Assembly: GCA_034670305.1 (NCBI GenBank)
Contig: JAXMNT010000022.1
Span: 57,545 to 121,544 of the forward strand
Reading direction: 5' to 3'
Source of the DNA: Deltaproteobacteria bacterium
Lineage (GTDB): Bacteria > Myxococcota_A > Polyangia > Polyangiales > Houyiibacteriaceae
DNA: 64,000 nucleotides
In this document: positions 1 through 64,000 of the stretch, piece after piece
Numbering within the stretch: position 1 is the stretch's first letter
How the letters are laid out: each line of letters begins with the position of its first letter
Position numbers and translations under genes: made by a program
The notes under the pieces: generated by a model
Seen by the model: only the letters and a program-made list of their open reading frames with translations
Databases searched by the model: none
Told to the model about the DNA's origin: nothing

Positions 1-1
1 G

Positions 2-2175
<2,174 letters not shown>

Positions 2176-2179
<4 letters not shown>

Positions 2180-3543
2180 GCGCAGTGGGTGGGACAGCAC
2201 GAGCGGTGGTGTGTGCCGCAGCGCTTCTGTGCGGCGGACTCTGGAGCGCACCCGCAAAGGCGCAGAACGAGCCACCACCACCCGACAGCATCGCCGGCAT
2301 CCACGTGCTGGAGCGCGCGGTGACCGAAGCAGCGCGGTCGTTGCTCGAAGGTGTGCCGCCGAGTGAGATCGTTCTGGAGTCGAGCTGGCCCTCCACCTCT
2401 ACCGAACCGTCGGCGCTCGACGCGCGGCTTCGCACCGCGGTTCGGCGGGCGGCAACCTCCGAGGGCGCCGGCGGTCCACCGCTGGTCGTGTCCGCGGAGG
2501 TCGTTCGTCGCGGCATCCGGGTCGAGTTGTCTCTCGCGACGCGGCTGCAGGATCGGAGCTGGGTCCGGCGTTTGTTCGTGGCGGCTTCTCCGGCCACGGT
2601 CCGCGTCGTCCAGGTGCCGCTCGATGCGTCGCTCCGCCGGTACGTCGCCGGCATCGCGCGGCTGACCAACGCCGGCGTGGTCGCGATCGCGACGCCGCTT
2701 CCCGCCCGCGGCTACCTCGCAGCGCAAGTCGTGAACCTCGATGGCGAAGGGCCGGAGGAGCTCGTCTTGCTGCGCGATGGAGACGTCGAGGTGTTTCGGG
2801 TCGCACCCGGCGCCCGGGCGGTCCCGAGGATGCGCCGCATCGCCCGGGTGCCTCTGCCGAGGTCTCCGCGTCCGGGCCACGGGACGCCCCGCCCCTTCGG
2901 TACGCTCTCGGTGGACACGGCGCCCGATGGGTCCGTGTCGTTGCTCGCGCGGGTGCGTTCCCGTGCTTCGGTGACGCGCATCCACATGCGCGACGGGGAG
3001 GTCGAGGCCACCGAGGCCACCGACCCGTGTCCTGCGCTCGGCCACCCCCTCGAAGACGCGTGCGCGGTGCCGGTGGATGCGCGCGACTACTTCGCCTCCG
3101 AACTGATGGCCCGCGTGGGCCACTCCACCCCGCCCCGCGCGCCGACTTCGTTTCTATCGCGCCGGCTCGCGCAGGTGGTGCGCGCCGACGGCACCACCGA
3201 CCGGGTCGAGGCCGTCGTGACACCGCGGGGAAGGCTGGTCGTGCAAACGGGGACCCGCGCCGTCGGTGTGGCCGGCCATGGCGCGGCGTTCGGCATGGCC
3301 GACTTGGACGACGACGGCATGCTGGAGCTGCTCGCGAGTTCCGCGGCGCCGATCGGCGAACCGGATCGGCTGACGCTCTACCGGGTGACCGACGCGGGCG
3401 GCATGCGCACGCTCTGGCGCTCGGATCCGATCGCCGGTTCGGTGCTCGTGGGCACCCATGGGGACTTGGACGGCGACGGTCGGCCGGAACTCTTCGCGAT
3501 CGAAGAGGGCGCCGAAGGCACCCAGCTGTGGTGGGTGCGCTGA
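2176..3543 (+). CDS. Secreted protein with FG-GAP/VCBS-like repeats
   Basis: ATG overlaps the PBP1A stop (ATGA); signal peptide ending AKA-Q; motifs NLDGEGPEELV, ADLDDDGMLELL and GDLDGDGRPELF. Confidence 0.75.
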
Positions 3544-4946
3544 TGGGGCAGACCGCGCGGCGGAACCCGCATCGATGGGTGTCTTCGTGTGCGACCGCCG
3601 CCGCTGTGCTGACAGCCGCGGCCGCGCTCGCGACGCCAGCACGGGGCGCGCTGCCGACGACCTACGGCGGCCGGTTCACCGTGCCCTCGCTGACCGCCCT
3701 GCGGCTTCCGGATCCGCGCACCGCCTCGACGGCCCTCGAGTCGGCGCTCGCCCGCGCGGTCTACGACACGCTCTACACGAGCGACCTGTCCGGAGAGCCG
3801 ACCCCCTCGCTCGCGGCGTACTTGCCGGAACGGGAAGAGAGCGTCGACGGCGCACCGCCACGGTTCCGGGTCCAGCTCCGCGGCGACGTGCGCCGACACG
3901 ACCGGCGGACGTTGAGCGCGGACGACGTGGTGCAGTCGCTCCGCGCGGCTGCACGGTCGAGTGCCAAACCGTGGCTCGTGGGCCTTGGTCCTTCGCTGGC
4001 GGAGCCGGATGTCCGGGCGGTCGACCCGCTGACGCTCAGCTTCGCGTGGCGTGGGTCGGCGCGCGCACTGGCGGTGCGGCTCTCCGCGTTGCCGCTCTCG
4101 ATCGTGCACCGCCGCGGCGGCACCGGCCCGTACCGAGCGCGACTGCGTTCGGGCGAACTTCACCTCTCGCAGTTCCGTGCCGCCGCCCGGGGCGCGCCCT
4201 ACGTACGCACGATCGTCGTGCGGCCGCCCGAGGATCGCGAACAAGAACTGCGCTCGTTCGAGCTCGAGCGGGCAGACGCGTCCTGGCGCGGCGCCGCGCT
4301 CTACGGACAGCCGAGGCGTCCGGTGCAGCGACTCGATTGGCCCGATGAGATCCCCGTGTTGCTCGTGCTCGGCCCTCGGGCCCAGCCGCACGCGGCGGCG
4401 CTCGACCGGGCGATCGATCGTCGGCGGCTCGCGCGCGTGGGCCTCGTGCCGACCGACGCGTTGGCTCCGGGCGTGCCTACCGCTCGACTGACCGGCACCG
4501 CGCCGACCGGCCCGCTGCGGCTGGTCGTGCGTGCCGACGATCAGTTTCAGCGGGCGCTCGCGTCTGCGCTCGACGCCCGGTTCGACGAAGAGGGGTGGGA
4601 TCTCGAGGTCGCCGCGCTCGAAGCCAGCCGGTATGCGCGCGCACTCTCGGCGGGAACGTGGGACCTTCGTGTGGTGCAAGCGCCTCCAGCACTGCCGGAC
4701 CCCGTCTCTCGTGTGGCGAGTGTGCTCGTGGCCGTCGGAGACGGTGGTGGCGCCGCCCGCGTCTTGAGTGAAGGCACCGCCGGGCTGGCGCACGCGGGCC
4801 GTTCGCTGCGCGCGATCCTTCTGGGTCGACGCGACTTGCAACTGCACGCGGTGGGCAGCTTGCGCGGCGCCTCGTTCGATGTGCTCGGGCGACTCCGGTT
4901 CGAGCGTCTGCACGTGGTGCTGGATCCCGAGGAACCGGAGGAGTGA
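3543..4946 (+). CDS. Family 5 (peptide/nickel-type) extracellular solute-binding-like protein
   Basis: TGATG coupling to the upstream gene; signal peptide; SBP5-like segments VYDTLY, PSLAA, LRGDVRRHDRRTLSADDVVQSL and GTGPY. Confidence 0.7.
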   Translation: MGQTARRNPHRWVSSCATAAAVLTAAAALATPARGALPTTYGGRFTVPSLTALRLPDPRTASTALESALARAVYDTLYTSDLSGEPTPSLAAYLPEREESVDGAPPRFRVQLRGDVRRHDRRTLSADDVVQSLRAAARSSAKPWLVGLGPSLAEPDVRAVDPLTLSFAWRGSARALAVRLSALPLSIVHRRGGTGPYRARLRSGELHLSQFRAAARGAPYVRTIVVRPPEDREQELRSFELERADASWRGAALYGQPRRPVQRLDWPDEIPVLLVLGPRAQPHAAALDRAIDRRRLARVGLVPTDALAPGVPTARLTGTAPTGPLRLVVRADDQFQRALASALDARFDEEGWDLEVAALEASRYARALSAGTWDLRVVQAPPALPDPVSRVASVLVAVGDGGGAARVLSEGTAGLAHAGRSLRAILLGRRDLQLHAVGSLRGASFDVLGRLRFERLHVVLDPEEPEE

Positions 4947-6679
4947 ACCTCCGTCTGCGGCTCTTCTTGCTCTTCCTCGTGGCGGCGTTCGTGCCGCTGG
5001 GCGCGTTCGGGTACGTGGTGCAGTCCGGGCTCGTCGAACAACTCGAAGAGGATCACCGCCGGCAACTCGAGACCCGCGCGTCGTCGGCCCGCCGCCGCAT
5101 CGACGAGATGCGTGCCGCGGATCGGCGCGCGGTGGATGCGCTCTGCGAACACGACCTGGTCATCGACCGGGTGCTGCTCGATCTCGCGACCGATCGTTTC
5201 GATCCGGCGGCGGAACAGAACCTCGTGGCGCTCTTGCCGCCGATGATGCGCGGCCGCCGTTTCGACACGCTGCACCTCGTGGACGCGCGCTCCGGCGCCG
5301 ACCGCGGGCGGGTGCTGGGGGCCGGCCACCATCCGGAACAGGTCGGCATGCGCGCGCCCGAGCTCCTCGACGCGCTCACCCGGGCTCAGGATCGTGCGTT
5401 CGTGCAGAACGTTCGGGTGGTGGATCCGTCCGGCACCCACGAAGAACGCACCTGGCTCGCGGGCTGCATGGTCCAGCGCGACGGAGCCGCGATCGCGGTG
5501 CTCGGCGGGCGGTTTCTGCGCGACGACCTCGCCCAGACGCTGCTCGGAGACATCAGCCCGGTGAGCCTGGGCCTCGAGGCGGTGCTCGACGACGCGGGGG
5601 CGGAGACGATCGCGACCTTCGACGACGCGTCCGGGGACCCGGTCGTGGCGCTTGTGGCCACGATCGACGACGCGCCGTTGCGCGCAGGGGTCGACGCGAT
5701 GCGCGAGCGCAGTCTGCTCATCGCGCTCGGCGCGCTCGCGGCCGCCCTGCTGATGGCGTTGCTCGTCACGTGGTCGCTCACGCGTCCGCTTCGCGAACTG
5801 GAAGAGGCGACCCGCCGCGTCGCCGGGGGTGATCTCGAATCGCAGGTGTCCGAACGCACCGGTGAGGTCGGTCGCACGATGCGCGCGTTCAACGAGATGA
5901 CCAAAGAGCTCGCGAGCACCCGCACCAAGTTGCTCCGCGCCGAACGCATCGCCGCGTGGCGGGAAGTCGCGCGGCGGATCGCGCACGAGATCAAGAACCC
6001 GCTGCAACCGATCCAGATGGAGATCGAGACGATGCGCAAACTCCATGCGCGCAAACACCCGAGCTTCGACGAGGAGTTCGGACCCTCGACACTGGTGATC
6101 CTCGAAGAGGTGCGCCGCCTCAACGAGATGGTCACCGAGTTCAGCAAGTTTGCGCGTTTGCCGCGTCCAAACGCAGAAGCCCTCGATCTGCGCGAGGTGG
6201 TCGAACATGTGGCGAGTCTCCATGGCAGCTCCGGGGCGTCGCTCGAGGTCGAGTCGCCGGACGAGCCGCTGGTGGTGCGGGCCGACCGGTCCCAGTTCAC
6301 GCAGGTGCTGGTGAACCTCGTCCAGAACGCCGGCGATGCGGCCGAGAGCCGCCACGGCGCCACCGGCGGCACGGTGCGACTCGTGCTCACGCCCACCGAG
6401 GACGGAGCCGAGTTGCGCATCGAGGACAACGGGCCCGGCATCGCGCCCGACGATCGTCTGAAGGTCTTCGAGCCCTACTTCACGACCAAGGCCAAGGGCA
6501 CCGGACTCGGTCTGGCGATCGTGCACCGCATCGTCGGGGACCACGGGGGCAGCGTCGATGTGGAAGATGGGATCGACGGAGGCGCCGCGTTTGTGATCCA
6601 GCTCCCACGCTCCGGACCGCCGCAGGAGATCGCCGCGAGCCTCTCCGACACCGCGTTGCCGCTCGGGCGCCCGGAGTGA
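4943..6679 (+). CDS. Membrane sensor histidine kinase (HAMP-HisKA-HATPase, NtrY-like)
   Basis: Two TM segments, HAMP domain, H-box IAHEIKNPL, N-box NLVQNA, DNGPGI, FEPYFTTK and GTGLGL; GTGA overlap with the upstream gene. Confidence 0.93.
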   Translation: MNLRLRLFLLFLVAAFVPLGAFGYVVQSGLVEQLEEDHRRQLETRASSARRRIDEMRAADRRAVDALCEHDLVIDRVLLDLATDRFDPAAEQNLVALLPPMMRGRRFDTLHLVDARSGADRGRVLGAGHHPEQVGMRAPELLDALTRAQDRAFVQNVRVVDPSGTHEERTWLAGCMVQRDGAAIAVLGGRFLRDDLAQTLLGDISPVSLGLEAVLDDAGAETIATFDDASGDPVVALVATIDDAPLRAGVDAMRERSLLIALGALAAALLMALLVTWSLTRPLRELEEATRRVAGGDLESQVSERTGEVGRTMRAFNEMTKELASTRTKLLRAERIAAWREVARRIAHEIKNPLQPIQMEIETMRKLHARKHPSFDEEFGPSTLVILEEVRRLNEMVTEFSKFARLPRPNAEALDLREVVEHVASLHGSSGASLEVESPDEPLVVRADRSQFTQVLVNLVQNAGDAAESRHGATGGTVRLVLTPTEDGAELRIEDNGPGIAPDDRLKVFEPYFTTKAKGTGLGLAIVHRIVGDHGGSVDVEDGIDGGAAFVIQLPRSGPPQEIAASLSDTALPLGRPE

Positions 6680-6764
6680 TCCGGTCTCGCGAACGAGGGC
6701 CGTGGCAAGGAATGGGTGTGGCCCTCGAGACGTCGGTCCGGGGCAAAAAGTCCGTGCGCTGGGG

Positions 6765-6780
6765 TGGCACCGTTCCTGCT
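6765..6780 (+). promoter_or_regulatory. Putative sigma54 (-24/-12) promoter
   Basis: TGGCACCGTTCCTGCT: GG-N10-GC with exact spacing, 66 bp upstream of ATG 6846. Confidence 0.6.
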
Positions 6781-6845
6781 TTGAAACGGGCCAGCCCACG
6801 GCGCGTACGGTGAACCAGCGCGCGGGCGCAGAGGAGCAACGGTCG

Positions 6846-7769
6846 ATGAGATGGATTCAGAGCGCAGCGGCGCACACGCGAAACGGCTTGGGGCTTCTCG
6901 GGTCGGTGGCGCTCCTCGCATTCGGTGGCACCGGATGCGGAGACGCGCCGGGTCTCGACTTTCCGCCCGACCCGCTCGGTGAGATCGACCCGACGCCCGA
7001 CCCCAGCTGCACGGCGACCTGGACGGTGGGTGCGCGTGGTCGGATCGTGGACGAAACGGGCGTCGGGGTCGAAGGCGCCCGTCCCCAGATGTGCCTGCGC
7101 TTGGAAGACGAGACGCTGCTCTGCCTCGTCCCTCCGGTCACCGACGCCGAGGGGTACTTTCATCAGGCGTTCACCTCCGAGATCCCGGGCGAGGAGCCGC
7201 GCTGTCTTCAGGAGATCGCCGTGCGCGCGTTGTTGCCGAATGCCGGGTTTGCGACGACCTACTGCCATGCATCGCTGACCCCGGAGAACGGCGTCTTGAC
7301 CCTCGACGATCCGGTGGTGCTCTACGAGGTCGCCCCCGCCACGTTGCCGCCACAAGGCGATCGCGAAGCGGTGCGCGAGGTGACGCTCGACGACGGGCTC
7401 GTGCTCGATGTGGTTCCGAGTGCGTTCTTCGGAGACTACGAGCGGCTCTCAGCCCAGCGGCATTCGGTCGCCTCGCCCCCGTGCTTCGCCCGTGGGGCCG
7501 ACTTGCTCGGGCTCTACGCCTTCACCCCCGAGGTTCGGGTGGACCCAGGGTTTCGGGTGCGCATCCCCAACCGCCACGGTCTCGAAGAGGGTGCCCGGGT
7601 GGAACTGCTCCTCCTGGGCGGTCTCGAGACCATCCTGCCGGACGAGCGGCTCATCGCCGAGGCGGACTTCGAGGTCTTCGGCACGGCGACGGTTCGCGAT
7701 GGGTTCATCGAGTCCGACGTCGGCAGCGAGCTGCCCTACCTGACCTGGCTTGGATACCGACGTCTGTGA
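6846..7769 (+). CDS. Hypothetical lipoprotein (carboxypeptidase-regulatory-like/Ig-like N-terminal region)
   Basis: GAGGAG RBS before ATG 6846; hydrophobic leader ending GTG-C; ARGRIVDETGVGVEGA resembles a CarboxypepD_reg strand. Confidence 0.65.
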   Translation: MRWIQSAAAHTRNGLGLLGSVALLAFGGTGCGDAPGLDFPPDPLGEIDPTPDPSCTATWTVGARGRIVDETGVGVEGARPQMCLRLEDETLLCLVPPVTDAEGYFHQAFTSEIPGEEPRCLQEIAVRALLPNAGFATTYCHASLTPENGVLTLDDPVVLYEVAPATLPPQGDREAVREVTLDDGLVLDVVPSAFFGDYERLSAQRHSVASPPCFARGADLLGLYAFTPEVRVDPGFRVRIPNRHGLEEGARVELLLLGGLETILPDERLIAEADFEVFGTATVRDGFIESDVGSELPYLTWLGYRRL

Positions 7770-7888
7770 GTTAACCAACGGTCGTGTGCCACTTTTCTGA
7801 CCGTCGGCCCACTACGGCACGATCGACGATATGACGACACCAGATGTAACACCCTGATTTGACGGGATGTTTTCGTTCTGATGAGTGT

Positions 7889-7904
7889 TGGCACGAACGT
7901 GGCA
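7889..7904 (+). promoter_or_regulatory. Putative sigma54 (-24/-12) promoter
   Basis: TGGCACGAACGTGGCA: GG-N10-GC, preceded by a comparatively AT-rich intergenic stretch (7770-7888). Confidence 0.5.
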
Positions 7905-7918
7905 CTGGTTGGCGTCGT

Positions 7919-8848
7919 ATGTCTCGCTGCGCCACCTCCGGTCTCCCATCTTGGCTCAGCGCACACCTCGCGGCACCGTTTGCGGTGCTGGCAGTGCTGG
8001 CTTCGGGAACCGCGGTGCTGGCTTCGGGCATCGCAGTGCTGGCCTTGCTCGGCGGCTGTTCGAGCAGCCTGAGCACCCTCCAGCCCGCCCGCTTGGTCCC
8101 CGCCGGCCACACCCAGCTCAGTACTTCGGTGCGGGTCACCCCGCCCACGGGGATCTCCGGAGAGACGCTGGACTCGGTGCGGGCCCTCGAGGGGGTTGGA
8201 CGGCGGCCGACGCCCGTCCAGCTCGAACAGATCGCCACCGCCGCGACCGCAGCGGTGGTCCAGCCCCCGAGCGCGGACGGCGAACTCGCGCTCGCCTATG
8301 GGCTCTCGGAGCGGTTCGAACTCGACGCCCGGGTCGGCAGCACGAGCGCGGGCCTCGGCCTGCGGGTGCAGCTGCTTCGGGTGCGTCCGGGCATCTACGC
8401 CGCGGTCGGCGCGATGGCCTCCCTCTCGTTCAACGAGTTCCCGGTCGAGCGCTTCACCGACCGGGCCCGGGTGGAGTCGTTTCGCCGTCAGGACTTCGCG
8501 TTTCCGCTGACGCTTGGGTACAGCCGGCGACGGATCCATCTCTGGGGCGGGCCGAAGGTCGTGCTCTCCCGATTCCGCTCCAACATCGCGGCCTGCATGA
8601 ACCGGCGTGACTCGGGATGCGCGGGCGAGGCGGAGCTGCGGGCATCGGGGTTCGCGACCTACGTCGCGGGACAGTTCGGACTCGCCGTCGGCTCGAACCG
8701 CTTCTGGGTGGCGGCGGAGCTCACCGTGGCACGCGCCCGCATTCGGGCCGATCTGGACGTCGAGATGGGCGGGTCCTCGATGCAGGGCAACTTCGATCGG
8801 CGCGGCATGGTGCTCACGCCGGCGGTCGGCCTGATCCTCTGGCTCTAG
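7919..8848 (+). CDS. Hypothetical lipoprotein / outer-membrane beta-barrel-like protein (start uncertain)
   Basis: Lipobox LGG-C followed by SSSLSTLQPAR; amphipathic beta-strand pattern; ends in an aromatic-containing strand (GLILWL). Confidence 0.6.
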   Translation: MSRCATSGLPSWLSAHLAAPFAVLAVLASGTAVLASGIAVLALLGGCSSSLSTLQPARLVPAGHTQLSTSVRVTPPTGISGETLDSVRALEGVGRRPTPVQLEQIATAATAAVVQPPSADGELALAYGLSERFELDARVGSTSAGLGLRVQLLRVRPGIYAAVGAMASLSFNEFPVERFTDRARVESFRRQDFAFPLTLGYSRRRIHLWGGPKVVLSRFRSNIAACMNRRDSGCAGEAELRASGFATYVAGQFGLAVGSNRFWVAAELTVARARIRADLDVEMGGSSMQGNFDRRGMVLTPAVGLILWL

Positions 8849-9015
8849 CTTCTTGCCACTGCGGGGCCCGGCTCGCTTCGCAAGACCTGGCAACTGCGTG
8901 GATCCAGACGCTCCTATTGGCGCTCGGTGTTCACTGTAGTCGTGCACCAGTTGCTCGCCCTACGGGCTGCAGGTGCACACGCGGAGAGGCCTGACTCGCT
9001 CACCCAGGGCGATGC

Positions 9016-10281
9016 CTACTCGGTGAGCCGAGCGGCGCGGCGGCGGACCGTGGCTCGGTCCATGCCGAGGATGCGCGCCGCGGCCGCGTAGTTGCCGCCG
9101 GTGTGGGCGAGCACGCGGCCGATGTACCAGTCGTCGACTTCCCGGAGCGTGGCGCTGCCTTCCTGGATCGGTCGCGGGGGCACCGAAGGATCGAGCACCA
9201 CGCGCTCGGAGAGTTCCGGTTCGAACCCGAGCATGACACTGCGCAGCAGGTTGAAGAGTTCGCGCACGTTGCCGGTCCACGGCAGCGCGCGGTGAGACAC
9301 CTCCTCCAGCCAGCGCTCGGTCCGTTCGCGCACGGCGGGCAGCGCGCCCGGGGCCACGTAGAGATCGAGAAAGGAGCGGCCGAGCGCGGGGATGTCCTCG
9401 CGGCGTTCCCGAAGCGGCGGCAGCCGGATCACGTGGCCGGCGAGCCGCTGGTAGAGATCGCGGCGGAACGCACCTTCGATCACCATCGCTTCCAGGTCCT
9501 TGTGCGTCGCCGCCACGTAGCGAACATCCGCTTCGAAGGGCGTGTCGGTGCCGAGCGGCGTCACGAGATCCGTCTCCATCACGCGGAGCAACTTCACCTG
9601 AGTCTCGGTGGGCAGGTCGCCGACTTCATCCAAGAAGAAGCACCCGCCGCGCGCGCTCCGGATCTGTCCGCGCCGGTCCGCGGTGGCGCCGGTGAACGCC
9701 CCCTTCTGATGCCCGAAGAGCTCGCTCTCGATGAGGCCGTGGGGAACGGCGGCTGCGTTGAGGGCGGCGCGTGGTGCGCCTTCGGGCGCATCGCTCGGCA
9801 GCGCTTCTTGGATCGCGTGCGCGATCAGCTCCTTGCCCGTCCCGGTCTCGCCCGTGACGAGCACGTCGTGATCCATGATCACCCGTTCGAGGGTGAGCGC
9901 GTGGTGCAGCGACTCACCGAAACACGCCGCCCAGGTCTCGGCGCGCACCCGTTCGAGGGCCGCCGACGAACCGACGAGGCGACGAAGCGCCCGATGGCAG
10001 CGTCGGGCACCTTGGACGATTCGCCAGTAAGCCTCCGGTGGTCGCGGCAATTTCTTCCAGACCCGATCTGCGAGCTCCAGCTCGGGCGGGAGCCCGCGCA
10101 GCGCCGCGCCGTGCGACAGGCCGAGCAGCACGCGCTCGGCGTCCTCGATCCCAGACGACTCGAGCGTCTCCATCACCGACCGGTGCACGTTCGCCTCGGC
10201 CGCGAACGCAAGCGCCGCCGTCCACGCCCCCGGATCCTGTGCAAAAGGGTTGCGGGCGAGCTGTTCCAGATAGAGCGACAT
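9016..10281 (-). CDS. Sigma54-dependent Fis-family transcriptional activator (bEBP)
   Basis: Walker [22 protein letters not shown], Walker [23 protein letters not shown] and C-terminal Fis HTH ([12 protein letters not shown]). Confidence 0.93.
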
Positions 10282-10381
10282 AGGAGCGGACTATGGCATT
10301 CGGTCGCGCCGTCGAGAATCGTCCGCGTGTTCGACGCAGGAAGGTGGCGCTGCCCCCCTCGGATTTGGCACCCTACGTTCC

Positions 10382-11104
10382 ATGAAGAGCTTCGTTATTC
10401 TTGGGTTCCTTGCGATCTGGGCCGCGCTGCTCACGACCGCTCCGGCGCTCGCCCAGTCCGACGAGCGCGGTCGGCTGCATTTCCAGGCCGGCGCGTCCTA
10501 CTACGAGGCCGGCGACTACGAAGACGCCCTGCGCGAGTTCTCGAGGGCGCAGGAGTTGAGCGGCAAACCCGAGCTCTTCTACAACATCTCCCTCTGCCAT
10601 CAGCAGCTCGGCGACATGGAGCAGGCGATCGTCTCCCTCGAGACGTACCTGGCCCAAGTGGACGAGATCGAGAACCGCACCAACCTGGAACGGCGCCTCG
10701 CGAACTTCCGAGAACGTTTGGCGGAAGACGGCAGCGAAGAAGTCACCCCACCGGTGGAAGACCCCGAGCCGAACGGCGGGCCCAACGTCGGTGCGATCGT
10801 GGGATTTGGCGTCGCCGGGGCGGGCCTCGTGACCCTGGTGGTCTCGGGTGCGCTGGCGCTCTCGGAGAAGTCCGCACTCGAAGACCGCGGATGCGGGAAC
10901 ACGATGGAATGCGATGCGGGCGCCCTGCGCACCCGGTCGCTGGTCGCCGACATCGGACTGGGGCTGACCGTCGCGGGCGCCACGCTCGGCATGGTGATGT
11001 GGCTCCTCGGACGGGACGACGAATCGGACGACGCTGCGACCGTGAGCGTGTCTCCTTGGGCCGGTCCACAGGGCGCCGGCGCCTCGGTCACCGGTCGATT
11101 CTGA
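10382..11104 (+). CDS. Secreted TPR protein with C-terminal hydrophobic hairpin
   Basis: Signal peptide ALA-Q; TPR pattern GASYYEAGDYEDALREF...LFYNISLC...; Gly-rich hydrophobic C-terminus. Confidence 0.8.
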   Translation: MKSFVILGFLAIWAALLTTAPALAQSDERGRLHFQAGASYYEAGDYEDALREFSRAQELSGKPELFYNISLCHQQLGDMEQAIVSLETYLAQVDEIENRTNLERRLANFRERLAEDGSEEVTPPVEDPEPNGGPNVGAIVGFGVAGAGLVTLVVSGALALSEKSALEDRGCGNTMECDAGALRTRSLVADIGLGLTVAGATLGMVMWLLGRDDESDDAATVSVSPWAGPQGAGASVTGRF

Positions 11105-12684
11105 TGCGGACCACATCACAGACGGGGTGTGTGCGCTCGATGTTGGCAGTGGTCGCCGTCGGGTGCTTCGGATGTTCGCTGATCACGGATCCGGATTCGT
11201 TCGAATCCCTACCCGAAGGCGTCGACGCCGCGGGTGTGGATGGTGGCGGCGTGGACGCCGCGGTCGATGGCAGGGTGGAGAACGATGCTGGGGACGCGGA
11301 CCCATGCGGCATGACGTGCAGCAGTGCGCAGGTGTGTTTTGAGGGCGCGTGCGTCCAGTGCGTGACGACCGCGGACTGTGTGGAGGAACAGTACTGTTCG
11401 GACAACGTCTGCGCTTCTTGCGACGCAGACGGTGACGGTTTCGCAGCCCGCCCGGAATGCGGGACCGAGCGGCCCATCGACTGCGACGATTCGGACCCAG
11501 ACATCCAACCGGTGCTCACGTCCTGCGGGGGACTCACAGGGTGCCCGCTGCCCGGCACCAGCGCGCTGGGCCTGCCCATGCAGCGCTCGTTCGCGGAGGC
11601 GATGGGCCAGGTGGGCGGTGGGGTCGGACGTCCGAACCGCTCGACCAATCGCACCGATCCGCTCGCGCTCGTCCGCGAAGAGGATGGCGCCTGGACCGCC
11701 GCCTGGCTCACCGACCCCGACGCCTCCGCCGGGTTCTCGGACCTCGTGTTCGCCCGCATCGGCAGCAGCGAAGGGGTGTTCGCGTCGGACCAGACCCGCG
11801 CCGGCACCTTCGGTCTAACGAGCCTCATCGACGTCGAGATGAGCGACACAATCTCGGGGCTCGTCGCATTTGTCGGCAACGCATCCGATGCGCGGCTCTT
11901 GGAGCAGACGCCCGAAGGAATCTGGGAGGCGGATCCGGTCGTCGGGGATGGGCTGGGCCTCGACAGCGGCGCCGCCTACGGCCTGAACGGCGTGGTGTTC
12001 TGGCGCAAGGGCGACACTGGTCGCAGTGCGACCACTCGCGGCACGACCCAGTCTCCCAGCAGCGCGGAGCTCGAGGTCGTGGGGGGCGAGGTGGCCTCGG
12101 CGGGTGATCTGGCGATCACGCAAGGTCGGTCCGCGTTCGTGCTCTGGACCGACAGCACGCTGGCGCCGCGTCCCTTGCCGGGGTTGTTGCCCCTGGGCGA
12201 TCCTCGCATGGTGACCGCGGGCTTGAGTCTCCTCGCGGTCCTGCCCGGCGTGGAAGAAGGGAGTGGTCGAACGGGTACGTACGTCCTCGCGGTGGCTCCG
12301 ACCTGCGTTCCCGGCGGGGTGTGCGGTTCGCCCCGGGCCCTGGAGGGTCCCGATTCTTCGACGATGTTCGCGGTCGCTGCCAACGACGACTTTCTGTTCG
12401 TGGCGGACGTCCTATCGGAGCCGACTCAGGTACTTCTCTACGTCTTCTCGGTCGCCGACATCGAAGCCGGTGAGGGGGCGACGTTGACCCCGCTCGGTGC
12501 GCCGCGCCCCCTCTTCACTGGGCCTTCACCAGCGTTCGAAGGGGCCGTGGGTGCGATCGAGATGAGGGTGCATGAGACGTCTGCGCCGAACATGGTCGAA
12601 CTCTCGGTCTTGGTGTCGGCGGCGGAGACGCTGACGGGCATCGAATCCAATGCGTACCTGCACGTGATGCAGTTCTGCTTCTGA
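11104..12684 (+). CDS. Cys-rich lipoprotein with putative metal-binding (DxDGDG...DCDD) motif
   Basis: TGATG coupling; lipobox FG-C; DAG-rich linker; Cys cluster; CDADGDGF...DCDDSDPDIQP. Confidence 0.7.
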   Translation: MRTTSQTGCVRSMLAVVAVGCFGCSLITDPDSFESLPEGVDAAGVDGGGVDAAVDGRVENDAGDADPCGMTCSSAQVCFEGACVQCVTTADCVEEQYCSDNVCASCDADGDGFAARPECGTERPIDCDDSDPDIQPVLTSCGGLTGCPLPGTSALGLPMQRSFAEAMGQVGGGVGRPNRSTNRTDPLALVREEDGAWTAAWLTDPDASAGFSDLVFARIGSSEGVFASDQTRAGTFGLTSLIDVEMSDTISGLVAFVGNASDARLLEQTPEGIWEADPVVGDGLGLDSGAAYGLNGVVFWRKGDTGRSATTRGTTQSPSSAELEVVGGEVASAGDLAITQGRSAFVLWTDSTLAPRPLPGLLPLGDPRMVTAGLSLLAVLPGVEEGSGRTGTYVLAVAPTCVPGGVCGSPRALEGPDSSTMFAVAANDDFLFVADVLSEPTQVLLYVFSVADIEAGEGATLTPLGAPRPLFTGPSPAFEGAVGAIEMRVHETSAPNMVELSVLVSAAETLTGIESNAYLHVMQFCF

Positions 12685-12705
12685 TCGAGCAGATCGAGCA
12701 GCTTC

Positions 12706-14454
12706 CTAGGGTTCGGTGACGACCAGTCGCTGCCGCGTCGGCACGTTCGTGAAGGTCTGCGTCTGGTCGGAGGCCGGCCAGTACACCTCGACGCGCGCGA
12801 CCTCTTCGAGTTCGTTCAGTCCGAAGTGCGGCGTGCCGGGTGTGTTGCCGAGAAACCCGCACCCGTTGCCGGCGACGCGCAGCATCGGCGGGCTCTCTTC
12901 GGTCGGCCACACCCGCACGACGGCGCCGTACCCGTCGCGGTTCGAACTCGTGCCGACCGTCGCGACCTCGAGCCATGCACGGCCGTCGGCCACGTCGTTT
13001 CGGAACAGCGTCGGTGCGTCGAGGCTGTGGGTGATGAGCAGGTCGTGGTCGCCGTCGCCGTCCGCATCGAATGTGACCACCGCGCGGCCGACTCCGTCGT
13101 CGATCAAGCCGAGCTCCGCGGCGACGTCGGTGAACGTGCCATCGCCGTTGTTGCGCCACAGCTTCATCGGATCGGTGAGAAAACCCGTGGACTCGGGCGG
13201 GTGGCGCATGCCGTTGGTCGCCACCAGATCCAGATCGCCGTCGAGGTCGTAGTCGAAGAACCGCGCGCCCCAACCCCAGCCCGCCTCGCGCACGCCCGCC
13301 TCGTCGGTCACGTCGGTGAACCGGCGGTCCCCGTCGTTGCGGTAGAGCCGGTTGCCGCTCGTGCCCCAATGGCAGCTGTCGGTCGCGGCGCAGGTGTCGT
13401 CGTAGATGGCGGTGACGAACCAATCGAGATCACCGTCCCCATCGTAATCGCCGAGCGCGCTGCCCATCCCGTTCTCGTCGGTGCCGACGCCGGCTTCGAC
13501 GGTGCCGTCGGAGAACAACTCGCCCTCGTTCCAGAACGCCCGCGACGAGTCGAAGTCGGCGGCCACGAAGAGATCCGGCCGGCCGTCGCCGTCGACGTCC
13601 GTCAGCGTCGGGGTGAACCCCCAGGCGCCCGCACGCACGACGTCCTCCATGCGCACTCCGAGTTCCGTCGTGACGTCCCGATAAAACCCTGGCGCACTGG
13701 CACCGCGGTTGCGCAGGAGCGAGTTCCGGGAATCGCCCACCGACGACCGCCGCACGCGCCACTCGGACGTGGCGAGATCCAGAAATCCATCGAGGTCGAA
13801 GTCTCCGAAACACGAGCTCGTGGTCGAATGAAAGAACCCGTCGGTCTCGACCTGGGCGACCTGCCGCGTCACCCCGACCTCGTCGAACCCGCCGCGGCCG
13901 TCGTTGACCAGCAGAAAGTACCGGTCTTCGCCCACCGTGCCGACCAATAGGTCTGGGTCCCCGTCGTTCTCGATGTCCGCGAACGCGGCCCCGTTCGAGA
14001 AGTTGAACTCGGGCAGCGCGTCCATGGTCCGTGGCTCGAACCGCCAGCCCCCTTGGTTGACGTACAGCACGTCGGGCGCTTCGAAGTGGGTCAGGAACAC
14101 ATCGAGGTCGCCATCGCGGTCCACGTCACGAACCGCGACGCCTCCACCCATCCGCAGGGAGGTGCACGATGTGTTGTCGCCCAGGTAGCAGGGCACCGGG
14201 TAGGTCTCGCGCCACTGGGGTTCGACCAGCGTCGTGTCCGTCCGAACGAACCGGGGTCCCGTCACGAACGCGTCCACCGATGGCTGCCCATCGACCGGGC
14301 CCACGTCCTGCACGTCGGACGCGTCCGCGTCGGTCGCATCCACGCCCGTCGCCGCATCCGGTTGGGTGTCGTCGGGAGGCCCGTCGGTGCTGCACGCGCC
14401 GACGATCGTGCACAGGCTTGCGATCGCCGCGCACCACGAATTCTCCCGGCGCAT
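12706..14454 (-). CDS. CRTAC1/ASPIC-UnbV family FG-GAP repeat lipoprotein
   Basis: Lipobox VGA-C; multiple DxDxDGDxD repeats; NRLYRNDGD; C-terminal SNRDGYGA...HFGL...VYWP typical of ASPIC/UnbV. Confidence 0.88.
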   Translation of the reverse strand: MRRENSWCAAIASLCTIVGACSTDGPPDDTQPDAATGVDATDADASDVQDVGPVDGQPSVDAFVTGPRFVRTDTTLVEPQWRETYPVPCYLGDNTSCTSLRMGGGVAVRDVDRDGDLDVFLTHFEAPDVLYVNQGGWRFEPRTMDALPEFNFSNGAAFADIENDGDPDLLVGTVGEDRYFLLVNDGRGGFDEVGVTRQVAQVETDGFFHSTTSSCFGDFDLDGFLDLATSEWRVRRSSVGDSRNSLLRNRGASAPGFYRDVTTELGVRMEDVVRAGAWGFTPTLTDVDGDGRPDLFVAADFDSSRAFWNEGELFSDGTVEAGVGTDENGMGSALGDYDGDGDLDWFVTAIYDDTCAATDSCHWGTSGNRLYRNDGDRRFTDVTDEAGVREAGWGWGARFFDYDLDGDLDLVATNGMRHPPESTGFLTDPMKLWRNNGDGTFTDVAAELGLIDDGVGRAVVTFDADGDGDHDLLITHSLDAPTLFRNDVADGRAWLEVATVGTSSNRDGYGAVVRVWPTEESPPMLRVAGNGCGFLGNTPGTPHFGLNELEEVARVEVYWPASDQTQTFTNVPTRQRLVVTEP

Positions 14455-14522
14455 TCGACAACCATAGTATGCGGCCGCGCAGACGCCGTCGGTGGATGTG
14501 CGTTTTCGCCAGACCCCCACCC

Positions 14523-14556
14523 AAAGAAAAACGGGCCGACCTCTCGGCCGACCCGT
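14523..14556 (-). terminator. Rho-independent terminator after the large lipoprotein gene
   Basis: Minus strand reads ACGGGTCGGCC-GAGA-GGTCGGCCCGT followed by TTTTCTTT. Confidence 0.75.
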
Positions 14557-14596
14557 CTCTCGTCATGCGACCGATTCCGGCCGCGTCATGTCCGAC

Positions 14597-17398
14597 TCAG
14601 GGAGTCGGGGTCCAAGTCATCGCCGTGCTCGCTTCGACGACGCCAGCGGCCGAGTTGAGCTCGATCGAGTTGTCGACGTTGCGAAGACCGACGAGGTCGC
14701 CCGCCAGGTTCGTGGCGACCTGTCCTGCGCCGTAGACGAAGTCGATCTCGCCCGTTGCGTGGAGGATGATCTGGAACTCGATGTCCTCGGCCGGGTCGAA
14801 TCCGCCGAAGGTCGCGCCGCGGTACTCGATCGTGTAGGTGTCGCCGTCGGCGAATCCACAGACTTCGGTCGGGACCAGGTCGCGATCGAAGGGCGCGACG
14901 ATGTTGCCATCGCCGGCGCTGAGGAAGCTGCCTGCGGGCGGCGCGTCGAACGAGATGAAGCCGTTCGTCGAGGTGTAGAACTCCGTGACGACTTCGCCGA
15001 AGAACTCGAACCCGGCGAACGAGGCCGGAAGCGCGGTCGGGTCCATCGAAACCGAGTCGTCTCCGCTCGCCAGGATGACGCCCGTGCCACCCTCGCTCGG
15101 GCAGACGCTGACGAGGTCGATGACCGCGGGCGCGCTGCTGTAGGGCGGGGGCACGGAGCTGACGGTCACGTCGTAGGTGCCCGCGGCTCCAGCGAAGTCG
15201 TTGACGCGGAAGGCCGCGACAAGTCCATCGACGGAGACGAAGCGCACGAAGCTCTCGCCTTCACCGTCGAGGCCATCGTCCGCAAGGGTGCGGGTGGTGG
15301 CGCCGGGGATGGCGAGGTCACGAAGCACGAGGTCGTTCGCGGCTGCCACGTTCGTGAGCGCGACCGTGACGATTTCGCCGACCGTGTCGTCGCGCACGAG
15401 GTAGCGGTTCGTACCGTCGGCCGCGAGGGCTTCGCCGGTGCGGGTCGCCGGGGTGGTCTCGTCGACCGTGCCCAGATCCGTGAACGCGACGTTGTCGACC
15501 GTGAGGCTGAACGTCTCGTCGGCGTCGTGGCCGTCGGCGTCCGACACGGAGACGAGGTACGCGGCGCCCATGCCGGCCGGGATGCGCTCGGGGCTGTCGC
15601 CGTCGGCGGCGAAGTCGCCGTCGTCCGCGCCAAGACCCACGTCGAGCACGCCGAACTCACCGAGGGGGTACAGGTCGATCTGCACTTCGGTGAGGTTCGT
15701 GAGCGAGGTGACCGTGTAGTTGATCCAGTCGGCGGTCGTGGTGTCGACCGTGAAGAATCCGCGGTCGTGCGTCGCGAGGTCGGCGTCGCCGGCGGTGCCG
15801 AGGGTGAGCTCGGCCGGGGTGATCGCCACGCGCGTGAAGTTCACGTCGTAGGTCGGGCCCGAGGTCTCGTCCGGTCCGAGGTCGATGTCGTAGAGGCGGA
15901 CGTAGTGCACGCCCGAGTCGCCGATCGCGATGTACTCGGTACCGTCGGCGCAGTCGCCGGCGCAGAGTGCGCTGCCCGAGCCGGCCGGTCCGAAGACCGC
16001 CATGCCGGTGAGGTCGTCGCCGTCCGCGTGGTCGAAGCTGAGCTTGACGACGTCGCCTTCGGTCGCCTCGAAGAACACCCAGCGGAACAGGTCCGGGTCG
16101 TGGGTGAACGTGACGGTGCCGTCTTCGGGCATCTCCTGAGCGGCGGAGTCGTCGACCGTGAGCTCGAAGTCCACGTCGCCGAAGTTCAGGTTGAAGACGT
16201 GGTCGACGACCACGAGGACTTCTTCACCCGCGCGCAGGCCGAAGATGGCTGCACCACCGGTGCCGCTCGTGTCCGTCTCGGCCAGGCTCTGGAAGTCGTC
16301 GTCGACGACGTTGACCATCGAGCCGGCGAGGTTCGCGTTGTCGAGGGTCTCGCCGTCGGCGTCCACCTCGGCGAGGTTCGTGAAGAGGAGCTGTCCTTCG
16401 GTCGCGGTGAGCGAGAAGAAGGTCGGGTCACCGAAGGTGCCCGGCTGCGCCATGCCGACCGTGATCGGGGTGGGCGTCGGGATCTCGGTGACTTCGAGCT
16501 GCACGAAGTAACAGTTGTCCGGGCCGCCCGCGGGCTCCCCGAAGAGGAGGCTGCGGCCGTCGGTCGCAAGGATGAAGTAGGTGCCCGCGTCCGGAAGGAA
16601 GATCTGGCCGTTGGCGCCGTCGCCCGAGAGGTCGATCATGAAGCGCTGCCAGCCGGCGTCCGCCACGTCCGTGTCGTTGCCGCCGAGGAAGGCGACCGCG
16701 CCGTTCGCGCCGCCGATGCCGTCGACGTTCACGTTGAGCAGGGTCGGCTCGTCCACGACGATGCGGAAGAAGTCGAAGTCGGCGTCGATGGTGCCGTCGT
16801 CGTCGAAGTCCGTCGGCTCGACGCATCCGAAGAACGTGCCGGTGCCGTCCGCGATGTCGACTTCCTGCGGCATGAAGCCTTCCTCGTTGTATTCGGGGTC
16901 GTTCGGCTCAGCGAGCTCGAGCACGTCCGCCATGCCTTCGAGGAGCGAGTCGGGATCGACACAGCTCGAGGACTCCATCACGAAGACGAGGTCGCCTTCA
17001 CAGATGGCGTCCGGGTCGACGACGCAGGTGCCGCTGTCGGTGTCGAAGATGGTGTTGCCGGTGCAGATGACCGAGCCGTCGGGCACGCACGCGTCGCCCA
17101 TTTGAATGGTGCCGGTGCCGCAGGAGAGGTCCCCGGTCGACTCCGGGAAACACATGGTTCCCATCAGGATGGTGCCCGCGCCACACGTGGTGCCGTCGAC
17201 CACGTCGGGGTCACACATGCCCGTCATTGCATTGAACGTGGTGCCGTCCGAGCAGATGTCGGCGGTCGGCACGCAAGCGCCGTCCATCTCGATCGTACCC
17301 GCACCGCACTCGGCGCCCGTGTCCCCGCAGCCAGTGGCTGCCCCTACACTCAACGCCGCGAAGGCGAGGAGCACGCGAAAGCGATTCTCGTAAATCAT
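14597..17398 (-). CDS. Large acidic surface lipoprotein with six N-terminal Cys-pair repeats and PPC-like beta-sandwich domains
   Basis: Lipobox ATG-C; repeats CGAGTIEMDGACVP / CGAGTILMGTMCFP / CGTGTIQMGDACVP; EPND..., DFDFFR, GTYFI and GVHYVR PPC-like strands; strong GC3 bias. Confidence 0.75.
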   Translation of the reverse strand: MIYENRFRVLLAFAALSVGAATGCGDTGAECGAGTIEMDGACVPTADICSDGTTFNAMTGMCDPDVVDGTTCGAGTILMGTMCFPESTGDLSCGTGTIQMGDACVPDGSVICTGNTIFDTDSGTCVVDPDAICEGDLVFVMESSSCVDPDSLLEGMADVLELAEPNDPEYNEEGFMPQEVDIADGTGTFFGCVEPTDFDDDGTIDADFDFFRIVVDEPTLLNVNVDGIGGANGAVAFLGGNDTDVADAGWQRFMIDLSGDGANGQIFLPDAGTYFILATDGRSLLFGEPAGGPDNCYFVQLEVTEIPTPTPITVGMAQPGTFGDPTFFSLTATEGQLLFTNLAEVDADGETLDNANLAGSMVNVVDDDFQSLAETDTSGTGGAAIFGLRAGEEVLVVVDHVFNLNFGDVDFELTVDDSAAQEMPEDGTVTFTHDPDLFRWVFFEATEGDVVKLSFDHADGDDLTGMAVFGPAGSGSALCAGDCADGTEYIAIGDSGVHYVRLYDIDLGPDETSGPTYDVNFTRVAITPAELTLGTAGDADLATHDRGFFTVDTTTADWINYTVTSLTNLTEVQIDLYPLGEFGVLDVGLGADDGDFAADGDSPERIPAGMGAAYLVSVSDADGHDADETFSLTVDNVAFTDLGTVDETTPATRTGEALAADGTNRYLVRDDTVGEIVTVALTNVAAANDLVLRDLAIPGATTRTLADDGLDGEGESFVRFVSVDGLVAAFRVNDFAGAAGTYDVTVSSVPPPYSSAPAVIDLVSVCPSEGGTGVILASGDDSVSMDPTALPASFAGFEFFGEVVTEFYTSTNGFISFDAPPAGSFLSAGDGNIVAPFDRDLVPTEVCGFADGDTYTIEYRGATFGGFDPAEDIEFQIILHATGEIDFVYGAGQVATNLAGDLVGLRNVDNSIELNSAAGVVEASTAMTWTPTP

Positions 17399-17509
17399 AG
17401 GGGGTCGGAATGACGGGTTCCTGACAAAGCGTCAACCGCTGGCCCCCCGTTCATGTGAGAAAAGGGCGGTGTGCACGAATGGGACGGCCCTGTCCGGGGA
17501 CACGGCGCT

Positions 17510-18130
17510 CTAAGCGGGGTAGGGGGACTCGCGGTCGTCGAGGAGCCACTCGGAGCCGCCGATCCACTCGTGGTGCGGACCGAGCTCGGGCGGCGGCGAG
17601 GGCGCGGAGGGGCCCTCGTAGATCGCCAGATCGTCGAACCGCTCCACGAAGTCCCGGAGCGAGATTCTCTGCTCCGGCGACACGACGACCCCCTCGCCGC
17701 ACAACTCCACGCGCACGTGTTGGGCCAGCGCCATCCGGCGCACGGTGTCGATGGTCAGCTGGGCGGTGACCGCGTCGAAGACCCCATCGTTCATCGGGAC
17801 CCCAGCCCAGTGTGCGGTGACCGGCTCGCGTTCCCCGTCCACGTCCAAGACCATCGCGCCGCAGGTCCACTGCTGATGCGACGCCGGGGTGCCGAGCAGC
17901 ACGTCCACGCGGATTTCGTCCGTTTCGGGATGGGCTGTCAGGTCGAAGCTTCCCCAGCCAACCGGGGAGCGCGTGCTGCTCCAGGTCATTTCAGCCGTCA
18001 AACTCGGGGGAAAGACGAACGGCTCGTCGCCGACCGTGGCCAGTTCATCCGGCGAATCGGGCTGGTCCGGAAGGGCATGGGTGCCTCCCAGAACCATGAA
18101 CATCCCTAGAAGTGCGACGAAGGTACGCAT
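17510..18130 (-). CDS. Hypothetical secreted protein
   Basis: Signal peptide MRTFVALLGMFMVLGGTHA; coding-like codon usage. Confidence 0.6.
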   Translation of the reverse strand: MRTFVALLGMFMVLGGTHALPDQPDSPDELATVGDEPFVFPPSLTAEMTWSSTRSPVGWGSFDLTAHPETDEIRVDVLLGTPASHQQWTCGAMVLDVDGEREPVTAHWAGVPMNDGVFDAVTAQLTIDTVRRMALAQHVRVELCGEGVVVSPEQRISLRDFVERFDDLAIYEGPSAPSPPPELGPHHEWIGGSEWLLDDRESPYPA

Positions 18131-18456
18131 GACGGCTCGAGGTTGGACCCAGCCTGGTCGAGGATCTTGGGTCCATATTACCTGCCATTACGGGCCTGGC
18201 TCGCTTCGCGAGACTGGCGGCCCTAATTCGCGCCCGTCGCTGCCTGCACGTGCTCGCCGCCACTGCACTTGATGGCATGACGAAGCATCTGGGGCGATTG
18301 GCGGCTGCGCGCGTCCAGCCGCGGGGCACGGCCCCCAACCCCGTCCGTGACACGGCTTGCTCGCTTCGCCCAGGCTAGGGCGGAAACTTCCGGCCCGGGA
18401 AGCGTCTGCGCCGGGAAGAAGATGCGCCGGGCACAATCGGCGGTAAGGTCGGGTCG

Positions 18457-19371
18457 ATGCGTCTACTGCACGTGTTCGAGCACGAGGACGATGCGGAGCG
18501 TCTGGTGGCTGCGCTCTACGTCGAACAGATCGACGCATCGGTCCGCGAGGGACGCGGCACCTCGTGGCAGCTGATGGTGCATGACGACGACGACCTCGAC
18601 GCGGCGCGGGCCTTGCTCGCCCGGTTCGAAGCCGATCCCGACGACCCGATCTTCCAGGATCGGGAACGCGAGGCTCGGGAGAAGAAGAAGGCGGCTGCCA
18701 AGGAGGCGCGCAAGAGCCGTCACCGAGTCGAGAAAGCCCGCCGGCTCATCGATGGCGCGAACGCGCCGGGCTACGTCACCATCGGGCTCATCGCCTTCAG
18801 CGTCGGGCTCTTCTTCCTCGACGCGGCGCGCCCGGAGATCGGTCGCGCGCTGGTCATTCGGCCGCTGGGCTACGCTCGCCCCGACGGCGGGTTCAGCGTC
18901 GAGGTCTGGCTCACGCTGCAGCAGACCGTGGCGTCGGGTGAAGTCTGGCGCCTGTTCGCGGGCACCTTCCTCCACGGCGGCATGATGCACCTCGGGTTCA
19001 ACTGCCTCTGGCTCTACTCGCTCGGCACGATGTTCGAGCGCGCCCACTCGTCGTGGCGGCTCTTGTTCTTCACGCTGGTGTTCGGCACCGGGGGCGTCAT
19101 CGCCGAGGTGGTCGCATCCGGGCACCCCGCCATCGGGCTCTCGGGGGTGGTCTACGGCCTCTTCGGCTACCTGTGGATCCGCGGCAAGTACGACCCGCAG
19201 TTCGCGGTCCAGATCCCGCGCTCCACCGTCATGTGGATGGTCGTCTGGTACGTGCTGTGTTTCGGGCTGCTGCAGGTCGCCAACGGCGCCCACACGTTCG
19301 GTCTGGTGTTCGGTGCGGCGGGCGGGTTCCTCTCGTCCGGGTACATCGGCCGTCAGCTGCTCAGGAAGTAG
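18457..19371 (+). CDS. glpG: Rhomboid family intramembrane serine protease (GlpG-like)
   Basis: WR motif (EVWRL), HGGMMHLGFN, catalytic GLSG and ANGAH; soluble N-terminal domain. Confidence 0.9.
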   Translation: MRLLHVFEHEDDAERLVAALYVEQIDASVREGRGTSWQLMVHDDDDLDAARALLARFEADPDDPIFQDREREAREKKKAAAKEARKSRHRVEKARRLIDGANAPGYVTIGLIAFSVGLFFLDAARPEIGRALVIRPLGYARPDGGFSVEVWLTLQQTVASGEVWRLFAGTFLHGGMMHLGFNCLWLYSLGTMFERAHSSWRLLFFTLVFGTGGVIAEVVASGHPAIGLSGVVYGLFGYLWIRGKYDPQFAVQIPRSTVMWMVVWYVLCFGLLQVANGAHTFGLVFGAAGGFLSSGYIGRQLLRK

Positions 19372-19373
19372 TC

Positions 19374-19814
19374 GTGCGCGCATCCTGGCCGGCGGCGATC
19401 TTCGCTCTGTTGATGTTGGGCACCGTCCTGTCCCCGGCGCTGGGGCACCCGGACGACGACAGCTTTCCGCTCAGCCACTACCCGATGTTCAGCCACCACC
19501 GGCCCCGCGACATGACCATCGCGCAGGCGCTCGGGGTGCGAGACGACGGAACGACGCAGCCGCTCGGGCCCATGCTCAGCGCAGGCAACCGGGAAGTCCT
19601 GCAGTCCATGATGACGCTCGAGCACGCCATTCAGACCGGGCGCGCGCCCGGGCTCTGTCGCGAGATCGCCGAGCGGGTCGCGGCGTCCGCCGAACATGCC
19701 GAGATCGTGCACGTTCGGATCGCCCGAAGCACGTTCGATGTGGTCACCTACTTCGAGGGCGCCACCGAACCGAGCGCGCGCCAGATGTTCGCGGGCTGTC
19801 GAGTGGCGCGATGA
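19374..19814 (+). CDS. Small membrane-anchored partner of HTTM protein
   Basis: GTG start 2 nt after the rhomboid stop; N-terminal hydrophobic segment; DSFPLSHYPMFS motif; stop overlaps the HTTM start (ATGA). Confidence 0.7.
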   Translation: MRASWPAAIFALLMLGTVLSPALGHPDDDSFPLSHYPMFSHHRPRDMTIAQALGVRDDGTTQPLGPMLSAGNREVLQSMMTLEHAIQTGRAPGLCREIAERVAASAEHAEIVHVRIARSTFDVVTYFEGATEPSARQMFAGCRVAR

Positions 19815-21256
19815 CCGCGGTTCGAGCCACGGCTTCGAACGGCGCATGGCGGCGCGCGTTCGACTGGGCGCCGACCACCCCCGCGCTCCGGCTCGCGATG
19901 TTGCGGGTGATCGTCGGCCTCTACGCGACGGTGTACCTATGCGTTCGGCTGCCGCATCTGTGGAGCTATGCGATCGACGACGTCGCGCGCTTTCAGCCGG
20001 TAGGGCTCGCGACCTTCGCGCCCGCGCCGACCTTGCCCACGCTCTACCAGGTCCTCGTGGTCGCGACGCTGGTCTTCTCGGTGCTGTTCTTGCTCGGCGT
20101 TCGGCACCGCTTCGTCGCACCCGTGTTCGCGGCGCTCCTGCTCTGGGTCCTCACCTACTCGAACTCGTGGGGCAAGATCCTCCACACGGACAACCTGTTG
20201 GTCTGGCACGTGTGGGTGCTCGCGTTCGCACCCGCCGCCGACACTCTCTCGTTCGATGCGCGGGGCAAGCCGCTGCCTGCCGACTCGCGCGACTACGGTT
20301 GGGCGGTTCGCCTGATGGCCGCGTTGACGGTGGCGATCTATCTCTTGGCCGGCATCGCGAAGCTCCGGAACAGCGGGTTCGCGTTCGTCGACGGAGAGAC
20401 GCTTCGAAACTTCGTCGCGTTCGGCAACGTTCGGAAGATCGAACTCGGCAGCCACCACTCGCCGATCGGCGCGTACCTCTCCGCGTTCCCAACCTTCTTC
20501 TCCGTGCTCGCGTGGGGCAGCGTGGTGCTCGAACTCGGCGCGCCCGCAGCGCTCTTGCACCCCCGGCTCGGTCGGTGGTGGTCGTTCGGGGTGTGGGGGT
20601 TCCACGTCGGCGTGGTGGTGCTCATGGCCATCGGCTTCTTCTACCAACTCACCTTCGTCGCCTTCGCGCCGTTCTTCCGCGTGGAGCGACTGCTGGAGCG
20701 GCGCGGCGTGCGGTGGCTGAAGCGGTTCGTGCCGGAAGCCGAAACGCAATCGGAAGCGGAAGCGGAAGCAGAAGCGGAAGCGGAAGCGGACCCGGACGCG
20801 GAAGCGGAAGCGGGTGCGGGAGCGGGAGCGGGAGCGGGAGGGGGAGCGGGAGCGGGAGCGGGTGCGGAAGCGGGAGCGGGAGCGGACGCGGAATCCGAAA
20901 CCGACGCCGAAGCCGAAGCCGAAACCGACGCCGAAACCGACGCCGAAGCCGAAACCGAAACCGAAGCCGAAGCCGAAACCGACGCCGACGCCGAAGCCGA
21001 AGCCGAAGCCGAAACCGAAGCCGAAGCCGAAACCGACGCCGAAACCGACGCCGAAGCCGATGCCGATGCCGAAGCCGATACCGACGCCGATGCCGAAGCC
21101 GACGCCGAAGCCGACGCCGATGCCGAAGCCGCTGCCGAAGCCGATGCCGATGCCGACGCCGACGCCGAAGCCGAAGCCGAAGCCGAAGCCGCTGCCGAAG
21201 CCGTTGTCGAAGCCGATGCCGACGTTTCCGATGTCGGCTCCAGGTCCTCTTCCTAG
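19811..21256 (+). CDS. HTTM-domain (vitamin K-dependent gamma-carboxylase-like) membrane protein with C-terminal acidic low-complexity tail
   Basis: [29 protein letters not shown] and FHVG...MAIGF; the last ~170 aa are (E/D/G)-(A/T) dipeptide repeats. Confidence 0.85.
20735..21223 (+). repeat. Hexamer tandem tract (GAAGCG/GGAGCG/GAAGCC/GAAACC/GACGCC/GATGCC), in frame in the HTTM gene
   Basis: About 490 bp of unbroken 6-bp periodicity with block-wise drift of the unit. Confidence 0.95.
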
Positions 21257-23607
21257 CGGTAGAGGTGGTGCGGGGTCGCGCGTTCTGCGAATGCGGCGCG
21301 TTCGTCTTCGCCGAGGGCGAGGAGAGTTTCCAGGGCGCGTTCGGTGAGTGCTTCGGTGACGCGGGGGTCGCCGACCATTCGGACGAGGCGGTCGGTCTCC
21401 CAGTCGCCCGGGTGGGTGCGGGCGAGGGCGCGCAGGATGGCGAGGCCGAGGACGTTCGGTGTGTAGCGCGCGCCGTCGGTGATGCGGAAGCGGAGGCCGC
21501 GGCAGCGGGCGCGGCGGTGGGGGCGCGCGGTGGGGCGGAACTCGACGACTTCGATCGCGACGCCGGGGACCTCTCCGATCGCGGCGAGGAGCGCGTCGGG
21601 ATCCATCCAGGGCGCGCCGATGACTTCGAAGGGCATGTCGGTCCCGCGTCCGACCGAGACGTTGGTGCTCTCTGCGAGCGCGACCGCTGGGTAGAGCGCG
21701 GTCTGCTCAGGCGTGCGGAGGTTGGGGGAGGGCGGCGTCCAGCGCAGCCCGGTGTCGTCCCAGCGCATCGACCGGTCCCAGCCGACCATCCGAACCACGT
21801 CGAACTGCACGGCGATCGAACGCTCCGCGCGCATGAACGTCGCGAGTTCGCCGAGCGTTAGCCCGTGGGTGAGCGGCAGCGGGTGGTAGTTCACGAAGGA
21901 GCGCACGCTCGGTTGCGACATCGGTCCGAGCACCGCGTCACCGATGGGGTTCGGCCGGTCCAGCAGCACCACCCGCAGATCGTGTTCGGCGGCCGCCTCC
22001 ATCGCGGCGACCGTCGTGCTCGCGTAGGTGTAGAAGCGCGCGCCGACGTCCTGGAGATCGATCGCCAGCACGTCGAGTTCGTCGAGCGCTTCGGGCGGCG
22101 GTCGTCGGGTGGCTCCGAAGAGGGAGTGCACTTGCAACGAACCGAGTGCGCCGTCCGCAACATGGCCTTCCTGGTTGGCGGCCAGCCCGTGCTCCGGCGC
22201 GAAGAGGGCGACGAGGTTCACCTCGGGTGCGCGCTGCAGCACCTGCCAGGTGGGCTGTCCGTCTCCGGTGCGTCCCGCGTCGTTGGTCAACAGGCCGACC
22301 CGCGCGTTCTCGAGCTGCGAGAAGCCGTCGGCGCGCAAGACATCGATGCCGAGCCGGACCGCGTGCGCCGGTGCGGGTCGAGCGCGCGCGACCGCCGAGA
22401 CCGCGCGCCGTCCGACCGCACTTCGAAGCGGCGCCACTTCGCCGCTGCCGTCGGGATGCACCCGGTTGGAGAGCACGATCGCGTAGACCCCGTGGACCGG
22501 ATCGATCCAGAACCAGGTCCCGGTGTAGCCGCCGTGCCCGAACGCGTCGGCGGACCACCCCTCGTGGGTCCGGTCCTCGTGGTCGAGACCCAGCCCTCGC
22601 CCCTCGTGGTCGGCGGTCATCTCGCGCAGCGACGCGGCGTCGAGGATTGGATCGCCGCCACCGAGCATGGCTTCGGCGAACTCCGCCAGATCGTCGGCGG
22701 TCGCGAACAAACCCGCGTGTCCCGCCACGCCGCCGAGCCGCCACGCGCGCGGGTCGTTGACCTCACCGCGGATGATGGGTGGCGGGCTGCCGCGGCGTGG
22801 CGCGCGTTCGGTCGGCGCGATGCGATTGAGGAGCGAGGCGTTCGGACGGAAGCCGGCCGTCATGCCGAGCGGTTCGAACAGGTGCGTGCGCATCAACGCG
22901 TCGAGCGGCTGTCCCGTCGCGACCTCGGCCAAGAGACCGAGCGCGATGAACCCGAGGTCGCTGTAGACGTACGTGCCACGGCGTCCCACGAACGCGCCCC
23001 GCAAGGCGGCGCGCTTCGAGGCTTCGGCATCCTCGGGATCGTAGTCCGAGAGCGGGTTCACGGGCCGGAGCCCGGCCCGGTGGAGCAGCAGATCCCGTGG
23101 GGTGATGCCATGTCCGGCGAGCTCCGGGAGGCGCGCGTCGACGACTTCGTCGAGATCGATCGTGTGTCGTTCGGCGAGCTTCATCACGAGGGCCGCGGTG
23201 AACGTCTTGGTGACCGACGCGAGATCGAAGATCGTGTCTTCGGTCATCCACTCTGGTTGCGGCTCCAGCGCGCGCCGACCGAACGCGCGCCGGAAGACGA
23301 CGCCGTCGCGGTCGCCGAGCACGACCACCGCGCCCGGGATGTGGCCGCGCGCGATCGCGGCTTCGATGTCCGCCACCAGCGCGACCTCGTCTTCGAACCG
23401 AAGGCGCGCGGTCGGCGGCGCCGTGTGGGACGGTGCCAGCACGGGCTCGAGCGCTGCTTCCGAAGATTCGGTCTCGGGTGCGGGGTCGTTTGCCGGCGGG
23501 GGCTCGACCGGCTCGGGTGCGCGGCGGGCCCGACCCGAACACGACGCGCAGCACATGCCGGCCGTGGCCAAGACCACGAGGGTGCGAACAACAAGGCGCG
23601 GCGACAC
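21253..23607 (-). CDS. Lipoprotein fusion: beta-lactamase-like serine hydrolase + exo-beta-N-acetylmuramidase NamZ (DUF1343)
   Basis: DLASVTK (SxxK), [12 protein letters not shown] and FGHGGYTG; then [35 protein letters not shown] and SVGRGT. GTG start at 23607 chosen because the longer ORF runs through a repeat. Confidence 0.9.
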
Positions 23608-23674
23608 CCCTCGATCATGCCGAACAGAACGAGGGCACGCACACTTCCCCGCAACAGCGCCGCACGTACGACGC

Positions 23675-23923
23675 GCCTTGCGCCTTGCCCTTGCCCTTGC
23701 CCTTGCCCTCGCCCTTGCATCTTCGGCGTCGGCATCGGCTTCGGCGTCGGAATCGGCGTCGGCGTCGGAATCGGCTTCGGCGTCGGCGTCGGCTTCGGCT
23801 TCGGCGTCGGCTTCGGATTCGGATTCGGCGTCGGCATCGGCTTCGGCATCGGCTTCGGCTTCGGAACCAAGGGCAAGGGCAAGGGCAAGGGCAGGGGCAA
23901 GGGCAAGGCAGGGCAGGGCAAGG
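23675..23923. repeat. Palindromic hexamer cassette: (CCCTTG)n arm, (TCGGCN/TCGGAN)n core, (CAAGGG)n arm
   Basis: Left arm 23675-23717 and right arm 23868-23923 are reverse complements (~40-bp stem); core 23721-23866; lies between divergent genes. Confidence 0.92.
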
Positions 23924-23957
23924 TGACGGCGGCGTTGGGCTCGTCTACCTTCGGCCC

Positions 23958-24431
23958 ATGTTCGATGCACCCATTCGCGTCGCCTTCCGCGCCGCCCACA
24001 AGGTGTTGCGTGCGTACTGGTTCGTACGCCGGCCCACCACGCGCGGCGCGCTCGCCGCGGTGTGGTGCGAAGGCAAACTCCTTCTGGTCAAAAACTCCTA
24101 CCGCAAGGAGTACACGGTGCCCGGCGGCTACGTGCGCCCCGGTGAAGATCCGCGCGCCGCCGCCGCGCGCGAGTTGCGCGAGGAGACCGGCGTGGTCCTC
24201 GAGCCCGGGCGCTTCGAGCACGCCTACCACGGGCAACACCCCTACGAGTTTCGCAAGGACACGCTCGACATCTACGAGGTGGAGATCGAACGGCCGCCGC
24301 GCATCCGCGTCGATCAGCGCGAGGTGGTGTGGGCCGCGTTCGAGACGCCGGCGGAGATTCGGCGGCGCGCGCTCGTCCCGCACATCGAGGAGTACCTGGC
24401 CGCGAGAGAAGAACGAAGCGACGCCTCGTGA
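23958..24431 (+). CDS. NUDIX hydrolase
   Basis: Nudix box [24 protein letters not shown]. Confidence 0.92.
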
Positions 24432-25198
24432 GCGACGTCTCCGAACTGCGCGACGGGCTTCGGCGCGAGGCGCTCCGCGTCTACCTCCGCTACGCCGAGG
24501 AGTTCGTCGAACACTTCAACCTCTGCCCGTGGGCCGAACGCAGCCGGCGCGAGGGACGCGTGAAGATCGAGGTCGTGCTCGACGACGAGTCGCCGCTCGA
24601 CGTCGTGGAGCGGTTCGGTGCGGACCAAAACATCGAGGTCGGGTTGATCGTCATGCCGCTGGGGTCGCTGGCGGACGACGACACATCGACGCTCCTGGAC
24701 GCACTCCGGGCGGGTCAGACGGCGCGCGCGTTCAAGAAGGCCGTCGCGCGTCTGAGGGAGCGGCACGCGTCCACCCACAACGGCACGCCGCCCATGGCGC
24801 TGGCCGCGTTTCATCCCGATGCGGAAGCGAACCTGGAGACCGGTTCGCGGCTCGTGCCCTACATCCGGCGCAGCCCCGACCCCACCATCCAGTGCGTGCG
24901 TTTGAGTGTGCTCGCAGAGATGCGGCGCGGCACCGATCAGGGCACCGACTACGTCGATCTCTCGAAGGTGAACCTGCAAGAGTTGCTCGCCAAGAAGCGC
25001 CGACCCCCGCTGCACGAACGGGTCGCCGCGCAGAACCTCGAGATCTTTCAGGAGATCGGCGTGGAGCGCGCAGAGGCGGTCCTCGCCGACATCCACCGCG
25101 ACCGCGACGAGAGCTACGCGCGTCTTCTCGCGCGTCTGGCGGAGAGCCACGCGAGCGGTCTCGGAGGCCACTCGCTCGGCGAGAAGAACGCCGGGTAG
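24428..25198 (+). CDS. DUF1415-like protein
   Basis: GTGA overlap with the NUDIX gene; FNLCPWA, AAFHPD and [14 protein letters not shown] motifs. Confidence 0.7.
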
Positions 25199-26592
25199 AG
25201 CACCAACATCCCGTACGGGAAGATCCCGAGCTGCATCGCGACGGCGAGCCCGACGTGAAAGCCCACGCCGAGCAGCAACCAGCCCTCGCGCACCCGCAGC
25301 CAGAGCAGCGCGCGCGACACGCGGCCGAGCGGTTGCCCCCGCGTGCGCTTGCGGCGGGCGAGCAGCGCGAGCCCCATGAACGTGGCGCCGAGTTCGAAGA
25401 CCATCGTGCTGGCGGTGCCGAGCTGCGTGAGCGGATACACGTCGGCGAGCCACGGGAGTTCGAAGCGCGCGAAGTGGGGGTCGTTGAGAATGATGTAGAG
25501 CGCGCTGAAGTCCCCATCCGGCCACCACGGCGACTGCATCTTGTGCAGCCCCGCGGAGAAGTAGATCCACAGCAGCTGGATCACGAGCAGCCGCCGCGGC
25601 CACGCGAGCACGGAGGTTCGTTTCGGGCGCCAGGTCTTGTGACGCCGCCACGCGTCGAACGAGAGGGTCGCGCCGCAATCGCTCAGCGCGAGCAGCACCA
25701 GCGCCGCGCGTAGGGCGACGTCGATCCCGCGGTCCCCCTGCGGCAACATCGCCCCGAGCTGCGCGCTCGCGAGAAGCAGCACCACGGCGGAGCTGCGGGC
25801 GAACACCCCGAACGCCAGCGTGACGCACGAGAGCACCGCCGCGCCAAACACCGCGTACGTGGTCTCGAGTTCGGCGCCGAAAAGCGCATGCGTCCAGATC
25901 GGATCGGGGAACGTGTCCCGGATCCCGAGCGCATGGCTGCTGCTCGGCCCCCACACCGTCCCCACCAGCCCCAGCAGCGCGACGTGCGCAAAATCCGCGA
26001 GCAGCACCAGCGCCACCCCGATCCGCACCCACGCCATCGGCTCCGCCCCCTCCCGCTCCGAACAAAACCCCACCCACCGCGCCCACCGAGACAAGCGGGG
26101 AGCGGCATCGCCTTCGGCATCGGCTTCGGCATCGGCATCGGCATCGGCTTCGGCTTCGGATTCGGATTCGGATTCGGGCTCGGCATCGGCATCGGCATCG
26201 GCATCGGCATCGGCATCGGCATCGGCATCGGCATCGCCGTCGGATCGGGCACGGGCACGGGCACGGGCACGGCCTTCCTCGCCGACGTATTCGGCCGACG
26301 CTGAAGCTGTCTCTGTCTCTGTCTCTGCCTCTGCCTCTGCCTCTGTCTCTGTCTCTGTCTCTGTCTCTGCCTCTGTCTCTGCCTCTGCCTCTGCCTCTGT
26401 CTCCGTCTCTGTCTCTGCCCCTGCCTCTGTCTCTGTCTCTGCCTCTGTCTCTGTCTCTGCCTCTGTCTCTGTCTCTGTCTCTGTCTCTGTCTCTGCCGCT
26501 GTCGCTGCCGCTGCCGCTGTCTCTGTCGCTGCCGCTGCCGCTGCCGCTGCCGCTGCCGCTGTCTCTGCCGCTGCCTCTTCCTCCTCCGTCAC
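25114..26592 (-). CDS. HTTM-domain membrane protein with N-terminal acidic low-complexity extension
   Basis: MAWVRIGV, LSFDA, WPRRLL, YFSAGLHK, FELG and FHVG...LGIFPY; GTG at 26592 overlaps the partner's stop (GTGA). A downstream start at ATG 26037 is possible. Confidence 0.85.
   Translation of the reverse strand: MTEEEEAAAETAAAAAAAAAAATETAAAAATAAETETETETETEAETETEAETETEAGAETETETEAEAEAETEAETETETETEAEAEAETETETASASAEYVGEEGRARARARARSDGDADADADADADADADADAEPESESESEAEADADADAEADAEGDAAPRLSRWARWVGFCSEREGAEPMAWVRIGVALVLLADFAHVALLGLVGTVWGPSSSHALGIRDTFPDPIWTHALFGAELETTYAVFGAAVLSCVTLAFGVFARSSAVVLLLASAQLGAMLPQGDRGIDVALRAALVLLALSDCGATLSFDAWRRHKTWRPKRTSVLAWPRRLLVIQLLWIYFSAGLHKMQSPWWPDGDFSALYIILNDPHFARFELPWLADVYPLTQLGTASTMVFELGATFMGLALLARRKRTRGQPLGRVSRALLWLRVREGWLLLGVGFHVGLAVAMQLGIFPYGMLVLYPAFFSPSEWPPRPLAWLSARRARRRA
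26103..26578. repeat. Composite hexamer tract: (TCGGCA/TCGGAT)n, (GGGCAC)4, (GTCTCT/GCCTCT)n, (GCCGCT)n
   Basis: Visible 6-bp periodicity in four blocks; stop-free in the HTTM frame. Confidence 0.95.
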
Positions 26593-27287
26593 GGCGCCAT
26601 CTCCGCCCGCCGCCGCACCTCTTCGAAGTGCCACGTCAACGTCCGCTCTGGCGGGTTCTCCTCGGTCGGCAGCGGCAGGTAGTACTGCGCCATGCGCACC
26701 CGTACCTCGACGAAGGTCTCATCGGCGTCGAATGCGCGCCGGGCCACCCAGTCGACGAACCGCGGGTAGTCGTACCGCGTGCCCGCACTGCCTGGGTTCC
26801 ACACGCCCCGCACCCGCCGGTACTCGAGCCGCGCGAGCTCCCAATCGTGGTCCTCGTCCCACGGCCGGTACAGCAGCTCGAACCCCTCACCCTCGCGCCG
26901 CGCCTCCACGTGCATCCACCAGGGCTCCGGGTCGGCGATGGGAAAAAGCGACCAACGCTGATGCACCCCCACCGCATCGAAGACCGGGTTGATGGGCCCG
27001 ACGAGGTCTGACCGGAACGCCTGCGCAGCATCGCTGAATCCGATCGCCCGCTCTCCGAGGTCGCGCGCGCTGACCTCCACGCCCACCGCGCCCAGCACGC
27101 CGGACCACCGCTCGAGCTCCCGCTGGCCGAGTGGTTTCTCCACGTTTCTCCGGTGAATTACGGGGACCGGACAGCCTTCGACCAAGTTCAGCAGGAGGAT
27201 CCCCGCGACCACGACGGCGCGAAGGGTCTGGCGCCGGACCGACTCGGACGGTCGGGGCAAGGAGTCGATTGGTCCCGCGCGGCGCAT
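26589..27287 (-). CDS. Membrane-anchored HTTM partner protein (SdpA/DUF5819-like by motif)
   Basis: N-terminal TM segment; HQRWSLFP motif; YRRVRGVW; translationally coupled to the HTTM gene. Confidence 0.7.
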   Translation of the reverse strand: MRRAGPIDSLPRPSESVRRQTLRAVVVAGILLLNLVEGCPVPVIHRRNVEKPLGQRELERWSGVLGAVGVEVSARDLGERAIGFSDAAQAFRSDLVGPINPVFDAVGVHQRWSLFPIADPEPWWMHVEARREGEGFELLYRPWDEDHDWELARLEYRRVRGVWNPGSAGTRYDYPRFVDWVARRAFDADETFVEVRVRMAQYYLPLPTEENPPERTLTWHFEEVRRRAEMAP

Positions 27288-27461
27288 GGCCGCGCATCAT
27301 GCCACGGCCGGTCCACCCGTGGCATCGCGTCGTGCCTCACCCAACACGCGGGAAACATTGACACTTGGAGGGCACAGAGGCGACCATCACGCGGTTATTG
27401 TTCCCGGTTTGCGGTTCACACTTCCCGTGAAACCCAGGTCGGGAGGAGCCCAACCCTCCGG

Positions 27462-30395
27462 ATGTCCGCGCTCACTTCCCTCCTCGTCCGGGACCAACAA
27501 GTCCCGGTCCGCAAGATCGAGGAAGCGATCCAGCGTCAGGTCATTTCCGGCGGTGGCCTGGACACGGTGCTGCTCGAGCTCGCGGCGCTCCCGGAGAACG
27601 TGCTCTCGGCCTACTGCGCGGCGGTGTACGGGCTGCTTCCCGCGACCCGCACCGAGGTCATGAACGTGGCCCGCGACACGATCCGGATCGTGCCGCGCGA
27701 GGTCGCCGAGCGACACAGCCTGGTCCCTCTGGCGATCGAAGAAGGCACGCTCGTCGTCGCGGTCTCCGATCCGCTCGACGACGCCACCGAGTCCCAGCTC
27801 GCGTTCTTGCTCGGAGTCGAGGTCGTCCAGCGGGTGGTGACCGAAGCCCGGCTCGTCGCAGCGCTCCACCACCACTACGGCGTCGAGATGCAGCCCCGTC
27901 TGCGTCGGTTGACCGAGAAGCTGCGCCAGCGCGAACCCGGCGCCATCCCGTTCGTCGCACCGCTCGAGATCAACGTCGCGGAACGCGAAGAAGTCGAAGA
28001 AGAAGACGACGAGTACGAGCACGAAGACACCGACGAGGCGGTCGGTCCCGACACCAAACGGTTCGGGGTGCTCGCGCCGGAAGAGAACGAGACCGTGCGC
28101 ATGAGCGTCTCGCAGGTGGTCGGGGTGCGAAAGAGCAGCCGCCCGCCGCCGCCCCGTCCGAGCGCTGCACCCAAGAAACGAAAAGAACGCCGCCGCATCG
28201 CGCTGCCGCAGAGCCAAGCGTTGCGGAAAAACCGTGGCCCGCTGACGGCGCGCCGCGCGGTCGACGTGCTCGGACAGGCCGAGGTGCGGGACGACATTCT
28301 CGAGGTCGGGTTCGCCTTCGCCAAACAGTTCTTCGACCACACCGCGCTCTTCGTCGTGCACGAGGACGAAGTCGAAGGGCTCGATGCGGTGGGCCCCGGC
28401 GCTTCCCACGAGGCGATGCCGCAGATCTCGCTCTCGCTCTCCGAGCCCTCGTGTTTCGCGCTCGTGGTCGAAGGCGTGGTGCCGCTCATCACGCATCTCG
28501 ATCAAACCGACGTCGAGCGCACCCTGCGCGCCCAGCTGGACCGCAACGGCGCGATGCCCGCGATGCTCGTCCCCGTCGCGATCCGTTCACGCGTCGTCAT
28601 GATCTTCTATGGCGATCGCAACGGCGACGACTTCGGGCTGCAGGATGTGCCGGAGCTCCTGGCGTTCGCGCCGCGGCTGAGCGAAGCGTTTCAGCAGCTC
28701 ATCTTGCGCCGCAAGCTCAGCCCGCCGGTGCCGGAGTCCGCGGCCCCGGAGATCGAGGGCTCGAAAGCGCGCCTCGCGTCCAAGGCCCCGCAGAAAAACA
28801 CCCTTCGCCCGCCCGCGCCCGCGGCCGCCGAAGAGGTCGTTCCGACCAAGCTGCCGATGCCGAGCGTGGCACCGAGTTTCGAGGACGAACCGAGCGCGTT
28901 GGAGGATGCGGTGCGCGGCAGCCTGCACCCGCCGCCCCCGGAAGACGCCATTCCTCTCGAGCCCATCGCCCCGATGGATCCCGAACCGGTGGAGCCGGAG
29001 CACGCAGAGCAACGGCCGAAGAAGCGGCCGATGCCGAAGCCGCGTCGAAAGAAGAAGCGGTCCGCCGCGTTCGAAGTGCTGGGGGTGCCCCGCAGTGCCC
29101 CGCCACCGCCCAAACCCGGCGCGATGCCCGCGGTCGCGGCGCACGGTGCGATCACCATCAGCGACGTCCCTGCGCCATTGGCCGAAGAGGACGACGACGA
29201 GCCGGAGCTCGAGTTCGGCGAAGCGGACGAGTCGGAGTTCGAGGGCATCGAAGAAGAAGAGGCCGGCGTCGGCGGTGCCGGCTCCTACTCGATGGCGGGC
29301 ACCGAGGAGGTGGTGGTGGGCACGCCCCGCTCTTCCCGCCCGCCGATGGCCGATCCCCGCCGCGAAGGCGGCCGCCCCGCGCCACGCACCGAAGTCATCG
29401 CGCCGATCGAAGGCATCACGCCGGCGTCGAGTCCGGCCGCGCGGCGCTCCTCGCCAGGGACCGAGTCTTCGCCGTCTTCGCCGGCGAGCCAAGACCTACC
29501 GAAGGTGATGATCGAGATCGATCCCACCCTGGAGAAGGTCGTGCTTCGGGTGCAAGCGATCGGTCCGGACGATGCGTCCAACGCCATTTCGAACGTGGTG
29601 GCTTCCGGCGAGCCGGCGTTGCCGGTCCTCATCCGAGATTTTCCGGGACCACTGTGGTTCGACCGACACCGTCCGCATCGGCGCTTGCCGCGGGGCCGGG
29701 ACGTGAGCGGGATCTCGCGCACCTTGGTCGCGTTCGGCGACGCGGCGGTTCCCTACGTCGCGACGTTGCTCGACCACCGCGCCATGGACACCCGCTTCTA
29801 CGCGACCTTGCTCGCGTCCGAGTTCGCTCACCCGCACCTGGTCGCGGGGCTCGGCCGCCGCATCTTTGACGAAGACCCGAAGACAGCCGCGCTCGCGCTC
29901 GACGTGCTCCGCGTCCTCTCCCGCTTCGAACGCGAGATGGAAGACGTGATCCAGATGGTTCGCGCCACCGCCCGCGTGCCACGTCGCTCGGCCGATCACC
30001 GCGCCCGCGCCGCCCGCGCGCTCGGCGAACTGCGCGACACCCGGTCCCTCGACCTGTTGGTCGATCTGCTCGCCGCCCACGAAGACATCCTCGTCCAGTC
30101 TGCGCACATCGCGCTCGTCATCCTCACCCGGCAGGACTTCGGCCAAGCCCGCGGCCGCTGGGTCGAGTGGATGGACGCCAACGGCGGCCGACACCGCATC
30201 GAGTGGCTCATCGACGCCCTCCTGCATCCCGACGAAGCGCTTCGCACCGCGGCCGCCGACGAGCTGAAGCACATCACCCAGGAGTACTACGGCTTCCATC
30301 CGAGACTCCCGAAGCACGACCGCGAGATCATGCAGAAGAAGTACCGCCGCTGGTGGGACACCGAAGGCCACCGCCGCTTCAAGATGCCGTCGTAG
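27462..30395 (+). CDS. Multidomain protein: MshEN/GspE-N-like N-terminus, GAF-like domain, Pro/Glu-rich linker, C-terminal HEAT repeats (FrgA-like architecture)
   Basis: IEEAIQRQVISGGGLDTVLLEL...VPREVAERHSLVPL...LVVAVSDP (GspE-N); MLVPVAIRSRVVMIFYGD (GAF); RARAARALGELRD (HEAT). Confidence 0.75.
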   Translation: MSALTSLLVRDQQVPVRKIEEAIQRQVISGGGLDTVLLELAALPENVLSAYCAAVYGLLPATRTEVMNVARDTIRIVPREVAERHSLVPLAIEEGTLVVAVSDPLDDATESQLAFLLGVEVVQRVVTEARLVAALHHHYGVEMQPRLRRLTEKLRQREPGAIPFVAPLEINVAEREEVEEEDDEYEHEDTDEAVGPDTKRFGVLAPEENETVRMSVSQVVGVRKSSRPPPPRPSAAPKKRKERRRIALPQSQALRKNRGPLTARRAVDVLGQAEVRDDILEVGFAFAKQFFDHTALFVVHEDEVEGLDAVGPGASHEAMPQISLSLSEPSCFALVVEGVVPLITHLDQTDVERTLRAQLDRNGAMPAMLVPVAIRSRVVMIFYGDRNGDDFGLQDVPELLAFAPRLSEAFQQLILRRKLSPPVPESAAPEIEGSKARLASKAPQKNTLRPPAPAAAEEVVPTKLPMPSVAPSFEDEPSALEDAVRGSLHPPPPEDAIPLEPIAPMDPEPVEPEHAEQRPKKRPMPKPRRKKKRSAAFEVLGVPRSAPPPPKPGAMPAVAAHGAITISDVPAPLAEEDDDEPELEFGEADESEFEGIEEEEAGVGGAGSYSMAGTEEVVVGTPRSSRPPMADPRREGGRPAPRTEVIAPIEGITPASSPAARRSSPGTESSPSSPASQDLPKVMIEIDPTLEKVVLRVQAIGPDDASNAISNVVASGEPALPVLIRDFPGPLWFDRHRPHRRLPRGRDVSGISRTLVAFGDAAVPYVATLLDHRAMDTRFYATLLASEFAHPHLVAGLGRRIFDEDPKTAALALDVLRVLSRFEREMEDVIQMVRATARVPRRSADHRARAARALGELRDTRSLDLLVDLLAAHEDILVQSAHIALVILTRQDFGQARGRWVEWMDANGGRHRIEWLIDALLHPDEALRTAAADELKHITQEYYGFHPRLPKHDREIMQKKYRRWWDTEGHRRFKMPS

Positions 30396-30442
30396 TCAGC
30401 CCCGCAAGGCCCCTCCCTGCGCGGCGCCCTCAGCTCGCGTGG

Positions 30443-30666
30443 GCTGCCGCTGCCGCTGCCGCTGTCGCTGCCGCTGCCGCTGTCTCTGCCGCTGCAGCTG
30501 CGCTGTCGCTGGCGCTGTAGCTGTCTCCGCCGCCGTCTCTGCCACTGCCGCTGTCGCTGCCGCTGCCGCTGTCTCTGCCGCTGCCGCTGTAGCTGCCGCT
30601 GCCGCTGCCGCTGTCTCCGCCGCCGTCTCTGCCGCCGTCTCTGCCGCTGTCTCTGCCGCTGCCGCT
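30443..30666. repeat. Intergenic hexamer tract (GCCGCT/GTCGCT/GTCTCT)n
   Basis: 6-bp periodicity between convergent genes; shares a 31-mer with 26495-26525. Confidence 0.93.
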
Positions 30667-30670
30667 CGGC

Positions 30671-31768
30671 TCAGCTCGGGTCCGTTGGTTCCGCCCGCGT
30701 CGTCGGCGTCGCGATCAAGTCGGTGAGCTCGTCGTCTTGGCGCGGTCGTTCGTCGATGAGCATCTCGCAGTCGTCCTCACCATCCGGCAAGGCGTCGCGA
30801 ACCTCGGCCACCCAGTCTTCCGCCAGAGCGCGCGCGGTAGCGCCGGTCGTTGGACGCTTCTGCGGTTGGAAGCAGCTCACCAGCCATCGGTTGAGTCGGA
30901 CTCGGGCCATCGGCGAGACATCGACGGCACGTCGGGTCTCCCCTTCGACCCAGATGGGCTCGTCAGGTCGCGTGCTCTCGCGATGGCTGGCCGCTTCCGC
31001 TTTCGCGAAGATCTCTTCATAGAGCGCGGCCAGCGCATCGGGAACGAACCCGTCTCCGCCCTCGCTCAGCGGCTGCCACAAGGCGATCACCTGCGGGTTG
31101 ATGCGCTCCTCGCACGCGGCGAGCAGTCGGTCGTGGCCGTCGAGGATCACGTACATCTGCAGGCCCCCGACCCACCAGAGGAGGATGGGTGGAAGCGTGT
31201 TGTCGCGGGCGTGTTTGCGCCACGACTTCACGCGACCGTCGTCCGGCGCGCTTGGCAAACGCAGTGGGAGAACGGCGTCTGACCCGTTGATGCCCCAACT
31301 CTCGTAGTGGAGTCGCGGCAACTGAAGGGACGCCCGCAGGTCATACGCCTCGGGTGGCAGACGGGTCGCCGGCGACGTGAACCGGTCTGGGCCGATGCGC
31401 TGGTGCGGAGGCGGTGGGACGGCGCGCAGTTCGGTGAGCCTCCAGGTCCCGGCCCGCAGCGGCGAGTGCCCGGAGCGGTCCAGAGCGGCCGCGAACCACC
31501 GCATCCACCCATCGGTCCCCCGAATTCGGCGCGCGTCGTCCGCGCGAATCGGATCCACGATGGCGGGGGAGGTGGGTGTCGTGTGGTCGGGCCTCAGGGT
31601 CCACACGCCGTACGTTCCGCGGACGACGTAAGCCCACAGCAGTCGCTGCGCACCGATGGACAAACGCAGGCGCCGCGACCTGGCGCACTCGAGCGTCAGG
31701 CCCGGGGTGCGGCCGACAGGTACGTCTCCCTCGATCCCGCCGTCGTCTTCTGCATCCCGCCAGAACAT
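30671..31768 (-). CDS. Hypothetical protein with ParB/sulfiredoxin-like motif
   Basis: LPPILLW...YVILDGHDRLLAA resembles the ParB/Srx DGxxR signature. Confidence 0.55.
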   Translation of the reverse strand: MFWRDAEDDGGIEGDVPVGRTPGLTLECARSRRLRLSIGAQRLLWAYVVRGTYGVWTLRPDHTTPTSPAIVDPIRADDARRIRGTDGWMRWFAAALDRSGHSPLRAGTWRLTELRAVPPPPHQRIGPDRFTSPATRLPPEAYDLRASLQLPRLHYESWGINGSDAVLPLRLPSAPDDGRVKSWRKHARDNTLPPILLWWVGGLQMYVILDGHDRLLAACEERINPQVIALWQPLSEGGDGFVPDALAALYEEIFAKAEAASHRESTRPDEPIWVEGETRRAVDVSPMARVRLNRWLVSCFQPQKRPTTGATARALAEDWVAEVRDALPDGEDDCEMLIDERPRQDDELTDLIATPTTRAEPTDPS

Positions 31769-31827
31769 CGTCGGAAGCTAAGAACCGGTCACGCGTCTGC
31801 AACCCGTGCGGTTGGCGCGCGCGCGCC

Positions 31828-32916
31828 TCACTCGGGTGGGGGCTGGTCGCGCCACGGAATCAGGAGGGCGGCGTCGGAGGACGGGGGGAAGGGTTCGTCG
31901 GGGTCGCCGACGCCCTGCATGAAGAGGGTCACGTTCTCGCCCACTTTGAAGGTGGTGGCGATGTTGACGCCGGCTTCCCCGAACTGACCGGCCAGGAACG
32001 AGAAGGCGTTCGGCACGAGGAACTGCGCGATCTGCGCTTCCGGAACGCAGTCCATGTCGGGCGCGACGTGCGCGTGCAGGGTGAGCAGCCCGCGCTCGAT
32101 CGCCACCGTCGTGAGGTAGGGGGTGACCTCGCCGTAGTCGACGTTCTCGAAGAGCTCGACCGGAGGCATCTCACCGCCGCTTCCGTCTGGGTCCCAGCAG
32201 AAGTCGAGCGGCGGGGCGTTGACCTGCGAGTTGTGGAAGCGGAGGTGGTTGTTCTCAGCGTCGATGGCGGGGTCGTCTTCGAAGAGCATCACGCGCGCAT
32301 CGCGGGTCTCGCCGCATGGCTGGTCGAACGTCGGACCGCAGAAGTTGTCGTCGCCGAGCAGGCCGATGAGCGCGACGGTCGCGTAGGCGTCCGCATCGAC
32401 GGCGCCTTCGGGGATGTCCGCGACGATGACCGGCTCGACGGACGCGTCGGGACACCCGGCTTCGGTGTCGGTCTCCTGGTAGACCTTCATCCGGTACCCG
32501 ACGCCGGCGCTGAGCGCGAACGGGATGTAGGGCGTGATGCCGCGGAACGGAACCGGATCGTCCGGCGGCGCGGGGAGCGGTCCGGTGGGTGCGCCCGCCT
32601 CGACGCCTCCGACGAGCGACGAGATGCACAGCCGCATGTCGGGCCCATCCGGAATCAAGTACGCGAGCCGCACGTTCGCCGTCGCCACCGGCCCGGTGTC
32701 GGGTCCGCTGTCCATGGGCATCGGACCCGTGTCGACGCCGGCGTCGCGCATCGGTCCCGCGTCCGAAGCGCGCGGACGTGGCCGGCACGCCCTCGCGACG
32801 CACATGAGGTCCTCGACGCAATCCGAGTCGCGCCGACAGTACTCTCCAGACTGTCCGCCCGCATCGATGCACCCGCTCCCGAGCACCATTCCGAGGACCA
32901 CCCACTGACGCACCAT
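31828..32916 (-). CDS. Lipoprotein with DUF4397-like domain
   Basis: Lipobox GSG-C; small Cys module; VRLAYLIPDGP and LRFHNSQVNAPPLDFC...LFENVDYG. Confidence 0.7.
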   Translation of the reverse strand: MVRQWVVLGMVLGSGCIDAGGQSGEYCRRDSDCVEDLMCVARACRPRPRASDAGPMRDAGVDTGPMPMDSGPDTGPVATANVRLAYLIPDGPDMRLCISSLVGGVEAGAPTGPLPAPPDDPVPFRGITPYIPFALSAGVGYRMKVYQETDTEAGCPDASVEPVIVADIPEGAVDADAYATVALIGLLGDDNFCGPTFDQPCGETRDARVMLFEDDPAIDAENNHLRFHNSQVNAPPLDFCWDPDGSGGEMPPVELFENVDYGEVTPYLTTVAIERGLLTLHAHVAPDMDCVPEAQIAQFLVPNAFSFLAGQFGEAGVNIATTFKVGENVTLFMQGVGDPDEPFPPSSDAALLIPWRDQPPPE

Positions 32917-33018
32917 GCCCCCATGATGCCACAACCCGGTTCGCTCGGTTAGATCGCGGCAGGCGCTCTCGGCCGGCTGTGCCCGCCGGTTGGAACGCGC
33001 CCTGATGATCCTTGCGTT

Positions 33019-35100
33019 TTGCCCGGCGGGCGAAAGACACTCGACCTCTTGGCAGAAGAGCGCGAGCAGAAGCGACGGCGCAAGAAGGACCAGCCGTCCT
33101 TCGTCGGCACCACGCTGCAGGGCCGGTACCACCTCGTGCGAAAGCTGGGGGACGGCGGCATGGGGTCCGTCTACAAGGCGGCCGATCAGGTGCTCCGCCG
33201 GTTCGTGGCGATCAAGCTGCTGCATCCGACGACCGCCGAGAACGCCTCTTCGGTCGAACGCTTCGTCCGGGAGGCCCGGAGTGCCGCCGCCATCGGCCAC
33301 CCGAACATCATCGACATCCTCGACTTCGGCTACGAACACAAGCGCCCGTTCCTCGTCATGGAGTACCTCCGCGGCCGCTCCCTCTCGGAGGTGATCGCGG
33401 AAGAGGGGCGTCTGTCGATCGAACGGGCCTGCAAGATCGCCACCCACGCCCTCGCGGGACTCGCCGCCGCGCACGACCGCGGCATCCTGCACCGGGACCT
33501 GAAACCGGCGAACCTGATGTTGATCGCGCTGCTCGGCGATTCGGACTTCGTGAAGCTGTGCGACTTCGGGTTTGCGGCGCTCGTCACGCCGACCAAACGC
33601 ATCGACGGCGGCAAGAACCTCACACCGGCCCGCACCTTGGTCGGCACGCCCGCCTACTGCGCGCCAGAGCGGCTGCGGGGCGACGACCGGCGCGACCCCC
33701 GGCTCGATGTGTACTCGGTCGGCATCGTGCTCTACGAGATGCTCGCGGGTCGTCGGCCTTTCGACGCGCCGACCTTCCGGCAACTCGCGCGCATGATCAA
33801 GAGCGACCCGCCGGCGCGGCTGCGGACCATCCGCCGGGATGTGCCCCGCGCGCTCGAGAAGGTGATCGAGAAGGCGCTCGCGAAAGAGCGGGACAAACGT
33901 TGGGCCACGAGCGCGGACTTCGCTGCGGCCCTCGTCCCGTTCGGTGGACGCGTGGTGCCCAAAGAAGACTTCGCCAGCGACTCGTTCACGATGGACCTGC
34001 TCCGGATCCGGGCGCGGGAGACCCAGCAGCAACGCGTCGTGACGCCGTCGGAGGCGGAGCAGATCCTGGAGCTGCGGGCGAAGGCGCGCCGTGAACGGGA
34101 AGCGGAGCGCAAACGACGCGCGGCGGCGGAGTCGAGTGCGGTCCCCGCGACGGGATCCGACGGCTCGAGTGCGGCGGAGAGTCTGCAGAGCAGCGATCTC
34201 GAAGAACCGACGCCACTCGGCGCGGGCGCCCACATGCCGCTGCTTCCCGACGCCACCGAACGTCAGCTGCCGTTCAGTACGCCGTTCCAAGCGCCGGCCG
34301 TGCCGCCGGTCGCGTCCTCGCTCGTGCCGGCTTCGAAACGTGACCGGCCGTTCGACGCCCGCACCACCGAGGCCGACGCGACCGAGGCCGGCTTGCCCCC
34401 GGTGCCGGTGCTGGACCCGCCGAGCGCACCGGTGGATCCGCCACGCCGTGCGCGGCCGGTGGAGCGCGAACGCGCCATCGAGGACGCGGCGAGCCACTCG
34501 TTTCCCGACCTCGCCGCCGGCGACGACACCGTCATCGACGACCGCTCGTACGCGGGGTCGCTCGGCCTGTCGATCCTCCGGTTCGTCTCGCGGCGGTACG
34601 GCGAACGGGCGTTGACCGAGATGCTCGAGACCCTCCCGGATGTGGCGCGCCACGTCTTCGAACGCGGCATCGGCGACGACGACTGGATCCCGTTCCCCGC
34701 GGTGGATGCGCTCATGCAGACCGTGGATGCGCAGATGGGTCGCGACGATCTGCATCTGGTGGTGCAGTGCGGCCGCGCCGCCTCCGAAGGCGCGTTCGAG
34801 ACGATGCGCAAAGTGCGGCCGCCCGCGCCGCCGCCCGAACTGCTCATCGCCGAGATGCCGACGGTGCTCGCGAAACTCGTGCGCGGCGTGGACGTGCACG
34901 TCGGCCGGATGGGCCGCGGCTACGCGCGCCTGGAGCTCGACGAGTCGGGCGAGAGCAGCCTCACCTTCGGCGTCTTCTTGATCGGGTTTCTCGACCGCAG
35001 CCTCGACCGTTTCGGCGCGTCCGAAGTGGAGGTCAGCCTGATCTCCAGCCCCGCCCTAGGCGACAGCAACTGCGTGTACGAGATCAGCTGGATCGCCTAG
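33019..35100 (+). CDS. Ser/Thr protein kinase with C-terminal putative ligand-binding domain
   Basis: LGDGGMG, VAIK, HRDLKPAN, DFG and GTPAYCAPE; no TM segment; C-terminal ~180-aa domain ending GDSNCVYEISW. Confidence 0.92.
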   Translation: MPGGRKTLDLLAEEREQKRRRKKDQPSFVGTTLQGRYHLVRKLGDGGMGSVYKAADQVLRRFVAIKLLHPTTAENASSVERFVREARSAAAIGHPNIIDILDFGYEHKRPFLVMEYLRGRSLSEVIAEEGRLSIERACKIATHALAGLAAAHDRGILHRDLKPANLMLIALLGDSDFVKLCDFGFAALVTPTKRIDGGKNLTPARTLVGTPAYCAPERLRGDDRRDPRLDVYSVGIVLYEMLAGRRPFDAPTFRQLARMIKSDPPARLRTIRRDVPRALEKVIEKALAKERDKRWATSADFAAALVPFGGRVVPKEDFASDSFTMDLLRIRARETQQQRVVTPSEAEQILELRAKARREREAERKRRAAAESSAVPATGSDGSSAAESLQSSDLEEPTPLGAGAHMPLLPDATERQLPFSTPFQAPAVPPVASSLVPASKRDRPFDARTTEADATEAGLPPVPVLDPPSAPVDPPRRARPVERERAIEDAASHSFPDLAAGDDTVIDDRSYAGSLGLSILRFVSRRYGERALTEMLETLPDVARHVFERGIGDDDWIPFPAVDALMQTVDAQMGRDDLHLVVQCGRAASEGAFETMRKVRPPAPPPELLIAEMPTVLAKLVRGVDVHVGRMGRGYARLELDESGESSLTFGVFLIGFLDRSLDRFGASEVEVSLISSPALGDSNCVYEISWIA

Positions 35101-35174
35101 CCGGGCGCGAAAGCGCCCGGCTACCCTTGCCCGTGCCCTTGCCTTTGCCCGTGCCCTCCCGTGCCCTGCCCCTG
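35097..35174. repeat. Perfect hairpin plus solo (CCCTTG/CCCGTG)n arm between convergent genes
   Basis: TAGCCGGGCGC-GAAA-GCGCCCGGCTA at 35098-35123, then an arm matching the element arm at 45913-45945 at 31/33 positions. Confidence 0.8.
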
Positions 35175-35187
35175 TTCGTGCTCGAAC

Positions 35188-37197
35188 TCAGCCCTTCTCG
35201 AGCACCAAGAAGGCGTCCCAGTCGATGACCTTCGCGCCCTTCTTCACGGCGGCGTCCATCTTCGTCTTGCCGACCTTCGCGCCCGCGAGCAGGTAGGTCG
35301 TGCCCTTCTTGACGCTCTTGTGCACTTCGCCGCCTGCGGCTTCGATGCGCACCCAGATGGCCTCCCGTTTGTCGTCGAACGCGCCGGTCACGCAGAAGGA
35401 CGAACCGGTGAGGGTGCCGGCCACCGCCTTCTTCTTGGCGGGCTGTTTCGCCACGACGCCGAGCGCCAGCATCTTCTCCAGCATCGCGCGCTGGCTCTTG
35501 TTGCCGAAGAAGTCCGCCACGCTCGCGGCCATCTTGTCGCCGATGCCGTGAATGGCGGCCAGCTCTGTCTGCATCGCGTCCGAGTCCTCCGCCGCTTCGA
35601 GCAGCTTCTCGAGCGTCTTGTACTTCTCTGCGAAGACCTTCGCCGCCACCGTGCCGACGAGCGGAATGCCCAGCGAAGTGATGAGGCGCGCGAACGTGCG
35701 GCCCTTGCGTGCGTCTTCGATGGACTTGAGCACGTTGTCGACGCTCTTCTTGCCCATGCGGTCGAGCGCGAGCAGTTCCTTCTTCTTGTCGTGCAGCCCG
35801 AACACGTCGGCCAGGTCGGTGACGAGCTTCGCGTCGACGAGTTGTTCGACCAGGCTCTTGCCCATGTGGTCGATGTCCATGCACGCGCGCCGGGTCATGT
35901 ACCAGACGCCGGCCTTCAGGCGCCCCGGACACGACGCGCTCACGCAACGCAGCGCCGCTTGGCCATCCTCCCGAACGACCGGCTCGTTGCAGGCCGGGCA
36001 CTTCGAGGGCGGCTTCCACTTCTTGGAACCCTTCGGGCGCAGGTCCGTGTTCACCCGCAGCACCTGCGGAATGATCTCGCCGGCTTTCTGCATGACGACC
36101 GTGTCGCCCACCCGGATGTCCTTGGACGCCACCTGGTCGAGGTTGTGGAGCGACGCACGTTCGACGACCGTGCCGCTGAGCGGGATCGGGTCGACTTCGG
36201 CGACGGGCGTCAGCGCGCCGGTGCGGCCGACGTCACAGGTGATCGAGCGCACGACGGTCTCGCCGGTCTCGGCCGCATACTTCCAGGCGGTGGCCCAGCG
36301 CGGGAAACGCGCGGTGAACCCGAGCGTGGCGCGCAGGTCCATCTCGTCGACCTTGAGCACGATGCCGTCGGTCTCGTACGGCAGGGTCTTGCGGATCTTG
36401 TCGAACTTCTCGATGTATTTGAGGACCGCGTCCTTGTCCTTGCAGATCTTCTCGAGCCGGTGGGTCGGCAGACCGATCTTGGCGAGGTGGCTGAGCATCT
36501 CGGTCTGCTTGTCGAAGTACTCCTCGACCAGATCGTAGAAGTAGACCCGGAGCGGTCGCTCGGCGGTGATGCGCGGATCCATCAAACGAAGCGATCCGGA
36601 CGCAGCGTTGCGCGGGTTGGCGAACTCGGGTTCGCCGTCCGCGCGGCGCTGGTCGTTCACGGCATCCAGGTCGGCGCCGTAGATGAAGATTTCGCCCCGC
36701 ACGGTGAGGGTCCGGGTCTCGTCGATGTGCAGCGGCATCGCTCGGATGGTGCGCACGTTGGTGGTGACGTCCTCTCCGGTCTCTCCGTCGCCGCGGGTCG
36801 TCGCGAGCACCATCACGCCGTTCTCGTAGGTGACCTCGATGCTGGCGCCGTCGATCTTCGGTTCCGCCACGTATCGGTACTTCGTCCCCTTCGGGAGCGC
36901 GTCGCGGATGCGCCGGTCGAACTCGGCGACTTCGTCGTCGGTGTACGCGTTGTCGAGCGAGTACATCTTCTTGGCCCGGGTGACCTTCTTGAACCCGGAC
37001 TTCGGAACGGCCCCGATGCGCTGGGTGGGCGAGCTGTCGCTCACCAGCTCCGGGTGCTCCGCCTCGAGCTTGCGCAGCTCTTGAAAGAGCCCGTCGTACT
37101 CGATGTCGCTGACCGAAGGGGCGTCGAGCACGTAGTACGCGTAGTTGTGTTTCGCGATTTGTTTGCAGAGTTTCGCGTGTCGGCTTGCCGGTGTCAT
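35188..37197 (-). CDS. ligA: NAD-dependent DNA ligase
   Basis: SDIEYD, MYSLDN, EPKIDG, TRGDG, NPRNAASG, DGIVLK, VGRTG, Zn finger, HhH and BRCT. Confidence 0.97.
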   Translation of the reverse strand: MTPASRHAKLCKQIAKHNYAYYVLDAPSVSDIEYDGLFQELRKLEAEHPELVSDSSPTQRIGAVPKSGFKKVTRAKKMYSLDNAYTDDEVAEFDRRIRDALPKGTKYRYVAEPKIDGASIEVTYENGVMVLATTRGDGETGEDVTTNVRTIRAMPLHIDETRTLTVRGEIFIYGADLDAVNDQRRADGEPEFANPRNAASGSLRLMDPRITAERPLRVYFYDLVEEYFDKQTEMLSHLAKIGLPTHRLEKICKDKDAVLKYIEKFDKIRKTLPYETDGIVLKVDEMDLRATLGFTARFPRWATAWKYAAETGETVVRSITCDVGRTGALTPVAEVDPIPLSGTVVERASLHNLDQVASKDIRVGDTVVMQKAGEIIPQVLRVNTDLRPKGSKKWKPPSKCPACNEPVVREDGQAALRCVSASCPGRLKAGVWYMTRRACMDIDHMGKSLVEQLVDAKLVTDLADVFGLHDKKKELLALDRMGKKSVDNVLKSIEDARKGRTFARLITSLGIPLVGTVAAKVFAEKYKTLEKLLEAAEDSDAMQTELAAIHGIGDKMAASVADFFGNKSQRAMLEKMLALGVVAKQPAKKKAVAGTLTGSSFCVTGAFDDKREAIWVRIEAAGGEVHKSVKKGTTYLLAGAKVGKTKMDAAVKKGAKVIDWDAFLVLEKG

Positions 37198-37386
37198 ACT
37201 CGTCCTCTTTTGCTCGGATGCGATGTGCGGTTGGCTCGCCTGGCCCGCCGGGGCGCGGATGATAAGATCGGGCCCCTCGCGACCACAACGGGAGAGCGCA
37301 GATCCACGTGATCGTTGCCGTTTCTCCTACGTCACCATGTCTCAATCCTCCCCGCCCACGCCCCAGTCGGTCCAAGCCCGTCGTTG

Positions 37387-39891
37387 ATGCGCAACTCCCG
37401 CATACTTCCGCTGCTGGGTCCGGCGGGCGCGTTGTACCTGATCGCGGAGGCCGCATCGCTCTCCGGTGGGCTCGATTGGGCCGGCTGGGTGCTCGCGTCG
37501 TTGGCGGTCGGACTGACCCTCGCGCCCCTCTGGTTGCGCCGCCGCTTGGCGGACGAGGTGCCCGGCGCGCGACGGGTGGCGACGCTCGGGGTCGCGAGCG
37601 GGATCGCCTTCGCGTCCCTGGTGCAACCGGAGGGACTCTCGTTGTTGCGCGACCTCGTGCTCGCCATCGCGATGCCGCTCTCGAGCGCGGTGCTCTTCGA
37701 CCTCGCCACGCGGGTGCCGGATTCGGTCGTCGCGCGGCTCCGAACGTTGGTCTTCGTGTCGGCGGCCTGTGTGGCCGCGCTCGGGGCATTGGCCGCGCTC
37801 CCTGCCTTTGAACTCTTCGGGGACCTCAGGCTCGTGCCGGCGCGGGTCGCGAACGTGCCCGCCTGGTTTGCACTGGCCTGCGTTGCGGGTGCATTCGTGC
37901 TGCGGCTCGGGCGACGACGTGCGGGCAGTGCGCCGGCGGCCTTGGCGGCGAACGCGTGGGCGGAGCTCGGACTCGCGCCCGGGCTGATCGCGGGGGTGGC
38001 GCTCGCCGTGCTCTCGCAGCGCGGGGTCGACGTGCGCTCCGACTGGGCGATGCAGACCCTCGGCGTCTGCGCCGCGATCGGCATGTACGGGCACACGGCG
38101 CTCGTCGATCCCAAACGACGCCTGCGCGCGGCGGCCGCAGTCCGGGCGTACATCTCGCACTCGCTCACCCTCGCCACACTGGGTGGGCTGGCGTGGTTCT
38201 TCTGGTCGTCGGTTCCAGCGCATCCCGTCGCGATCGCGCTGGTGGTGGCGGGGACCTGGATCGTGGGCCTGGTCGTGTGGCGAACCTCGACGCGGTTGGT
38301 CCGGCAGCTCCTCGCGCCGTTCGGTGGCCGTTTGCTCGATGCCGTCGACACGGCGCGCCAAGCGAGTCGGCGTGCGGCCACCCTCGACGAACTCGCGGCG
38401 GCGGTGCTGCCCTCCTTGCGCGCGGCCTCAGGATCGGACGCGACCCCCCTCCTGTGGACGTTCGAGCCGAGCCGCGAAATGCGCGTCGATGTCGCGGGCG
38501 TGCCGCTGCAGACCGACGCCCAGGTGCCATTGGCTGTCCGGGAGCACCTGCCTTCGCCGGGCACGGTGATCGTGGCGGCGGACGTCATCGCGCAGGTGGT
38601 TCGTCGGCCCGAGTGGCGCGTGCTCGCAGAAGTGCTGGAGTCGCGCGAGGCGCTGTGCCTCATCGCCCTCGGCGTGCACGGCGAGATCGAAGGCGCACTG
38701 CTCGTCCCGCGCGGACGCCGCCGAGCGCGGCTCACGCTCGAAGAGATGGAAGCGCTTCGCACGCTCGGATTCGAGGTCGGCGCGCAGGTGGCGCTCATTG
38801 CCGCCAGCGAACGGGCGGGCCGCCGCGCTCGGTCGACCGGTCGCGAGGTCGAGTCGCTTCAAGACCGCATGGACGACGCGACCGAAGAAGCGCGCCGGCT
38901 CCGGGCAGAGGCCAACGCGCTCCGAGCGGGGCGCGGGGCCGGCCGTCGGGTGATGCCGCTCATCGCATACAGCGCGAGCATGCGCGCGCTCGAAACGCGG
39001 CTCGCGGCGGTCGCCACGATGAACGCGTCGGTCGCGATCGTCGCCGAGGGCGGCATCCCGATCGATCACGTCGCGCGCCGCCTGCACCAAGCGAGCCCAC
39101 GCAAGGACAAGCCGTTCGTCGTGGCGGACTGCGGCGGTGTGGACGGAGACACCGCCGATGCGGCGCTCTTCGGAGACGCCGAGCAGCCCGGATGGCTGGC
39201 ACTCGCCGAGGGCGGCACACTTCTTCTGGCCGACGTCGTCGCTTTGCCGCCGGCGGCCCAGGCCGCATTGGCCGACGCGCTCGCCTCGCAGCAGGCGCGC
39301 ACCGTCGAGGGCGTGACGTACGGGGTCGATGTGCGGATCGTCGCGACCAGTCGACTGCCGCTCGATTCACTTCAGGACGTGCAGGCGCTCGACGCGGAGT
39401 TGGCGCAGTGGCTCGGCGCGATCGAGGTGCGTGTGCCGGCGCTTCGAGAGCGCCGCGAAGACATTCCTTCGCTCGCACTGCTCGCGCTCGACCGCGCGTG
39501 TCGGGTGCTCGGACGCGGTCCGATCGGCATCGAACAATCGGCGCTGGATGTGCTGCTCGGCTACAGCTGGCCCGGCAACCTCCGCGAACTGCAGCACGTG
39601 ATCGACCACGCGGTCGCCAACGCACAGGGCGAGCAAGTGCGGCGGGCCGATCTGCCGAGTCTGCTGGCGGCCGGCCGCGTACCCGAAAAGCCGCCCGCCG
39701 TGTCGCTCGACGGCACGTACGCCGAGCTCGAGAAGCGCATCCTCGTGCAAGCGCTCGAGCGCGCGGATGGCAACAAGAGCGAAGCAGCGCGTCTGCTCGG
39801 CCTCAAACGCACGACCTTCCTCGACAAGTGTCGACGCCACGAGCTGCGATCGCCCGAGTCGATGAAGCCGCCCGCGACCGAAACGGTCTGA
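37387..39891 (+). CDS. Multi-pass membrane protein with GAF-like domain, degenerate sigma54-activator AAA+ domain and Fis HTH
   Basis: About 9 TM segments; [24 protein letters not shown] and GNKSEAARLLG; Walker A, Walker B and GAFTGA are degenerate or absent. Confidence 0.8.
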   Translation: MRNSRILPLLGPAGALYLIAEAASLSGGLDWAGWVLASLAVGLTLAPLWLRRRLADEVPGARRVATLGVASGIAFASLVQPEGLSLLRDLVLAIAMPLSSAVLFDLATRVPDSVVARLRTLVFVSAACVAALGALAALPAFELFGDLRLVPARVANVPAWFALACVAGAFVLRLGRRRAGSAPAALAANAWAELGLAPGLIAGVALAVLSQRGVDVRSDWAMQTLGVCAAIGMYGHTALVDPKRRLRAAAAVRAYISHSLTLATLGGLAWFFWSSVPAHPVAIALVVAGTWIVGLVVWRTSTRLVRQLLAPFGGRLLDAVDTARQASRRAATLDELAAAVLPSLRAASGSDATPLLWTFEPSREMRVDVAGVPLQTDAQVPLAVREHLPSPGTVIVAADVIAQVVRRPEWRVLAEVLESREALCLIALGVHGEIEGALLVPRGRRRARLTLEEMEALRTLGFEVGAQVALIAASERAGRRARSTGREVESLQDRMDDATEEARRLRAEANALRAGRGAGRRVMPLIAYSASMRALETRLAAVATMNASVAIVAEGGIPIDHVARRLHQASPRKDKPFVVADCGGVDGDTADAALFGDAEQPGWLALAEGGTLLLADVVALPPAAQAALADALASQQARTVEGVTYGVDVRIVATSRLPLDSLQDVQALDAELAQWLGAIEVRVPALRERREDIPSLALLALDRACRVLGRGPIGIEQSALDVLLGYSWPGNLRELQHVIDHAVANAQGEQVRRADLPSLLAAGRVPEKPPAVSLDGTYAELEKRILVQALERADGNKSEAARLLGLKRTTFLDKCRRHELRSPESMKPPATETV

Positions 39892-39941
39892 GCGGCGCGG
39901 TGGGGAATACGCAGCTGGGGGCCGGCGCGTTGCGTTCAGCG

Positions 39942-40937
39942 ATGAAGCGCATCTGGGTCGTACTCGCGGTGTTGGCGGGGTGTGGTGGGCCGCCTGAGGG
40001 AGCGGAGGCGGAGCTTCGATCCGATCCCGCTCTCGGATCGGGATCGGAGCGCGCTGCGCGGGTCCACGAGGTGGAACCCGAGGTCGAAGCGCAGGTCGAA
40101 GGGCGCGCCGAGATCGAAGCGCCTGCGCCCGACCCACGCGCCACTCCGCTTCCCCCGGTGCCCGCGCTCGCGCCCTATGTGTTCGAGGACGGAGCGGTGC
40201 TGACGGTCGACCATTGGGACGAGCGCACGTTCGTCGTGCTCGATGTGATCGACGAGACCGAGCGCACGCATCCAGACGACGAAGCGTGGGACTTCGACGA
40301 ACGCCTGGTCGAGGCGTCCACCCGCGTGGTGCCGAGTACGTTCCGATTGGCCGGTCCAGCGGGGGCCTGCGAGGGCGCCCGCGGGCGGGCTGTGGTGATC
40401 ACCACGCACTCGGTCCCGTACGATGCGGACGACGGAGTGCGCGCAACCACCCACCGCTTCTCGGCCGTCGAGGTGGACGCACCTTGCGAGGGGTTCTTCG
40501 CTGTCGGTCCTGCGCACGTCGGCCGTTTCGCGTGGCTCGAACCGCAGATGGAGCGCGCGTTCACACCTGGCCGCAGCGATGAATCCGGCGCGCAGATCCT
40601 CGCGCCCATCGGCGCGCGCGGCACCTTCGGACGCGGTCATCGGTTCGAGGACCACCCGGTATGCGACGGGACCGGCACCTCTACGATGGAAGTTCGTCAT
40701 CCCCGGGGTCGAACCCGTTTCGAATGGGGTGGGCAGCTCGCCGGTCGCTTCGGCCTCCTCCGCATCGGTGCCCACACGTACTTCATGGCGCTCGGGTACT
40801 TCGGATGGAACGCGTACCCCGTGCCTGCCTCGGACGACCCCAGCCCCTCCTTGGAGCGGCTCCCGCGGCGCACCTCCTTGGATGTCGATCACGTGGAGAT
40901 GGAGGTCTGGGTCTGCCTGCCGTTCGGCATGTACTGA
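39942..40937 (+). CDS. Hypothetical lipoprotein
   Basis: MKRIWVVLAVLAG-C lipobox. Confidence 0.7.
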   Translation: MKRIWVVLAVLAGCGGPPEGAEAELRSDPALGSGSERAARVHEVEPEVEAQVEGRAEIEAPAPDPRATPLPPVPALAPYVFEDGAVLTVDHWDERTFVVLDVIDETERTHPDDEAWDFDERLVEASTRVVPSTFRLAGPAGACEGARGRAVVITTHSVPYDADDGVRATTHRFSAVEVDAPCEGFFAVGPAHVGRFAWLEPQMERAFTPGRSDESGAQILAPIGARGTFGRGHRFEDHPVCDGTGTSTMEVRHPRGRTRFEWGGQLAGRFGLLRIGAHTYFMALGYFGWNAYPVPASDDPSPSLERLPRRTSLDVDHVEMEVWVCLPFGMY

Positions 40938-41089
40938 ACCCGCCGCCGAAGACTCGACAGCGCGCAGCGCTGAACGCCCCTCGAGTTGCCACTGCTGAGC
41001 CTGGTCGCCGTCACGCAGAAGCTCGTGCGCTTCCAGGGTTGCGCCGGGGGTCGTGCCCGAGCGTCTCGGCGATGCGGTAGGATCTTCCG

Positions 41090-41424
41090 ATGAATCCTCA
41101 CACACCCGAGAACTGGGGTGCGGCGAGCCGCGAGTATGCGGAACTCGCCCCCCGCATGATGCAGCCGTTCGCGACGGAGCTCCTGGCCCGCCTTGAGGTC
41201 GCCGCCGACATGGAGGCGGTCGAGGTGGCGGCGGGCACCGGCGCGCTCACCCTGGAACTCGCGCGGCGTCGGGCGCGCCGCCAGTGAAGATCTTCTTCGA
41301 CCGCATCGGCGACGAGGGCATCGCCCGGCTGCGGGACGCGCTCGCGAAGATCGTCGCCGAGCGTTTTGGAGCGGGCACGATCACGCTGCGCAACACCGCC
41401 ACCATCGGGTACGGAACGGTCTAG
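41090..41424 (+). pseudogene. Class I SAM-dependent methyltransferase with internal deletion and frameshift
   Basis: N-terminus up to motif I (EVAAGTGALT), followed out of frame by a C-terminal-like segment GAPPVKIFFDRIG...TATIGYGTV* ending at TAG 41424. Confidence 0.75.
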
Positions 41425-41496
41425 CTCCGCGCGTCGCGTCCCATCTCACCTCTGAACGGGTCGGACCCCAGGACGAGGTTGCGGTTCAGCTCTCGC

Positions 41497-41952
41497 TCAG
41501 CGCGTGTGGCTGAGTTCGTACGCCAGCCTCTCGCCCTCCAGGATGCCCAGCACCTCCGATTCCAGCAGGAGGAAGAGTGCGTGGTTGGAGCCCCAGGGTT
41601 TGCCGATGTTTCGAAAGCTGAGCTCGAAGAGGTACGCGCCGCGGTCGCGGCGAATGGTCCCGCCCCACTGCTTGCGATCGAAGACCAGGTAAAGCCGCCG
41701 CTTCTCTTGTTCGACGGCCCGGCAGTCCGAGATCTCCTCGCGCGCCTGGGAGAGGCGTTCAACCATCTCCGCCCAAGGCAGGGCCGTCTCGAAGCGGAGT
41801 GCGTAGACCCACGCCAGGACCGGGGGGCCGTCGGGGAGCCACGGCTCGAGGTCCGCTTGGCTCAAAGAGGTGCCATGCATCGCAGGCGTGTCTGACGCGT
41901 TCCCCTCGACCATGGGGCCAGTGTCCTGGTTCAACACTCGCTCGTCCAGCAT
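41497..41952 (-). CDS. Hypothetical protein (start uncertain)
   Basis: Non-repetitive ORF of normal composition downstream of the CTTCTG tract. Confidence 0.5.
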   Translation of the reverse strand: MLDERVLNQDTGPMVEGNASDTPAMHGTSLSQADLEPWLPDGPPVLAWVYALRFETALPWAEMVERLSQAREEISDCRAVEQEKRRLYLVFDRKQWGGTIRRDRGAYLFELSFRNIGKPWGSNHALFLLLESEVLGILEGERLAYELSHTR

Positions 41953-41980
41953 CGAGGAGCCGAGTGAAGCAGAGGATGGC

Positions 41981-42052
41981 CTTCTGCTTCTGCTTCTGCT
42001 TCTGCTTCTGCTTCTGCTTCTGCTTCTGCTTCTGCTTCTGCTTCTGCTTCTG
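41981..42052. repeat. Perfect microsatellite (CTTCTG)12
   Basis: 72 bp, 12 exact copies, intergenic. Confidence 0.97.
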
Positions 42053-42055
42053 CGC

Positions 42056-42994
42056 TCACTGCGCCGCGTGGACTCCGCAGACGACCTGGAGCGATTCGCG
42101 TCCCGCTCGGAACGCCGCGACGGTCCGTCGGCCGAGCACGGGCGCGACGCTCGCCTCCAGCGCCTCGAGCGTCTCGCTCGCTTCGGGCGCGCTCGTCGGT
42201 CCTTGGCGCAGTAGGACGGAGGCACGTTCTACGAGGGGGGCCGCCTGGTCCATGGCGTCGTCGAGGTCGCTCGCGTCCTCGTCGTCTTCGGCTTCATCGG
42301 ACTCGTCCATCGCCTCACGCACCTGACGATTCAGCGAAGCCTCCTCGGACTCGGCGAACAACGCCGATTGCAGCCCCTCGGCGTCTGCGGCGGCCAACCG
42401 CATCGCGAGCCAGCACAGCCGCTCGTCGACGACGCCGCTGCCCACAGAAGCGGCGAGCGCTTCGTAGGCTCGGTTCACCGCGGCGACCCCCAGCGCTTCG
42501 GAGTCGAGGTCCGCCTTCGCGGCATCGGCCGCTTCGCGGAGCGCACTGGTCAACGTCGTCCACGGCGCCTCTGCCCACGCGCTGGCACGCTCCGCGATCG
42601 CCTCGATCGACTCGACCACCAACTCGGGTTCCGGGAGCGCCGGCTCCGGACCTGGATCCGGGAGCGCGAGTCCGCACGCACCCTCGCAGTCCTCGTCGTC
42701 TCCGTAGCCTCGCTGGTCGCTCTCCCGTGCGGTCCACCGATCGTGTTCGTCGATCGTGTCGAGGCAGAAGAGCAACTCGTCGACCGAGTCGAGCAACGAC
42801 GCGAGGACCGGGTCGCTGGGCCCGGCAAGCGCGACCTCCGCCTCCGCGCCCTCGGAGGCTGCCTCCGCGCCCTCGGAGGCAGGCGCCTCGGGGGCAACCG
42901 TCCCCGCTGTCGTTCCCGCCGACGAGCAAGCGATGAGAGTCGCGCATGCGCACGACGCGAGCCAGGTGGCGTTCATGAGGAGAGCTTTTCGCAA
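42056..42994 (-). CDS. Hypothetical acidic alpha-helical lipoprotein
   Basis: Lipobox LIA-C; Ala/Glu-rich. Confidence 0.6.
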   Translation of the reverse strand: MRKALLMNATWLASCACATLIACSSAGTTAGTVAPEAPASEGAEAASEGAEAEVALAGPSDPVLASLLDSVDELLFCLDTIDEHDRWTARESDQRGYGDDEDCEGACGLALPDPGPEPALPEPELVVESIEAIAERASAWAEAPWTTLTSALREAADAAKADLDSEALGVAAVNRAYEALAASVGSGVVDERLCWLAMRLAAADAEGLQSALFAESEEASLNRQVREAMDESDEAEDDEDASDLDDAMDQAAPLVERASVLLRQGPTSAPEASETLEALEASVAPVLGRRTVAAFRAGRESLQVVCGVHAAQ

Positions 42995-43054
42995 TCCTCA
43001 CGAATGCTCCACTCGCATTTCCTCCTGCGTCCCGCCGGCACCGATGCGGCGGGC

Positions 43055-43780
43055 TCAGCTCTGCCAACGGTGTTTGCAGTGAACGCAGCGCCAGAGCGTC
43101 GCATAGCTGTCCACGCTCTGGTTCACGTGCCCGGTCGACCCCGTCGAGGTCGTGACCTGAACGCTCTCGGTGTGCGTGCCGGTGTGCTGAGCGCCTACGG
43201 CCATCGCCGCCAGATACCGATGGCACGAGGGGCAACGCCGGATTCGCGCGTCCACCGCATAGGCCAACGTGAAGAGCACACCAACCATGAGGATGAGGAG
43301 GAGTCGAGCGAGCCACGAGTCGACGGAGAAGGCAGCCCCCAGCAGGGCAAACGCAGGCAGCCAGATGAACCCGATGACCCATGGGCGCGAGAGGACGCTG
43401 AGAAGCCTCCGACGTGTACTCGCGTTCTCCAGGCTCTCCTTCCGGACCTGCATCGTGTTCAAGATCATCAGGAAGGATCCAACGATCGGCTCACGCGATC
43501 GTGCTGCCTCCAACCCTGCGACCAGCTTGTCGCGGCTGCTGGCAAACCAGAGCGGCACCGTGTGGTTGCTGAACACGGCGCAGACCGCCAGGGCGTCGGC
43601 TTGCATGCGGCGCACCAAATCGTCGGCGACGAGATCCGAGACCGTGCGTGAGACCATCGCGAGCTCGGCGCGTGCTTGGTCGGCTTCGGCCCCGTTCAGG
43701 TCCGCGCTTCGGACGAGCTTCTCGGCGAGCGTTCGGGCGACCTCTTCGTCGGACGCCGCTGCGATCTGAAACTCGGCCAC
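43055..43780 (-). CDS. Hypothetical membrane protein with C-terminal zinc ribbon
   Basis: Two TM segments, then CPSC...CVHC; GTG start at 43780 inferred. Confidence 0.6.
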   Translation of the reverse strand: MAEFQIAAASDEEVARTLAEKLVRSADLNGAEADQARAELAMVSRTVSDLVADDLVRRMQADALAVCAVFSNHTVPLWFASSRDKLVAGLEAARSREPIVGSFLMILNTMQVRKESLENASTRRRLLSVLSRPWVIGFIWLPAFALLGAAFSVDSWLARLLLILMVGVLFTLAYAVDARIRRCPSCHRYLAAMAVGAQHTGTHTESVQVTTSTGSTGHVNQSVDSYATLWRCVHCKHRWQS

Positions 43781-44011
43781 GGAGAGGTGATAGCGCGAAA
43801 ACCCGCCTGACGAGCACACTTCGCAGTTTGAGCCCTCAGCGGGCTGGGTTCGTGTGCCTTCTGGAGTGGTTTTCAACCGGCCGGGTTCGGTTGGATCCCG
43901 AAAGGCGCACCCCCTCGCTCCGCTTCGCAACGTCGATTCCCCGACCGCCGAGTCTCTGTCGGGGCGGAGGGGGCGGTTGGCTGCTAGCATGGCGCCGCGA
44001 GGAGACTTGGC

Positions 44012-45823
44012 ATGCGGCATTGGCTTTCGACTTGGTGTGTGGGCGTACTGGTGGTGGGATCTCTCGGAGGCTGCGCGAGCGAGCCGGTCGAGGCGATCGA
44101 GTCACCGATCATCAACGGGTCCCGCGAGACGCGGGCGGAGTACGTGGTCGCGGTGGTGAACCTCGGCCGCGCGGGCGCCGGCGGGTTGTGCAGCGGCACC
44201 ATGATCGGTCCGTACGCGGTGCTCACCGCGAAACACTGTGTGTACCAGGACGACGCCAGCGGCCGCTCGGTGGCGGTGCCGCTGAGTGACCTGCTGATCG
44301 TGCGCGGGCACGACGTCATCACCGACGACCCGACCGGCGTGGTCGACACGATGGCCGCATTCGAAGTGCGCACCACTTCGGGCGCGTACGCCGACTCCGA
44401 TCTCGAGAATGGCCGCGACATCGCGGTCATCCTTCTGCCGCGTGCCTTTCCGGGCATCCCGACCCGGCGCGTGGGCACGGCACTGCCCGACATCGGCGCC
44501 GCGGCGGTGATCATCGGGTTCGGCAAGACCAACCCCAGCTCCTCCGCCGAAGGAGACTCCGGACTCAAGTTCAGCGGCAACACACGGATCGAAGATCGCG
44601 GGTCGCGGCTCATCCTGACCCGAGGCACCGCCAACACGTGCCAGGGCGACAGCGGCGGTCCGCTCCTGGTCGACAACCGCGTGGTGGGTGTGACGAGCTT
44701 CGGCATCGGGGGCTGTGGCTCGCGTAGCCAGCACTACTTCACGTCCGTGCCGCAGCACCTGACGATGATCAACAGTGCGCTCGACTTCGAGCCGGCGTGC
44801 GAAGAGAGCACCGAGGTCTGCGACTCGATCGACAACGACTGCGACGATCTCGTCGACGAAGGCTGCACGCTGATCGGGGACCCGTGCGCGCGCGACGAAG
44901 AGTGTTCGCGTGGACGCTGCGACGACACGCCCTCCGGTCGGGTCTGCGTGCGCGACTGCGATCCACGGTCCGCGATTCTGGTCTGTCCGCCGAGCTTCCA
45001 TTGCTCCGCGACGGCCTGCGGCGAAGGCCGCTGTCTCACCGGAGAAGGCAGCGCGCCCGACGGGACTGCGTGTGCGATGGACATCGAGTGCGCATCGGGC
45101 CGATGCGCCGAGGTGAACGGCAGCACGATCTGCGCGCGCCAATGCGACCCGGCGGCAGGCGACTGCGGTGGCGGCACGCTCTGCGAGTCCGACGGAACCT
45201 GCGGCAGCTGCATTCCGCCCGAGCTCTCCACCATGCCCCGACCCTTCGGTGCGCCCTGCGACGCGGACGGCGACTGCGCCAGCATGGACTGCGCGATGGG
45301 GGAGGGCGGGGAGCCCTTCTGCACCGAAGCGTGCACCGAAGACTCGTGCTCGGACGGGTACCACTGCCGGGAGGCGCGCTGCGTACGCGGCGACGCAGTG
45401 ACGCCCGGCGAACCCTGCGTACACACCGACGACTGCGCGGAGGGCGAGTGCGTGGGCATCGACGGCGACATGGTCTGCGCGTTGGACTGCAGCGCCGACT
45501 GCGAAGCGGGCTTCGAGTGCGAACCGACGACCGACGGAGATCGCTGCGTGCCGGCCGGCGTGGGGCTCGGCGAACCGTGCATGAACCACGGCGTCTGCCG
45601 CACCGGCTTGTGTGCGGGCACCTGCACCCGCATCTGCGACACGAGCCCCTGTCCGGAGGGCTTCGACTGTGTGCCCGCGGGCGAAGTGAGCGGATGTTTC
45701 CCAGCCGCCGAGCCGATGATGCCGACCGAGAGCGGCGGCTGCGCAGTGGGCGCATCGGGCGCGCGCGGAAGTCTGCTGGCGCTTGCGTTTGGCATGCTGC
45801 TGATGCGCCGACGCCGGAGCTGA
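44012..45823 (+). CDS. Trypsin-like (S1) serine protease with Cys-rich repeats and MYXO-CTERM-like sorting signal
   Basis: IING, LTAKHC, DIAV and CQGDSGGP; long Cys-rich region; GGCAVG...LLMRRRRS. Confidence 0.92.
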   Translation: MRHWLSTWCVGVLVVGSLGGCASEPVEAIESPIINGSRETRAEYVVAVVNLGRAGAGGLCSGTMIGPYAVLTAKHCVYQDDASGRSVAVPLSDLLIVRGHDVITDDPTGVVDTMAAFEVRTTSGAYADSDLENGRDIAVILLPRAFPGIPTRRVGTALPDIGAAAVIIGFGKTNPSSSAEGDSGLKFSGNTRIEDRGSRLILTRGTANTCQGDSGGPLLVDNRVVGVTSFGIGGCGSRSQHYFTSVPQHLTMINSALDFEPACEESTEVCDSIDNDCDDLVDEGCTLIGDPCARDEECSRGRCDDTPSGRVCVRDCDPRSAILVCPPSFHCSATACGEGRCLTGEGSAPDGTACAMDIECASGRCAEVNGSTICARQCDPAAGDCGGGTLCESDGTCGSCIPPELSTMPRPFGAPCDADGDCASMDCAMGEGGEPFCTEACTEDSCSDGYHCREARCVRGDAVTPGEPCVHTDDCAEGECVGIDGDMVCALDCSADCEAGFECEPTTDGDRCVPAGVGLGEPCMNHGVCRTGLCAGTCTRICDTSPCPEGFDCVPAGEVSGCFPAAEPMMPTESGGCAVGASGARGSLLALAFGMLLMRRRRS

Positions 45824-45835
45824 CCACCTCCGCCG

Positions 45836-45863
45836 GAGCGCCAGTCCTGAAGGGCTGGCGCTC
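45836..45863 (+). terminator. GC-rich hairpin after the protease gene
   Basis: GAGCGCCAGTCC-TGAA-GGGCTGGCGCTC; only a weak U-tract follows. Confidence 0.5.
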
Positions 45864-45866
45864 TTG

Positions 45867-46126
45867 CTAGCAGGCTGCTGAAGAACGCCCGCAGGGCGTT
45901 CTCGCAGCCTGCCCCTTGCCCCTGCCCTTGCCTTTGCCCTTGCCCGCGGATCAGCGGTCAAATCGCTTGATCAGCGCGACGAGCATCGCGACGACGCTTC
46001 GTCCGCTGGGCATCGGGCTCCGATTCGCGGCCTCGCCGTCGCGAAACACACGGCGTCCACGACGCGGGCAAGGGCACGGGCAAGGGCAACGGCAAGGGAG
46101 CAGATCGCTTTTCAGCGACCTGCTAG
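45867..46126. mobile_element. MITE-like element (copy 1) with CTAG boundaries, 14-bp imperfect TIRs and internal hexamer inverted arms
   Basis: CTAG|CAGGCTGCTGAAGA ... TTTTCAGCGACCTG|CTAG; near-identical second copy starts at 63877. Confidence 0.85.
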
Positions 46127-47008
46127 CTCCAGCCAGCGCTGGAGGAACGCCGCGATCGGCTCGAGGGGTCGCGGAGACTCCACCGGGGTCACGCCCCCTT
46201 CGTGGATCACGACCAGCTGGGTGCGCGGTTCGTCTTTGGCGTAGCCGACCGGCCAGAGGGCGGCCCGCATGGCGCCGTGGCGCGGGACCTGCGTCGTGGT
46301 GGTCGGCTTTCCGGTCGCGGAGCTCCGCATCGTGGCGCCCGCCGGCGAGGTCTCGAGCAACCATTCGGTTTGCCAGCCTTGCTGGAAACGGCGGAAGGTC
46401 CCCAGCAAGAGTTCGCGCGGCTCACGAAACAACATCGCCAGCGCGGTGAATGGAAACGCCGCGAGACACAGCGCGCCGAGCGCCACCGCGGCCCACATCG
46501 CCGGCGGGTGTGCGCGTGCTTGCCGCACCGCGGTGCCGTCGCCACTGACTTCGAACCCGGCCGCTTCGAGTTCTTCTCGAGGCACCCGTGCCGGTGCGTC
46601 GCGGTAGCCGCCACGGGATGGCGCAAGCTCGGCGGCGGTCCACGAGACACACAGCGTCTCCTCCCGCCAGAGCTCGAAGACCGCTCCGATGCGGCTGGCG
46701 GCACGCAGGGCGGCGGGGATCACGGCGTTCTCGAACTCGGGCTCGCAGATCGGGTGGTTCTCGAACGAACCGAGCACCCGTTCGCCATCGAGCGCGACCA
46801 CGCGCATGCCCGGGTGTCCTCGTCGTCCGGAGCGCTCGTCTCCAACGGCATCCCCACCGCTGAACTCGTCCACGACGACATCGGCCACATGCCCGAGGGC
46901 GGACCCTGCCGTGTGGCGCCTGAACCGGACCACGCAGATCCGAGTGGCCGCCTCGAGTGCATTCAACGCAGCGCAGATCTCTGTGCGACGGGCGGCATCG
47001 TCTTTCAC
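46112..47008 (-). CDS. Hypothetical membrane protein
   Basis: GGYRDAP motif followed by a TM segment; the stop codon lies inside the element's TIR. Confidence 0.55.
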   Translation of the reverse strand: MKDDAARRTEICAALNALEAATRICVVRFRRHTAGSALGHVADVVVDEFSGGDAVGDERSGRRGHPGMRVVALDGERVLGSFENHPICEPEFENAVIPAALRAASRIGAVFELWREETLCVSWTAAELAPSRGGYRDAPARVPREELEAAGFEVSGDGTAVRQARAHPPAMWAAVALGALCLAAFPFTALAMLFREPRELLLGTFRRFQQGWQTEWLLETSPAGATMRSSATGKPTTTTQVPRHGAMRAALWPVGYAKDEPRTQLVVIHEGGVTPVESPRPLEPIAAFLQRWLELAGR

Positions 47009-47050
47009 GCGGCCGATCCTACCAAGCCGTCGCGCCTCGACACCAAGAGT

Positions 47051-48064
47051 TCATTCGATCGCCTGGGGCACCCGCAGATCCTGACGCGTCGTCTCTGTGC
47101 CCACCACCTGGATGCGCGCGATGCCGCGCCAGCCGGCGACCCACATCGTGCCGTCGTCGTCGAGGTGCAGGTCGCGCATGTGGAGCATGTCGCTCAGATC
47201 GATCCGGGTCTCCACGCCCGCGTCGGTTCGAACCAGTCCCTCGGTGTAATGAAGCAGCCAGAGCCGGTGGGCGGAGACGTCGTAGGCGACCCCCGTGCCC
47301 TTGTTGTCCACGCCCGGCTGGTGCTGGAAGACCTGACCATCGAACCGGTACAGCCCCGCGCCGAAGTCCTCCACCCAGAGCTGGCCGCGTGCGTCCACCC
47401 GCAACCGCCGCGGGTCCCGACCGGGGTACCCCACCGAGTCGATCGAGACGAAGCCGTTCGGGGTCTGCAACCCGCCCATGAAGTCGATCGACCACAGGCC
47501 GCCCTCATGGAACACCACACTGTACGCGCCCGCGCCGGTGGCCACGGCGGTCGGCTGGAATCCCTGCGGCGTGTACACCCATGCGGTCGAGCCGTAGTTG
47601 ACGAAGAGTTCGCCCTGCGGCCCGAGCACGAGCTGGTGGTAGTCCGCGTCGTTCTCCTGGTTCTCGAGCAGCGCCGTCCAGCCGGTCCCGTCCCAGCGGA
47701 GGACCGACTTGTCGCAGCCGAACCACGCGGCGCCCAGGGTCACCTGCACGCTGTTGCAGATGAACTCTTCGTGGTGCGCGACGACCACCTGGCGTTCGGT
47801 GTCCCAGACGACCGCGCCCGCCTGCGTACCGGCCACGAGCCACGAGGAGAACCGCTCGATGTCGTAGACCATGTTGTACCGCCCGGTGATCGGTTCGGTG
47901 ATCTCTGGAAGGGCAGGCGGTCCTTCGACCGCGAGCGTCGTCGGGGCAGGCTCGGGCGCCTCCGAGGGATTCGAGATCGGCGTGGGCTGCACCGTCTGCA
48001 GCGGGCTGGAACACGCCGTCAGCAGAGAGAACACGGCCACGGCGGCAGAGCGAAAGAACACCAT
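47051..48064 (-). CDS. Beta-propeller lipoprotein (two-component-regulator propeller-like repeats)
   Basis: Lipobox LTA-C; repeats VDARGQLWV, LDDDGTMWVAG and GPQGELFV. Confidence 0.75.
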   Translation of the reverse strand: MVFFRSAAVAVFSLLTACSSPLQTVQPTPISNPSEAPEPAPTTLAVEGPPALPEITEPITGRYNMVYDIERFSSWLVAGTQAGAVVWDTERQVVVAHHEEFICNSVQVTLGAAWFGCDKSVLRWDGTGWTALLENQENDADYHQLVLGPQGELFVNYGSTAWVYTPQGFQPTAVATGAGAYSVVFHEGGLWSIDFMGGLQTPNGFVSIDSVGYPGRDPRRLRVDARGQLWVEDFGAGLYRFDGQVFQHQPGVDNKGTGVAYDVSAHRLWLLHYTEGLVRTDAGVETRIDLSDMLHMRDLHLDDDGTMWVAGWRGIARIQVVGTETTRQDLRVPQAIE

Positions 48065-48116
48065 GCGACAGTGTACCGCCGCGGCCGCTGTCCATTCCTT
48101 CCCGGCGACTTCCTGG

Positions 48117-49982
48117 CTACTTCCTGGCGGCCCAGGCCCGGCTCGTGGCGACGACCGCCGCGAAGCCGCCGACCCCGATGAGTTCGTACGCCCACTCGGG
48201 GAACAGCCCCGTCAGCACCGCGGCCACCGCGAGGCAGGCGGTCCCCCACCAGAGCCGTTTGTCCAGCGTGATCGCAAGCGCCGAGAAGCAGTACGTGTAG
48301 AGCAGCGGCGTGAGCGCGAGCGCGTGGTCGACGGGCAGGTCGGAGACGAACGCGGACAACCAGAACAACTCGACCGCGACCGCGGTGGCGATCAGCCCTC
48401 CGTAGAGGCGCCGGTTCGCCCGGTTGAAGAAGAGCGTGTCTCGGCGGAGGTAGCCGATCGGAATGAAGGTGGCGACGAGCAGCACCCCTTCGGTCAGAAG
48501 CTCTGGGTAGCCGATCGGAAAGATGTCGGTCCGGGTCAACGCGCCGAACAAGACGTTGGTGACGGCCCACACGAACCCGAGCGCCAGGAACATGCGCCGC
48601 CGGTCGACTTGCCCGAGCGTGATGTCCAGCTCGCGGCTCATCTGCTCGAGCTGCGCCAGATGTTTCGCGCGGTCGGCAACCTCTCGCTGCAGCGCGGTGA
48701 GCGCGTCTCGTTGCCGCGTGGACGGCTGCCGCATTCTCGTCAGCGCCGCGGCCGCTTCGTCGGGGCGCCGGCGCGCGATCGCTCGGTCGAAACGGGCGGC
48801 CGCGATCGCGTCTTCCAGTGCATCGATCTCGTCGCTCTGAGGCCACTGCTGACGTGCGTAGACCGCGGCGAACTCGCACTCGAGAAACCGCGGTTCGACG
48901 AGCGCGTCGCTCGCCGCCTCGAGCCCCGCGATGTGCACGAGGGTGCGGCGCGCCTGTCCGATCAGCCGGTCCACCGCGCGACGATCCAGGAACGTCTCTA
49001 CCGCCGCCCGAAGCGCTTCCACGTTCTCGAACCGGCCGCTGGTCTTGGCGTCGAGGGCGCGGTGCAGGATCGCCACGAGTTCGGCCGGCACCGTCTCGTC
49101 GTAGCGGTGCGGCAGAGACATCAGAGCCGCCGAGAGCTGCAACATCAGCGACTCCCCTTCGTGCGGTTCGGTGCCGGTGACAAGAAAGTGCAGGATGCCG
49201 CCGAGCAGGTACACATCGGTGCGTTCGTCGATGTGCGCGGTGTCGACCGCCACGAGCTCGGGCGCGATGTAGCCAGGCGTGCCGGCGACGCCGAGGATGT
49301 CGGTGGTCTCATGGAGCCACTCTGGGGAGCGTCCCGGCAGACCGCACGCGAGCCCCCAGTCCACGACGTACACCTCTCCGTACGCGCCAAGCATCACGTT
49401 GTCCGGCTTCAGATCGAGGTGCAGCACCCCGCGGCTGTGCGCGAACGCGATCGCCTGACAGACCTTCATGAAGATGCGCAGGTGCCCCTCGAGATCACTG
49501 GGGTCGCAGCCGTGCGCGTCGAGACGCTCGGCCCAACTCTCGCCTTCGATGCGCTTCATGAGCATCGCCGGCGAGTTGCCCGCACGCGCCAACGCGTGGA
49601 CCGGGACGATGTGTGGGTGTTCGAGGGCGCCGCCCACCCACGCTTCCTTCAGCAGCGCCGACACCGAACCGTCGTCGTTCGAGTCGAGCACCGTCTTCAC
49701 CGCGACCGCCCGCCGGAGCGACTGCTGATCCGCTTCGCGCACTTCGCCCATGCCGCCCTTGCCGAGCAGGCGCCCGAGTTCGATCGGCTCCGGGGAGAGC
49801 GCCAAGGCCTGCGCTTCGGACGACGCGTCGGCGAAGAGCGTCTGGCTCTCTGCGAGCGCGTCGCGGCCGCTGGCGACCAACGTGCCATCGCCGCGTTGCA
49901 GTAACGCGTCGGGAGAGAGTCCCCGTGCTTCCCACAGGGTCGCGAGCCGCGCGCTGGCCTCCTCGAGCGGCGCCGCACTCAC
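48117..49982 (-). CDS. Ser/Thr protein kinase with C-terminal multi-TM domain (paralog B)
   Basis: LGKGGMG, VAVK, HLDLKPDN, DWG and GTPGYIAPE; 5-6 C-terminal TM segments; GTGA overlap with paralog A. Confidence 0.9.
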   Translation of the reverse strand: MSAAPLEEASARLATLWEARGLSPDALLQRGDGTLVASGRDALAESQTLFADASSEAQALALSPEPIELGRLLGKGGMGEVREADQQSLRRAVAVKTVLDSNDDGSVSALLKEAWVGGALEHPHIVPVHALARAGNSPAMLMKRIEGESWAERLDAHGCDPSDLEGHLRIFMKVCQAIAFAHSRGVLHLDLKPDNVMLGAYGEVYVVDWGLACGLPGRSPEWLHETTDILGVAGTPGYIAPELVAVDTAHIDERTDVYLLGGILHFLVTGTEPHEGESLMLQLSAALMSLPHRYDETVPAELVAILHRALDAKTSGRFENVEALRAAVETFLDRRAVDRLIGQARRTLVHIAGLEAASDALVEPRFLECEFAAVYARQQWPQSDEIDALEDAIAAARFDRAIARRRPDEAAAALTRMRQPSTRQRDALTALQREVADRAKHLAQLEQMSRELDITLGQVDRRRMFLALGFVWAVTNVLFGALTRTDIFPIGYPELLTEGVLLVATFIPIGYLRRDTLFFNRANRRLYGGLIATAVAVELFWLSAFVSDLPVDHALALTPLLYTYCFSALAITLDKRLWWGTACLAVAAVLTGLFPEWAYELIGVGGFAAVVATSRAWAARK

Positions 49983-52051
49983 GAAGCGGCCTCGCTGTTG
50001 TCGGCGGGCCGGTAGGCGAGACCGACGCTCATGGCGGAGAGCCCGCCGCCGAGCCCGATGATCTCGTACGCCCACTCGGGGTAGACGTTCGCGAGGAGCA
50101 GCGTCGGGATCTGCAAGAGGGGGCCGACAAAGAAGCGCACGTCGACCAGCACCGCGAACGCACCAAACGCGAGCAGGTAGTAGAGCGGGGTCAGGGTCAA
50201 GGCGTGCTGGAACGCGAGGCCGAGTTCGAAACACACGAGCCAGTGCGCTTGCACGACGAAGAAGGTGCAGATGCAGAGACCGAGCACCGCCGCGTTCGCA
50301 TGGTTCTGGAAGATGAGTTTCCGCCGAAAGAACGTGTAGGGCGCGATGAACGCGGCCACCGCGGCGCCGGTCACCCCCATCTCCGCGTACCCGAGCGAGA
50401 GGATCGAGGCGCGCTCGGCGTGTCCCATCGCCAGGTTCACCGCGATGAACACCAGGCCGAGGGCGACGCCGAGACCGCGCCGCATCTTGCTGCCCACCTG
50501 CAGGTCGTGGTCGTGTTCGAGGCGCTCCAGTTTCCGGACGTGCGCGGCCCGGGTGCGCTCGCGGGCGCGCAACGCGTCGAGGTCGCGGGTCAGCTCCGGG
50601 TGGGGGGTGCGCAGTTCTCCGACGTAGGCCTCGGCGAGCTCCGCGCGTTCGGCGCCGATCGCCCACCGCGCCATCGCGTGGTGCAGCCGTTCGTGAAGCG
50701 TTTCGAGTTCGGGATGTTCGGGCCACGCTTCGGCGGCGGCGCTCAACGCGAAGCGGCTCGAGACGAATGCGTCGCGCACGGTGGACTGCGCGAGGTCCAT
50801 CTTCGCGTCGGCCTGGGTCGCTGCGGCCTGAGTCTCTGCGGCCTGCTGTACAACGGACCGGTCGGCGGCGGCTTCGACGGTGGCGAGCCCGCGCCTGCAC
50901 ACGTCGAGCAACTCGAGGGTCGACCTGTGTTCGAGGAAGGACTCGACCGCCTCCCGCAACGCGTTCACCGACGCGAAGCGCGCAGCCGGATCTCGATGCA
51001 TCGCGCGGTGCAGGATGGCGGCGAGTTCGTCTGGGAGCGCCTCGTAGTCGCACGGCTCGCTGAGGAACGCTTTGTAGAGGCGACCGAGGATGTGCGGCGC
51101 GCGGTGCGGCGGTTGCCCGGTGACGATCTCGTGGAGGATCGCGCCCATCAGGTAGACGTCGGAGTGCGCCGCGATCTCGGCGCCGACCCCCTTGGCGAGT
51201 TCGGGCGCCATGTACTCCGGTGTCCCGGCGACGCGGGCGATGCCGGACGCGCGTGGGAGCCAGTCCGGCGCGCCCTCCATGCCAGCGGCAAGACCCCAGT
51301 CCACCAGGTACACCTCGCCGAATGCGCCAAGCATGACGTTCTGCGGTTTGAGATCGAGGTGCAGCACCCCGCGGCTGTGCGCGTAGGCAACGGCGTGGCA
51401 CACCTGGATGAACACACGCAGTTCGCTCTCGAGATCGACGCCGCGCGCGCTCGACCGCTCGGGCGCCTCGGTCTCTTGCATCTCGGTGGCGGATTCTGGA
51501 TCGACCTCAGGCGCGCGGAAGGCGCCGGGCACCGAACCGCGGTCGAAGGTACGAAGCCGCTCCTGCCACGAGTCGCCCTCGACGCGTTTCATGACGACCG
51601 AGACGCCGAACTCGTGTGGCGCCAGCGCGTGGACCGGCACCAGACCTGGGTGCTCCAGGGTGCCGCCGACCCACGCTTCTTTGAGGAGCCCCGCGAGCGC
51701 GCCGCTGGTGCCCGGACCATGCAGCGATTTGACCGCGACTTCCCTGCGCAGCGAGGGCTGCACGCCCACCTGGACGACCCCCATGCCGCCGCGTCCGATC
51801 ACCTCGCCGAGCACCACCGCTTCGCCGAGCCGGGCGCCGAACGCCGCGGTGCGTTGGCCGTCGGGGGCGGCGAGGGTCTCCGAGTCGATCGAGAGGTGCC
51901 GGTCGGAAGCCACCAGGGTGTCGTCGTCGCGCAGCTCCAGACTCGATGGCGAGATGCCCTGCTCGAGCCAGACCGAGGTCAGCGCCTCCATGCCTTCGGT
52001 CGGCGCCCCCAGCGTCGCCAACTCGGGACCGTCGTGTTCTGGCGTCGACAC
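49979..52051 (-). CDS. Ser/Thr protein kinase with C-terminal multi-TM domain (paralog A)
   Basis: IGRGGMG, VAVK, HLDLKPQN, DWG and GTPEYMAPE; 5-6 C-terminal TM segments. Confidence 0.9.
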   Translation of the reverse strand: MSTPEHDGPELATLGAPTEGMEALTSVWLEQGISPSSLELRDDDTLVASDRHLSIDSETLAAPDGQRTAAFGARLGEAVVLGEVIGRGGMGVVQVGVQPSLRREVAVKSLHGPGTSGALAGLLKEAWVGGTLEHPGLVPVHALAPHEFGVSVVMKRVEGDSWQERLRTFDRGSVPGAFRAPEVDPESATEMQETEAPERSSARGVDLESELRVFIQVCHAVAYAHSRGVLHLDLKPQNVMLGAFGEVYLVDWGLAAGMEGAPDWLPRASGIARVAGTPEYMAPELAKGVGAEIAAHSDVYLMGAILHEIVTGQPPHRAPHILGRLYKAFLSEPCDYEALPDELAAILHRAMHRDPAARFASVNALREAVESFLEHRSTLELLDVCRRGLATVEAAADRSVVQQAAETQAAATQADAKMDLAQSTVRDAFVSSRFALSAAAEAWPEHPELETLHERLHHAMARWAIGAERAELAEAYVGELRTPHPELTRDLDALRARERTRAAHVRKLERLEHDHDLQVGSKMRRGLGVALGLVFIAVNLAMGHAERASILSLGYAEMGVTGAAVAAFIAPYTFFRRKLIFQNHANAAVLGLCICTFFVVQAHWLVCFELGLAFQHALTLTPLYYLLAFGAFAVLVDVRFFVGPLLQIPTLLLANVYPEWAYEIIGLGGGLSAMSVGLAYRPADNSEAAS

Positions 52052-52154
52052 CGACCGACCATACCGAACTCGACTCGGATCGGGGCCCGCGAATGTGTTT
52101 GCTCGAACGTCGCCCCCCTCGCGTCGCAGGCGGCCGAAGGGGTACCCTCGACCG

Positions 52155-52973
52155 ATGACCTTCCAGTTTCCCTGGCGGCCGCTCGCGTGTTGGCTCGCGG
52201 TGTCGGCAGTTCTCAGCACAGCTGCCGTCCGAGCCGACGTCGAAGCGGAGGTCGCGATCGCCCAGATCGACGAACGCCTGGCGATCGATCCGCAAGACGT
52301 GGCGCTGCTCGCCGAGCGGGCGCGGCTGCACGCCGAGATCGGGCAGTTCGACCACGCGATGGCCGATCTGGACCTGGCGACGACGCTGGCGCCCGACAAC
52401 TCCAGTCTGCGGGTTGCCCGCGCCCAGCTCTTCGTGGCGCTTGGCCAGGAGACCGCCGCGCTGGCAGAACTCGACATCGCGCTCGACCTCGAGGACTCGT
52501 TCTCGGCGCGGGCGCTCCGGGCGGCCCTCCGCGAGGCGGACGGACGCTTCGCAGAGTCACTCGAAGACTACGACGCGGCGCTCTCGCGCGCCGATGCGAT
52601 CGATCTGCACCTCGGGCGTGCGCGTGTGTTGCGCCACCTCGGTCGGCTCGATGTCGCCGCTGCCGAACTGCAGCGCGCGGTGGTTCGTCTGCGGGGCGCA
52701 GCGACGTTGCGGCTGGCGCTCGTGGAGGTGCTCGACGAACTCGGACGACACACCGAGGCGCTTCGGCAGATCGACGAAGCGCGTGCGGGACTCCGGGTCC
52801 AGACCCGCTGGCTCCTGAGGCGTGCGAGGCAACTCGACGCGCTCGGTCGGCACGACGAGGCGCGGCGCGAACGCGCGCGTGCGGTGGAAGAGGCCGAAGC
52901 CCGGCTGAGGTCGAGACCGAGCCGAGGGGCCGCCGAGGATCTGGACGCTGCGCGCCAGGAGGTGGGCCGATGA
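52155..52973 (+). CDS. Secreted TPR protein
   Basis: Signal peptide VRA-D; repeated RA..L...G....A...Y/L..A TPR pattern. Confidence 0.8.
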   Translation: MTFQFPWRPLACWLAVSAVLSTAAVRADVEAEVAIAQIDERLAIDPQDVALLAERARLHAEIGQFDHAMADLDLATTLAPDNSSLRVARAQLFVALGQETAALAELDIALDLEDSFSARALRAALREADGRFAESLEDYDAALSRADAIDLHLGRARVLRHLGRLDVAAAELQRAVVRLRGAATLRLALVEVLDELGRHTEALRQIDEARAGLRVQTRWLLRRARQLDALGRHDEARRERARAVEEAEARLRSRPSRGAAEDLDAARQEVGR

Positions 52974-55222
52974 CCCGCGCACTTCTGATCAAGACGCTGT
53001 GCTGTGCAGGCGCACTCTGGGTCGCGCTCGCCAGTTCGGCCGACGCGCAACGGCGGCCGTACCTGCAGCGGCTCGCCCCGACCGAAGTCACCGTCGTGTG
53101 GCGTGCGGCCTCGGGGCCCGGCGAGGTCTGCTACGGCACCGCCATCGACGCGCTCTCGGAATCGGTCCGCGACGAGACCGCACGCACGGACCACGCGATC
53201 CGGCTGACCGGCCTCACCCCCGACACCCGCTACCACTACGCCGCGGGCACGACCTGTCCGGCCAGCGCGGATGCGAACGACTACTTCGTGACGCCCCCGG
53301 TGGCGGGCAGCACGCAACCGTTCCGCATGTGGGTCGTGGGCGACTCCGGGACCGGCGGAACGAACCAGCGCCGGGTCCGCGACGCGATGATGGCGTACAC
53401 CGCGGGCGCGCCGCCGGACGTCTTCCTCCACGTGGGCGACATGGCGTACTCCGACGGGACCGACAGCGAGTTCTCGGACAAGTTCTTCACGATCTACCAA
53501 GACGTGATGGCGCACACCGTCTGCTGGCCGGCGCTCGGCAACCACGAAGCGCACACGGCGAACTCGATGGACCAGAGCGGGCCCTACTACGACGGCTACG
53601 TGTTGCCCTCGGCGGGCGAAGCGGGTGGCGTCGTGAGCGGCACCGAGGCGTACTACGCGTTCGACCGCTCCAACGTGCACTTCATCGTGCTGGATTCGGC
53701 CGACTCCGACATCACCGCACCGAGCCCGATGCTGGACTGGCTCGAAGAAGACCTCGCGGCGACCGACCAAGAGTGGATCGTCGCGTTCTACCACCACCCG
53801 CCGTACACGAAGGGCAGCCACGACTCTGATCGCGAAGGCCGGCACATCGACATGCGCGAGTTCGCGACGCCGATCCTCGAACGCTACGGCGTCGATCTGG
53901 TGCTCGGTGGCCACTCGCACAGCTACGAACGTTCGTACTTGATCGACGGCGCCTACGACACGCCGACCACCGCTGCCGGCCACATCGTCGATCCCGGCGA
54001 CGGCCGTCTCGACGGAGACGGGCCCTACGACATGCGCGGCGACGGGGCAGTGTACATCGTGGCCGGACACGGCGGCACCGGCGTCGGCGGCCCGCTCGGC
54101 CACCCGGTGATGGCGCACGACGAAATCGTCAACGGTTCGGTCGTGGTCGACGTCGAAGGTTCGTCGATGACCCTTCACAACATCCAACTCGACGGCACCG
54201 AGTCCGACTGGGCCACGCTCGTCAAAGGCGAAGGCATCGTGGTCGTCGCGCCGCGGGCCGGCAGCGCGGTACTCGCCGGTTCGGGCCTCGACATCCAGTG
54301 GTCGGCGACCGGTCCCACCGAAGAGGTCGCGATCGACTACAGCCTCGACGACGGTGCGAGTTGGATTCCGGTGGTGTCGCGCGTGGCGGACACCGGCCGA
54401 TTCGGGTGGATGGCGCCGCTCGTCGTCTCCAGCGTGGCCCGGGTGCGGGTCTCGGACGCGGACGCGCCGGAGGTCGTCGGCATCAGCGGCCGCTTCGCCA
54501 TCACCGATCTCACGGAGGACACGCTGATCCCGTTCGGCGGCGTGTGGGAATACGAAGACGACGCAGAACCGGCGGCGGGGTGGGACACGACCACCGGCGG
54601 CTGGGACAGCGGCCCTGCCCAGCTTGGCTATGGCGACGGCGACGAAGCGACGGTGCTCTACGACACCGATCCCAACGTGCCGACGGTGTACTTCCGGCAG
54701 TCGATCGAAGTGCCCGGCGACGCGACCGCGGCTCGGCTCGAAGTGCTTTACGACGACGCGATCGCGGTCTTCCTCAACGGCGTCGAGGTCTTCTCGCGCA
54801 ACATCGGTTCACTGGCCCACGACGAGTACGCGTCGACGTCCTCGGACGACAACATGCGCGAAGGCATGGACCTCGACGCGACGCTGTTGCGACCCGGCAT
54901 GAACGTGGTGGCGGCGGTGGTGAAACAATCGAGCGCCGGCTCGAGCGATGTGTCGTTCGACCTGTCTTTGACCGCCACGGTCCGCGTCGACGTGCCCGAC
55001 GCCGGTCCCACGCCCGACGGCGGCATGCCCGGCGTGGATGGCGGCGGCGTGGGCGTCGACGCCGCTGGAACGGACGCCGGCGGCCCCCGCCCGGACGGCT
55101 CGATCGAACCGCCCGGCGACGAAAGCGGATGCGGCTGCCGTTCCCCCGGCGAAGGCGGCGGGACAGGCGCAGCATTCTCGGCGCTGTTCGCGCTTGGCGT
55201 GTGGATGCGCCGCCGCGGTTAG
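52970..55222 (+). CDS. Purple-acid-phosphatase-like metallophosphoesterase with beta-sandwich domains and MYXO-CTERM-like tail
   Basis: Fn3-like N-terminal domain; GDSG, GDMAY, GNHE, HHPPY and GHSH; C-terminal GCGC...WMRRRG; ATGA overlap with the TPR gene. Confidence 0.9.
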   Translation: MTRALLIKTLCCAGALWVALASSADAQRRPYLQRLAPTEVTVVWRAASGPGEVCYGTAIDALSESVRDETARTDHAIRLTGLTPDTRYHYAAGTTCPASADANDYFVTPPVAGSTQPFRMWVVGDSGTGGTNQRRVRDAMMAYTAGAPPDVFLHVGDMAYSDGTDSEFSDKFFTIYQDVMAHTVCWPALGNHEAHTANSMDQSGPYYDGYVLPSAGEAGGVVSGTEAYYAFDRSNVHFIVLDSADSDITAPSPMLDWLEEDLAATDQEWIVAFYHHPPYTKGSHDSDREGRHIDMREFATPILERYGVDLVLGGHSHSYERSYLIDGAYDTPTTAAGHIVDPGDGRLDGDGPYDMRGDGAVYIVAGHGGTGVGGPLGHPVMAHDEIVNGSVVVDVEGSSMTLHNIQLDGTESDWATLVKGEGIVVVAPRAGSAVLAGSGLDIQWSATGPTEEVAIDYSLDDGASWIPVVSRVADTGRFGWMAPLVVSSVARVRVSDADAPEVVGISGRFAITDLTEDTLIPFGGVWEYEDDAEPAAGWDTTTGGWDSGPAQLGYGDGDEATVLYDTDPNVPTVYFRQSIEVPGDATAARLEVLYDDAIAVFLNGVEVFSRNIGSLAHDEYASTSSDDNMREGMDLDATLLRPGMNVVAAVVKQSSAGSSDVSFDLSLTATVRVDVPDAGPTPDGGMPGVDGGGVGVDAAGTDAGGPRPDGSIEPPGDESGCGCRSPGEGGGTGAAFSALFALGVWMRRRG

Positions 55223-55290
55223 AGGTTGCACACGAGACGACATCGCCCGGGTCGATCTTTCGATGGACACGGGACGAAACCGCGTAAGGT

Positions 55291-57330
55291 TTGGGCGTGA
55301 GCAGGGATCGACGACGCGCTGAACGGCTCTCGAGTTCCGCGCGCATCCTCTGGAAGCTCCAAGGGGACGACTTCCTCCAGCTCGACCGTGTGCGCGACGT
55401 GAGCGACACCGGCGCGTTCGTGCTCTCGGACGCCATCTCTGCACCGGGCGCGATCATCGAGTTCGAACTGCACGACGACACGGGCCACACCATCGTCGAC
55501 GGCACCGCGCGCGTCGTGCGAATCGACCTCGCCGAAGGCATGGGCATCACATTTCTCGATGTGGGGATCGATGCGAGGATGGTCTCGATCTCCATGCCCG
55601 ACGTGGCTCCCCCAGCGGCGCGCGTCGGCGGTCCCCCCCCGCTTCCCGGGGCTGCAGACGACGGGCAAATCGTGCGACCGATCGCCCCGCTTTCTCTGCG
55701 CTCGCTCGACCAAGTCATCATCGGAATCGATCTGGGCACCACGAACACCTGCGCCTCGTGGGTCGACGATGGGCGGCCTCGAATCATCCCTGGGCGGCTG
55801 GGTGGCAACACCATCCCGTCGATGATCAACTTCGAGCGCGATGGTCGGGTGCACATCGGGCAGCGTGCGGCGGACCGTCAGGTGCTCTACCCCGAGGCCA
55901 CCGTCTACGGCAGCAAACGTCTCCTCGGACGGACCTACACCAAGGAACTCGCGCAGTCGCTTCAGGCCCACTTTGCGTATCCGATCGCAGAGGCGGAGGG
56001 GCAACGCTTCGGTGTGGATCTCGGCCACGAGATCGTGAGCATGGACGCGATCGCGGCGCGCGTGCTGCGAGAGGTCCGCAGCACGGCGGAGGACTTCCTC
56101 GGCTGTGAAATCCGGGCCGCCGTCATCACCGTACCGGCGTACTTCAGCGAAGTGCAGCGCGAGGCCATCCGGCGCGCCGCGGACATGGCGGAGCTGACCG
56201 TTCATCGACTGGTCAACGAGCCCACCGCCGCGGCTGTTGCGTACGGTCACGCGCGGGACGAAGAGGCACGCATCGCAGTCTGGGACTTTGGCGGTGGGAC
56301 CTTCGACTTCTCGGTCGTCGACATTCGAAGGGAGCGCTACGAAGTCATCGCGACCGGCGGCGACAACTTCGTCGGCGGCGAGGATTTCGACGATGCGCTG
56401 GCCTCGCTTCTCTTGGAGGGGTTCCTCTCCGCGGAGGGCATCGCCGAGTTCGATCCGAGCCCCCAGCAAACCGTCCGGCTTCGCGAGGCGGCGGAGCTCT
56501 GCAAGCGCGCCCTCTCCGTGCAGACGGAGTACGACGTCCGTCTCCCTGGCTTCACGCGCGACCCACGCCGCGACCTCTTCGTGACGGTCACGCGCGAGGC
56601 ATTCGAAGTGCTCACGAAGCCGCTGATCGAGCGCGCGGCCTCCATCGCCCGGGGTGTTCTGCTCTCGGCGGGCATGTTGCCCACCGAGGTCGACGACGTG
56701 GTGCTCGTGGGCGGCACCACGCGGATCCCGGCCGTCCAGCGAACCGTGGCAGAGCTCTTCGGGCGGAGACCGAGCAAACGAATCAACCCGGATGAGGCGG
56801 TCGCGCTCGGCGCCGCGTTGCTGGCGCAGGAGATCCGCTCGGACAAGGGCCCGGTCCTGCTCGACCTGCTGCCCATGACCGTTGGGCACGCGGCGGACGG
56901 ACGCCGCTTCGTGCCGATCGCGAAGCGAAGCGCGCGCTTGCCCTTCGAGGAGGTGGTGCACGCGAGCGCGGACCGGCGCGGCGTCGTGCAGGTACCACTC
57001 TTCCAGGGAGAGGCCGCGGACGTGTCGCGAAACGAGTACCTCTGCACCGTGGTCGCCAAGGACGACCGCCTGCGCGACGGGGGAACGGTGCGCATCCGAG
57101 TCTCCTTTGACGAGGCCTGCGTGATGGCGGTCGACGCGGTCATCGAACGCACCGGCGCGCCCATCGAGGTGGTCCTCGAACGGGAGCGCCCATTGGCCGA
57201 TGTGCTCCGAGAACTTGGTGTGTACACCGGCCCCCCGGTGGCGGAGACATGGAAGCTCCCGGAGACGAGGATCAGCCGGGTGCTCGGCAAGCTCTTCGGG
57301 CTCTTCAAGTCCAGCGGTCAGTGGGGCTGA
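55291..57330 (+). CDS. PilZ-Hsp70 (DnaK-like) fusion protein
   Basis: RRRAER and DVSDTG (PilZ); IDLGTTN, TVPAYF, NEPTAAA, DFGGGTFD, VGGTTRIP and NPDEAVALGAA; short substrate-binding region without a lid. Confidence 0.9.
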   Translation: MGVSRDRRRAERLSSSARILWKLQGDDFLQLDRVRDVSDTGAFVLSDAISAPGAIIEFELHDDTGHTIVDGTARVVRIDLAEGMGITFLDVGIDARMVSISMPDVAPPAARVGGPPPLPGAADDGQIVRPIAPLSLRSLDQVIIGIDLGTTNTCASWVDDGRPRIIPGRLGGNTIPSMINFERDGRVHIGQRAADRQVLYPEATVYGSKRLLGRTYTKELAQSLQAHFAYPIAEAEGQRFGVDLGHEIVSMDAIAARVLREVRSTAEDFLGCEIRAAVITVPAYFSEVQREAIRRAADMAELTVHRLVNEPTAAAVAYGHARDEEARIAVWDFGGGTFDFSVVDIRRERYEVIATGGDNFVGGEDFDDALASLLLEGFLSAEGIAEFDPSPQQTVRLREAAELCKRALSVQTEYDVRLPGFTRDPRRDLFVTVTREAFEVLTKPLIERAASIARGVLLSAGMLPTEVDDVVLVGGTTRIPAVQRTVAELFGRRPSKRINPDEAVALGAALLAQEIRSDKGPVLLDLLPMTVGHAADGRRFVPIAKRSARLPFEEVVHASADRRGVVQVPLFQGEAADVSRNEYLCTVVAKDDRLRDGGTVRIRVSFDEACVMAVDAVIERTGAPIEVVLERERPLADVLRELGVYTGPPVAETWKLPETRISRVLGKLFGLFKSSGQWG

Positions 57331-57383
57331 GCCCCGCACGCCGACTCATCGCCGCGCGCGAAGACGAGCAGCTCACACGCAGC

Positions 57384-58295
57384 TCACATGAGGAGACCGC
57401 CCTGGTCGGGGGTGAGCAGTGGCGGCAGATCGGTCTCGCCGAGCCGTTGGCGCATGTTGACCTCGATCATGCGGCTGATCGCCTTGAGCGGAAGGCCGTT
57501 GAGGAACATCGTGAATGGATCTTCGAGCACCCTTCCAGCTTCCGCGATGAGTGAGAACGCGGTGCACACGAGCAGGTTCACCGGGATCGTCCACCAGGAC
57601 ATGGTCTCGACCACGGCGAGGGGAAAGAGGATCGCGTAGACCTCGACGAGACGGTTCGCGAGCAACCCGTAGAGGGGCGGCATCGGAGTCTTCTTGATGC
57701 GCTCGCACCCCCCTTGCACGTTGACCAACTCGCGCAGGGTCTGGTCCATCGAGTGCACCCGGAGCTCGCTCAACCGGTCGGCCGCGCTGAGCGCGACCAC
57801 CGCTTCGAGCTGCAGGTCGAGCAACGCGTGCGCAAGGCTCGACTCTTCGCGCAGCGCTGTCGGATCGTCGCCAGAGACCGCGATGCGGGCGCGAAAGTCG
57901 TCGTCGACGAAGGGATCTTCTTTGCGGAGAACGCAGCGCAGGGCGTGCACATACGCCACGTGTCGGTGTACGAGGCGGCTCTGGACTTGCGGGTCCTCGA
58001 CGTACTTGGTGACCTGGGAGGCCCAGTGACGCGACTCGTTGATCAGTCGGCCCCAGAGCTTGCGTCCCTCCCACCAGCGGTCGTAGGCCTGGTTGGTCCG
58101 GAAGCTCACGAAGATCCCGATCGCAGCGCCGACGACGGCGAGCGGCAACGTGGGGAGTTCGAGGAACGTCCATTTCCAGACCTCGACCGATGTCGTCACG
58201 GCGAGACCGGCGAGCAGGAAGAACGCGGTGCGCTTCCACTGCCACAGGAACACCACCCCCATGAAGACGAACTGACGCTTGGCCGGGAGCAGCAT
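57384..58295 (-). CDS. Bestrophin family ion channel
   Basis: FRTNQAYDRWWEGRKLWG, GGCERIKKTP and EDPF. Confidence 0.92.
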   Translation of the reverse strand: MLLPAKRQFVFMGVVFLWQWKRTAFFLLAGLAVTTSVEVWKWTFLELPTLPLAVVGAAIGIFVSFRTNQAYDRWWEGRKLWGRLINESRHWASQVTKYVEDPQVQSRLVHRHVAYVHALRCVLRKEDPFVDDDFRARIAVSGDDPTALREESSLAHALLDLQLEAVVALSAADRLSELRVHSMDQTLRELVNVQGGCERIKKTPMPPLYGLLANRLVEVYAILFPLAVVETMSWWTIPVNLLVCTAFSLIAEAGRVLEDPFTMFLNGLPLKAISRMIEVNMRQRLGETDLPPLLTPDQGGLLM

Positions 58296-58380
58296 GGCGG
58301 AGAGAGTACCAGTCCGAGGAAGGACGGCTGGCAAGGTTGGGGTCGCCAACTCGTGGCGGAGTTGGCAGACTCGCCAGCCC

Positions 58381-59073
58381 ATGGCCTCTCACGAAAAACT
58401 CCGCGCCCTCGAAGAAGAACTGCGAGCCCGCGGCGCCGATGGCGCCCGGTTGGAGCTCGTTCGCCGTGCCCGTCTGTTCAAGCGCTCGTGGGTGGACATG
58501 GCGGATGCGTTGACCACCGTGCGCAAACACGGGTTGTACAAGAAGTGGGGCTACGCAGACTTTCACGCCTACTGCGCGACCGAGCTGCTCCTCACCTCGG
58601 CCACCGTCGACAAACTCACCGGCAGCTTCGCGGTGGTGCAGCAGCACGCGCCCCAGGTGCTGCAGCGCGATGGGCTCGCGCAGCCCATGCCCAGCATCGA
58701 CGCGGTCGAGTACTTCGCCAAAGCGATCGCCGAGCGGGACGGTGGTCCGGTGGGCGACGACGACGAGGACGACGGCGACGACAACGTGGTCGAGCTGCGT
58801 CGTGCCGTGTTCGACGACACCAAGTCGGTGGCGGTGCTGCGCCGCAGCTTCAACCCGGTCTTCTTTCCGAAGCCGGAGGGACAGGAAGAGATCGACGCGC
58901 TCGAGAAGACGCGCTCGACGGCCCGCCGCCTCGAAGGGTTGCTGCAACGCGTGGACGGCCTCGACGAAAAACTCGTCGACGCGCTCCAGTCGAAACTCGC
59001 CACCCTGCGCGAAGACGTCGACGCGCTTCTGCTCGAAGCCCGCAAAGCACAAGAGACCCAACAAGCCTCGTAG
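58381..59073 (+). CDS. Hypothetical coiled-coil protein
   Basis: Strong GC3 bias; FKRSWVDMA...LYKKWGYADFHAYC...EL motif; helical C-terminus. Confidence 0.7.
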   Translation: MASHEKLRALEEELRARGADGARLELVRRARLFKRSWVDMADALTTVRKHGLYKKWGYADFHAYCATELLLTSATVDKLTGSFAVVQQHAPQVLQRDGLAQPMPSIDAVEYFAKAIAERDGGPVGDDDEDDGDDNVVELRRAVFDDTKSVAVLRRSFNPVFFPKPEGQEEIDALEKTRSTARRLEGLLQRVDGLDEKLVDALQSKLATLREDVDALLLEARKAQETQQAS

Positions 59074-59091
59074 CCACTCCGCCTCCGGAGC

Positions 59092-60696
59092 TCAGGTCGG
59101 GTCTTCGGTGGTTTCTTCGCCTTCGGGCTCTTCTTCCGGGAGGACTTCGAGGGTGTCGCGCAGATCGCCGGAGACGCAGCGGTAGGTGCGGCGTCCTCGG
59201 CCGCGTCGCGAGGCGCGGTGCAAGCGTTCGACCGGGCCGCGGGCGCCCACATGGGGGTTCTCGCGGATCTGCGCGAGCGCGGCGCGGATCGCGTGGCATC
59301 CCATCGCGTGCTCCAGCTGCGCGACGGCGCGGATCCAGCCGCTGACTTGATCGGCCGGTTCGAAGTCGAGCACGTACGTGGCGGCGGCTCGGCGGACGTC
59401 GCGGCTCTGTTCGTGCAACAGAAGTCCTTCTTGGCGTCGCAGCTCTTCGGTCTGGGTGGCCGCACGCGCCTGGGCCACGAGCTCGGCCACCTGCTCGACC
59501 GAGGGGCCGGTGGCGACGGGTTCGGGCGGGCGTCGGACGAGCCAGATCACCCCGGCCACCACCAGCGCGAGCACGGCGGTGGCCATCAGCCCCATGACCA
59601 AAGAGCGCTTGTTCGCCGGCGGCGTCGCGTCCGACTTGCCGCGGCTCGTGGTGATGTCGATCGTCGGGGTCGTGGAAGGATCCACGCGCGCGGTGAGGCT
59701 GCCCATCGGTGGGGTCACCCGGCCGCCCACGCTCGCTTCGAGGGTGAGCCGGCGCAGGGTGTCGCGTACGTACGCCGCGTTCGAGGGACGGGTGTCGCGC
59801 TCGTAACGCAACAGCTGCACGACCAGGCGTTGCAGCGTCTCTGGCACGTAGGGATCGCCGGATGCTTCGATCAGGGCGGGGATCGCGTCGTCCTCGGACT
59901 GCTCCCGGACGATTTCGCTCAGCGTCTCCCCGTCGAAGAGCGCACGCCCGACGATGCCTTCCCAGAGCAGGATGCCGAGTGAGTACAGATCGGTGCGGTG
60001 GTCGATCGGTTCTCCGAGCGCCTGCTCGGGCGCCATGTAGCCGGGTGTGCCGACCACCATGCCTCGGCGCGTGAGTGCGTTGCGCGGGATCTCCCCGAGC
60101 TGTGCGGCCGAGGGGCGCGGGCCGGCCGCGTCGCCGACCAACGCCGCGATCCCGAAGTCGAGCACCTTGACGAGTTCAGAGCCGTCGTCGCGCGGTTCGA
60201 TGAGCACGTTCTCGGGTTTGAGATCGCGGTGCACGATCCCTTCCGAGTGGGCGGCAGCAAGCGCGTCTGCGATCTGCGCGCCGAGCGAACACACGCGCGG
60301 CCATGGAAGTTTGCCGTCGCGCTCCATGATGTCCATGAGGCTCGGCCCGCGGACGAGCTGCATGACGAGGTAGGCGCCGCCGTCGTCGAGTTTGCCGTAG
60401 TCCATGGCACTGGCGACGTGCGGATGGTCGAGTTTGGCGGTCGCCATCGCTTCGCGCGCGAACCGCTCCGCGAGCGACTCGTCGTCGGAGAAACGCGGAT
60501 GGATCGTCTTGAGTGCGACCTGTTTGCCGAGCGTCAGGTGTTCGGCGATGAACACCGTGCCCATGCCGCCCTCGGCCAGCCGCTCTTCGATGCGGTAGCG
60601 GTTGCCGATCACCCGTCCGATCCATTCGTCGGGTTCGGGCATGACCTCGGTGGTGGCGTGCTCGCCGGCGGCGAGGGGTTGGAAGCCGTCGCTCAC
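59092..60696 (-). CDS. Ser/Thr protein kinase, single TM with extracytoplasmic helical domain
   Basis: LAEGGMG, VALK, HRDLKPEN, DFGIA and GTPGYMAPE; TM segment; GTGA overlap with the PilZ gene. Confidence 0.92.
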   Translation of the reverse strand: MSDGFQPLAAGEHATTEVMPEPDEWIGRVIGNRYRIEERLAEGGMGTVFIAEHLTLGKQVALKTIHPRFSDDESLAERFAREAMATAKLDHPHVASAMDYGKLDDGGAYLVMQLVRGPSLMDIMERDGKLPWPRVCSLGAQIADALAAAHSEGIVHRDLKPENVLIEPRDDGSELVKVLDFGIAALVGDAAGPRPSAAQLGEIPRNALTRRGMVVGTPGYMAPEQALGEPIDHRTDLYSLGILLWEGIVGRALFDGETLSEIVREQSEDDAIPALIEASGDPYVPETLQRLVVQLLRYERDTRPSNAAYVRDTLRRLTLEASVGGRVTPPMGSLTARVDPSTTPTIDITTSRGKSDATPPANKRSLVMGLMATAVLALVVAGVIWLVRRPPEPVATGPSVEQVAELVAQARAATQTEELRRQEGLLLHEQSRDVRRAAATYVLDFEPADQVSGWIRAVAQLEHAMGCHAIRAALAQIRENPHVGARGPVERLHRASRRGRGRRTYRCVSGDLRDTLEVLPEEEPEGEETTEDPT

Positions 60697-61052
60697 GTGG
60701 CCTCGGGATCGAGAAAGTCGGCCGCCTGCAGCAGCTCGTACAACGCGCTCGACTGCCCAGCGCTCAGTCCTTCGAACCGAACGCCGAAGCCGCGCGCACG
60801 GCCCGCGGTGCCGTCGCTGACCCATCGAACCTTGCAGGCGATCTCGAGATCATCCCACGCGGTGGGTGAGGCGAACAGGAGTGTGATCGATTGACCCATC
60901 AGGGGGAGGCTGCGCGCATCGATGAACGCGCCACCCATGCCCACATCGACGGTGCTGCCCTCTTGGACCAGCTGTTCTCCCGTTCGGAACCGCACCCGAA
61001 GCGCCATCGGGCGTCGCTCACCACGGCGGAAATGAGGGGAGGGCTCCGTCAT
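60693..61052 (-). CDS. Stand-alone PilZ domain protein
   Basis: RRGERR, DVGMGGAFI, KVRW and GFGVRF. Confidence 0.88.
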   Translation of the reverse strand: MTEPSPHFRRGERRPMALRVRFRTGEQLVQEGSTVDVGMGGAFIDARSLPLMGQSITLLFASPTAWDDLEIACKVRWVSDGTAGRARGFGVRFEGLSAGQSSALYELLQAADFLDPEAT

Positions 61053-61175
61053 TCAGGAGCCGTACAATACTCGATCGGGCGCCGTTGCGCTGCCCCGCAC
61101 ATGGCGGTCTCGGTGCATGGGGTGCGCCGCCACATCGTGCTTGCCTCGACTACGGCCTTCAACGACCCTGGCGGC

Positions 61176-62708
61176 GTGATCCCTCGCCTTGGCTGCGGAC
61201 TCCGGGGTTCGTTCGTGCTGCTCCTGCTGCTGTCCGGCTGGTCGAGTGCTTCCGCACAGAGCCGGAACCTCGACGTGGAGCGTTTCCGGCCGGCCCTCGA
61301 CCACGACGGCTTTCTGGGCATGCAGGGCACCAACATGCCGGGGCCCTGGCGCTGGGACACGGCGCTCTGGCTGAACTACAGCAAGAGTCCGCTGGTCGTC
61401 GTCACGCCCGACGGCGAACGCGGGGTGATCCGGCACCGCTTCGGGGGCGACCTCCAGTTTCAGATCGGGCTCGGGGGACGGATCGCGGTCGCCGCGGATC
61501 TGCCGCTCGTCTTTCACCAGACCACCCGCGCGCGTTTCTTGATGGACGACGGTCCGGCGATCTCTGCGAACGCGTTCGGCGACCCGCGACTGATGTTGCG
61601 GGCGCGCCTCTACGGACGGGACTCGACCGAGCTCAGGGTGCGCAACGAAGGCCCGGGGCTCGCGGTGCTCGCGGGTGTGACCTTGCCGGTCGGCAACGAC
61701 GAGGACTTCGTTGGCGAGGGTCAGGCGACATTCGATCTTCAGCTGACCGCGGACTTCCATGTCTTCGGCGCTGGCGCCGGGATCATGCTCGGCTGGCGCC
61801 ACCGTCCCAACGATCGGTTCGTCGGCACGACGGTGTTTCGTGACGAGCTCTCGTTCGGCATCGCGCTCCGCCTGCCGGTGCCGTGGGTGCCCGGGCTCGG
61901 CGCGATCGTCGAGCTGCGTGGCGCGCTCGATGCCCGCGACCCGTTCTCCCGTGGTCCGCGGACGGCGGTCGAAGGACAGCTCGGCCTGACCTTCCGCTCT
62001 GGCCATGTGAACTACATCGCCGGCACCGGTCTCGGCTTCTCCGCCGGCGTCGGGACGCCCTCGATCCGTGGCCTCTTCGGCGTGCAGTGGTCCCCGCGCG
62101 TCAACGACAAGGACAACGACGGCATCGCGGACGACGACGACGAGTGCCCGCACCTGCCCGAGGACTACGACGACTTCGAAGACGAAGACGGCTGCATGGA
62201 CCCCGACAACGACAACGACTTCGTCCCCGACGTCGACGACCGCTGCCCGAACGAAGAAGCGCTCGAAGGCCAAGACGAAGACGAAGACGGCTGCACCGAC
62301 CCCGCCCCGCCCGCCCCGCCGGTGCAAGAACCGACGACCGAAGAACCGACGACCGAAGAACCGACGACCGAAGAACCGACGACGGACACCGAAGCGCCAG
62401 CAACCGTCGAAGCAGGCACTGGATCGGAGTCGGAATCGGAGTCGGAGTCGGAATCGGGATCGGGATCGGAATCGGAATCGGAATCGGAATCGGAATCGGG
62501 ATCGGGATCGGGATCGGGATCGGGATCGGGATCGGGATCGGGATCGGGATCGGGATCGGGATCGGAATCGGCTTCGGCTTCGGGATCGGCTTCGGAATCG
62601 GCTTCGGAATCGGCTTCGGCTTCAGCTTCGGAATCGGTTTCGGGATCGCATTCAGCCTCGCGTTCGGCCCCGCCACCCCCTCCCTCCCCCAATCGGGGGA
62701 CGCGATGA
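61176..62708 (+). CDS. Outer-membrane beta-barrel protein with thrombospondin type 3 repeats and low-complexity tail (no OmpA C-terminal domain)
   Basis: Signal peptide ASA-Q; ERFRP, FGDPRL and GVGTP..R; DKDNDGIADDDDECP...EDYDDFEDEDGC repeats. Start uncertain. Confidence 0.8.
   Translation: MIPRLGCGLRGSFVLLLLLSGWSSASAQSRNLDVERFRPALDHDGFLGMQGTNMPGPWRWDTALWLNYSKSPLVVVTPDGERGVIRHRFGGDLQFQIGLGGRIAVAADLPLVFHQTTRARFLMDDGPAISANAFGDPRLMLRARLYGRDSTELRVRNEGPGLAVLAGVTLPVGNDEDFVGEGQATFDLQLTADFHVFGAGAGIMLGWRHRPNDRFVGTTVFRDELSFGIALRLPVPWVPGLGAIVELRGALDARDPFSRGPRTAVEGQLGLTFRSGHVNYIAGTGLGFSAGVGTPSIRGLFGVQWSPRVNDKDNDGIADDDDECPHLPEDYDDFEDEDGCMDPDNDNDFVPDVDDRCPNEEALEGQDEDEDGCTDPAPPAPPVQEPTTEEPTTEEPTTEEPTTDTEAPATVEAGTGSESESESESESGSGSESESESESESGSGSGSGSGSGSGSGSGSGSGSESASASGSASESASESASASASESVSGSHSASRSAPPPPPSPNRGTR
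62325..62667 (+). repeat. 15-bp repeat x4 (EEPTT) and hexamer tract (GAATCG/GGATCG/GCTTCG)n, in frame
   Basis: GAAGAACCGACGACC units at 62325-62384; 6-bp periodicity at 62421-62667. Confidence 0.93.
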
Positions 62709-62856
62709 ATCCGCACCCCATCCCCTCCGTCTCTGACACGTTGCTGGGACGAATCTGTGCAGCCGAATGGCCACAGGTGGGTGGAGGGCGTTTGACCTCC
62801 TACATCCTCCTGGGCGTATGCTGTGTCGGGATCCCGTGTCAGGGCGGTAGTGCGGG

Positions 62857-63792
62857 ATGATGCAGATTCGACAATCACCATTCGGAATCTCGGTACTGGC
62901 TTTGGTCACCTTGTTGGTGAGCTTTGCCACGGTGACCGACGGTGCGGCGCAGGACATTCGTGCCCTGTCGCGCGCATTGAGCGGCGCGAGCGATTTTCGC
63001 GTTCGCGTCCAGGCGGCGTTTGCGCTCGGCAACACCCGCAACGCGCGCAACCGGCGTCCCCTCGAGCGCGCCCTCTCCGACGCCAACCCCGCGGTGCGCG
63101 CCGCCGCCGCAACCGCCCTCGGTCGGCTCGGCTCCACCGCAGCGATCGCGGCACTGCGTCGCGCGTCGCGCGACTCGTCTGCATCCGTGCGGATGCAGGC
63201 CCAGCGTTCCATTCGAACCCTTGAAGAGGGCGCGACCCCCACCGCACCCGAAGCGGCACCGCGGCACCGTGCCGCAGGCGGCGGGTTCTACCCCGCGGTG
63301 CAGGTCGTGCCGGAAGCAGGCCGCATTGCATGGCCCCGCGTCCGCTACGCGATCGTACTCGGGAGTATGGCCAACCGCACCACCTTCCGCGGCGCGGACC
63401 GACTCACCAACGTCATGCGTGGCGAAGTGCACTCGACCCTCAACCTGGTCCGTGGCGTCGCGGTCTTCGGCAGCCAGGCCGATCTCGATGCCGCGTCGGC
63501 TGCGCAGATTCGCCGCCGCCGGATTCCGAAGCTCAACCTCGACGGCAGTCTGACCGCCGTGCAACCCCGGCGCGCCCGTGGCGAGCTCTCGGTGCGTTGT
63601 GAGGTGAGCCTGATGTTGCTCGAAGAGGGCAACATCCGCGGCATGCTCAGCGGCGCAGCCACCGGCAGCGAACCACCGCGCCGCAACAACTCCCAGCAGA
63701 CCCAGCGTCTCGCCCAGCAAGCGCTCTCGGCCGCGGTCCGCAGCGCGATGAGCAGCGCCCCAAGCGCCCTGGCCCGCGCCGCCAACCGCTGA
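62857..63792 (+). CDS. Secreted HEAT-repeat protein
   Basis: Signal peptide; DFRVRVQAAFALG, PAVRAAAATALG and SVRMQA. Confidence 0.8.
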   Translation: MMQIRQSPFGISVLALVTLLVSFATVTDGAAQDIRALSRALSGASDFRVRVQAAFALGNTRNARNRRPLERALSDANPAVRAAAATALGRLGSTAAIAALRRASRDSSASVRMQAQRSIRTLEEGATPTAPEAAPRHRAAGGGFYPAVQVVPEAGRIAWPRVRYAIVLGSMANRTTFRGADRLTNVMRGEVHSTLNLVRGVAVFGSQADLDAASAAQIRRRRIPKLNLDGSLTAVQPRRARGELSVRCEVSLMLLEEGNIRGMLSGAATGSEPPRRNNSQQTQRLAQQALSAAVRSAMSSAPSALARAANR

Positions 63793-63876
63793 ACGAACCG
63801 GGCGTCGACTCTCCGGAGTCGGCGACAGGGCTCGGACTCCAGGGACGCGCGTGTGCACGCGACGGCACCGCGACGT

Positions 63877-64000
63877 CTAGCAGGTTGCTGAAGAACGCCC
63901 GCAGGGCGTTCTCGCAGCCTGCCCCTTGCCCCTGCCCTTGCCTTTGCCCTTGCCCGCGGATCAGCGGTCAGATCGCTTGATCAGCGCGACGAGCATCGCG
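63877..64000. mobile_element. MITE-like element (copy 2), truncated by the window end
   Basis: 122 of 124 nt identical to 45867-45990; begins at CTAG. Confidence 0.85.

Follow-up and report, generated by a model that had tools for sequence, protein, structure and literature searches.

Dispersed hexamer repeat arrays in a Polyangiales genome and their association with four-helix-bundle gene cassettes

Hexamer arrays in the 64-kb window

The DNA analysed is a stretch of 64,000 nucleotides (the window) from contig JAXMNT010000022.1 of a Deltaproteobacteria bacterium genome (assembly GCA_034670305.1). An earlier note, made from the letters of this DNA, listed a series of tracts with a period of 6 and proposed that they form a dispersed repeat system. 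TRF identifies real period-6 arrays at every coordinate that had been listed, and the window yields 15 period-6 rows with a score of 50 or more, compared with 0 in each of 20 dinucleotide-preserving shuffles.

The first array, at 20733..21222 (plus strand, as are all those below unless otherwise indicated), sits between convergent genes and is compound, with ~26 units of GCGGAA/GCGGGA followed by ~55 units of the GCCGAA type, which is TCGGNN reversed. TRF reports it as two overlapping rows of ~76 and ~55 copies. The array at 23676..23923 lies in a divergent intergenic gap, contains no gene, and consists of (CCTTGC)x7, (CTTCGG)x24 and (CAAGGG)x10 (TRF rows 23676-23718, 23721-23864 and 23868-23923), such that a TCGGNN core is flanked by inverted CCCTTG/CAAGGG arms. 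As single-stranded DNA, this segment has a computed folding energy of -81.6 kcal/mol (z = -6.2), and none of 200 shuffles is equally stable. A composite array at 26103..26272 joins (CGGCAT)x24.5 to (CGGGCA)x4.5, and thus represents TCGGNN with a CAMGGG type on its 3' side, which is also the commonest composite in the genome. Next to it, at 26307..26578, ~45 units of CTGTCT/CTGCCT and then GCTGCC/GCTGTC show an 18-base super-period.

The array at 30443..30666 (GCTGCC/GCTGTC, ~37 units) occupies the convergent gap that separates the stop of ORF 27462-30395 (plus) from ORF 30671-31768 (minus). Some of its units bear TAG, although the hexamer units would, judged by their sequences, make the tracts largely stop-free. 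A solitary CCCTTG/CCCGTG arm of ~9 units at 35124..35174 is likewise located in a convergent gap and is preceded by a short G+C-rich hairpin that immediately follows the stop codon of ORF 33019-35100; its match to the cassette arms described below is limited to the array itself (33 bases). A perfect array, (CTTCTG)x12.2 with 100% matches, lies between two minus-strand genes at 41981..42053, and its unit is one base from the GCTTCG/GCTTCC units. The array at 62421..62648 comprises ~38 units of the TCGGNN type (GGATCG/GGAATC/GGCTTC).

The two remaining loci, both on the minus strand, are copies of a small cassette that we designate type 1, and these are the only two copies detected when the window is searched with blastn. 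The copy at 45867..46128 is internally deleted and, from the outside in, carries CTAG, an outer hairpin, (CCCTTG)x5, leftover ends of a four-helix-bundle gene, (CAAGGG)x5, a second hairpin and CTAG, with arms at 45913-45945 and 46066-46098. Its computed folding energy is -101.3 kcal/mol (z = -10.0). A second copy, at 63877..64000, is cut by the window end, so that one of its ends is present, with CTAG, an outer hairpin, the (CCCTTG)x5 arm (63923-63955) and the first part of its interior; 90 bases of this segment are 100% identical to the query type 1 copy. The same blastn search detects no cassette remnants beside the TCGGNN arrays of the window.

A genome-wide family of arrays with directional block order

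A repeat scan of the whole 7.93-Mb genome, as the earlier note had proposed, assigns period 6 to 1218 of 2832 tandem-repeat clusters and to 147,712 of 290,728 repeat bases. Among other short periods, period 4 is represented by 1 cluster, period 7 by 8 and period 8 by 5, with none listed for period 5; longer periods include 12 (300 clusters), 15 (333), 18 (226) and 21 (244). Hexamer arrays form about 1158 tracts, occupy ~12% of non-coding DNA, and are present in 667 of 4785 intergenic gaps (~1 in 7).

The suggestion that the sites share a few related units holds genome-wide, where the main families are TCGGNN, CCCTTG/CCCGTG, GCTTCC, GCTGCC/GCTGTC and CTTCTG. The TCGGNN unit has four constant and two variable positions, and the most frequent forms among 17,795 units are TCGGCT (29%), TCGGCG (11.7%) and TCGGCA (9.7%). 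Genome-wide block analysis bears out that units change from block to block and are used in both orientations. The order of blocks is polar: of 614 TCGGNN arrays, 151 have a CAMGGG array on the downstream side and 29 on the upstream side, with corresponding counts of 51 downstream and 3 upstream for GCTTCC, and 27 upstream and 3 downstream for GGAAGC. The block bigram ‘Ac’ is seen 101 times and ‘AC’ never, and a junction box has 12 exact copies in the genome. These findings support the earlier view that the tracts are not unrelated, independent slippage events; they belong to a single family that extends through the genome and whose blocks follow a directional grammar. Listing the genes between inverted tracts, also suggested at the outset, proved unproductive, as TCGGNN arrays are mostly solitary.

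Array positions relative to genes

Genes were mapped with a codon-usage gene caller made for this analysis, and the position counts given here are therefore approximate. TCGGNN arrays are present in 186 of 932 convergent, 56 of 964 divergent and 248 of 3812 tandem gaps. This map confirms the predicted location at gene ends, with arrays shunning promoter-side gaps and accumulating past stop codons (distance to the stop of 15 bases or fewer for 89 of 620). Arrays in tandem gaps run in the direction of the genes in 149 cases and opposite in 99, and those inside genes are antisense in 86 cases and sense in 21.

Arrays within genes are translated almost solely in harmless frames (Glu/Asp-Ala, Ala/Asp-Ser, Gly-Ser and Glu-Thr), chiefly the first two. 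For example, the 490-bp array at 20733..21222 is read in frame by ORF 19811-21256 as a tail of ~170 residues (Glu-Ala, Gly-Ala, Asp-Ala), and ORF 61101-62708 reads the 62421..62648 array as a Gly-Ser/Glu-Ser/Ala-Ser tail. These results support the view, already put forward in the earlier note, that some arrays are read through as new low-complexity protein ends.

Comparison with a related genus

An empty-site comparison with relatives had been recommended. It was carried out across genera (50-60% protein identity), with no genome of the same genus in the comparison, and chiefly used G012, the 9.07-Mb, single-contig genome of a related genus. Of the 40 relatives compared, G012 alone also bears a large array load (351 pattern matches, versus 21 or fewer elsewhere), and it ranks second in its PF05635 count (31). 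Period-6 arrays are present within 700 bases on each side at 21 of 23 of its PF05635 loci.

An 18-kb stretch of G012 is syntenic with part of the window, has the same gene order, and contains no period-6 arrays. The orthologue of ORF 19811-21256 ends before the array position and lacks the 170-residue tail, and the two convergent genes at this site overlap, so that there is no spacer from which the array could have grown. No counterpart of the 23676..23923 array is found in the syntenic region, and neither the 30443..30666 array nor the adjacent minus-strand gene (30671-31768) is detected there. From these sequence comparisons, we suggest that arrays arrive at their sites rather than arise from local sequence. 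At the corresponding C-terminal position, the G012 orthologue of ORF 61101-62708 carries a different hexamer array, (ACTGAG)n, which is translated as Glu-Thr. The units at this shared terminus, TCGGNN in the window and ACTGAG in G012, each match the cassette arms of their own genome, and array units are genome-specific even at an orthologous site.

Four-helix-bundle cassettes and their hexamer arms

The genome has 47 matches to PF05635, which with TIGR02436 represents the ‘23S rRNA intervening-sequence protein’ four-helix-bundle family. A hexamer block lies within 350 bases upstream of 32 of 45 such matches, compared with 524 of 5813 for all genes, and within 120 bases downstream of 19 of 43, compared with 830 of 5813. 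Our literature searches found no description of hexamer arrays paired with four-helix-bundle cassettes.

At least four cassette subfamilies can be distinguished, each marked by a characteristic hexamer unit whose distance from the gene is fixed. Type 1 has CCCTTG ... CAAGGG arms. Type 2 carries GCTTCC upstream (7 of 9) and GCTTCC or a GCTGCC-type unit downstream (7 of 9), starting 44-58 bases past the gene. Type 3 has GRCAGC upstream (11 of 13) and TCGGNN downstream at ~+40 (11 of 13), and type 4 has GCCGAA upstream at ~-270 (10 of 12). Types 2, 3 and 4 carry intact four-helix-bundle genes. With pS at ~0.36, pN/pS values of 0.13 (type 2) and 0.05 (type 4) indicate that the genes of these two subfamilies are under purifying selection and functional.

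The type 1 subfamily numbers ~130 or more copies, most of them decayed, and ends in CTAG. In 26 copies both arms lie on the same contig, and these have termini, hairpins and arm arrays in common, the arm arrays being identical even in how their variant units are ordered. Deletion has shortened the interiors to varying extents (97-615 bases), and the longest interiors encode a PF05635/TIGR02436 protein fragment (for example, 64.9 and 70.1 bits, respectively, in the longer copy L001). The CTAG end is often the stop codon of a neighbouring gene (78 of 138 TAG-preceded termini), and a target duplication would be indistinguishable from the palindromic CTAG ends. No transposase, integrase or autonomous cassette copy was found. 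These features support the conclusion that a mobile-looking four-helix-bundle cassette carries some of the tracts, those at 45912/46065 and 63922 being its inverted arms.

Origin of the arrays

With slightly more belief than doubt, we propose that the tracts are repeat arms, mostly gene-less or orphaned, of small selfish cassettes built around a PF05635/TIGR02436 four-helix-bundle gene, and that in this lineage these arrays have become far more numerous and far longer than the usual ~5 units. Short arm arrays would be carried to new sites with cassettes, or by cassette machinery. Slippage during replication, or unequal exchange, would then lengthen them where they lie, mostly in two-unit (12-base) steps, and deletion of cassette interiors could leave solitary arrays. 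Those landing where they are harmful would be purged by selection. Seeding by a mobile element, as the earlier note envisaged, is therefore only partly borne out: it agrees with the cassette arms in the window and with the subfamily-specific units, but most arrays have no recognisable adjoining cassette and most of the length of the large TCGGNN arrays is of local origin. Indeed, the TCGGNN class comprises ~640 arrays versus ~45 type 3 and type 4 copies (~10:1), and this excess, with the lack of remnants, is fitted equally by independent array spread and by cassettes that seek out arrays.

A rival proposal is that the arrays are ordinary microsatellites, generated and spread by slippage and recombination alone in a tolerant lineage, and that cassettes merely prefer arrays as subfamily-specific targets. 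The numerical excess of arrays agrees with this proposal, as does the locus-specific order of TCGGNN units (10 shared 12-unit words versus 2.1 expected), which indicates that the large TCGGNN arrays are not duplicates of each other and that most of their length arose in place. The genome also has 131 perfect runs of at least 8 units, and perfect arrays such as (CTTCTG)x12 at 41981 are probably young. Furthermore, type 2 cassettes, and some of type 4, have one unit in one orientation on both sides; for type 2, insertion into an array already present would produce this arrangement. We nevertheless judge this explanation unlikely, because it does not readily accommodate the polar block order and conserved junction boxes, the arrays present where the relative has no spacer, or the genome-specific units at an orthologous site. 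Nor does neutral decay predict a unit with four fixed and two varying positions, and mutS and mutL are both present and uninterrupted, leaving no obvious repair defect to account for the array load.

A function for the arrays, either as binding platforms for four-helix-bundle proteins or as structured 3' ends for the termination or protection of transcripts, would attribute their number and position to selection rather than to selfish spread. A conserved unit core with two variable positions, a 12-base super-period, cassette proteins under purifying selection with a separate unit for each subfamily, and the long hairpins predicted for CCCTTG/CAAGGG arms are all consistent with such roles. No Rho factor scores above the family cut-off in this 96%-complete genome, and enrichment past stop codons and in convergent gaps, with more tandem-gap arrays running with the genes than against them, is what structured 3' ends might produce. 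However, the orientation bias is weak, tolerated junk would also concentrate in convergent gaps, neither the length of the arrays nor the order of their units is conserved, and the syntenic genes of G012 manage without these arrays. No RNA run was found to contain this stretch. A selected function is accordingly quite improbable as the source of their number and position, and we continue to favour the arms of selfish cassettes.

Mis-joined, collapsed or expanded repeats in a metagenome-derived genome were also considered, since array interiors and lengths are known from the assembly alone. Logan contigs from four runs of one study all halt exactly at array borders and never bridge an array, and 133 of the 507 CCCTTG arrays have a contig end within 90 bases. 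These same Logan contigs match the unique sequence flanking the arrays on either side, with no differences and with its order unchanged. Moreover, collapse would not create complex locus-specific variant orders, the arrays follow gene-frame and gene-end rules, and similar arrays flank PF05635 genes in the single-contig genome of G012, such that an assembly artefact is highly implausible.

The identity between units is raised at lags 2, 4 and 6 (0.441, 0.389 and 0.370, versus 0.35 when shuffled), which indicates the 12-base (two-unit) super-period. It is not raised at lag 1 (0.349 versus 0.353 when shuffled), an absence that is unusual for simple slippage. Telomerase-like addition of single hexamers at gene ends by a reverse transcriptase or other polymerase, a form of the addition mechanism offered in the earlier note, is scarcely credible: although the lag-1 value is as expected of loosely templated unit-by-unit addition, and Avd, the accessory protein of diversity-generating retroelements, is a PF05635 family member, the excess at even lags better fits two-unit block duplication, and we found no sign of an addition enzyme, as the three reverse-transcriptase genes (nearest hexamer block 382 bases to 13.6 kb away, and none beside a PF05635 gene) and 11 Y1-transposase-like genes do not adjoin arrays.

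Comparison with known systems

Like bacterial microsatellites and VNTRs, the arrays consist of short head-to-tail units with variants, are sometimes perfect, and can be in frame within genes. They differ in their extreme density, in belonging to a genome-wide unit family with polar blocks, in having no excess of identical neighbours, and in their link to cassettes. REP/BIME sequences with RAYT proteins are similar in high copy number, hairpin potential and location just past genes, especially in convergent gaps. However, the sequences in the present genome are built of hexamers in tandem, not of single palindromes, and the Y1-transposase-like genes are located 272 bases to 45 kb from the nearest block.

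In heterocyst-forming cyanobacteria (STRR heptamers) and in Xanthomonas (heptamer arrays), a single family of short units likewise forms non-coding tandem arrays dispersed over many intergenic sites of one genome. The period here is 6 rather than 7, the arrays are compound with a polar block order, and they are linked to PF05635 cassettes; we found no literature joining short tandemly repeated repetitive sequences with a four-helix bundle. Type 1 cassettes are like MITEs and composite MITE/minisatellite elements in being short, non-autonomous and internally deleted, with terminal inverted repeats, a ‘leader, tandem repeat, tail’ build, and more than 100 copies that break the assembly. They differ from MITEs in carrying a four-helix-bundle gene as cargo and in having CTAG ends that often double as stop codons of neighbouring genes, and we found no parent transposase for them.

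The 23S rRNA intervening sequences of Coxiella and Leptospira (S23p, PF05635) likewise place a small gene of one family within complementary stem-forming arms, and that of Coxiella is presented in one published account as a 428-nt selfish element with an S23p ORF (PMC4990558). In contrast, the copies examined in this study sit between protein-coding genes rather than in rRNA, and their arms are tandem hexamer arrays of up to hundreds of bases. Four subfamilies and far more than 100 copies are present in this one genome, where most arrays are gene-less.

Period-6 arrays dominate the tandem repeats of the genome

The window (G000:C22:57545-121544) belongs to a genome of 7.93 Mb with 105 contigs and 68% G+C. 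An earlier note, made from the sequence alone, described a dispersed family of period-6 tracts in this region. TRF recovers an array at every site that the note named, and the sequence there reads as described. At a TRF score of at least 50, the window yields 15 period-6 rows, compared with 0 in 20 of 20 dinucleotide-preserving shuffles. A genome-wide period spectrum gives the same picture, with period 6 accounting for 1218 of 2832 tandem-repeat clusters and 147,712 of 290,728 repeat bases. Neighbouring periods are represented by few clusters (one for period 4, eight for period 7 and five for period 8), and period 5 is absent. The merged period-6 tracts number 1158 and span 145 kb. According to a home-made codon-usage gene caller, they occupy 121,881 of 1,025,044 bases of non-coding DNA (~12%), and 667 of 4785 intergenic gaps carry at least 18 bases of tract.

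The proposal that the tracts draw on shared units also holds, because a few families dominate: TCGGNN, CCCTTG/CCCGTG, GCTTCC, GCTGCC/GCTGTC and CTTCTG. Several of these are separated by a single-base difference. Among 17,795 units, the main TCGGNN members are TCGGCT (29%), TCGGCG (11.7%), TCGGCA (9.7%) and TCGGAT (4.1%). In TCGGNN arrays, four positions are constant and two are variable, and changes to the core instead form separate blocks. Neutral decay does not readily account for such a fixed core with two variable positions. Loss of mismatch repair was rejected as a cause of the arrays, since mutS (884 bits) and mutL (416 bits) are both present without internal stops.

Type 1 cassettes carry CCCTTG arms and often lie at stop codons

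Arrays of CCCTTG have exactly five units in 331 of 507 cases, and two particular orders of variant units occur 119 and 120 times. These arrays are the arms of a small element, the type 1 cassette, for which 26 copies have both arms on one contig. From the outside in, the element comprises a terminal CTAG, an outer hairpin and (CCCTTG)x5, then the interior, followed by (CAAGGG)x5, a second hairpin and another terminal CTAG. The termini are common to the copies, and the interiors range from 97 to 615 bases, with deletions that differ among copies and small nested inserts. The longest interiors code for the last three quarters of a four-helix-bundle protein. For example, the frame at L001:141-635 (minus strand), in a longer copy of the cassette, scores 64.9 bits against PF05635 (cut-off 33.8) and 70.1 bits against TIGR02436 (cut-off 24).

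A search of the window with the cassettes by blastn revealed only two type 1 copies, one with complete ends at 45867-46128 and one at 63877-64000 with a single end inside the window. The fold of 45864-46130, which contains the first copy, is a long hairpin of -101.3 kcal/mol (z = -10.0) with the stem-around-ORF arrangement of type 1.

There are 150 type 1 termini in the genome. TAG precedes 138 of these, and in 124 cases it is part of CTAG, a palindrome that could be either the element end or a duplicated target. In 78 of the 138 cases, a coding-like ORF that runs toward the element ends in frame at the terminal TAG, and therefore the type 1 cassette sits exactly at gene ends.

CCCTTG arrays lie at most 90 bases from a contig end in 133 of 507 cases, which makes the type 1 cassette a main cause of assembly breaks. 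Logan contigs from four sequencing runs of one study (X1-X4) have flanks identical to the assembly and end at array borders, leaving array interiors unbridged. As a practical matter, hexamer arrays and cassettes together are the main source of assembly breaks in this genome.

The nested inserts of type 1 interiors (e.g. C1:174491-174833 and C9:103648-104323) consist of a palindrome of ~25-35 bases and two longer modules. They are bounded by ATAT-like junctions, and several occur in succession in some copies. They resemble very small insertion elements of a second family.

Intact PF05635 genes are flanked by subfamily-specific hexamer units

The genome contains 47 matches to PF05635, 39 of them above the cut-off. 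Beside type 1, three groups with intact PF05635 genes (types 2-4) were distinguished. Of 45 PF05635 matches, 32 have a hexamer block at most 350 bases upstream, compared with 524 of 5813 for all genes; for blocks at most 120 bases downstream, the corresponding counts are 19 of 43 and 830 of 5813. The unit depends on the subfamily. Type 2 genes have GCTTCC upstream (7 of 9) and GCTTCC or GCTGCC-type units downstream (7 of 9), starting 44-58 bases past the gene. Type 3 genes have GRCAGC upstream (11 of 13) and TCGGNN downstream at about +40 (11 of 13), and type 4 genes have upstream GCCGAA, which is TCGGNN reversed, ending ~270 bases ahead of the gene (10 of 12). Unlike type 1, the two flanks in types 2-4 are not complementary arrays. 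In type 2, the flanking arrays share one orientation, as would be expected if the cassette had inserted into an existing array.

With pS at ~0.36, types 2 and 4 have pN/pS ratios of 0.13 and 0.05, respectively, which indicates that these cassette genes are kept by selection. In types 2-4, the gene also follows a leader of ~170-270 bases that is conserved and structured, and a hairpin lies past the stop codon. Within the leaders (e.g. L004, L005 and L007), distant segments are complementary and small hairpins of GGCC-loop-GGCC form occur, in an outline common to the three types. Comparison of five of these loci with Rfam at E <=1 gave nothing relevant, the only hits being a sub-threshold one to isrG and one to a microRNA.

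Most arrays are solitary but follow a polar block order

There are ~640 TCGGNN arrays, compared with only ~15-35 blastn copies for each of types 2-4. Thus, most arrays stand alone, yet they are not random. The block grammar proposed in the earlier note is borne out by a polar order around 614 TCGGNN arrays. CAMGGG lies downstream in 151 cases and upstream in 29, and GCTTCC is likewise mostly downstream (51 versus 3). GGAAGC (27 upstream, 3 downstream) and CCCKTG (26 upstream, 1 downstream) show the opposite polarity. There are 101 instances of the composite TCGGNN-then-CAMGGG and none of its non-inverted counterpart. On contig C67, the reverse of this composite precedes one type 4 gene. A gene-less example of inverted arms lies at 23676-23923 of the window, where (CCCTTG)7-(TCGGNN)24-(CAAGGG)10 forms a hairpin of -81.6 kcal/mol (z = -6.2).

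The suggestion that genes might be enriched between inverted tracts fared less well. Among the 105 neighbouring TCGGNN pairs at most 2 kb apart, opposed orientations are never closer than 387 bases, and close inverted pairs enclosing genes were rejected.

A junction box between arrays is present in 12 exact copies (e.g. C3:84231 and C70:19625). Its 14 bases include a Shine-Dalgarno-like AGGAG and an ATG, and it follows (GCCGAA)n(TCCGAA)3 and mostly precedes (CGTGCC)n, with ~5 units where complete. If translated, the box would start an Arg-Ala repeat peptide.

Arrays may grow in place by 12-base steps

The order of variant units within an array is locus-specific. Ten twelve-unit words are common to more than one locus, compared with a mean of 2.1 expected from shuffles; this count lies within the shuffle maximum of 12, and whole-array copying between loci was rejected. 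Unit identity at lag 1 (0.349) is close to the shuffled value (0.353), and is raised at lags 2 (0.441), 4 (0.389) and 6 (0.370). Together with the locus-specific order, this pattern fits a process in which arrays would lengthen locally, two units (12 bases) at a time, rather than by copying between loci.

The commonest unit read as RNA, CUUCGG (e.g. window 23721-23864), contains what we take to be a UUCG tetraloop closed by a C-G pair. Similarly, GCGGAAGC, from GCGGAA arrays such as that at window 20733-20890, presumably presents GGAA, a loop of GNRA type, enclosed by G-C pairs. Judging from these units, two of them (12 bases) could form one mini-hairpin plus a linker, an arrangement that would match the 12-base super-period.

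A repeat of another kind, a perfect 21-base direct repeat of 2.0 copies, lies at window 42840-42880 within the minus-strand ORF 42056-42994.

Arrays accumulate at gene ends and are read into proteins

The claimed position of tracts at gene ends and junctions was upheld. With genes called by the same home-made caller, TCGGNN arrays are found in 186 of the 932 gaps between convergent genes, 56 of the 964 between divergent genes and 248 of the 3812 between genes in tandem, and the array-to-stop distance (n = 620) is at most 15 bases in 89 cases and 16-40 bases in 158. Tracts overlapping called genes make up ~12% of the 1158, with 85 inside a gene, 29 at the C-terminus and 30 at the N-terminus. 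TCGGNN arrays inside genes are antisense in 86 cases and sense in 21. When translated, the arrays mostly read as Glu/Asp-Ala, Ala/Asp-Ser, Gly-Ser or Glu-Thr.

No match above the cut-off of the Rho termination factor model was found in this genome, which is rated 96% complete (best score 69 bits, cut-off 509).

Comparison with a complete relative

The arrays were compared with those of G012, a member of the same family but another genus, whose 9.07-Mb genome is one contig. A TCGGCN pattern has 4799 matches in G000 and 351 in G012, and at most 21 in every other member of the set of 40 relatives, all from other genera. The reversed pattern still matches (TCGGCT)n and is hence not independent, and it was not used as a control for these counts. 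G012 has 31 PF05635 matches, the second-highest count among relatives, and period-6 arrays lie at most 700 bases away at 21 of 23 loci. At one of these loci, (GCCGAA)n is followed by a leader, the gene, a hairpin and (TCGGCN)n, and the junction motifs match as inverted copies.

The earlier note had called for an empty-site comparison. Run across genera, it revealed an 18-kb stretch of G012 that is syntenic with window 18.4-35.1 kb and carries no period-6 array. The accompanying claim of new low-complexity protein termini is likewise supported. In G000, a 490-base array between convergent genes is read as a ~170-residue tail of ORF 19811-21256. The G012 orthologue ends shortly past the conserved membrane domain, and there the convergent genes overlap. 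At the C-terminus of ORF 61101-62708, G000 has TCGGNN read as Gly-Ser/Glu-Ser, and the G012 orthologue has ACTGAG read as Glu-Thr in the same place. Within G012, a second group of cassette arms is itself built from ACTGAG. Each genome thus places the unit types of its own cassettes at the ends of genes, which points to a dispersing process particular to that genome and not to an inherited local repeat.

Just ahead of the hexamer tail of ORF 61101-62708, a perfect 15-base repeat (window 62326-62383, 3.9 copies) encodes Glu-Pro-Thr-Thr-Glu. At this site, the stretch of Pro, Thr and Glu in the G012 orthologue is shorter and not identical.

Interpretation

The observations of the earlier note are thus confirmed, and its interpretation stands in part. 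The cassette link and the grammar survive, in that a mobile-looking cassette carries some tracts, including the two type 1 copies in the window. Seeding by a mobile element is not supported in this direct form for most arrays, which are solitary and locus-specific. Cassettes may carry arrays to new sites or may instead insert where arrays already exist.

Reverse transcriptases and RAYT-like Y1 transposases were considered as mobilisers and rejected for want of linkage. Three RVT_1 matches are present in G000 without linkage to arrays, and none adjoins a PF05635 match; the nearest pair, on C67, is ~5 kb apart. The 11 Y1_Tnp matches have their nearest hexamer blocks 272 bases to 45 kb away, with unrelated flanks. 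These 11 Y1-transposase-like genes (e.g. C68:18551-18841 and C1:180072-180362) lie in open frames of ~235-249 residues. With flanks conserved and partly inverted in the two copies inspected, they look like a separate multi-copy element. No correctly oriented pair of type 1 ends with a spacing above 700 bases was found in this assembly, in which many copies lie at contig ends.

To our knowledge, dispersed short tandem repeats of bacterial genomes have long been known without a known source, and PF05635 is a widespread family for which we know of no assigned role beyond retroelement accessory proteins. G000 and its complete relative link the two through fixed distances and a subfamily-specific unit. 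G000 represents an extreme outcome, in which arrays make up ~12% of non-coding DNA, cassette ends serve as stop codons and repeats are read into proteins. The pairing makes testable the binding target of the protein, cassette movement, the effect of arrays on transcript ends in a genome with no Rho match above the cut-off, and the tempo at which protein tails originate.

A more far-reaching reading, which we consider unlikely, treats the arrays as docking tracks. The protein of each subfamily would putatively recognise its own hexamer word, and cassette and array would form a self-propagating protein-DNA/RNA system. Such a system would home to stop codons and seed arrays, which would then lengthen 12 bases at a time and, as a by-product, write new acidic or Ser-rich tails of host proteins. 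If true, the docking-track reading would provide a role for the large, function-less PF05635 family and explain by one mechanism why short tandem repeats are dispersed in the genomes of several bacterial phyla.

Comparison with known systems

Dispersed heptamer arrays of cyanobacteria are among the closest known systems, as are MITEs, REP elements and ordinary microsatellites. The G000 arrays are head-to-tail repeats with a unit inside the 1-9 bases of microsatellites or VNTRs. STRR-type dispersed arrays have a 7-base unit, whereas of the 2832 clusters in G000, 8 have period 7 and 1218 have period 6. REP/RAYT repeats accompany a Y1 transposase gene, but the G000 arrays do not. In diversity-generating retroelements the four-helix-bundle gene adjoins a reverse transcriptase with template and variable repeats, which is not the arrangement of the G000 cassettes.

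ORF-bearing 23S rRNA intervening sequences, as described in PMC4990558, are also among the closest known systems. Their complementary flanks form a stem around the ORF, as do those of type 1. However, they lie within a 23S rRNA helix, whereas the copies in the window and those inspected elsewhere in G000 lie between or beside protein-coding ORFs. The features of MITEs, namely inverted termini, small size and many internally deleted copies, are all found in type 1 (26 two-armed copies, 150 termini). Neither hexamer arrays in myxobacteria nor PF05635 genes with tandem-repeat arms appeared in the literature searched, which takes in little from subscription journals and includes PMC8538405 in part. 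What is new here is the size of the array load, the subfamily-specific arm units, the coincidence of CTAG ends with stop codons, the 12-base super-period and the reading-frame bias of translated arrays.

Follow-up and report, generated by a model that had tools for sequence, protein, structure and literature searches.

A dispersed palindromic repeat that may carry the relic of a four-helix-bundle gene between hexamer arms

Introduction

In the 64-kb stretch of DNA analysed here (the window; 68.7% GC), a palindrome built on tandem hexamers stands between two convergent genes and encloses an open reading frame (ORF) of only 20 codons. What kind of element is this palindrome, and was its mini-ORF ever part of a gene? 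A preliminary description had read the mini-ORF as the internally deleted remnant of a four-helix-bundle gene of the type found in 23S rRNA intervening sequences. A precedent for such decay comes from Coxiella, where the available text of one study describes a 23S rRNA intervening sequence with an S23p ORF in a stem-loop, tandem heptamers upstream, an ORF that is decaying and, in one strain, a 176-bp deletion (PMC4990558).

Anatomy of the palindromic element

The element is held in an intergenic gap of 288 nt. On its left lies the gene for a trypsin-domain (trypsin-family) protease (44012..45823, plus strand), and on its right an uncharacterised ORF without a Pfam match (46112..47008, minus strand); flanked by these protein-coding genes, the element is outside a 23S rRNA gene. 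The protease gene's own hairpin (45836–45863) precedes the composite palindrome, which is a non-coding dispersed palindromic repeat of ~258 bp (45868–46125) with three layers: outer ends, inner hexamer arrays and a structured core.

The outer layer consists of inverted ends, CTAGCAGGyyGCTGAA at both termini, each with its own small hairpin. On the left, the outer inverted repeat CTAGCAGGCTGCTGAA (45867..45882, plus strand; a pattern match with 0 mismatches) forms the edge of the repeated unit, and minimum-free-energy folds place a terminal hairpin at 45870..45912 (plus strand; GCAGGCTGC ... GCAGCCTGC, with the tip GAACGCCC/GGGCGTTC). On the right, a terminal hairpin and the outer inverted repeat CTAGCAGGTCGCTGAA (46126..46111 on the minus strand) together span 46099..46126; this end is without the 18-nt tip of the left hairpin. 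The terminal CTAG is self-complementary at both ends of the element, and a target-site duplication would be indistinguishable from the repeat itself. The final codons and the stop of the neighbouring gene at 46112..47008 (gag CTA GCA GGT CGC TGA, minus strand) also come from the right end.

Inside these ends lie the two arms of inverted repeat I1, both detected by Tandem Repeats Finder with period 6. The left arm is C-rich (CCCTTG CCCCTG CCCTTG CCTTTG CCCTTG CCCGCG; 45913..45948, plus strand) and the right arm G-rich (CGCGGG CAAGGG CACGGG CAAGGG CAACGG CAAGGG; 46063..46098, plus strand). The arms are 36 nt each, 89% complementary and 114 nt apart, and the 114-nt core between them (45949..46062) folds into sub-hairpins and contains four stop codons, one on the plus strand and three on the minus strand. 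The palindrome is far above the chance level: the fold z-scores are −11.4 and −12.6 against shuffled versions of the element region, and CCCTTGCCC has 14 occurrences where 0.5 are expected. Across positions 45700–46250, no Rfam family reaches its gathering score; the five weak matches (E ≤ 10) are all far below theirs, and none is rRNA.

The mini-ORF occupies 45951..46013 in the core's minus strand. It reads ...aatcGGAGcccgATG ccc agc ... cga ttt gac cgc TGA; translation over its 20 codons gives MPSGRSVVAMLVALIKRFDR and then the stop. The ATG is at 46013–46011, with GGAG 4 nt 5′ of it, and the TGA, at 45953–45951, ends 2 nt from the left hexamer arm. All of this agrees with the preliminary description, which had noted a minus-strand GGAG, a 4-nt spacing, an ATG and a short ORF whose stop abuts the arm (46013..45951). 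By itself, an ORF of this size is not beyond chance in the window, where stops occur on average once per 100 codons and 983 ATGs open a run of 20 or more sense codons; of these, 73 have a Shine–Dalgarno (SD)-like motif 5′.

A second copy and related arrays in the window

A second copy of the element begins ~18 kb away, and its left 124 nt are present up to the end of the window (63877..64000, plus strand), 98% identical to copy 1 with two differences. The copies become similar precisely at CTAGCAGG, their flanks being unrelated, so the repeated unit takes in the outer ends and measures ~258 bp. The ends that had been described as resembling those of insertion sequences (IS) are real inverted ends, and it is there that copy similarity starts. 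One of the two differences falls in the left hairpin stem. The other, A>G, falls in a predicted core hairpin loop and changes F to S in the ORF; apart from this substitution, copy 2 has the same C-terminus, as had been claimed, and its ORF reads AMLVALIKRSDR to the stop, with the upstream part and its start codon lying beyond the end of the window. Because the copies are 98% identical, preservation of the tail tells nothing of selection. The change from F to S, their sole coding difference, fits an absence of protein-level constraint.

Hexamer arrays recur elsewhere in the window. At 23676..23923, paired arms, (CCTTGC)x7 and (CAAGGG)x10 with the C-rich arm 5′, surround a (CTTCGG)x24 array, without outer repeat, core or ORF. 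A lone C-rich arm of CCCTTG/CCCGTG units, without a partner arm, lies between two convergent genes at 35124..35171 (plus strand). At least eight other hexamer tandem arrays are present. The gene content of the window includes PBP1, histidine kinases, sigma-54 activators, several Ser/Thr kinases, LigA, PilZ-Hsp70 and HTTM proteins, and the 40 window ORFs scanned contain no transposase, PF05635 gene, PF22296 gene or reverse transcriptase. The many Ser/Thr kinases, the sigma-54 activators and the PilZ-Hsp70 protein suggest a myxobacterial host.

The 19-nt tip of the left hairpin has chance matches in genome contigs at 44 or more loci in unrelated taxa; among the matches listed, none has the ORF-coding 21-mer or an arm motif, and a motif screen of those 44 unrelated loci found no four-helix-bundle genes. 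When the element was compared with plasmids by blastn, the matches were (CAAGGG)n microsatellites only, and three such runs, on plasmids of Novosphingobium, Agrobacterium and Aeromonas, have neither a paired arm nor an annotated four-helix-bundle gene in 2.5-kb flanks.

Stem-enclosed PF05635 cassettes on plasmids

The proposed ancestry presupposes genes of this family enclosed by stems, and we assembled a reference set of loci from the family. An annotated 'four helix bundle protein' from the Nostoc PCC 7120 plasmid pCC7120alpha served as the seed of a tblastn search that found the family on 53 plasmid records; a second query, a Gemmatirosa protein, gave 31 plasmid records, and had no match when searched by tblastn against phages. 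We took 15 plasmid loci (L050–L064), 12 of them cyanobacterial and the others from Gemmatirosa, Azospirillum and Riemerella. All 15 fetched genes match PF05635, and seven also match bAvd. Because 12 of the 15 are cyanobacterial and the loci are plasmid-borne, the samples cannot be treated as independent.

In 12 of the 15 loci, the ORF lies between inverted arrays of 6–8-nt tandem repeats (the match score is at least 12 in 11 of these, and one is weak), and in 10 of these 12 the downstream arm begins 0–26 nt past the stop. The repeat units differ from locus to locus: (GGGCAGGA)n and (CTCCTGCC)n on the Gemmatirosa plasmid, (AGGGAAC)n and (GTTCCCT)n in Nostoc C052, (AAGGGA)n and (TCCCTT)n in Geminocystis, and (ACAGGTG)n and (CACCTGT)n in Anabaena 90. 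One locus, L052, in an rRNA operon on an Azospirillum lipoferum plasmid, is a genuine 23S rRNA intervening sequence, and its arms are of the GAGGACG type. In the three remaining loci, L057 and L062 have arrays on both sides in direct orientation, and L050 has a downstream array only, beside an ISL3 transposase fragment. The genes of the non-rRNA cassettes (L051, L053–L064) are intact, encode 116–138 aa and in several cases are co-oriented inside operons.

The claim that 23S_rRNA_IVP-type genes sit inside stems is thus upheld by these 12 of 15 loci, and the stem-enclosed four-helix-bundle gene is a real and general architecture; with its tandem-repeat arms it is present outside rRNA in Cyanobacteriota, Gemmatimonadota, Pseudomonadota and Bacteroidota. 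We found no description of inverted tandem-repeat arms around PF05635 genes outside rRNA in the available text of the literature on these genes and repeats.

The arms of these cassettes also have a polarity. The 5′ arm is rich in G/purines and the 3′ arm in C/pyrimidines at 12 of 12 inverted-arm loci, and the lone downstream array of L050 agrees, as do the upstream GACAGAT heptamers given for Coxiella in the available text of PMC4990558; the rule is empirical and comes from a small, mostly cyanobacterial, plasmid-borne sample. The window element has the enclosure, with 36-nt hexamer arms and a stop 2 nt away, but has the polarity the other way round. Both it and the site at 23676–23923 are C-rich 5′ (CCCTTG) and G-rich 3′ (CAAGGG), opposite to 12 of 12 cassettes. 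The arms being an inverted repeat, this reversal holds on either strand and could not be altered by inversion of the core.

Resemblance of the tail to the PF05635 last helix

No HMM or homology search gave the mini-ORF a significant family-profile match to PF05635/23S_rRNA_IVP. Neither the 20-aa nor the 52-aa translation matched any Pfam or NCBIfam family at E ≤ 10; the Pfam result says little, because the PF05635 model stops 8 residues short of the protein C-terminus (in L055), and most of the matching tail falls outside it. A phmmer search against 1.84 billion representative proteins returned two matches, both of them long tandem-repeat artefacts (30 and 7 matching stretches). Word-indexed protein searches found nothing among longer proteins or those of similar length (22–72 aa), a PDB search found no match to the peptide, and tblastn against plasmids found none at E ≤ 10. 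Among the named clusters of the ESM Atlas, two short-protein clusters in which 11% of members carry bAvd scored 0.85 and 0.84, and another cluster, in which 35% carry 23S_rRNA_IVP, scored 0.81; all below 0.9, these are leads only, pointing to the four-helix-bundle clan.

A resemblance does emerge at the C-terminus. In an HMM built from the 15 cassette proteins alone, the consensus 'iskmLvalik' (positions 107–116) aligns to VVAMLVALIK of the mini-ORF, with a domain score of −4.5 bits (rank 409 of 504), and hhalign places the mini-ORF on the C-terminal helix of the family (P = 0.038, probability 1.4%). The other frames of the core have no match to the family by the same HMM.

We also used an end-anchored test, in which the last k residues before the stop are scored with BLOSUM62 and no offset against the C-terminal k residues in each of the 15 proteins. 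Among 918 window peptides, the mini-ORF comes first at k = 10, 12, 14 and 16, and is tied in the top three at k = 8. Its best partners end in RMLSALIKKLEK and RMIIALIKKLQQ (score 29 each), to be compared with AMLVALIKRFDR in the mini-ORF. Five family members share the register to the stop (L050, L051, L053, L055 and L056), with scores of 14, 11 and 8 for the first three. Among 6,278 control peptides from 44 unrelated loci of median GC 0.68, 12, 2, 1 and 2 reach the score of the mini-ORF at k = 10, 12, 14 and 16. By this control rate, 0.15–1.8 tails this good are expected anywhere in the 918-peptide window, and because only four peptides end inside the core, the chance for the core is ~0.001–0.008.

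Several features temper these figures. Both the end-anchored test and its length range were picked after the alignments had been seen, which weakens the test, and only ~12 residues match the family tail. Once the alignment offset is left free, the tail takes rank 9 of 918, behind proline/arginine-rich, low-complexity tails. The first eight residues of the mini-ORF are not family-like (rank 407 of 983 against family N-termini), and on this ground we reject a fusion junction of N-terminal codons with the last helix. None of the invariant core columns of the family (P31, Q41, S48, N52, E55 and E78 of alignment A3) has its residue in the mini-ORF. A peptide of 20 aa is unable to form a four-helix bundle, and that length together with the missing invariant core residues rules out a functional four-helix-bundle protein.

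The resemblance to the last helix that the preliminary description proposed holds up in part: the consensus is there in the family register to the stop and ranks first of 918, and there is no significant family match. We regard it as suggestive, not as proof.

Alternative explanations

How far could chance alone explain the mini-ORF? The element may be a structure-only palindrome of the MITE or REP type, built from abundant hexamer microsatellites, whose core never coded for a four-helix-bundle protein and whose ORF and tail are coincidental. We consider this a serious rival, to which we would give somewhat less than an even chance, and several lines of evidence support it. First, ORFs of this size are common (the 983 starts noted above, 73 with an SD-like motif), and 0.15–1.8 such tails arise by chance per 918-peptide window. 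Second, hexamer arrays are abundant: beyond the at least eight others in the window, the one pair with the same arms encloses only another microsatellite, and plain (CAAGGG)n microsatellites occur on plasmids of unrelated bacteria. Third, the arm polarity is contrary to all 12 real cassettes. Fourth, Pfam, NCBIfam, protein, PDB and plasmid searches found no significant homology. Against coincidence stand the position and the register of the tail: the window's best four-helix-bundle-like tail belongs to one of just four peptides that end in the arm-enclosed core, it runs to its stop in the same register as L050, L051, L053, L055 and L056, and that stop adjoins an arm as in real PF05635 genes. 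The ESM Atlas leads indicate the same clan.

Alternatively, the mini-ORF could be translated, either as a membrane peptide like a type I toxin or as a single-helix remnant with four-helix-bundle or Avd-type proteins as its binding partners. The GGAG 4 nt 5′ of the ATG would allow this, G or C occupies the third position in 16 of its 20 codons (counted by eye; the window's likely genes range from 0.78 to 0.91), and the tail is kept in both copies except for F to S. That preservation, however, is uninformative on selection at 98% copy identity, and the sole coding difference is a radical substitution. The ATG and SD motif are buried in the predicted fold, no promoter-like site was found in 45700–46250, and the peptide has no homologue among 22–72-aa proteins or 1.84 billion representatives. 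We therefore think translation very unlikely. The type I toxin, which the preliminary description had offered as its own alternative, fails because the hydrophobic run, VVAMLVALI, has only nine residues and is too short for a membrane span.

An Avd-like accessory gene of a diversity-generating retroelement (Avd, PF22296) is effectively refuted and its probability is negligible. It is favoured only by the clan-level kinship of PF05635 with bAvd (described in the available text of a review, PMC10053308, and reflected in the seven of 15 family members that match bAvd); the 40 window ORFs scanned include no reverse transcriptase, BLASTP against the BPP-1 Avd gives no alignment at E ≤ 100, and an HMM of BPP-1-type Avd, built from close bAvd relatives only (64–88% identity), does not align the mini-ORF frame. 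In related searches, tblastn of Avd against plasmids found no match, and phage p00 (BK010646) has no annotated Avd-sized gene.

Discussion

The reading that we favour, with a confidence that we would put at about even, is a non-coding dispersed palindromic element that carries the relic of a four-helix-bundle gene. It is built on the same plan as the stem-loop cassettes of PF05635/23S_rRNA_IVP genes, and the mini-ORF would be the decayed 3′ end of such a gene, with the last 12 codons and the stop left against the arm as a candidate gene-tail relic and the remaining ~100 codons of the parent lost. The peptide would be non-functional and the element would propagate as DNA, moved perhaps by a transposase that works on the outer ends in trans or perhaps by the cassettes' own mechanism. 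If it has a present role, we infer that its long hairpin would function at the 3′ ends of the convergent transcripts, as a transcript-end structure or as an RNase III substrate. The descent from a full-length gene is likewise inferred; the 40 ORFs scanned in the window include no full-length parent gene.

Of the collapsed cassette that had been proposed, the architecture and the tail are supported, and the N-terminus (rank 407 of 983) and the arm polarity are not. The reversed polarity is the main objection to descent from a cassette: either cassettes in this lineage have reversed polarity, or the element is no descendant.

Comparison with known systems places the element among several. Like the 23S rRNA intervening sequences of Coxiella, Leptospira, Xanthomonas and Azospirillum (L052), as far as the available accounts describe them, it has inverted arms of short tandem units, an ORF in the loop and a stop near the 3′ arm, and the ORFs of those sequences are prone to decay and internal deletion (available text of PMC4990558). 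The loop before collapse would also have been of similar size, at 114 nt plus ~300 nt here against the 428-nt element given for Coxiella. Unlike them, the window element lies between two convergent protein-coding genes and has reversed polarity, extra outer inverted ends with hairpins and an ORF of 20 codons. With the non-rRNA PF05635 plasmid cassettes (L051, L053–L064), it shares inverted 6–8-nt arrays (12 of 15 in the full set) of similar units, for example those of Geminocystis, a stop that abuts the downstream arm and the last-helix motif mLvalik. It differs from those cassettes in their intact gene of 116–138 aa, in their G-rich 5′ and C-rich 3′ arms and in the placement of several of them in operons.

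Two further classes resemble the element. The GGGAATC heptamer repeats of Xanthomonas, for which the available text of PMC4692102 counts paired inverted arrays (70 in X. campestris, 75 in X. axonopodis), and the Nostoc heptamer repeats are likewise intergenic simple-sequence arrays, often in convergent pairs capable of forming stem-loops. The Xanthomonas unit, however, is a heptamer and is discussed as quadruplex-forming, and the available text describes neither outer inverted ends nor a shared core; the main text of that paper contains no mention of S23, four-helix or intervening-sequence proteins. The likeness to a MITE consists in a length of ~258 bp, terminal inverted repeats, no transposase in 40 ORFs, a strong tendency to form hairpins and a position at gene ends, where the right end gives the gene at 46112..47008 its stop codon; the near-identical copies, of which there are at least two and whose flanks are unrelated, may reflect the dispersal of such an element. 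It departs from a MITE in its interior, which is made of tandem-repeat arms and not of decayed IS sequence, and no cognate IS is known.

A broader proposal, which we put forward tentatively and judge possible rather than probable, is that PF05635 genes are carried by a widespread class of stem-loop cassettes, hitherto undescribed, that have inverted 6–8-nt tandem-repeat arrays for arms. The 23S rRNA intervening sequences would be the copies that landed in rRNA, and others would have landed inside operons, including between cas genes. The window element would then be a hexamer version of reversed polarity that lost its gene, gained outer inverted ends and spreads as a MITE.

Annotations should not list the mini-ORF as a gene; the element nonetheless rewrites the 3′ end of a neighbouring one. 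How 23S rRNA intervening sequences arose and move, and what their S23p or four-helix-bundle ORFs do, are decades-old questions (available text of PMC4990558). Should derivatives without the gene also spread in the form of small palindromic repeats, the cassette would be a tractable mobile unit, whose arms, polarity rule, insertion sites and decay series would be open to computational survey and RNase III mapping.

Sequences flanking the element

The right outer repeat of the dispersed palindromic element (46111–46126) contributes the final four codons and the TGA stop of the minus-strand gene at 46112..47008, whose product ends in …E L A G R *. Because the repeat encodes the end of this gene, the insertion of the element appears to have rewritten its C-terminus. 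Beside the element lies the gene for a trypsin-domain protease (44012–45823). Cys-rich repeats take up a long region of this protein, and its C-terminal end consists of a Gly/Ala-rich segment followed by a hydrophobic stretch and RRRRS, an ending that may resemble a myxobacterial C-terminal sorting tag.

Elsewhere in the window, several stretches of 30–150 nt (D6, D11–D13) recur between 48165–49500 and 50045–51440 at 80–92% identity, the latter interval overlapping a kinase gene (49979..52477). This recurrence, at a spacing of about 1,940 nt, suggests two tandem paralogous genes.

Hexanucleotide arrays across the window

Long hexanucleotide tandem arrays with differing units are unusually abundant in the 64-kb window, at 20733–21222, 26103–26578, 30443–30666, 41981–42053 and 62421–62648, and also at 23676–23923 and 35124–35171. 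The units include CGGAAG/GAAGCC (around 76 units), CTGTCT (45), GCTGCC (37), GGATCG (32), CGGCAT (24) and a perfect run of 12 CTTCTG, and the majority of the arrays are located at gene ends or in intergenic sequence. In several cases the unit is similar to the pyrimidine-rich arms that PF05635 cassettes have at other loci.

PF05635 cassettes at reference loci

In Nostoc PCC 7120, the four-helix-bundle gene (L050:3230–3775) is present as 100% identical copies on two plasmids, and an ISL3-type transposase reading frame has its 3′ end directly upstream of it; in Nostoc C057, an annotated ISL3 transposase overlies a partial match. Immediately upstream of the Gemmatirosa four-helix-bundle gene, a complete hairpin without a gene (L051:820–915) runs from a G-rich array through a 15-nt loop to a C-rich array, with the same 8-nt units as the adjacent cassette, and may represent an empty cassette beside a full one.

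Finally, co-oriented PF05635 cassettes, each flanked by tandem-repeat arrays, reside within CRISPR–Cas operons at three loci (L057:477–836, L060:489–857 and L058:489–845). The cassettes of Pseudanabaena and Anabaena 90 separate cas6 from cas4, and that of Picosynechococcus separates cas10 from cmr3. A statistical association of the PF05635 family with CRISPR is stated in a figure legend of PMC10910872.
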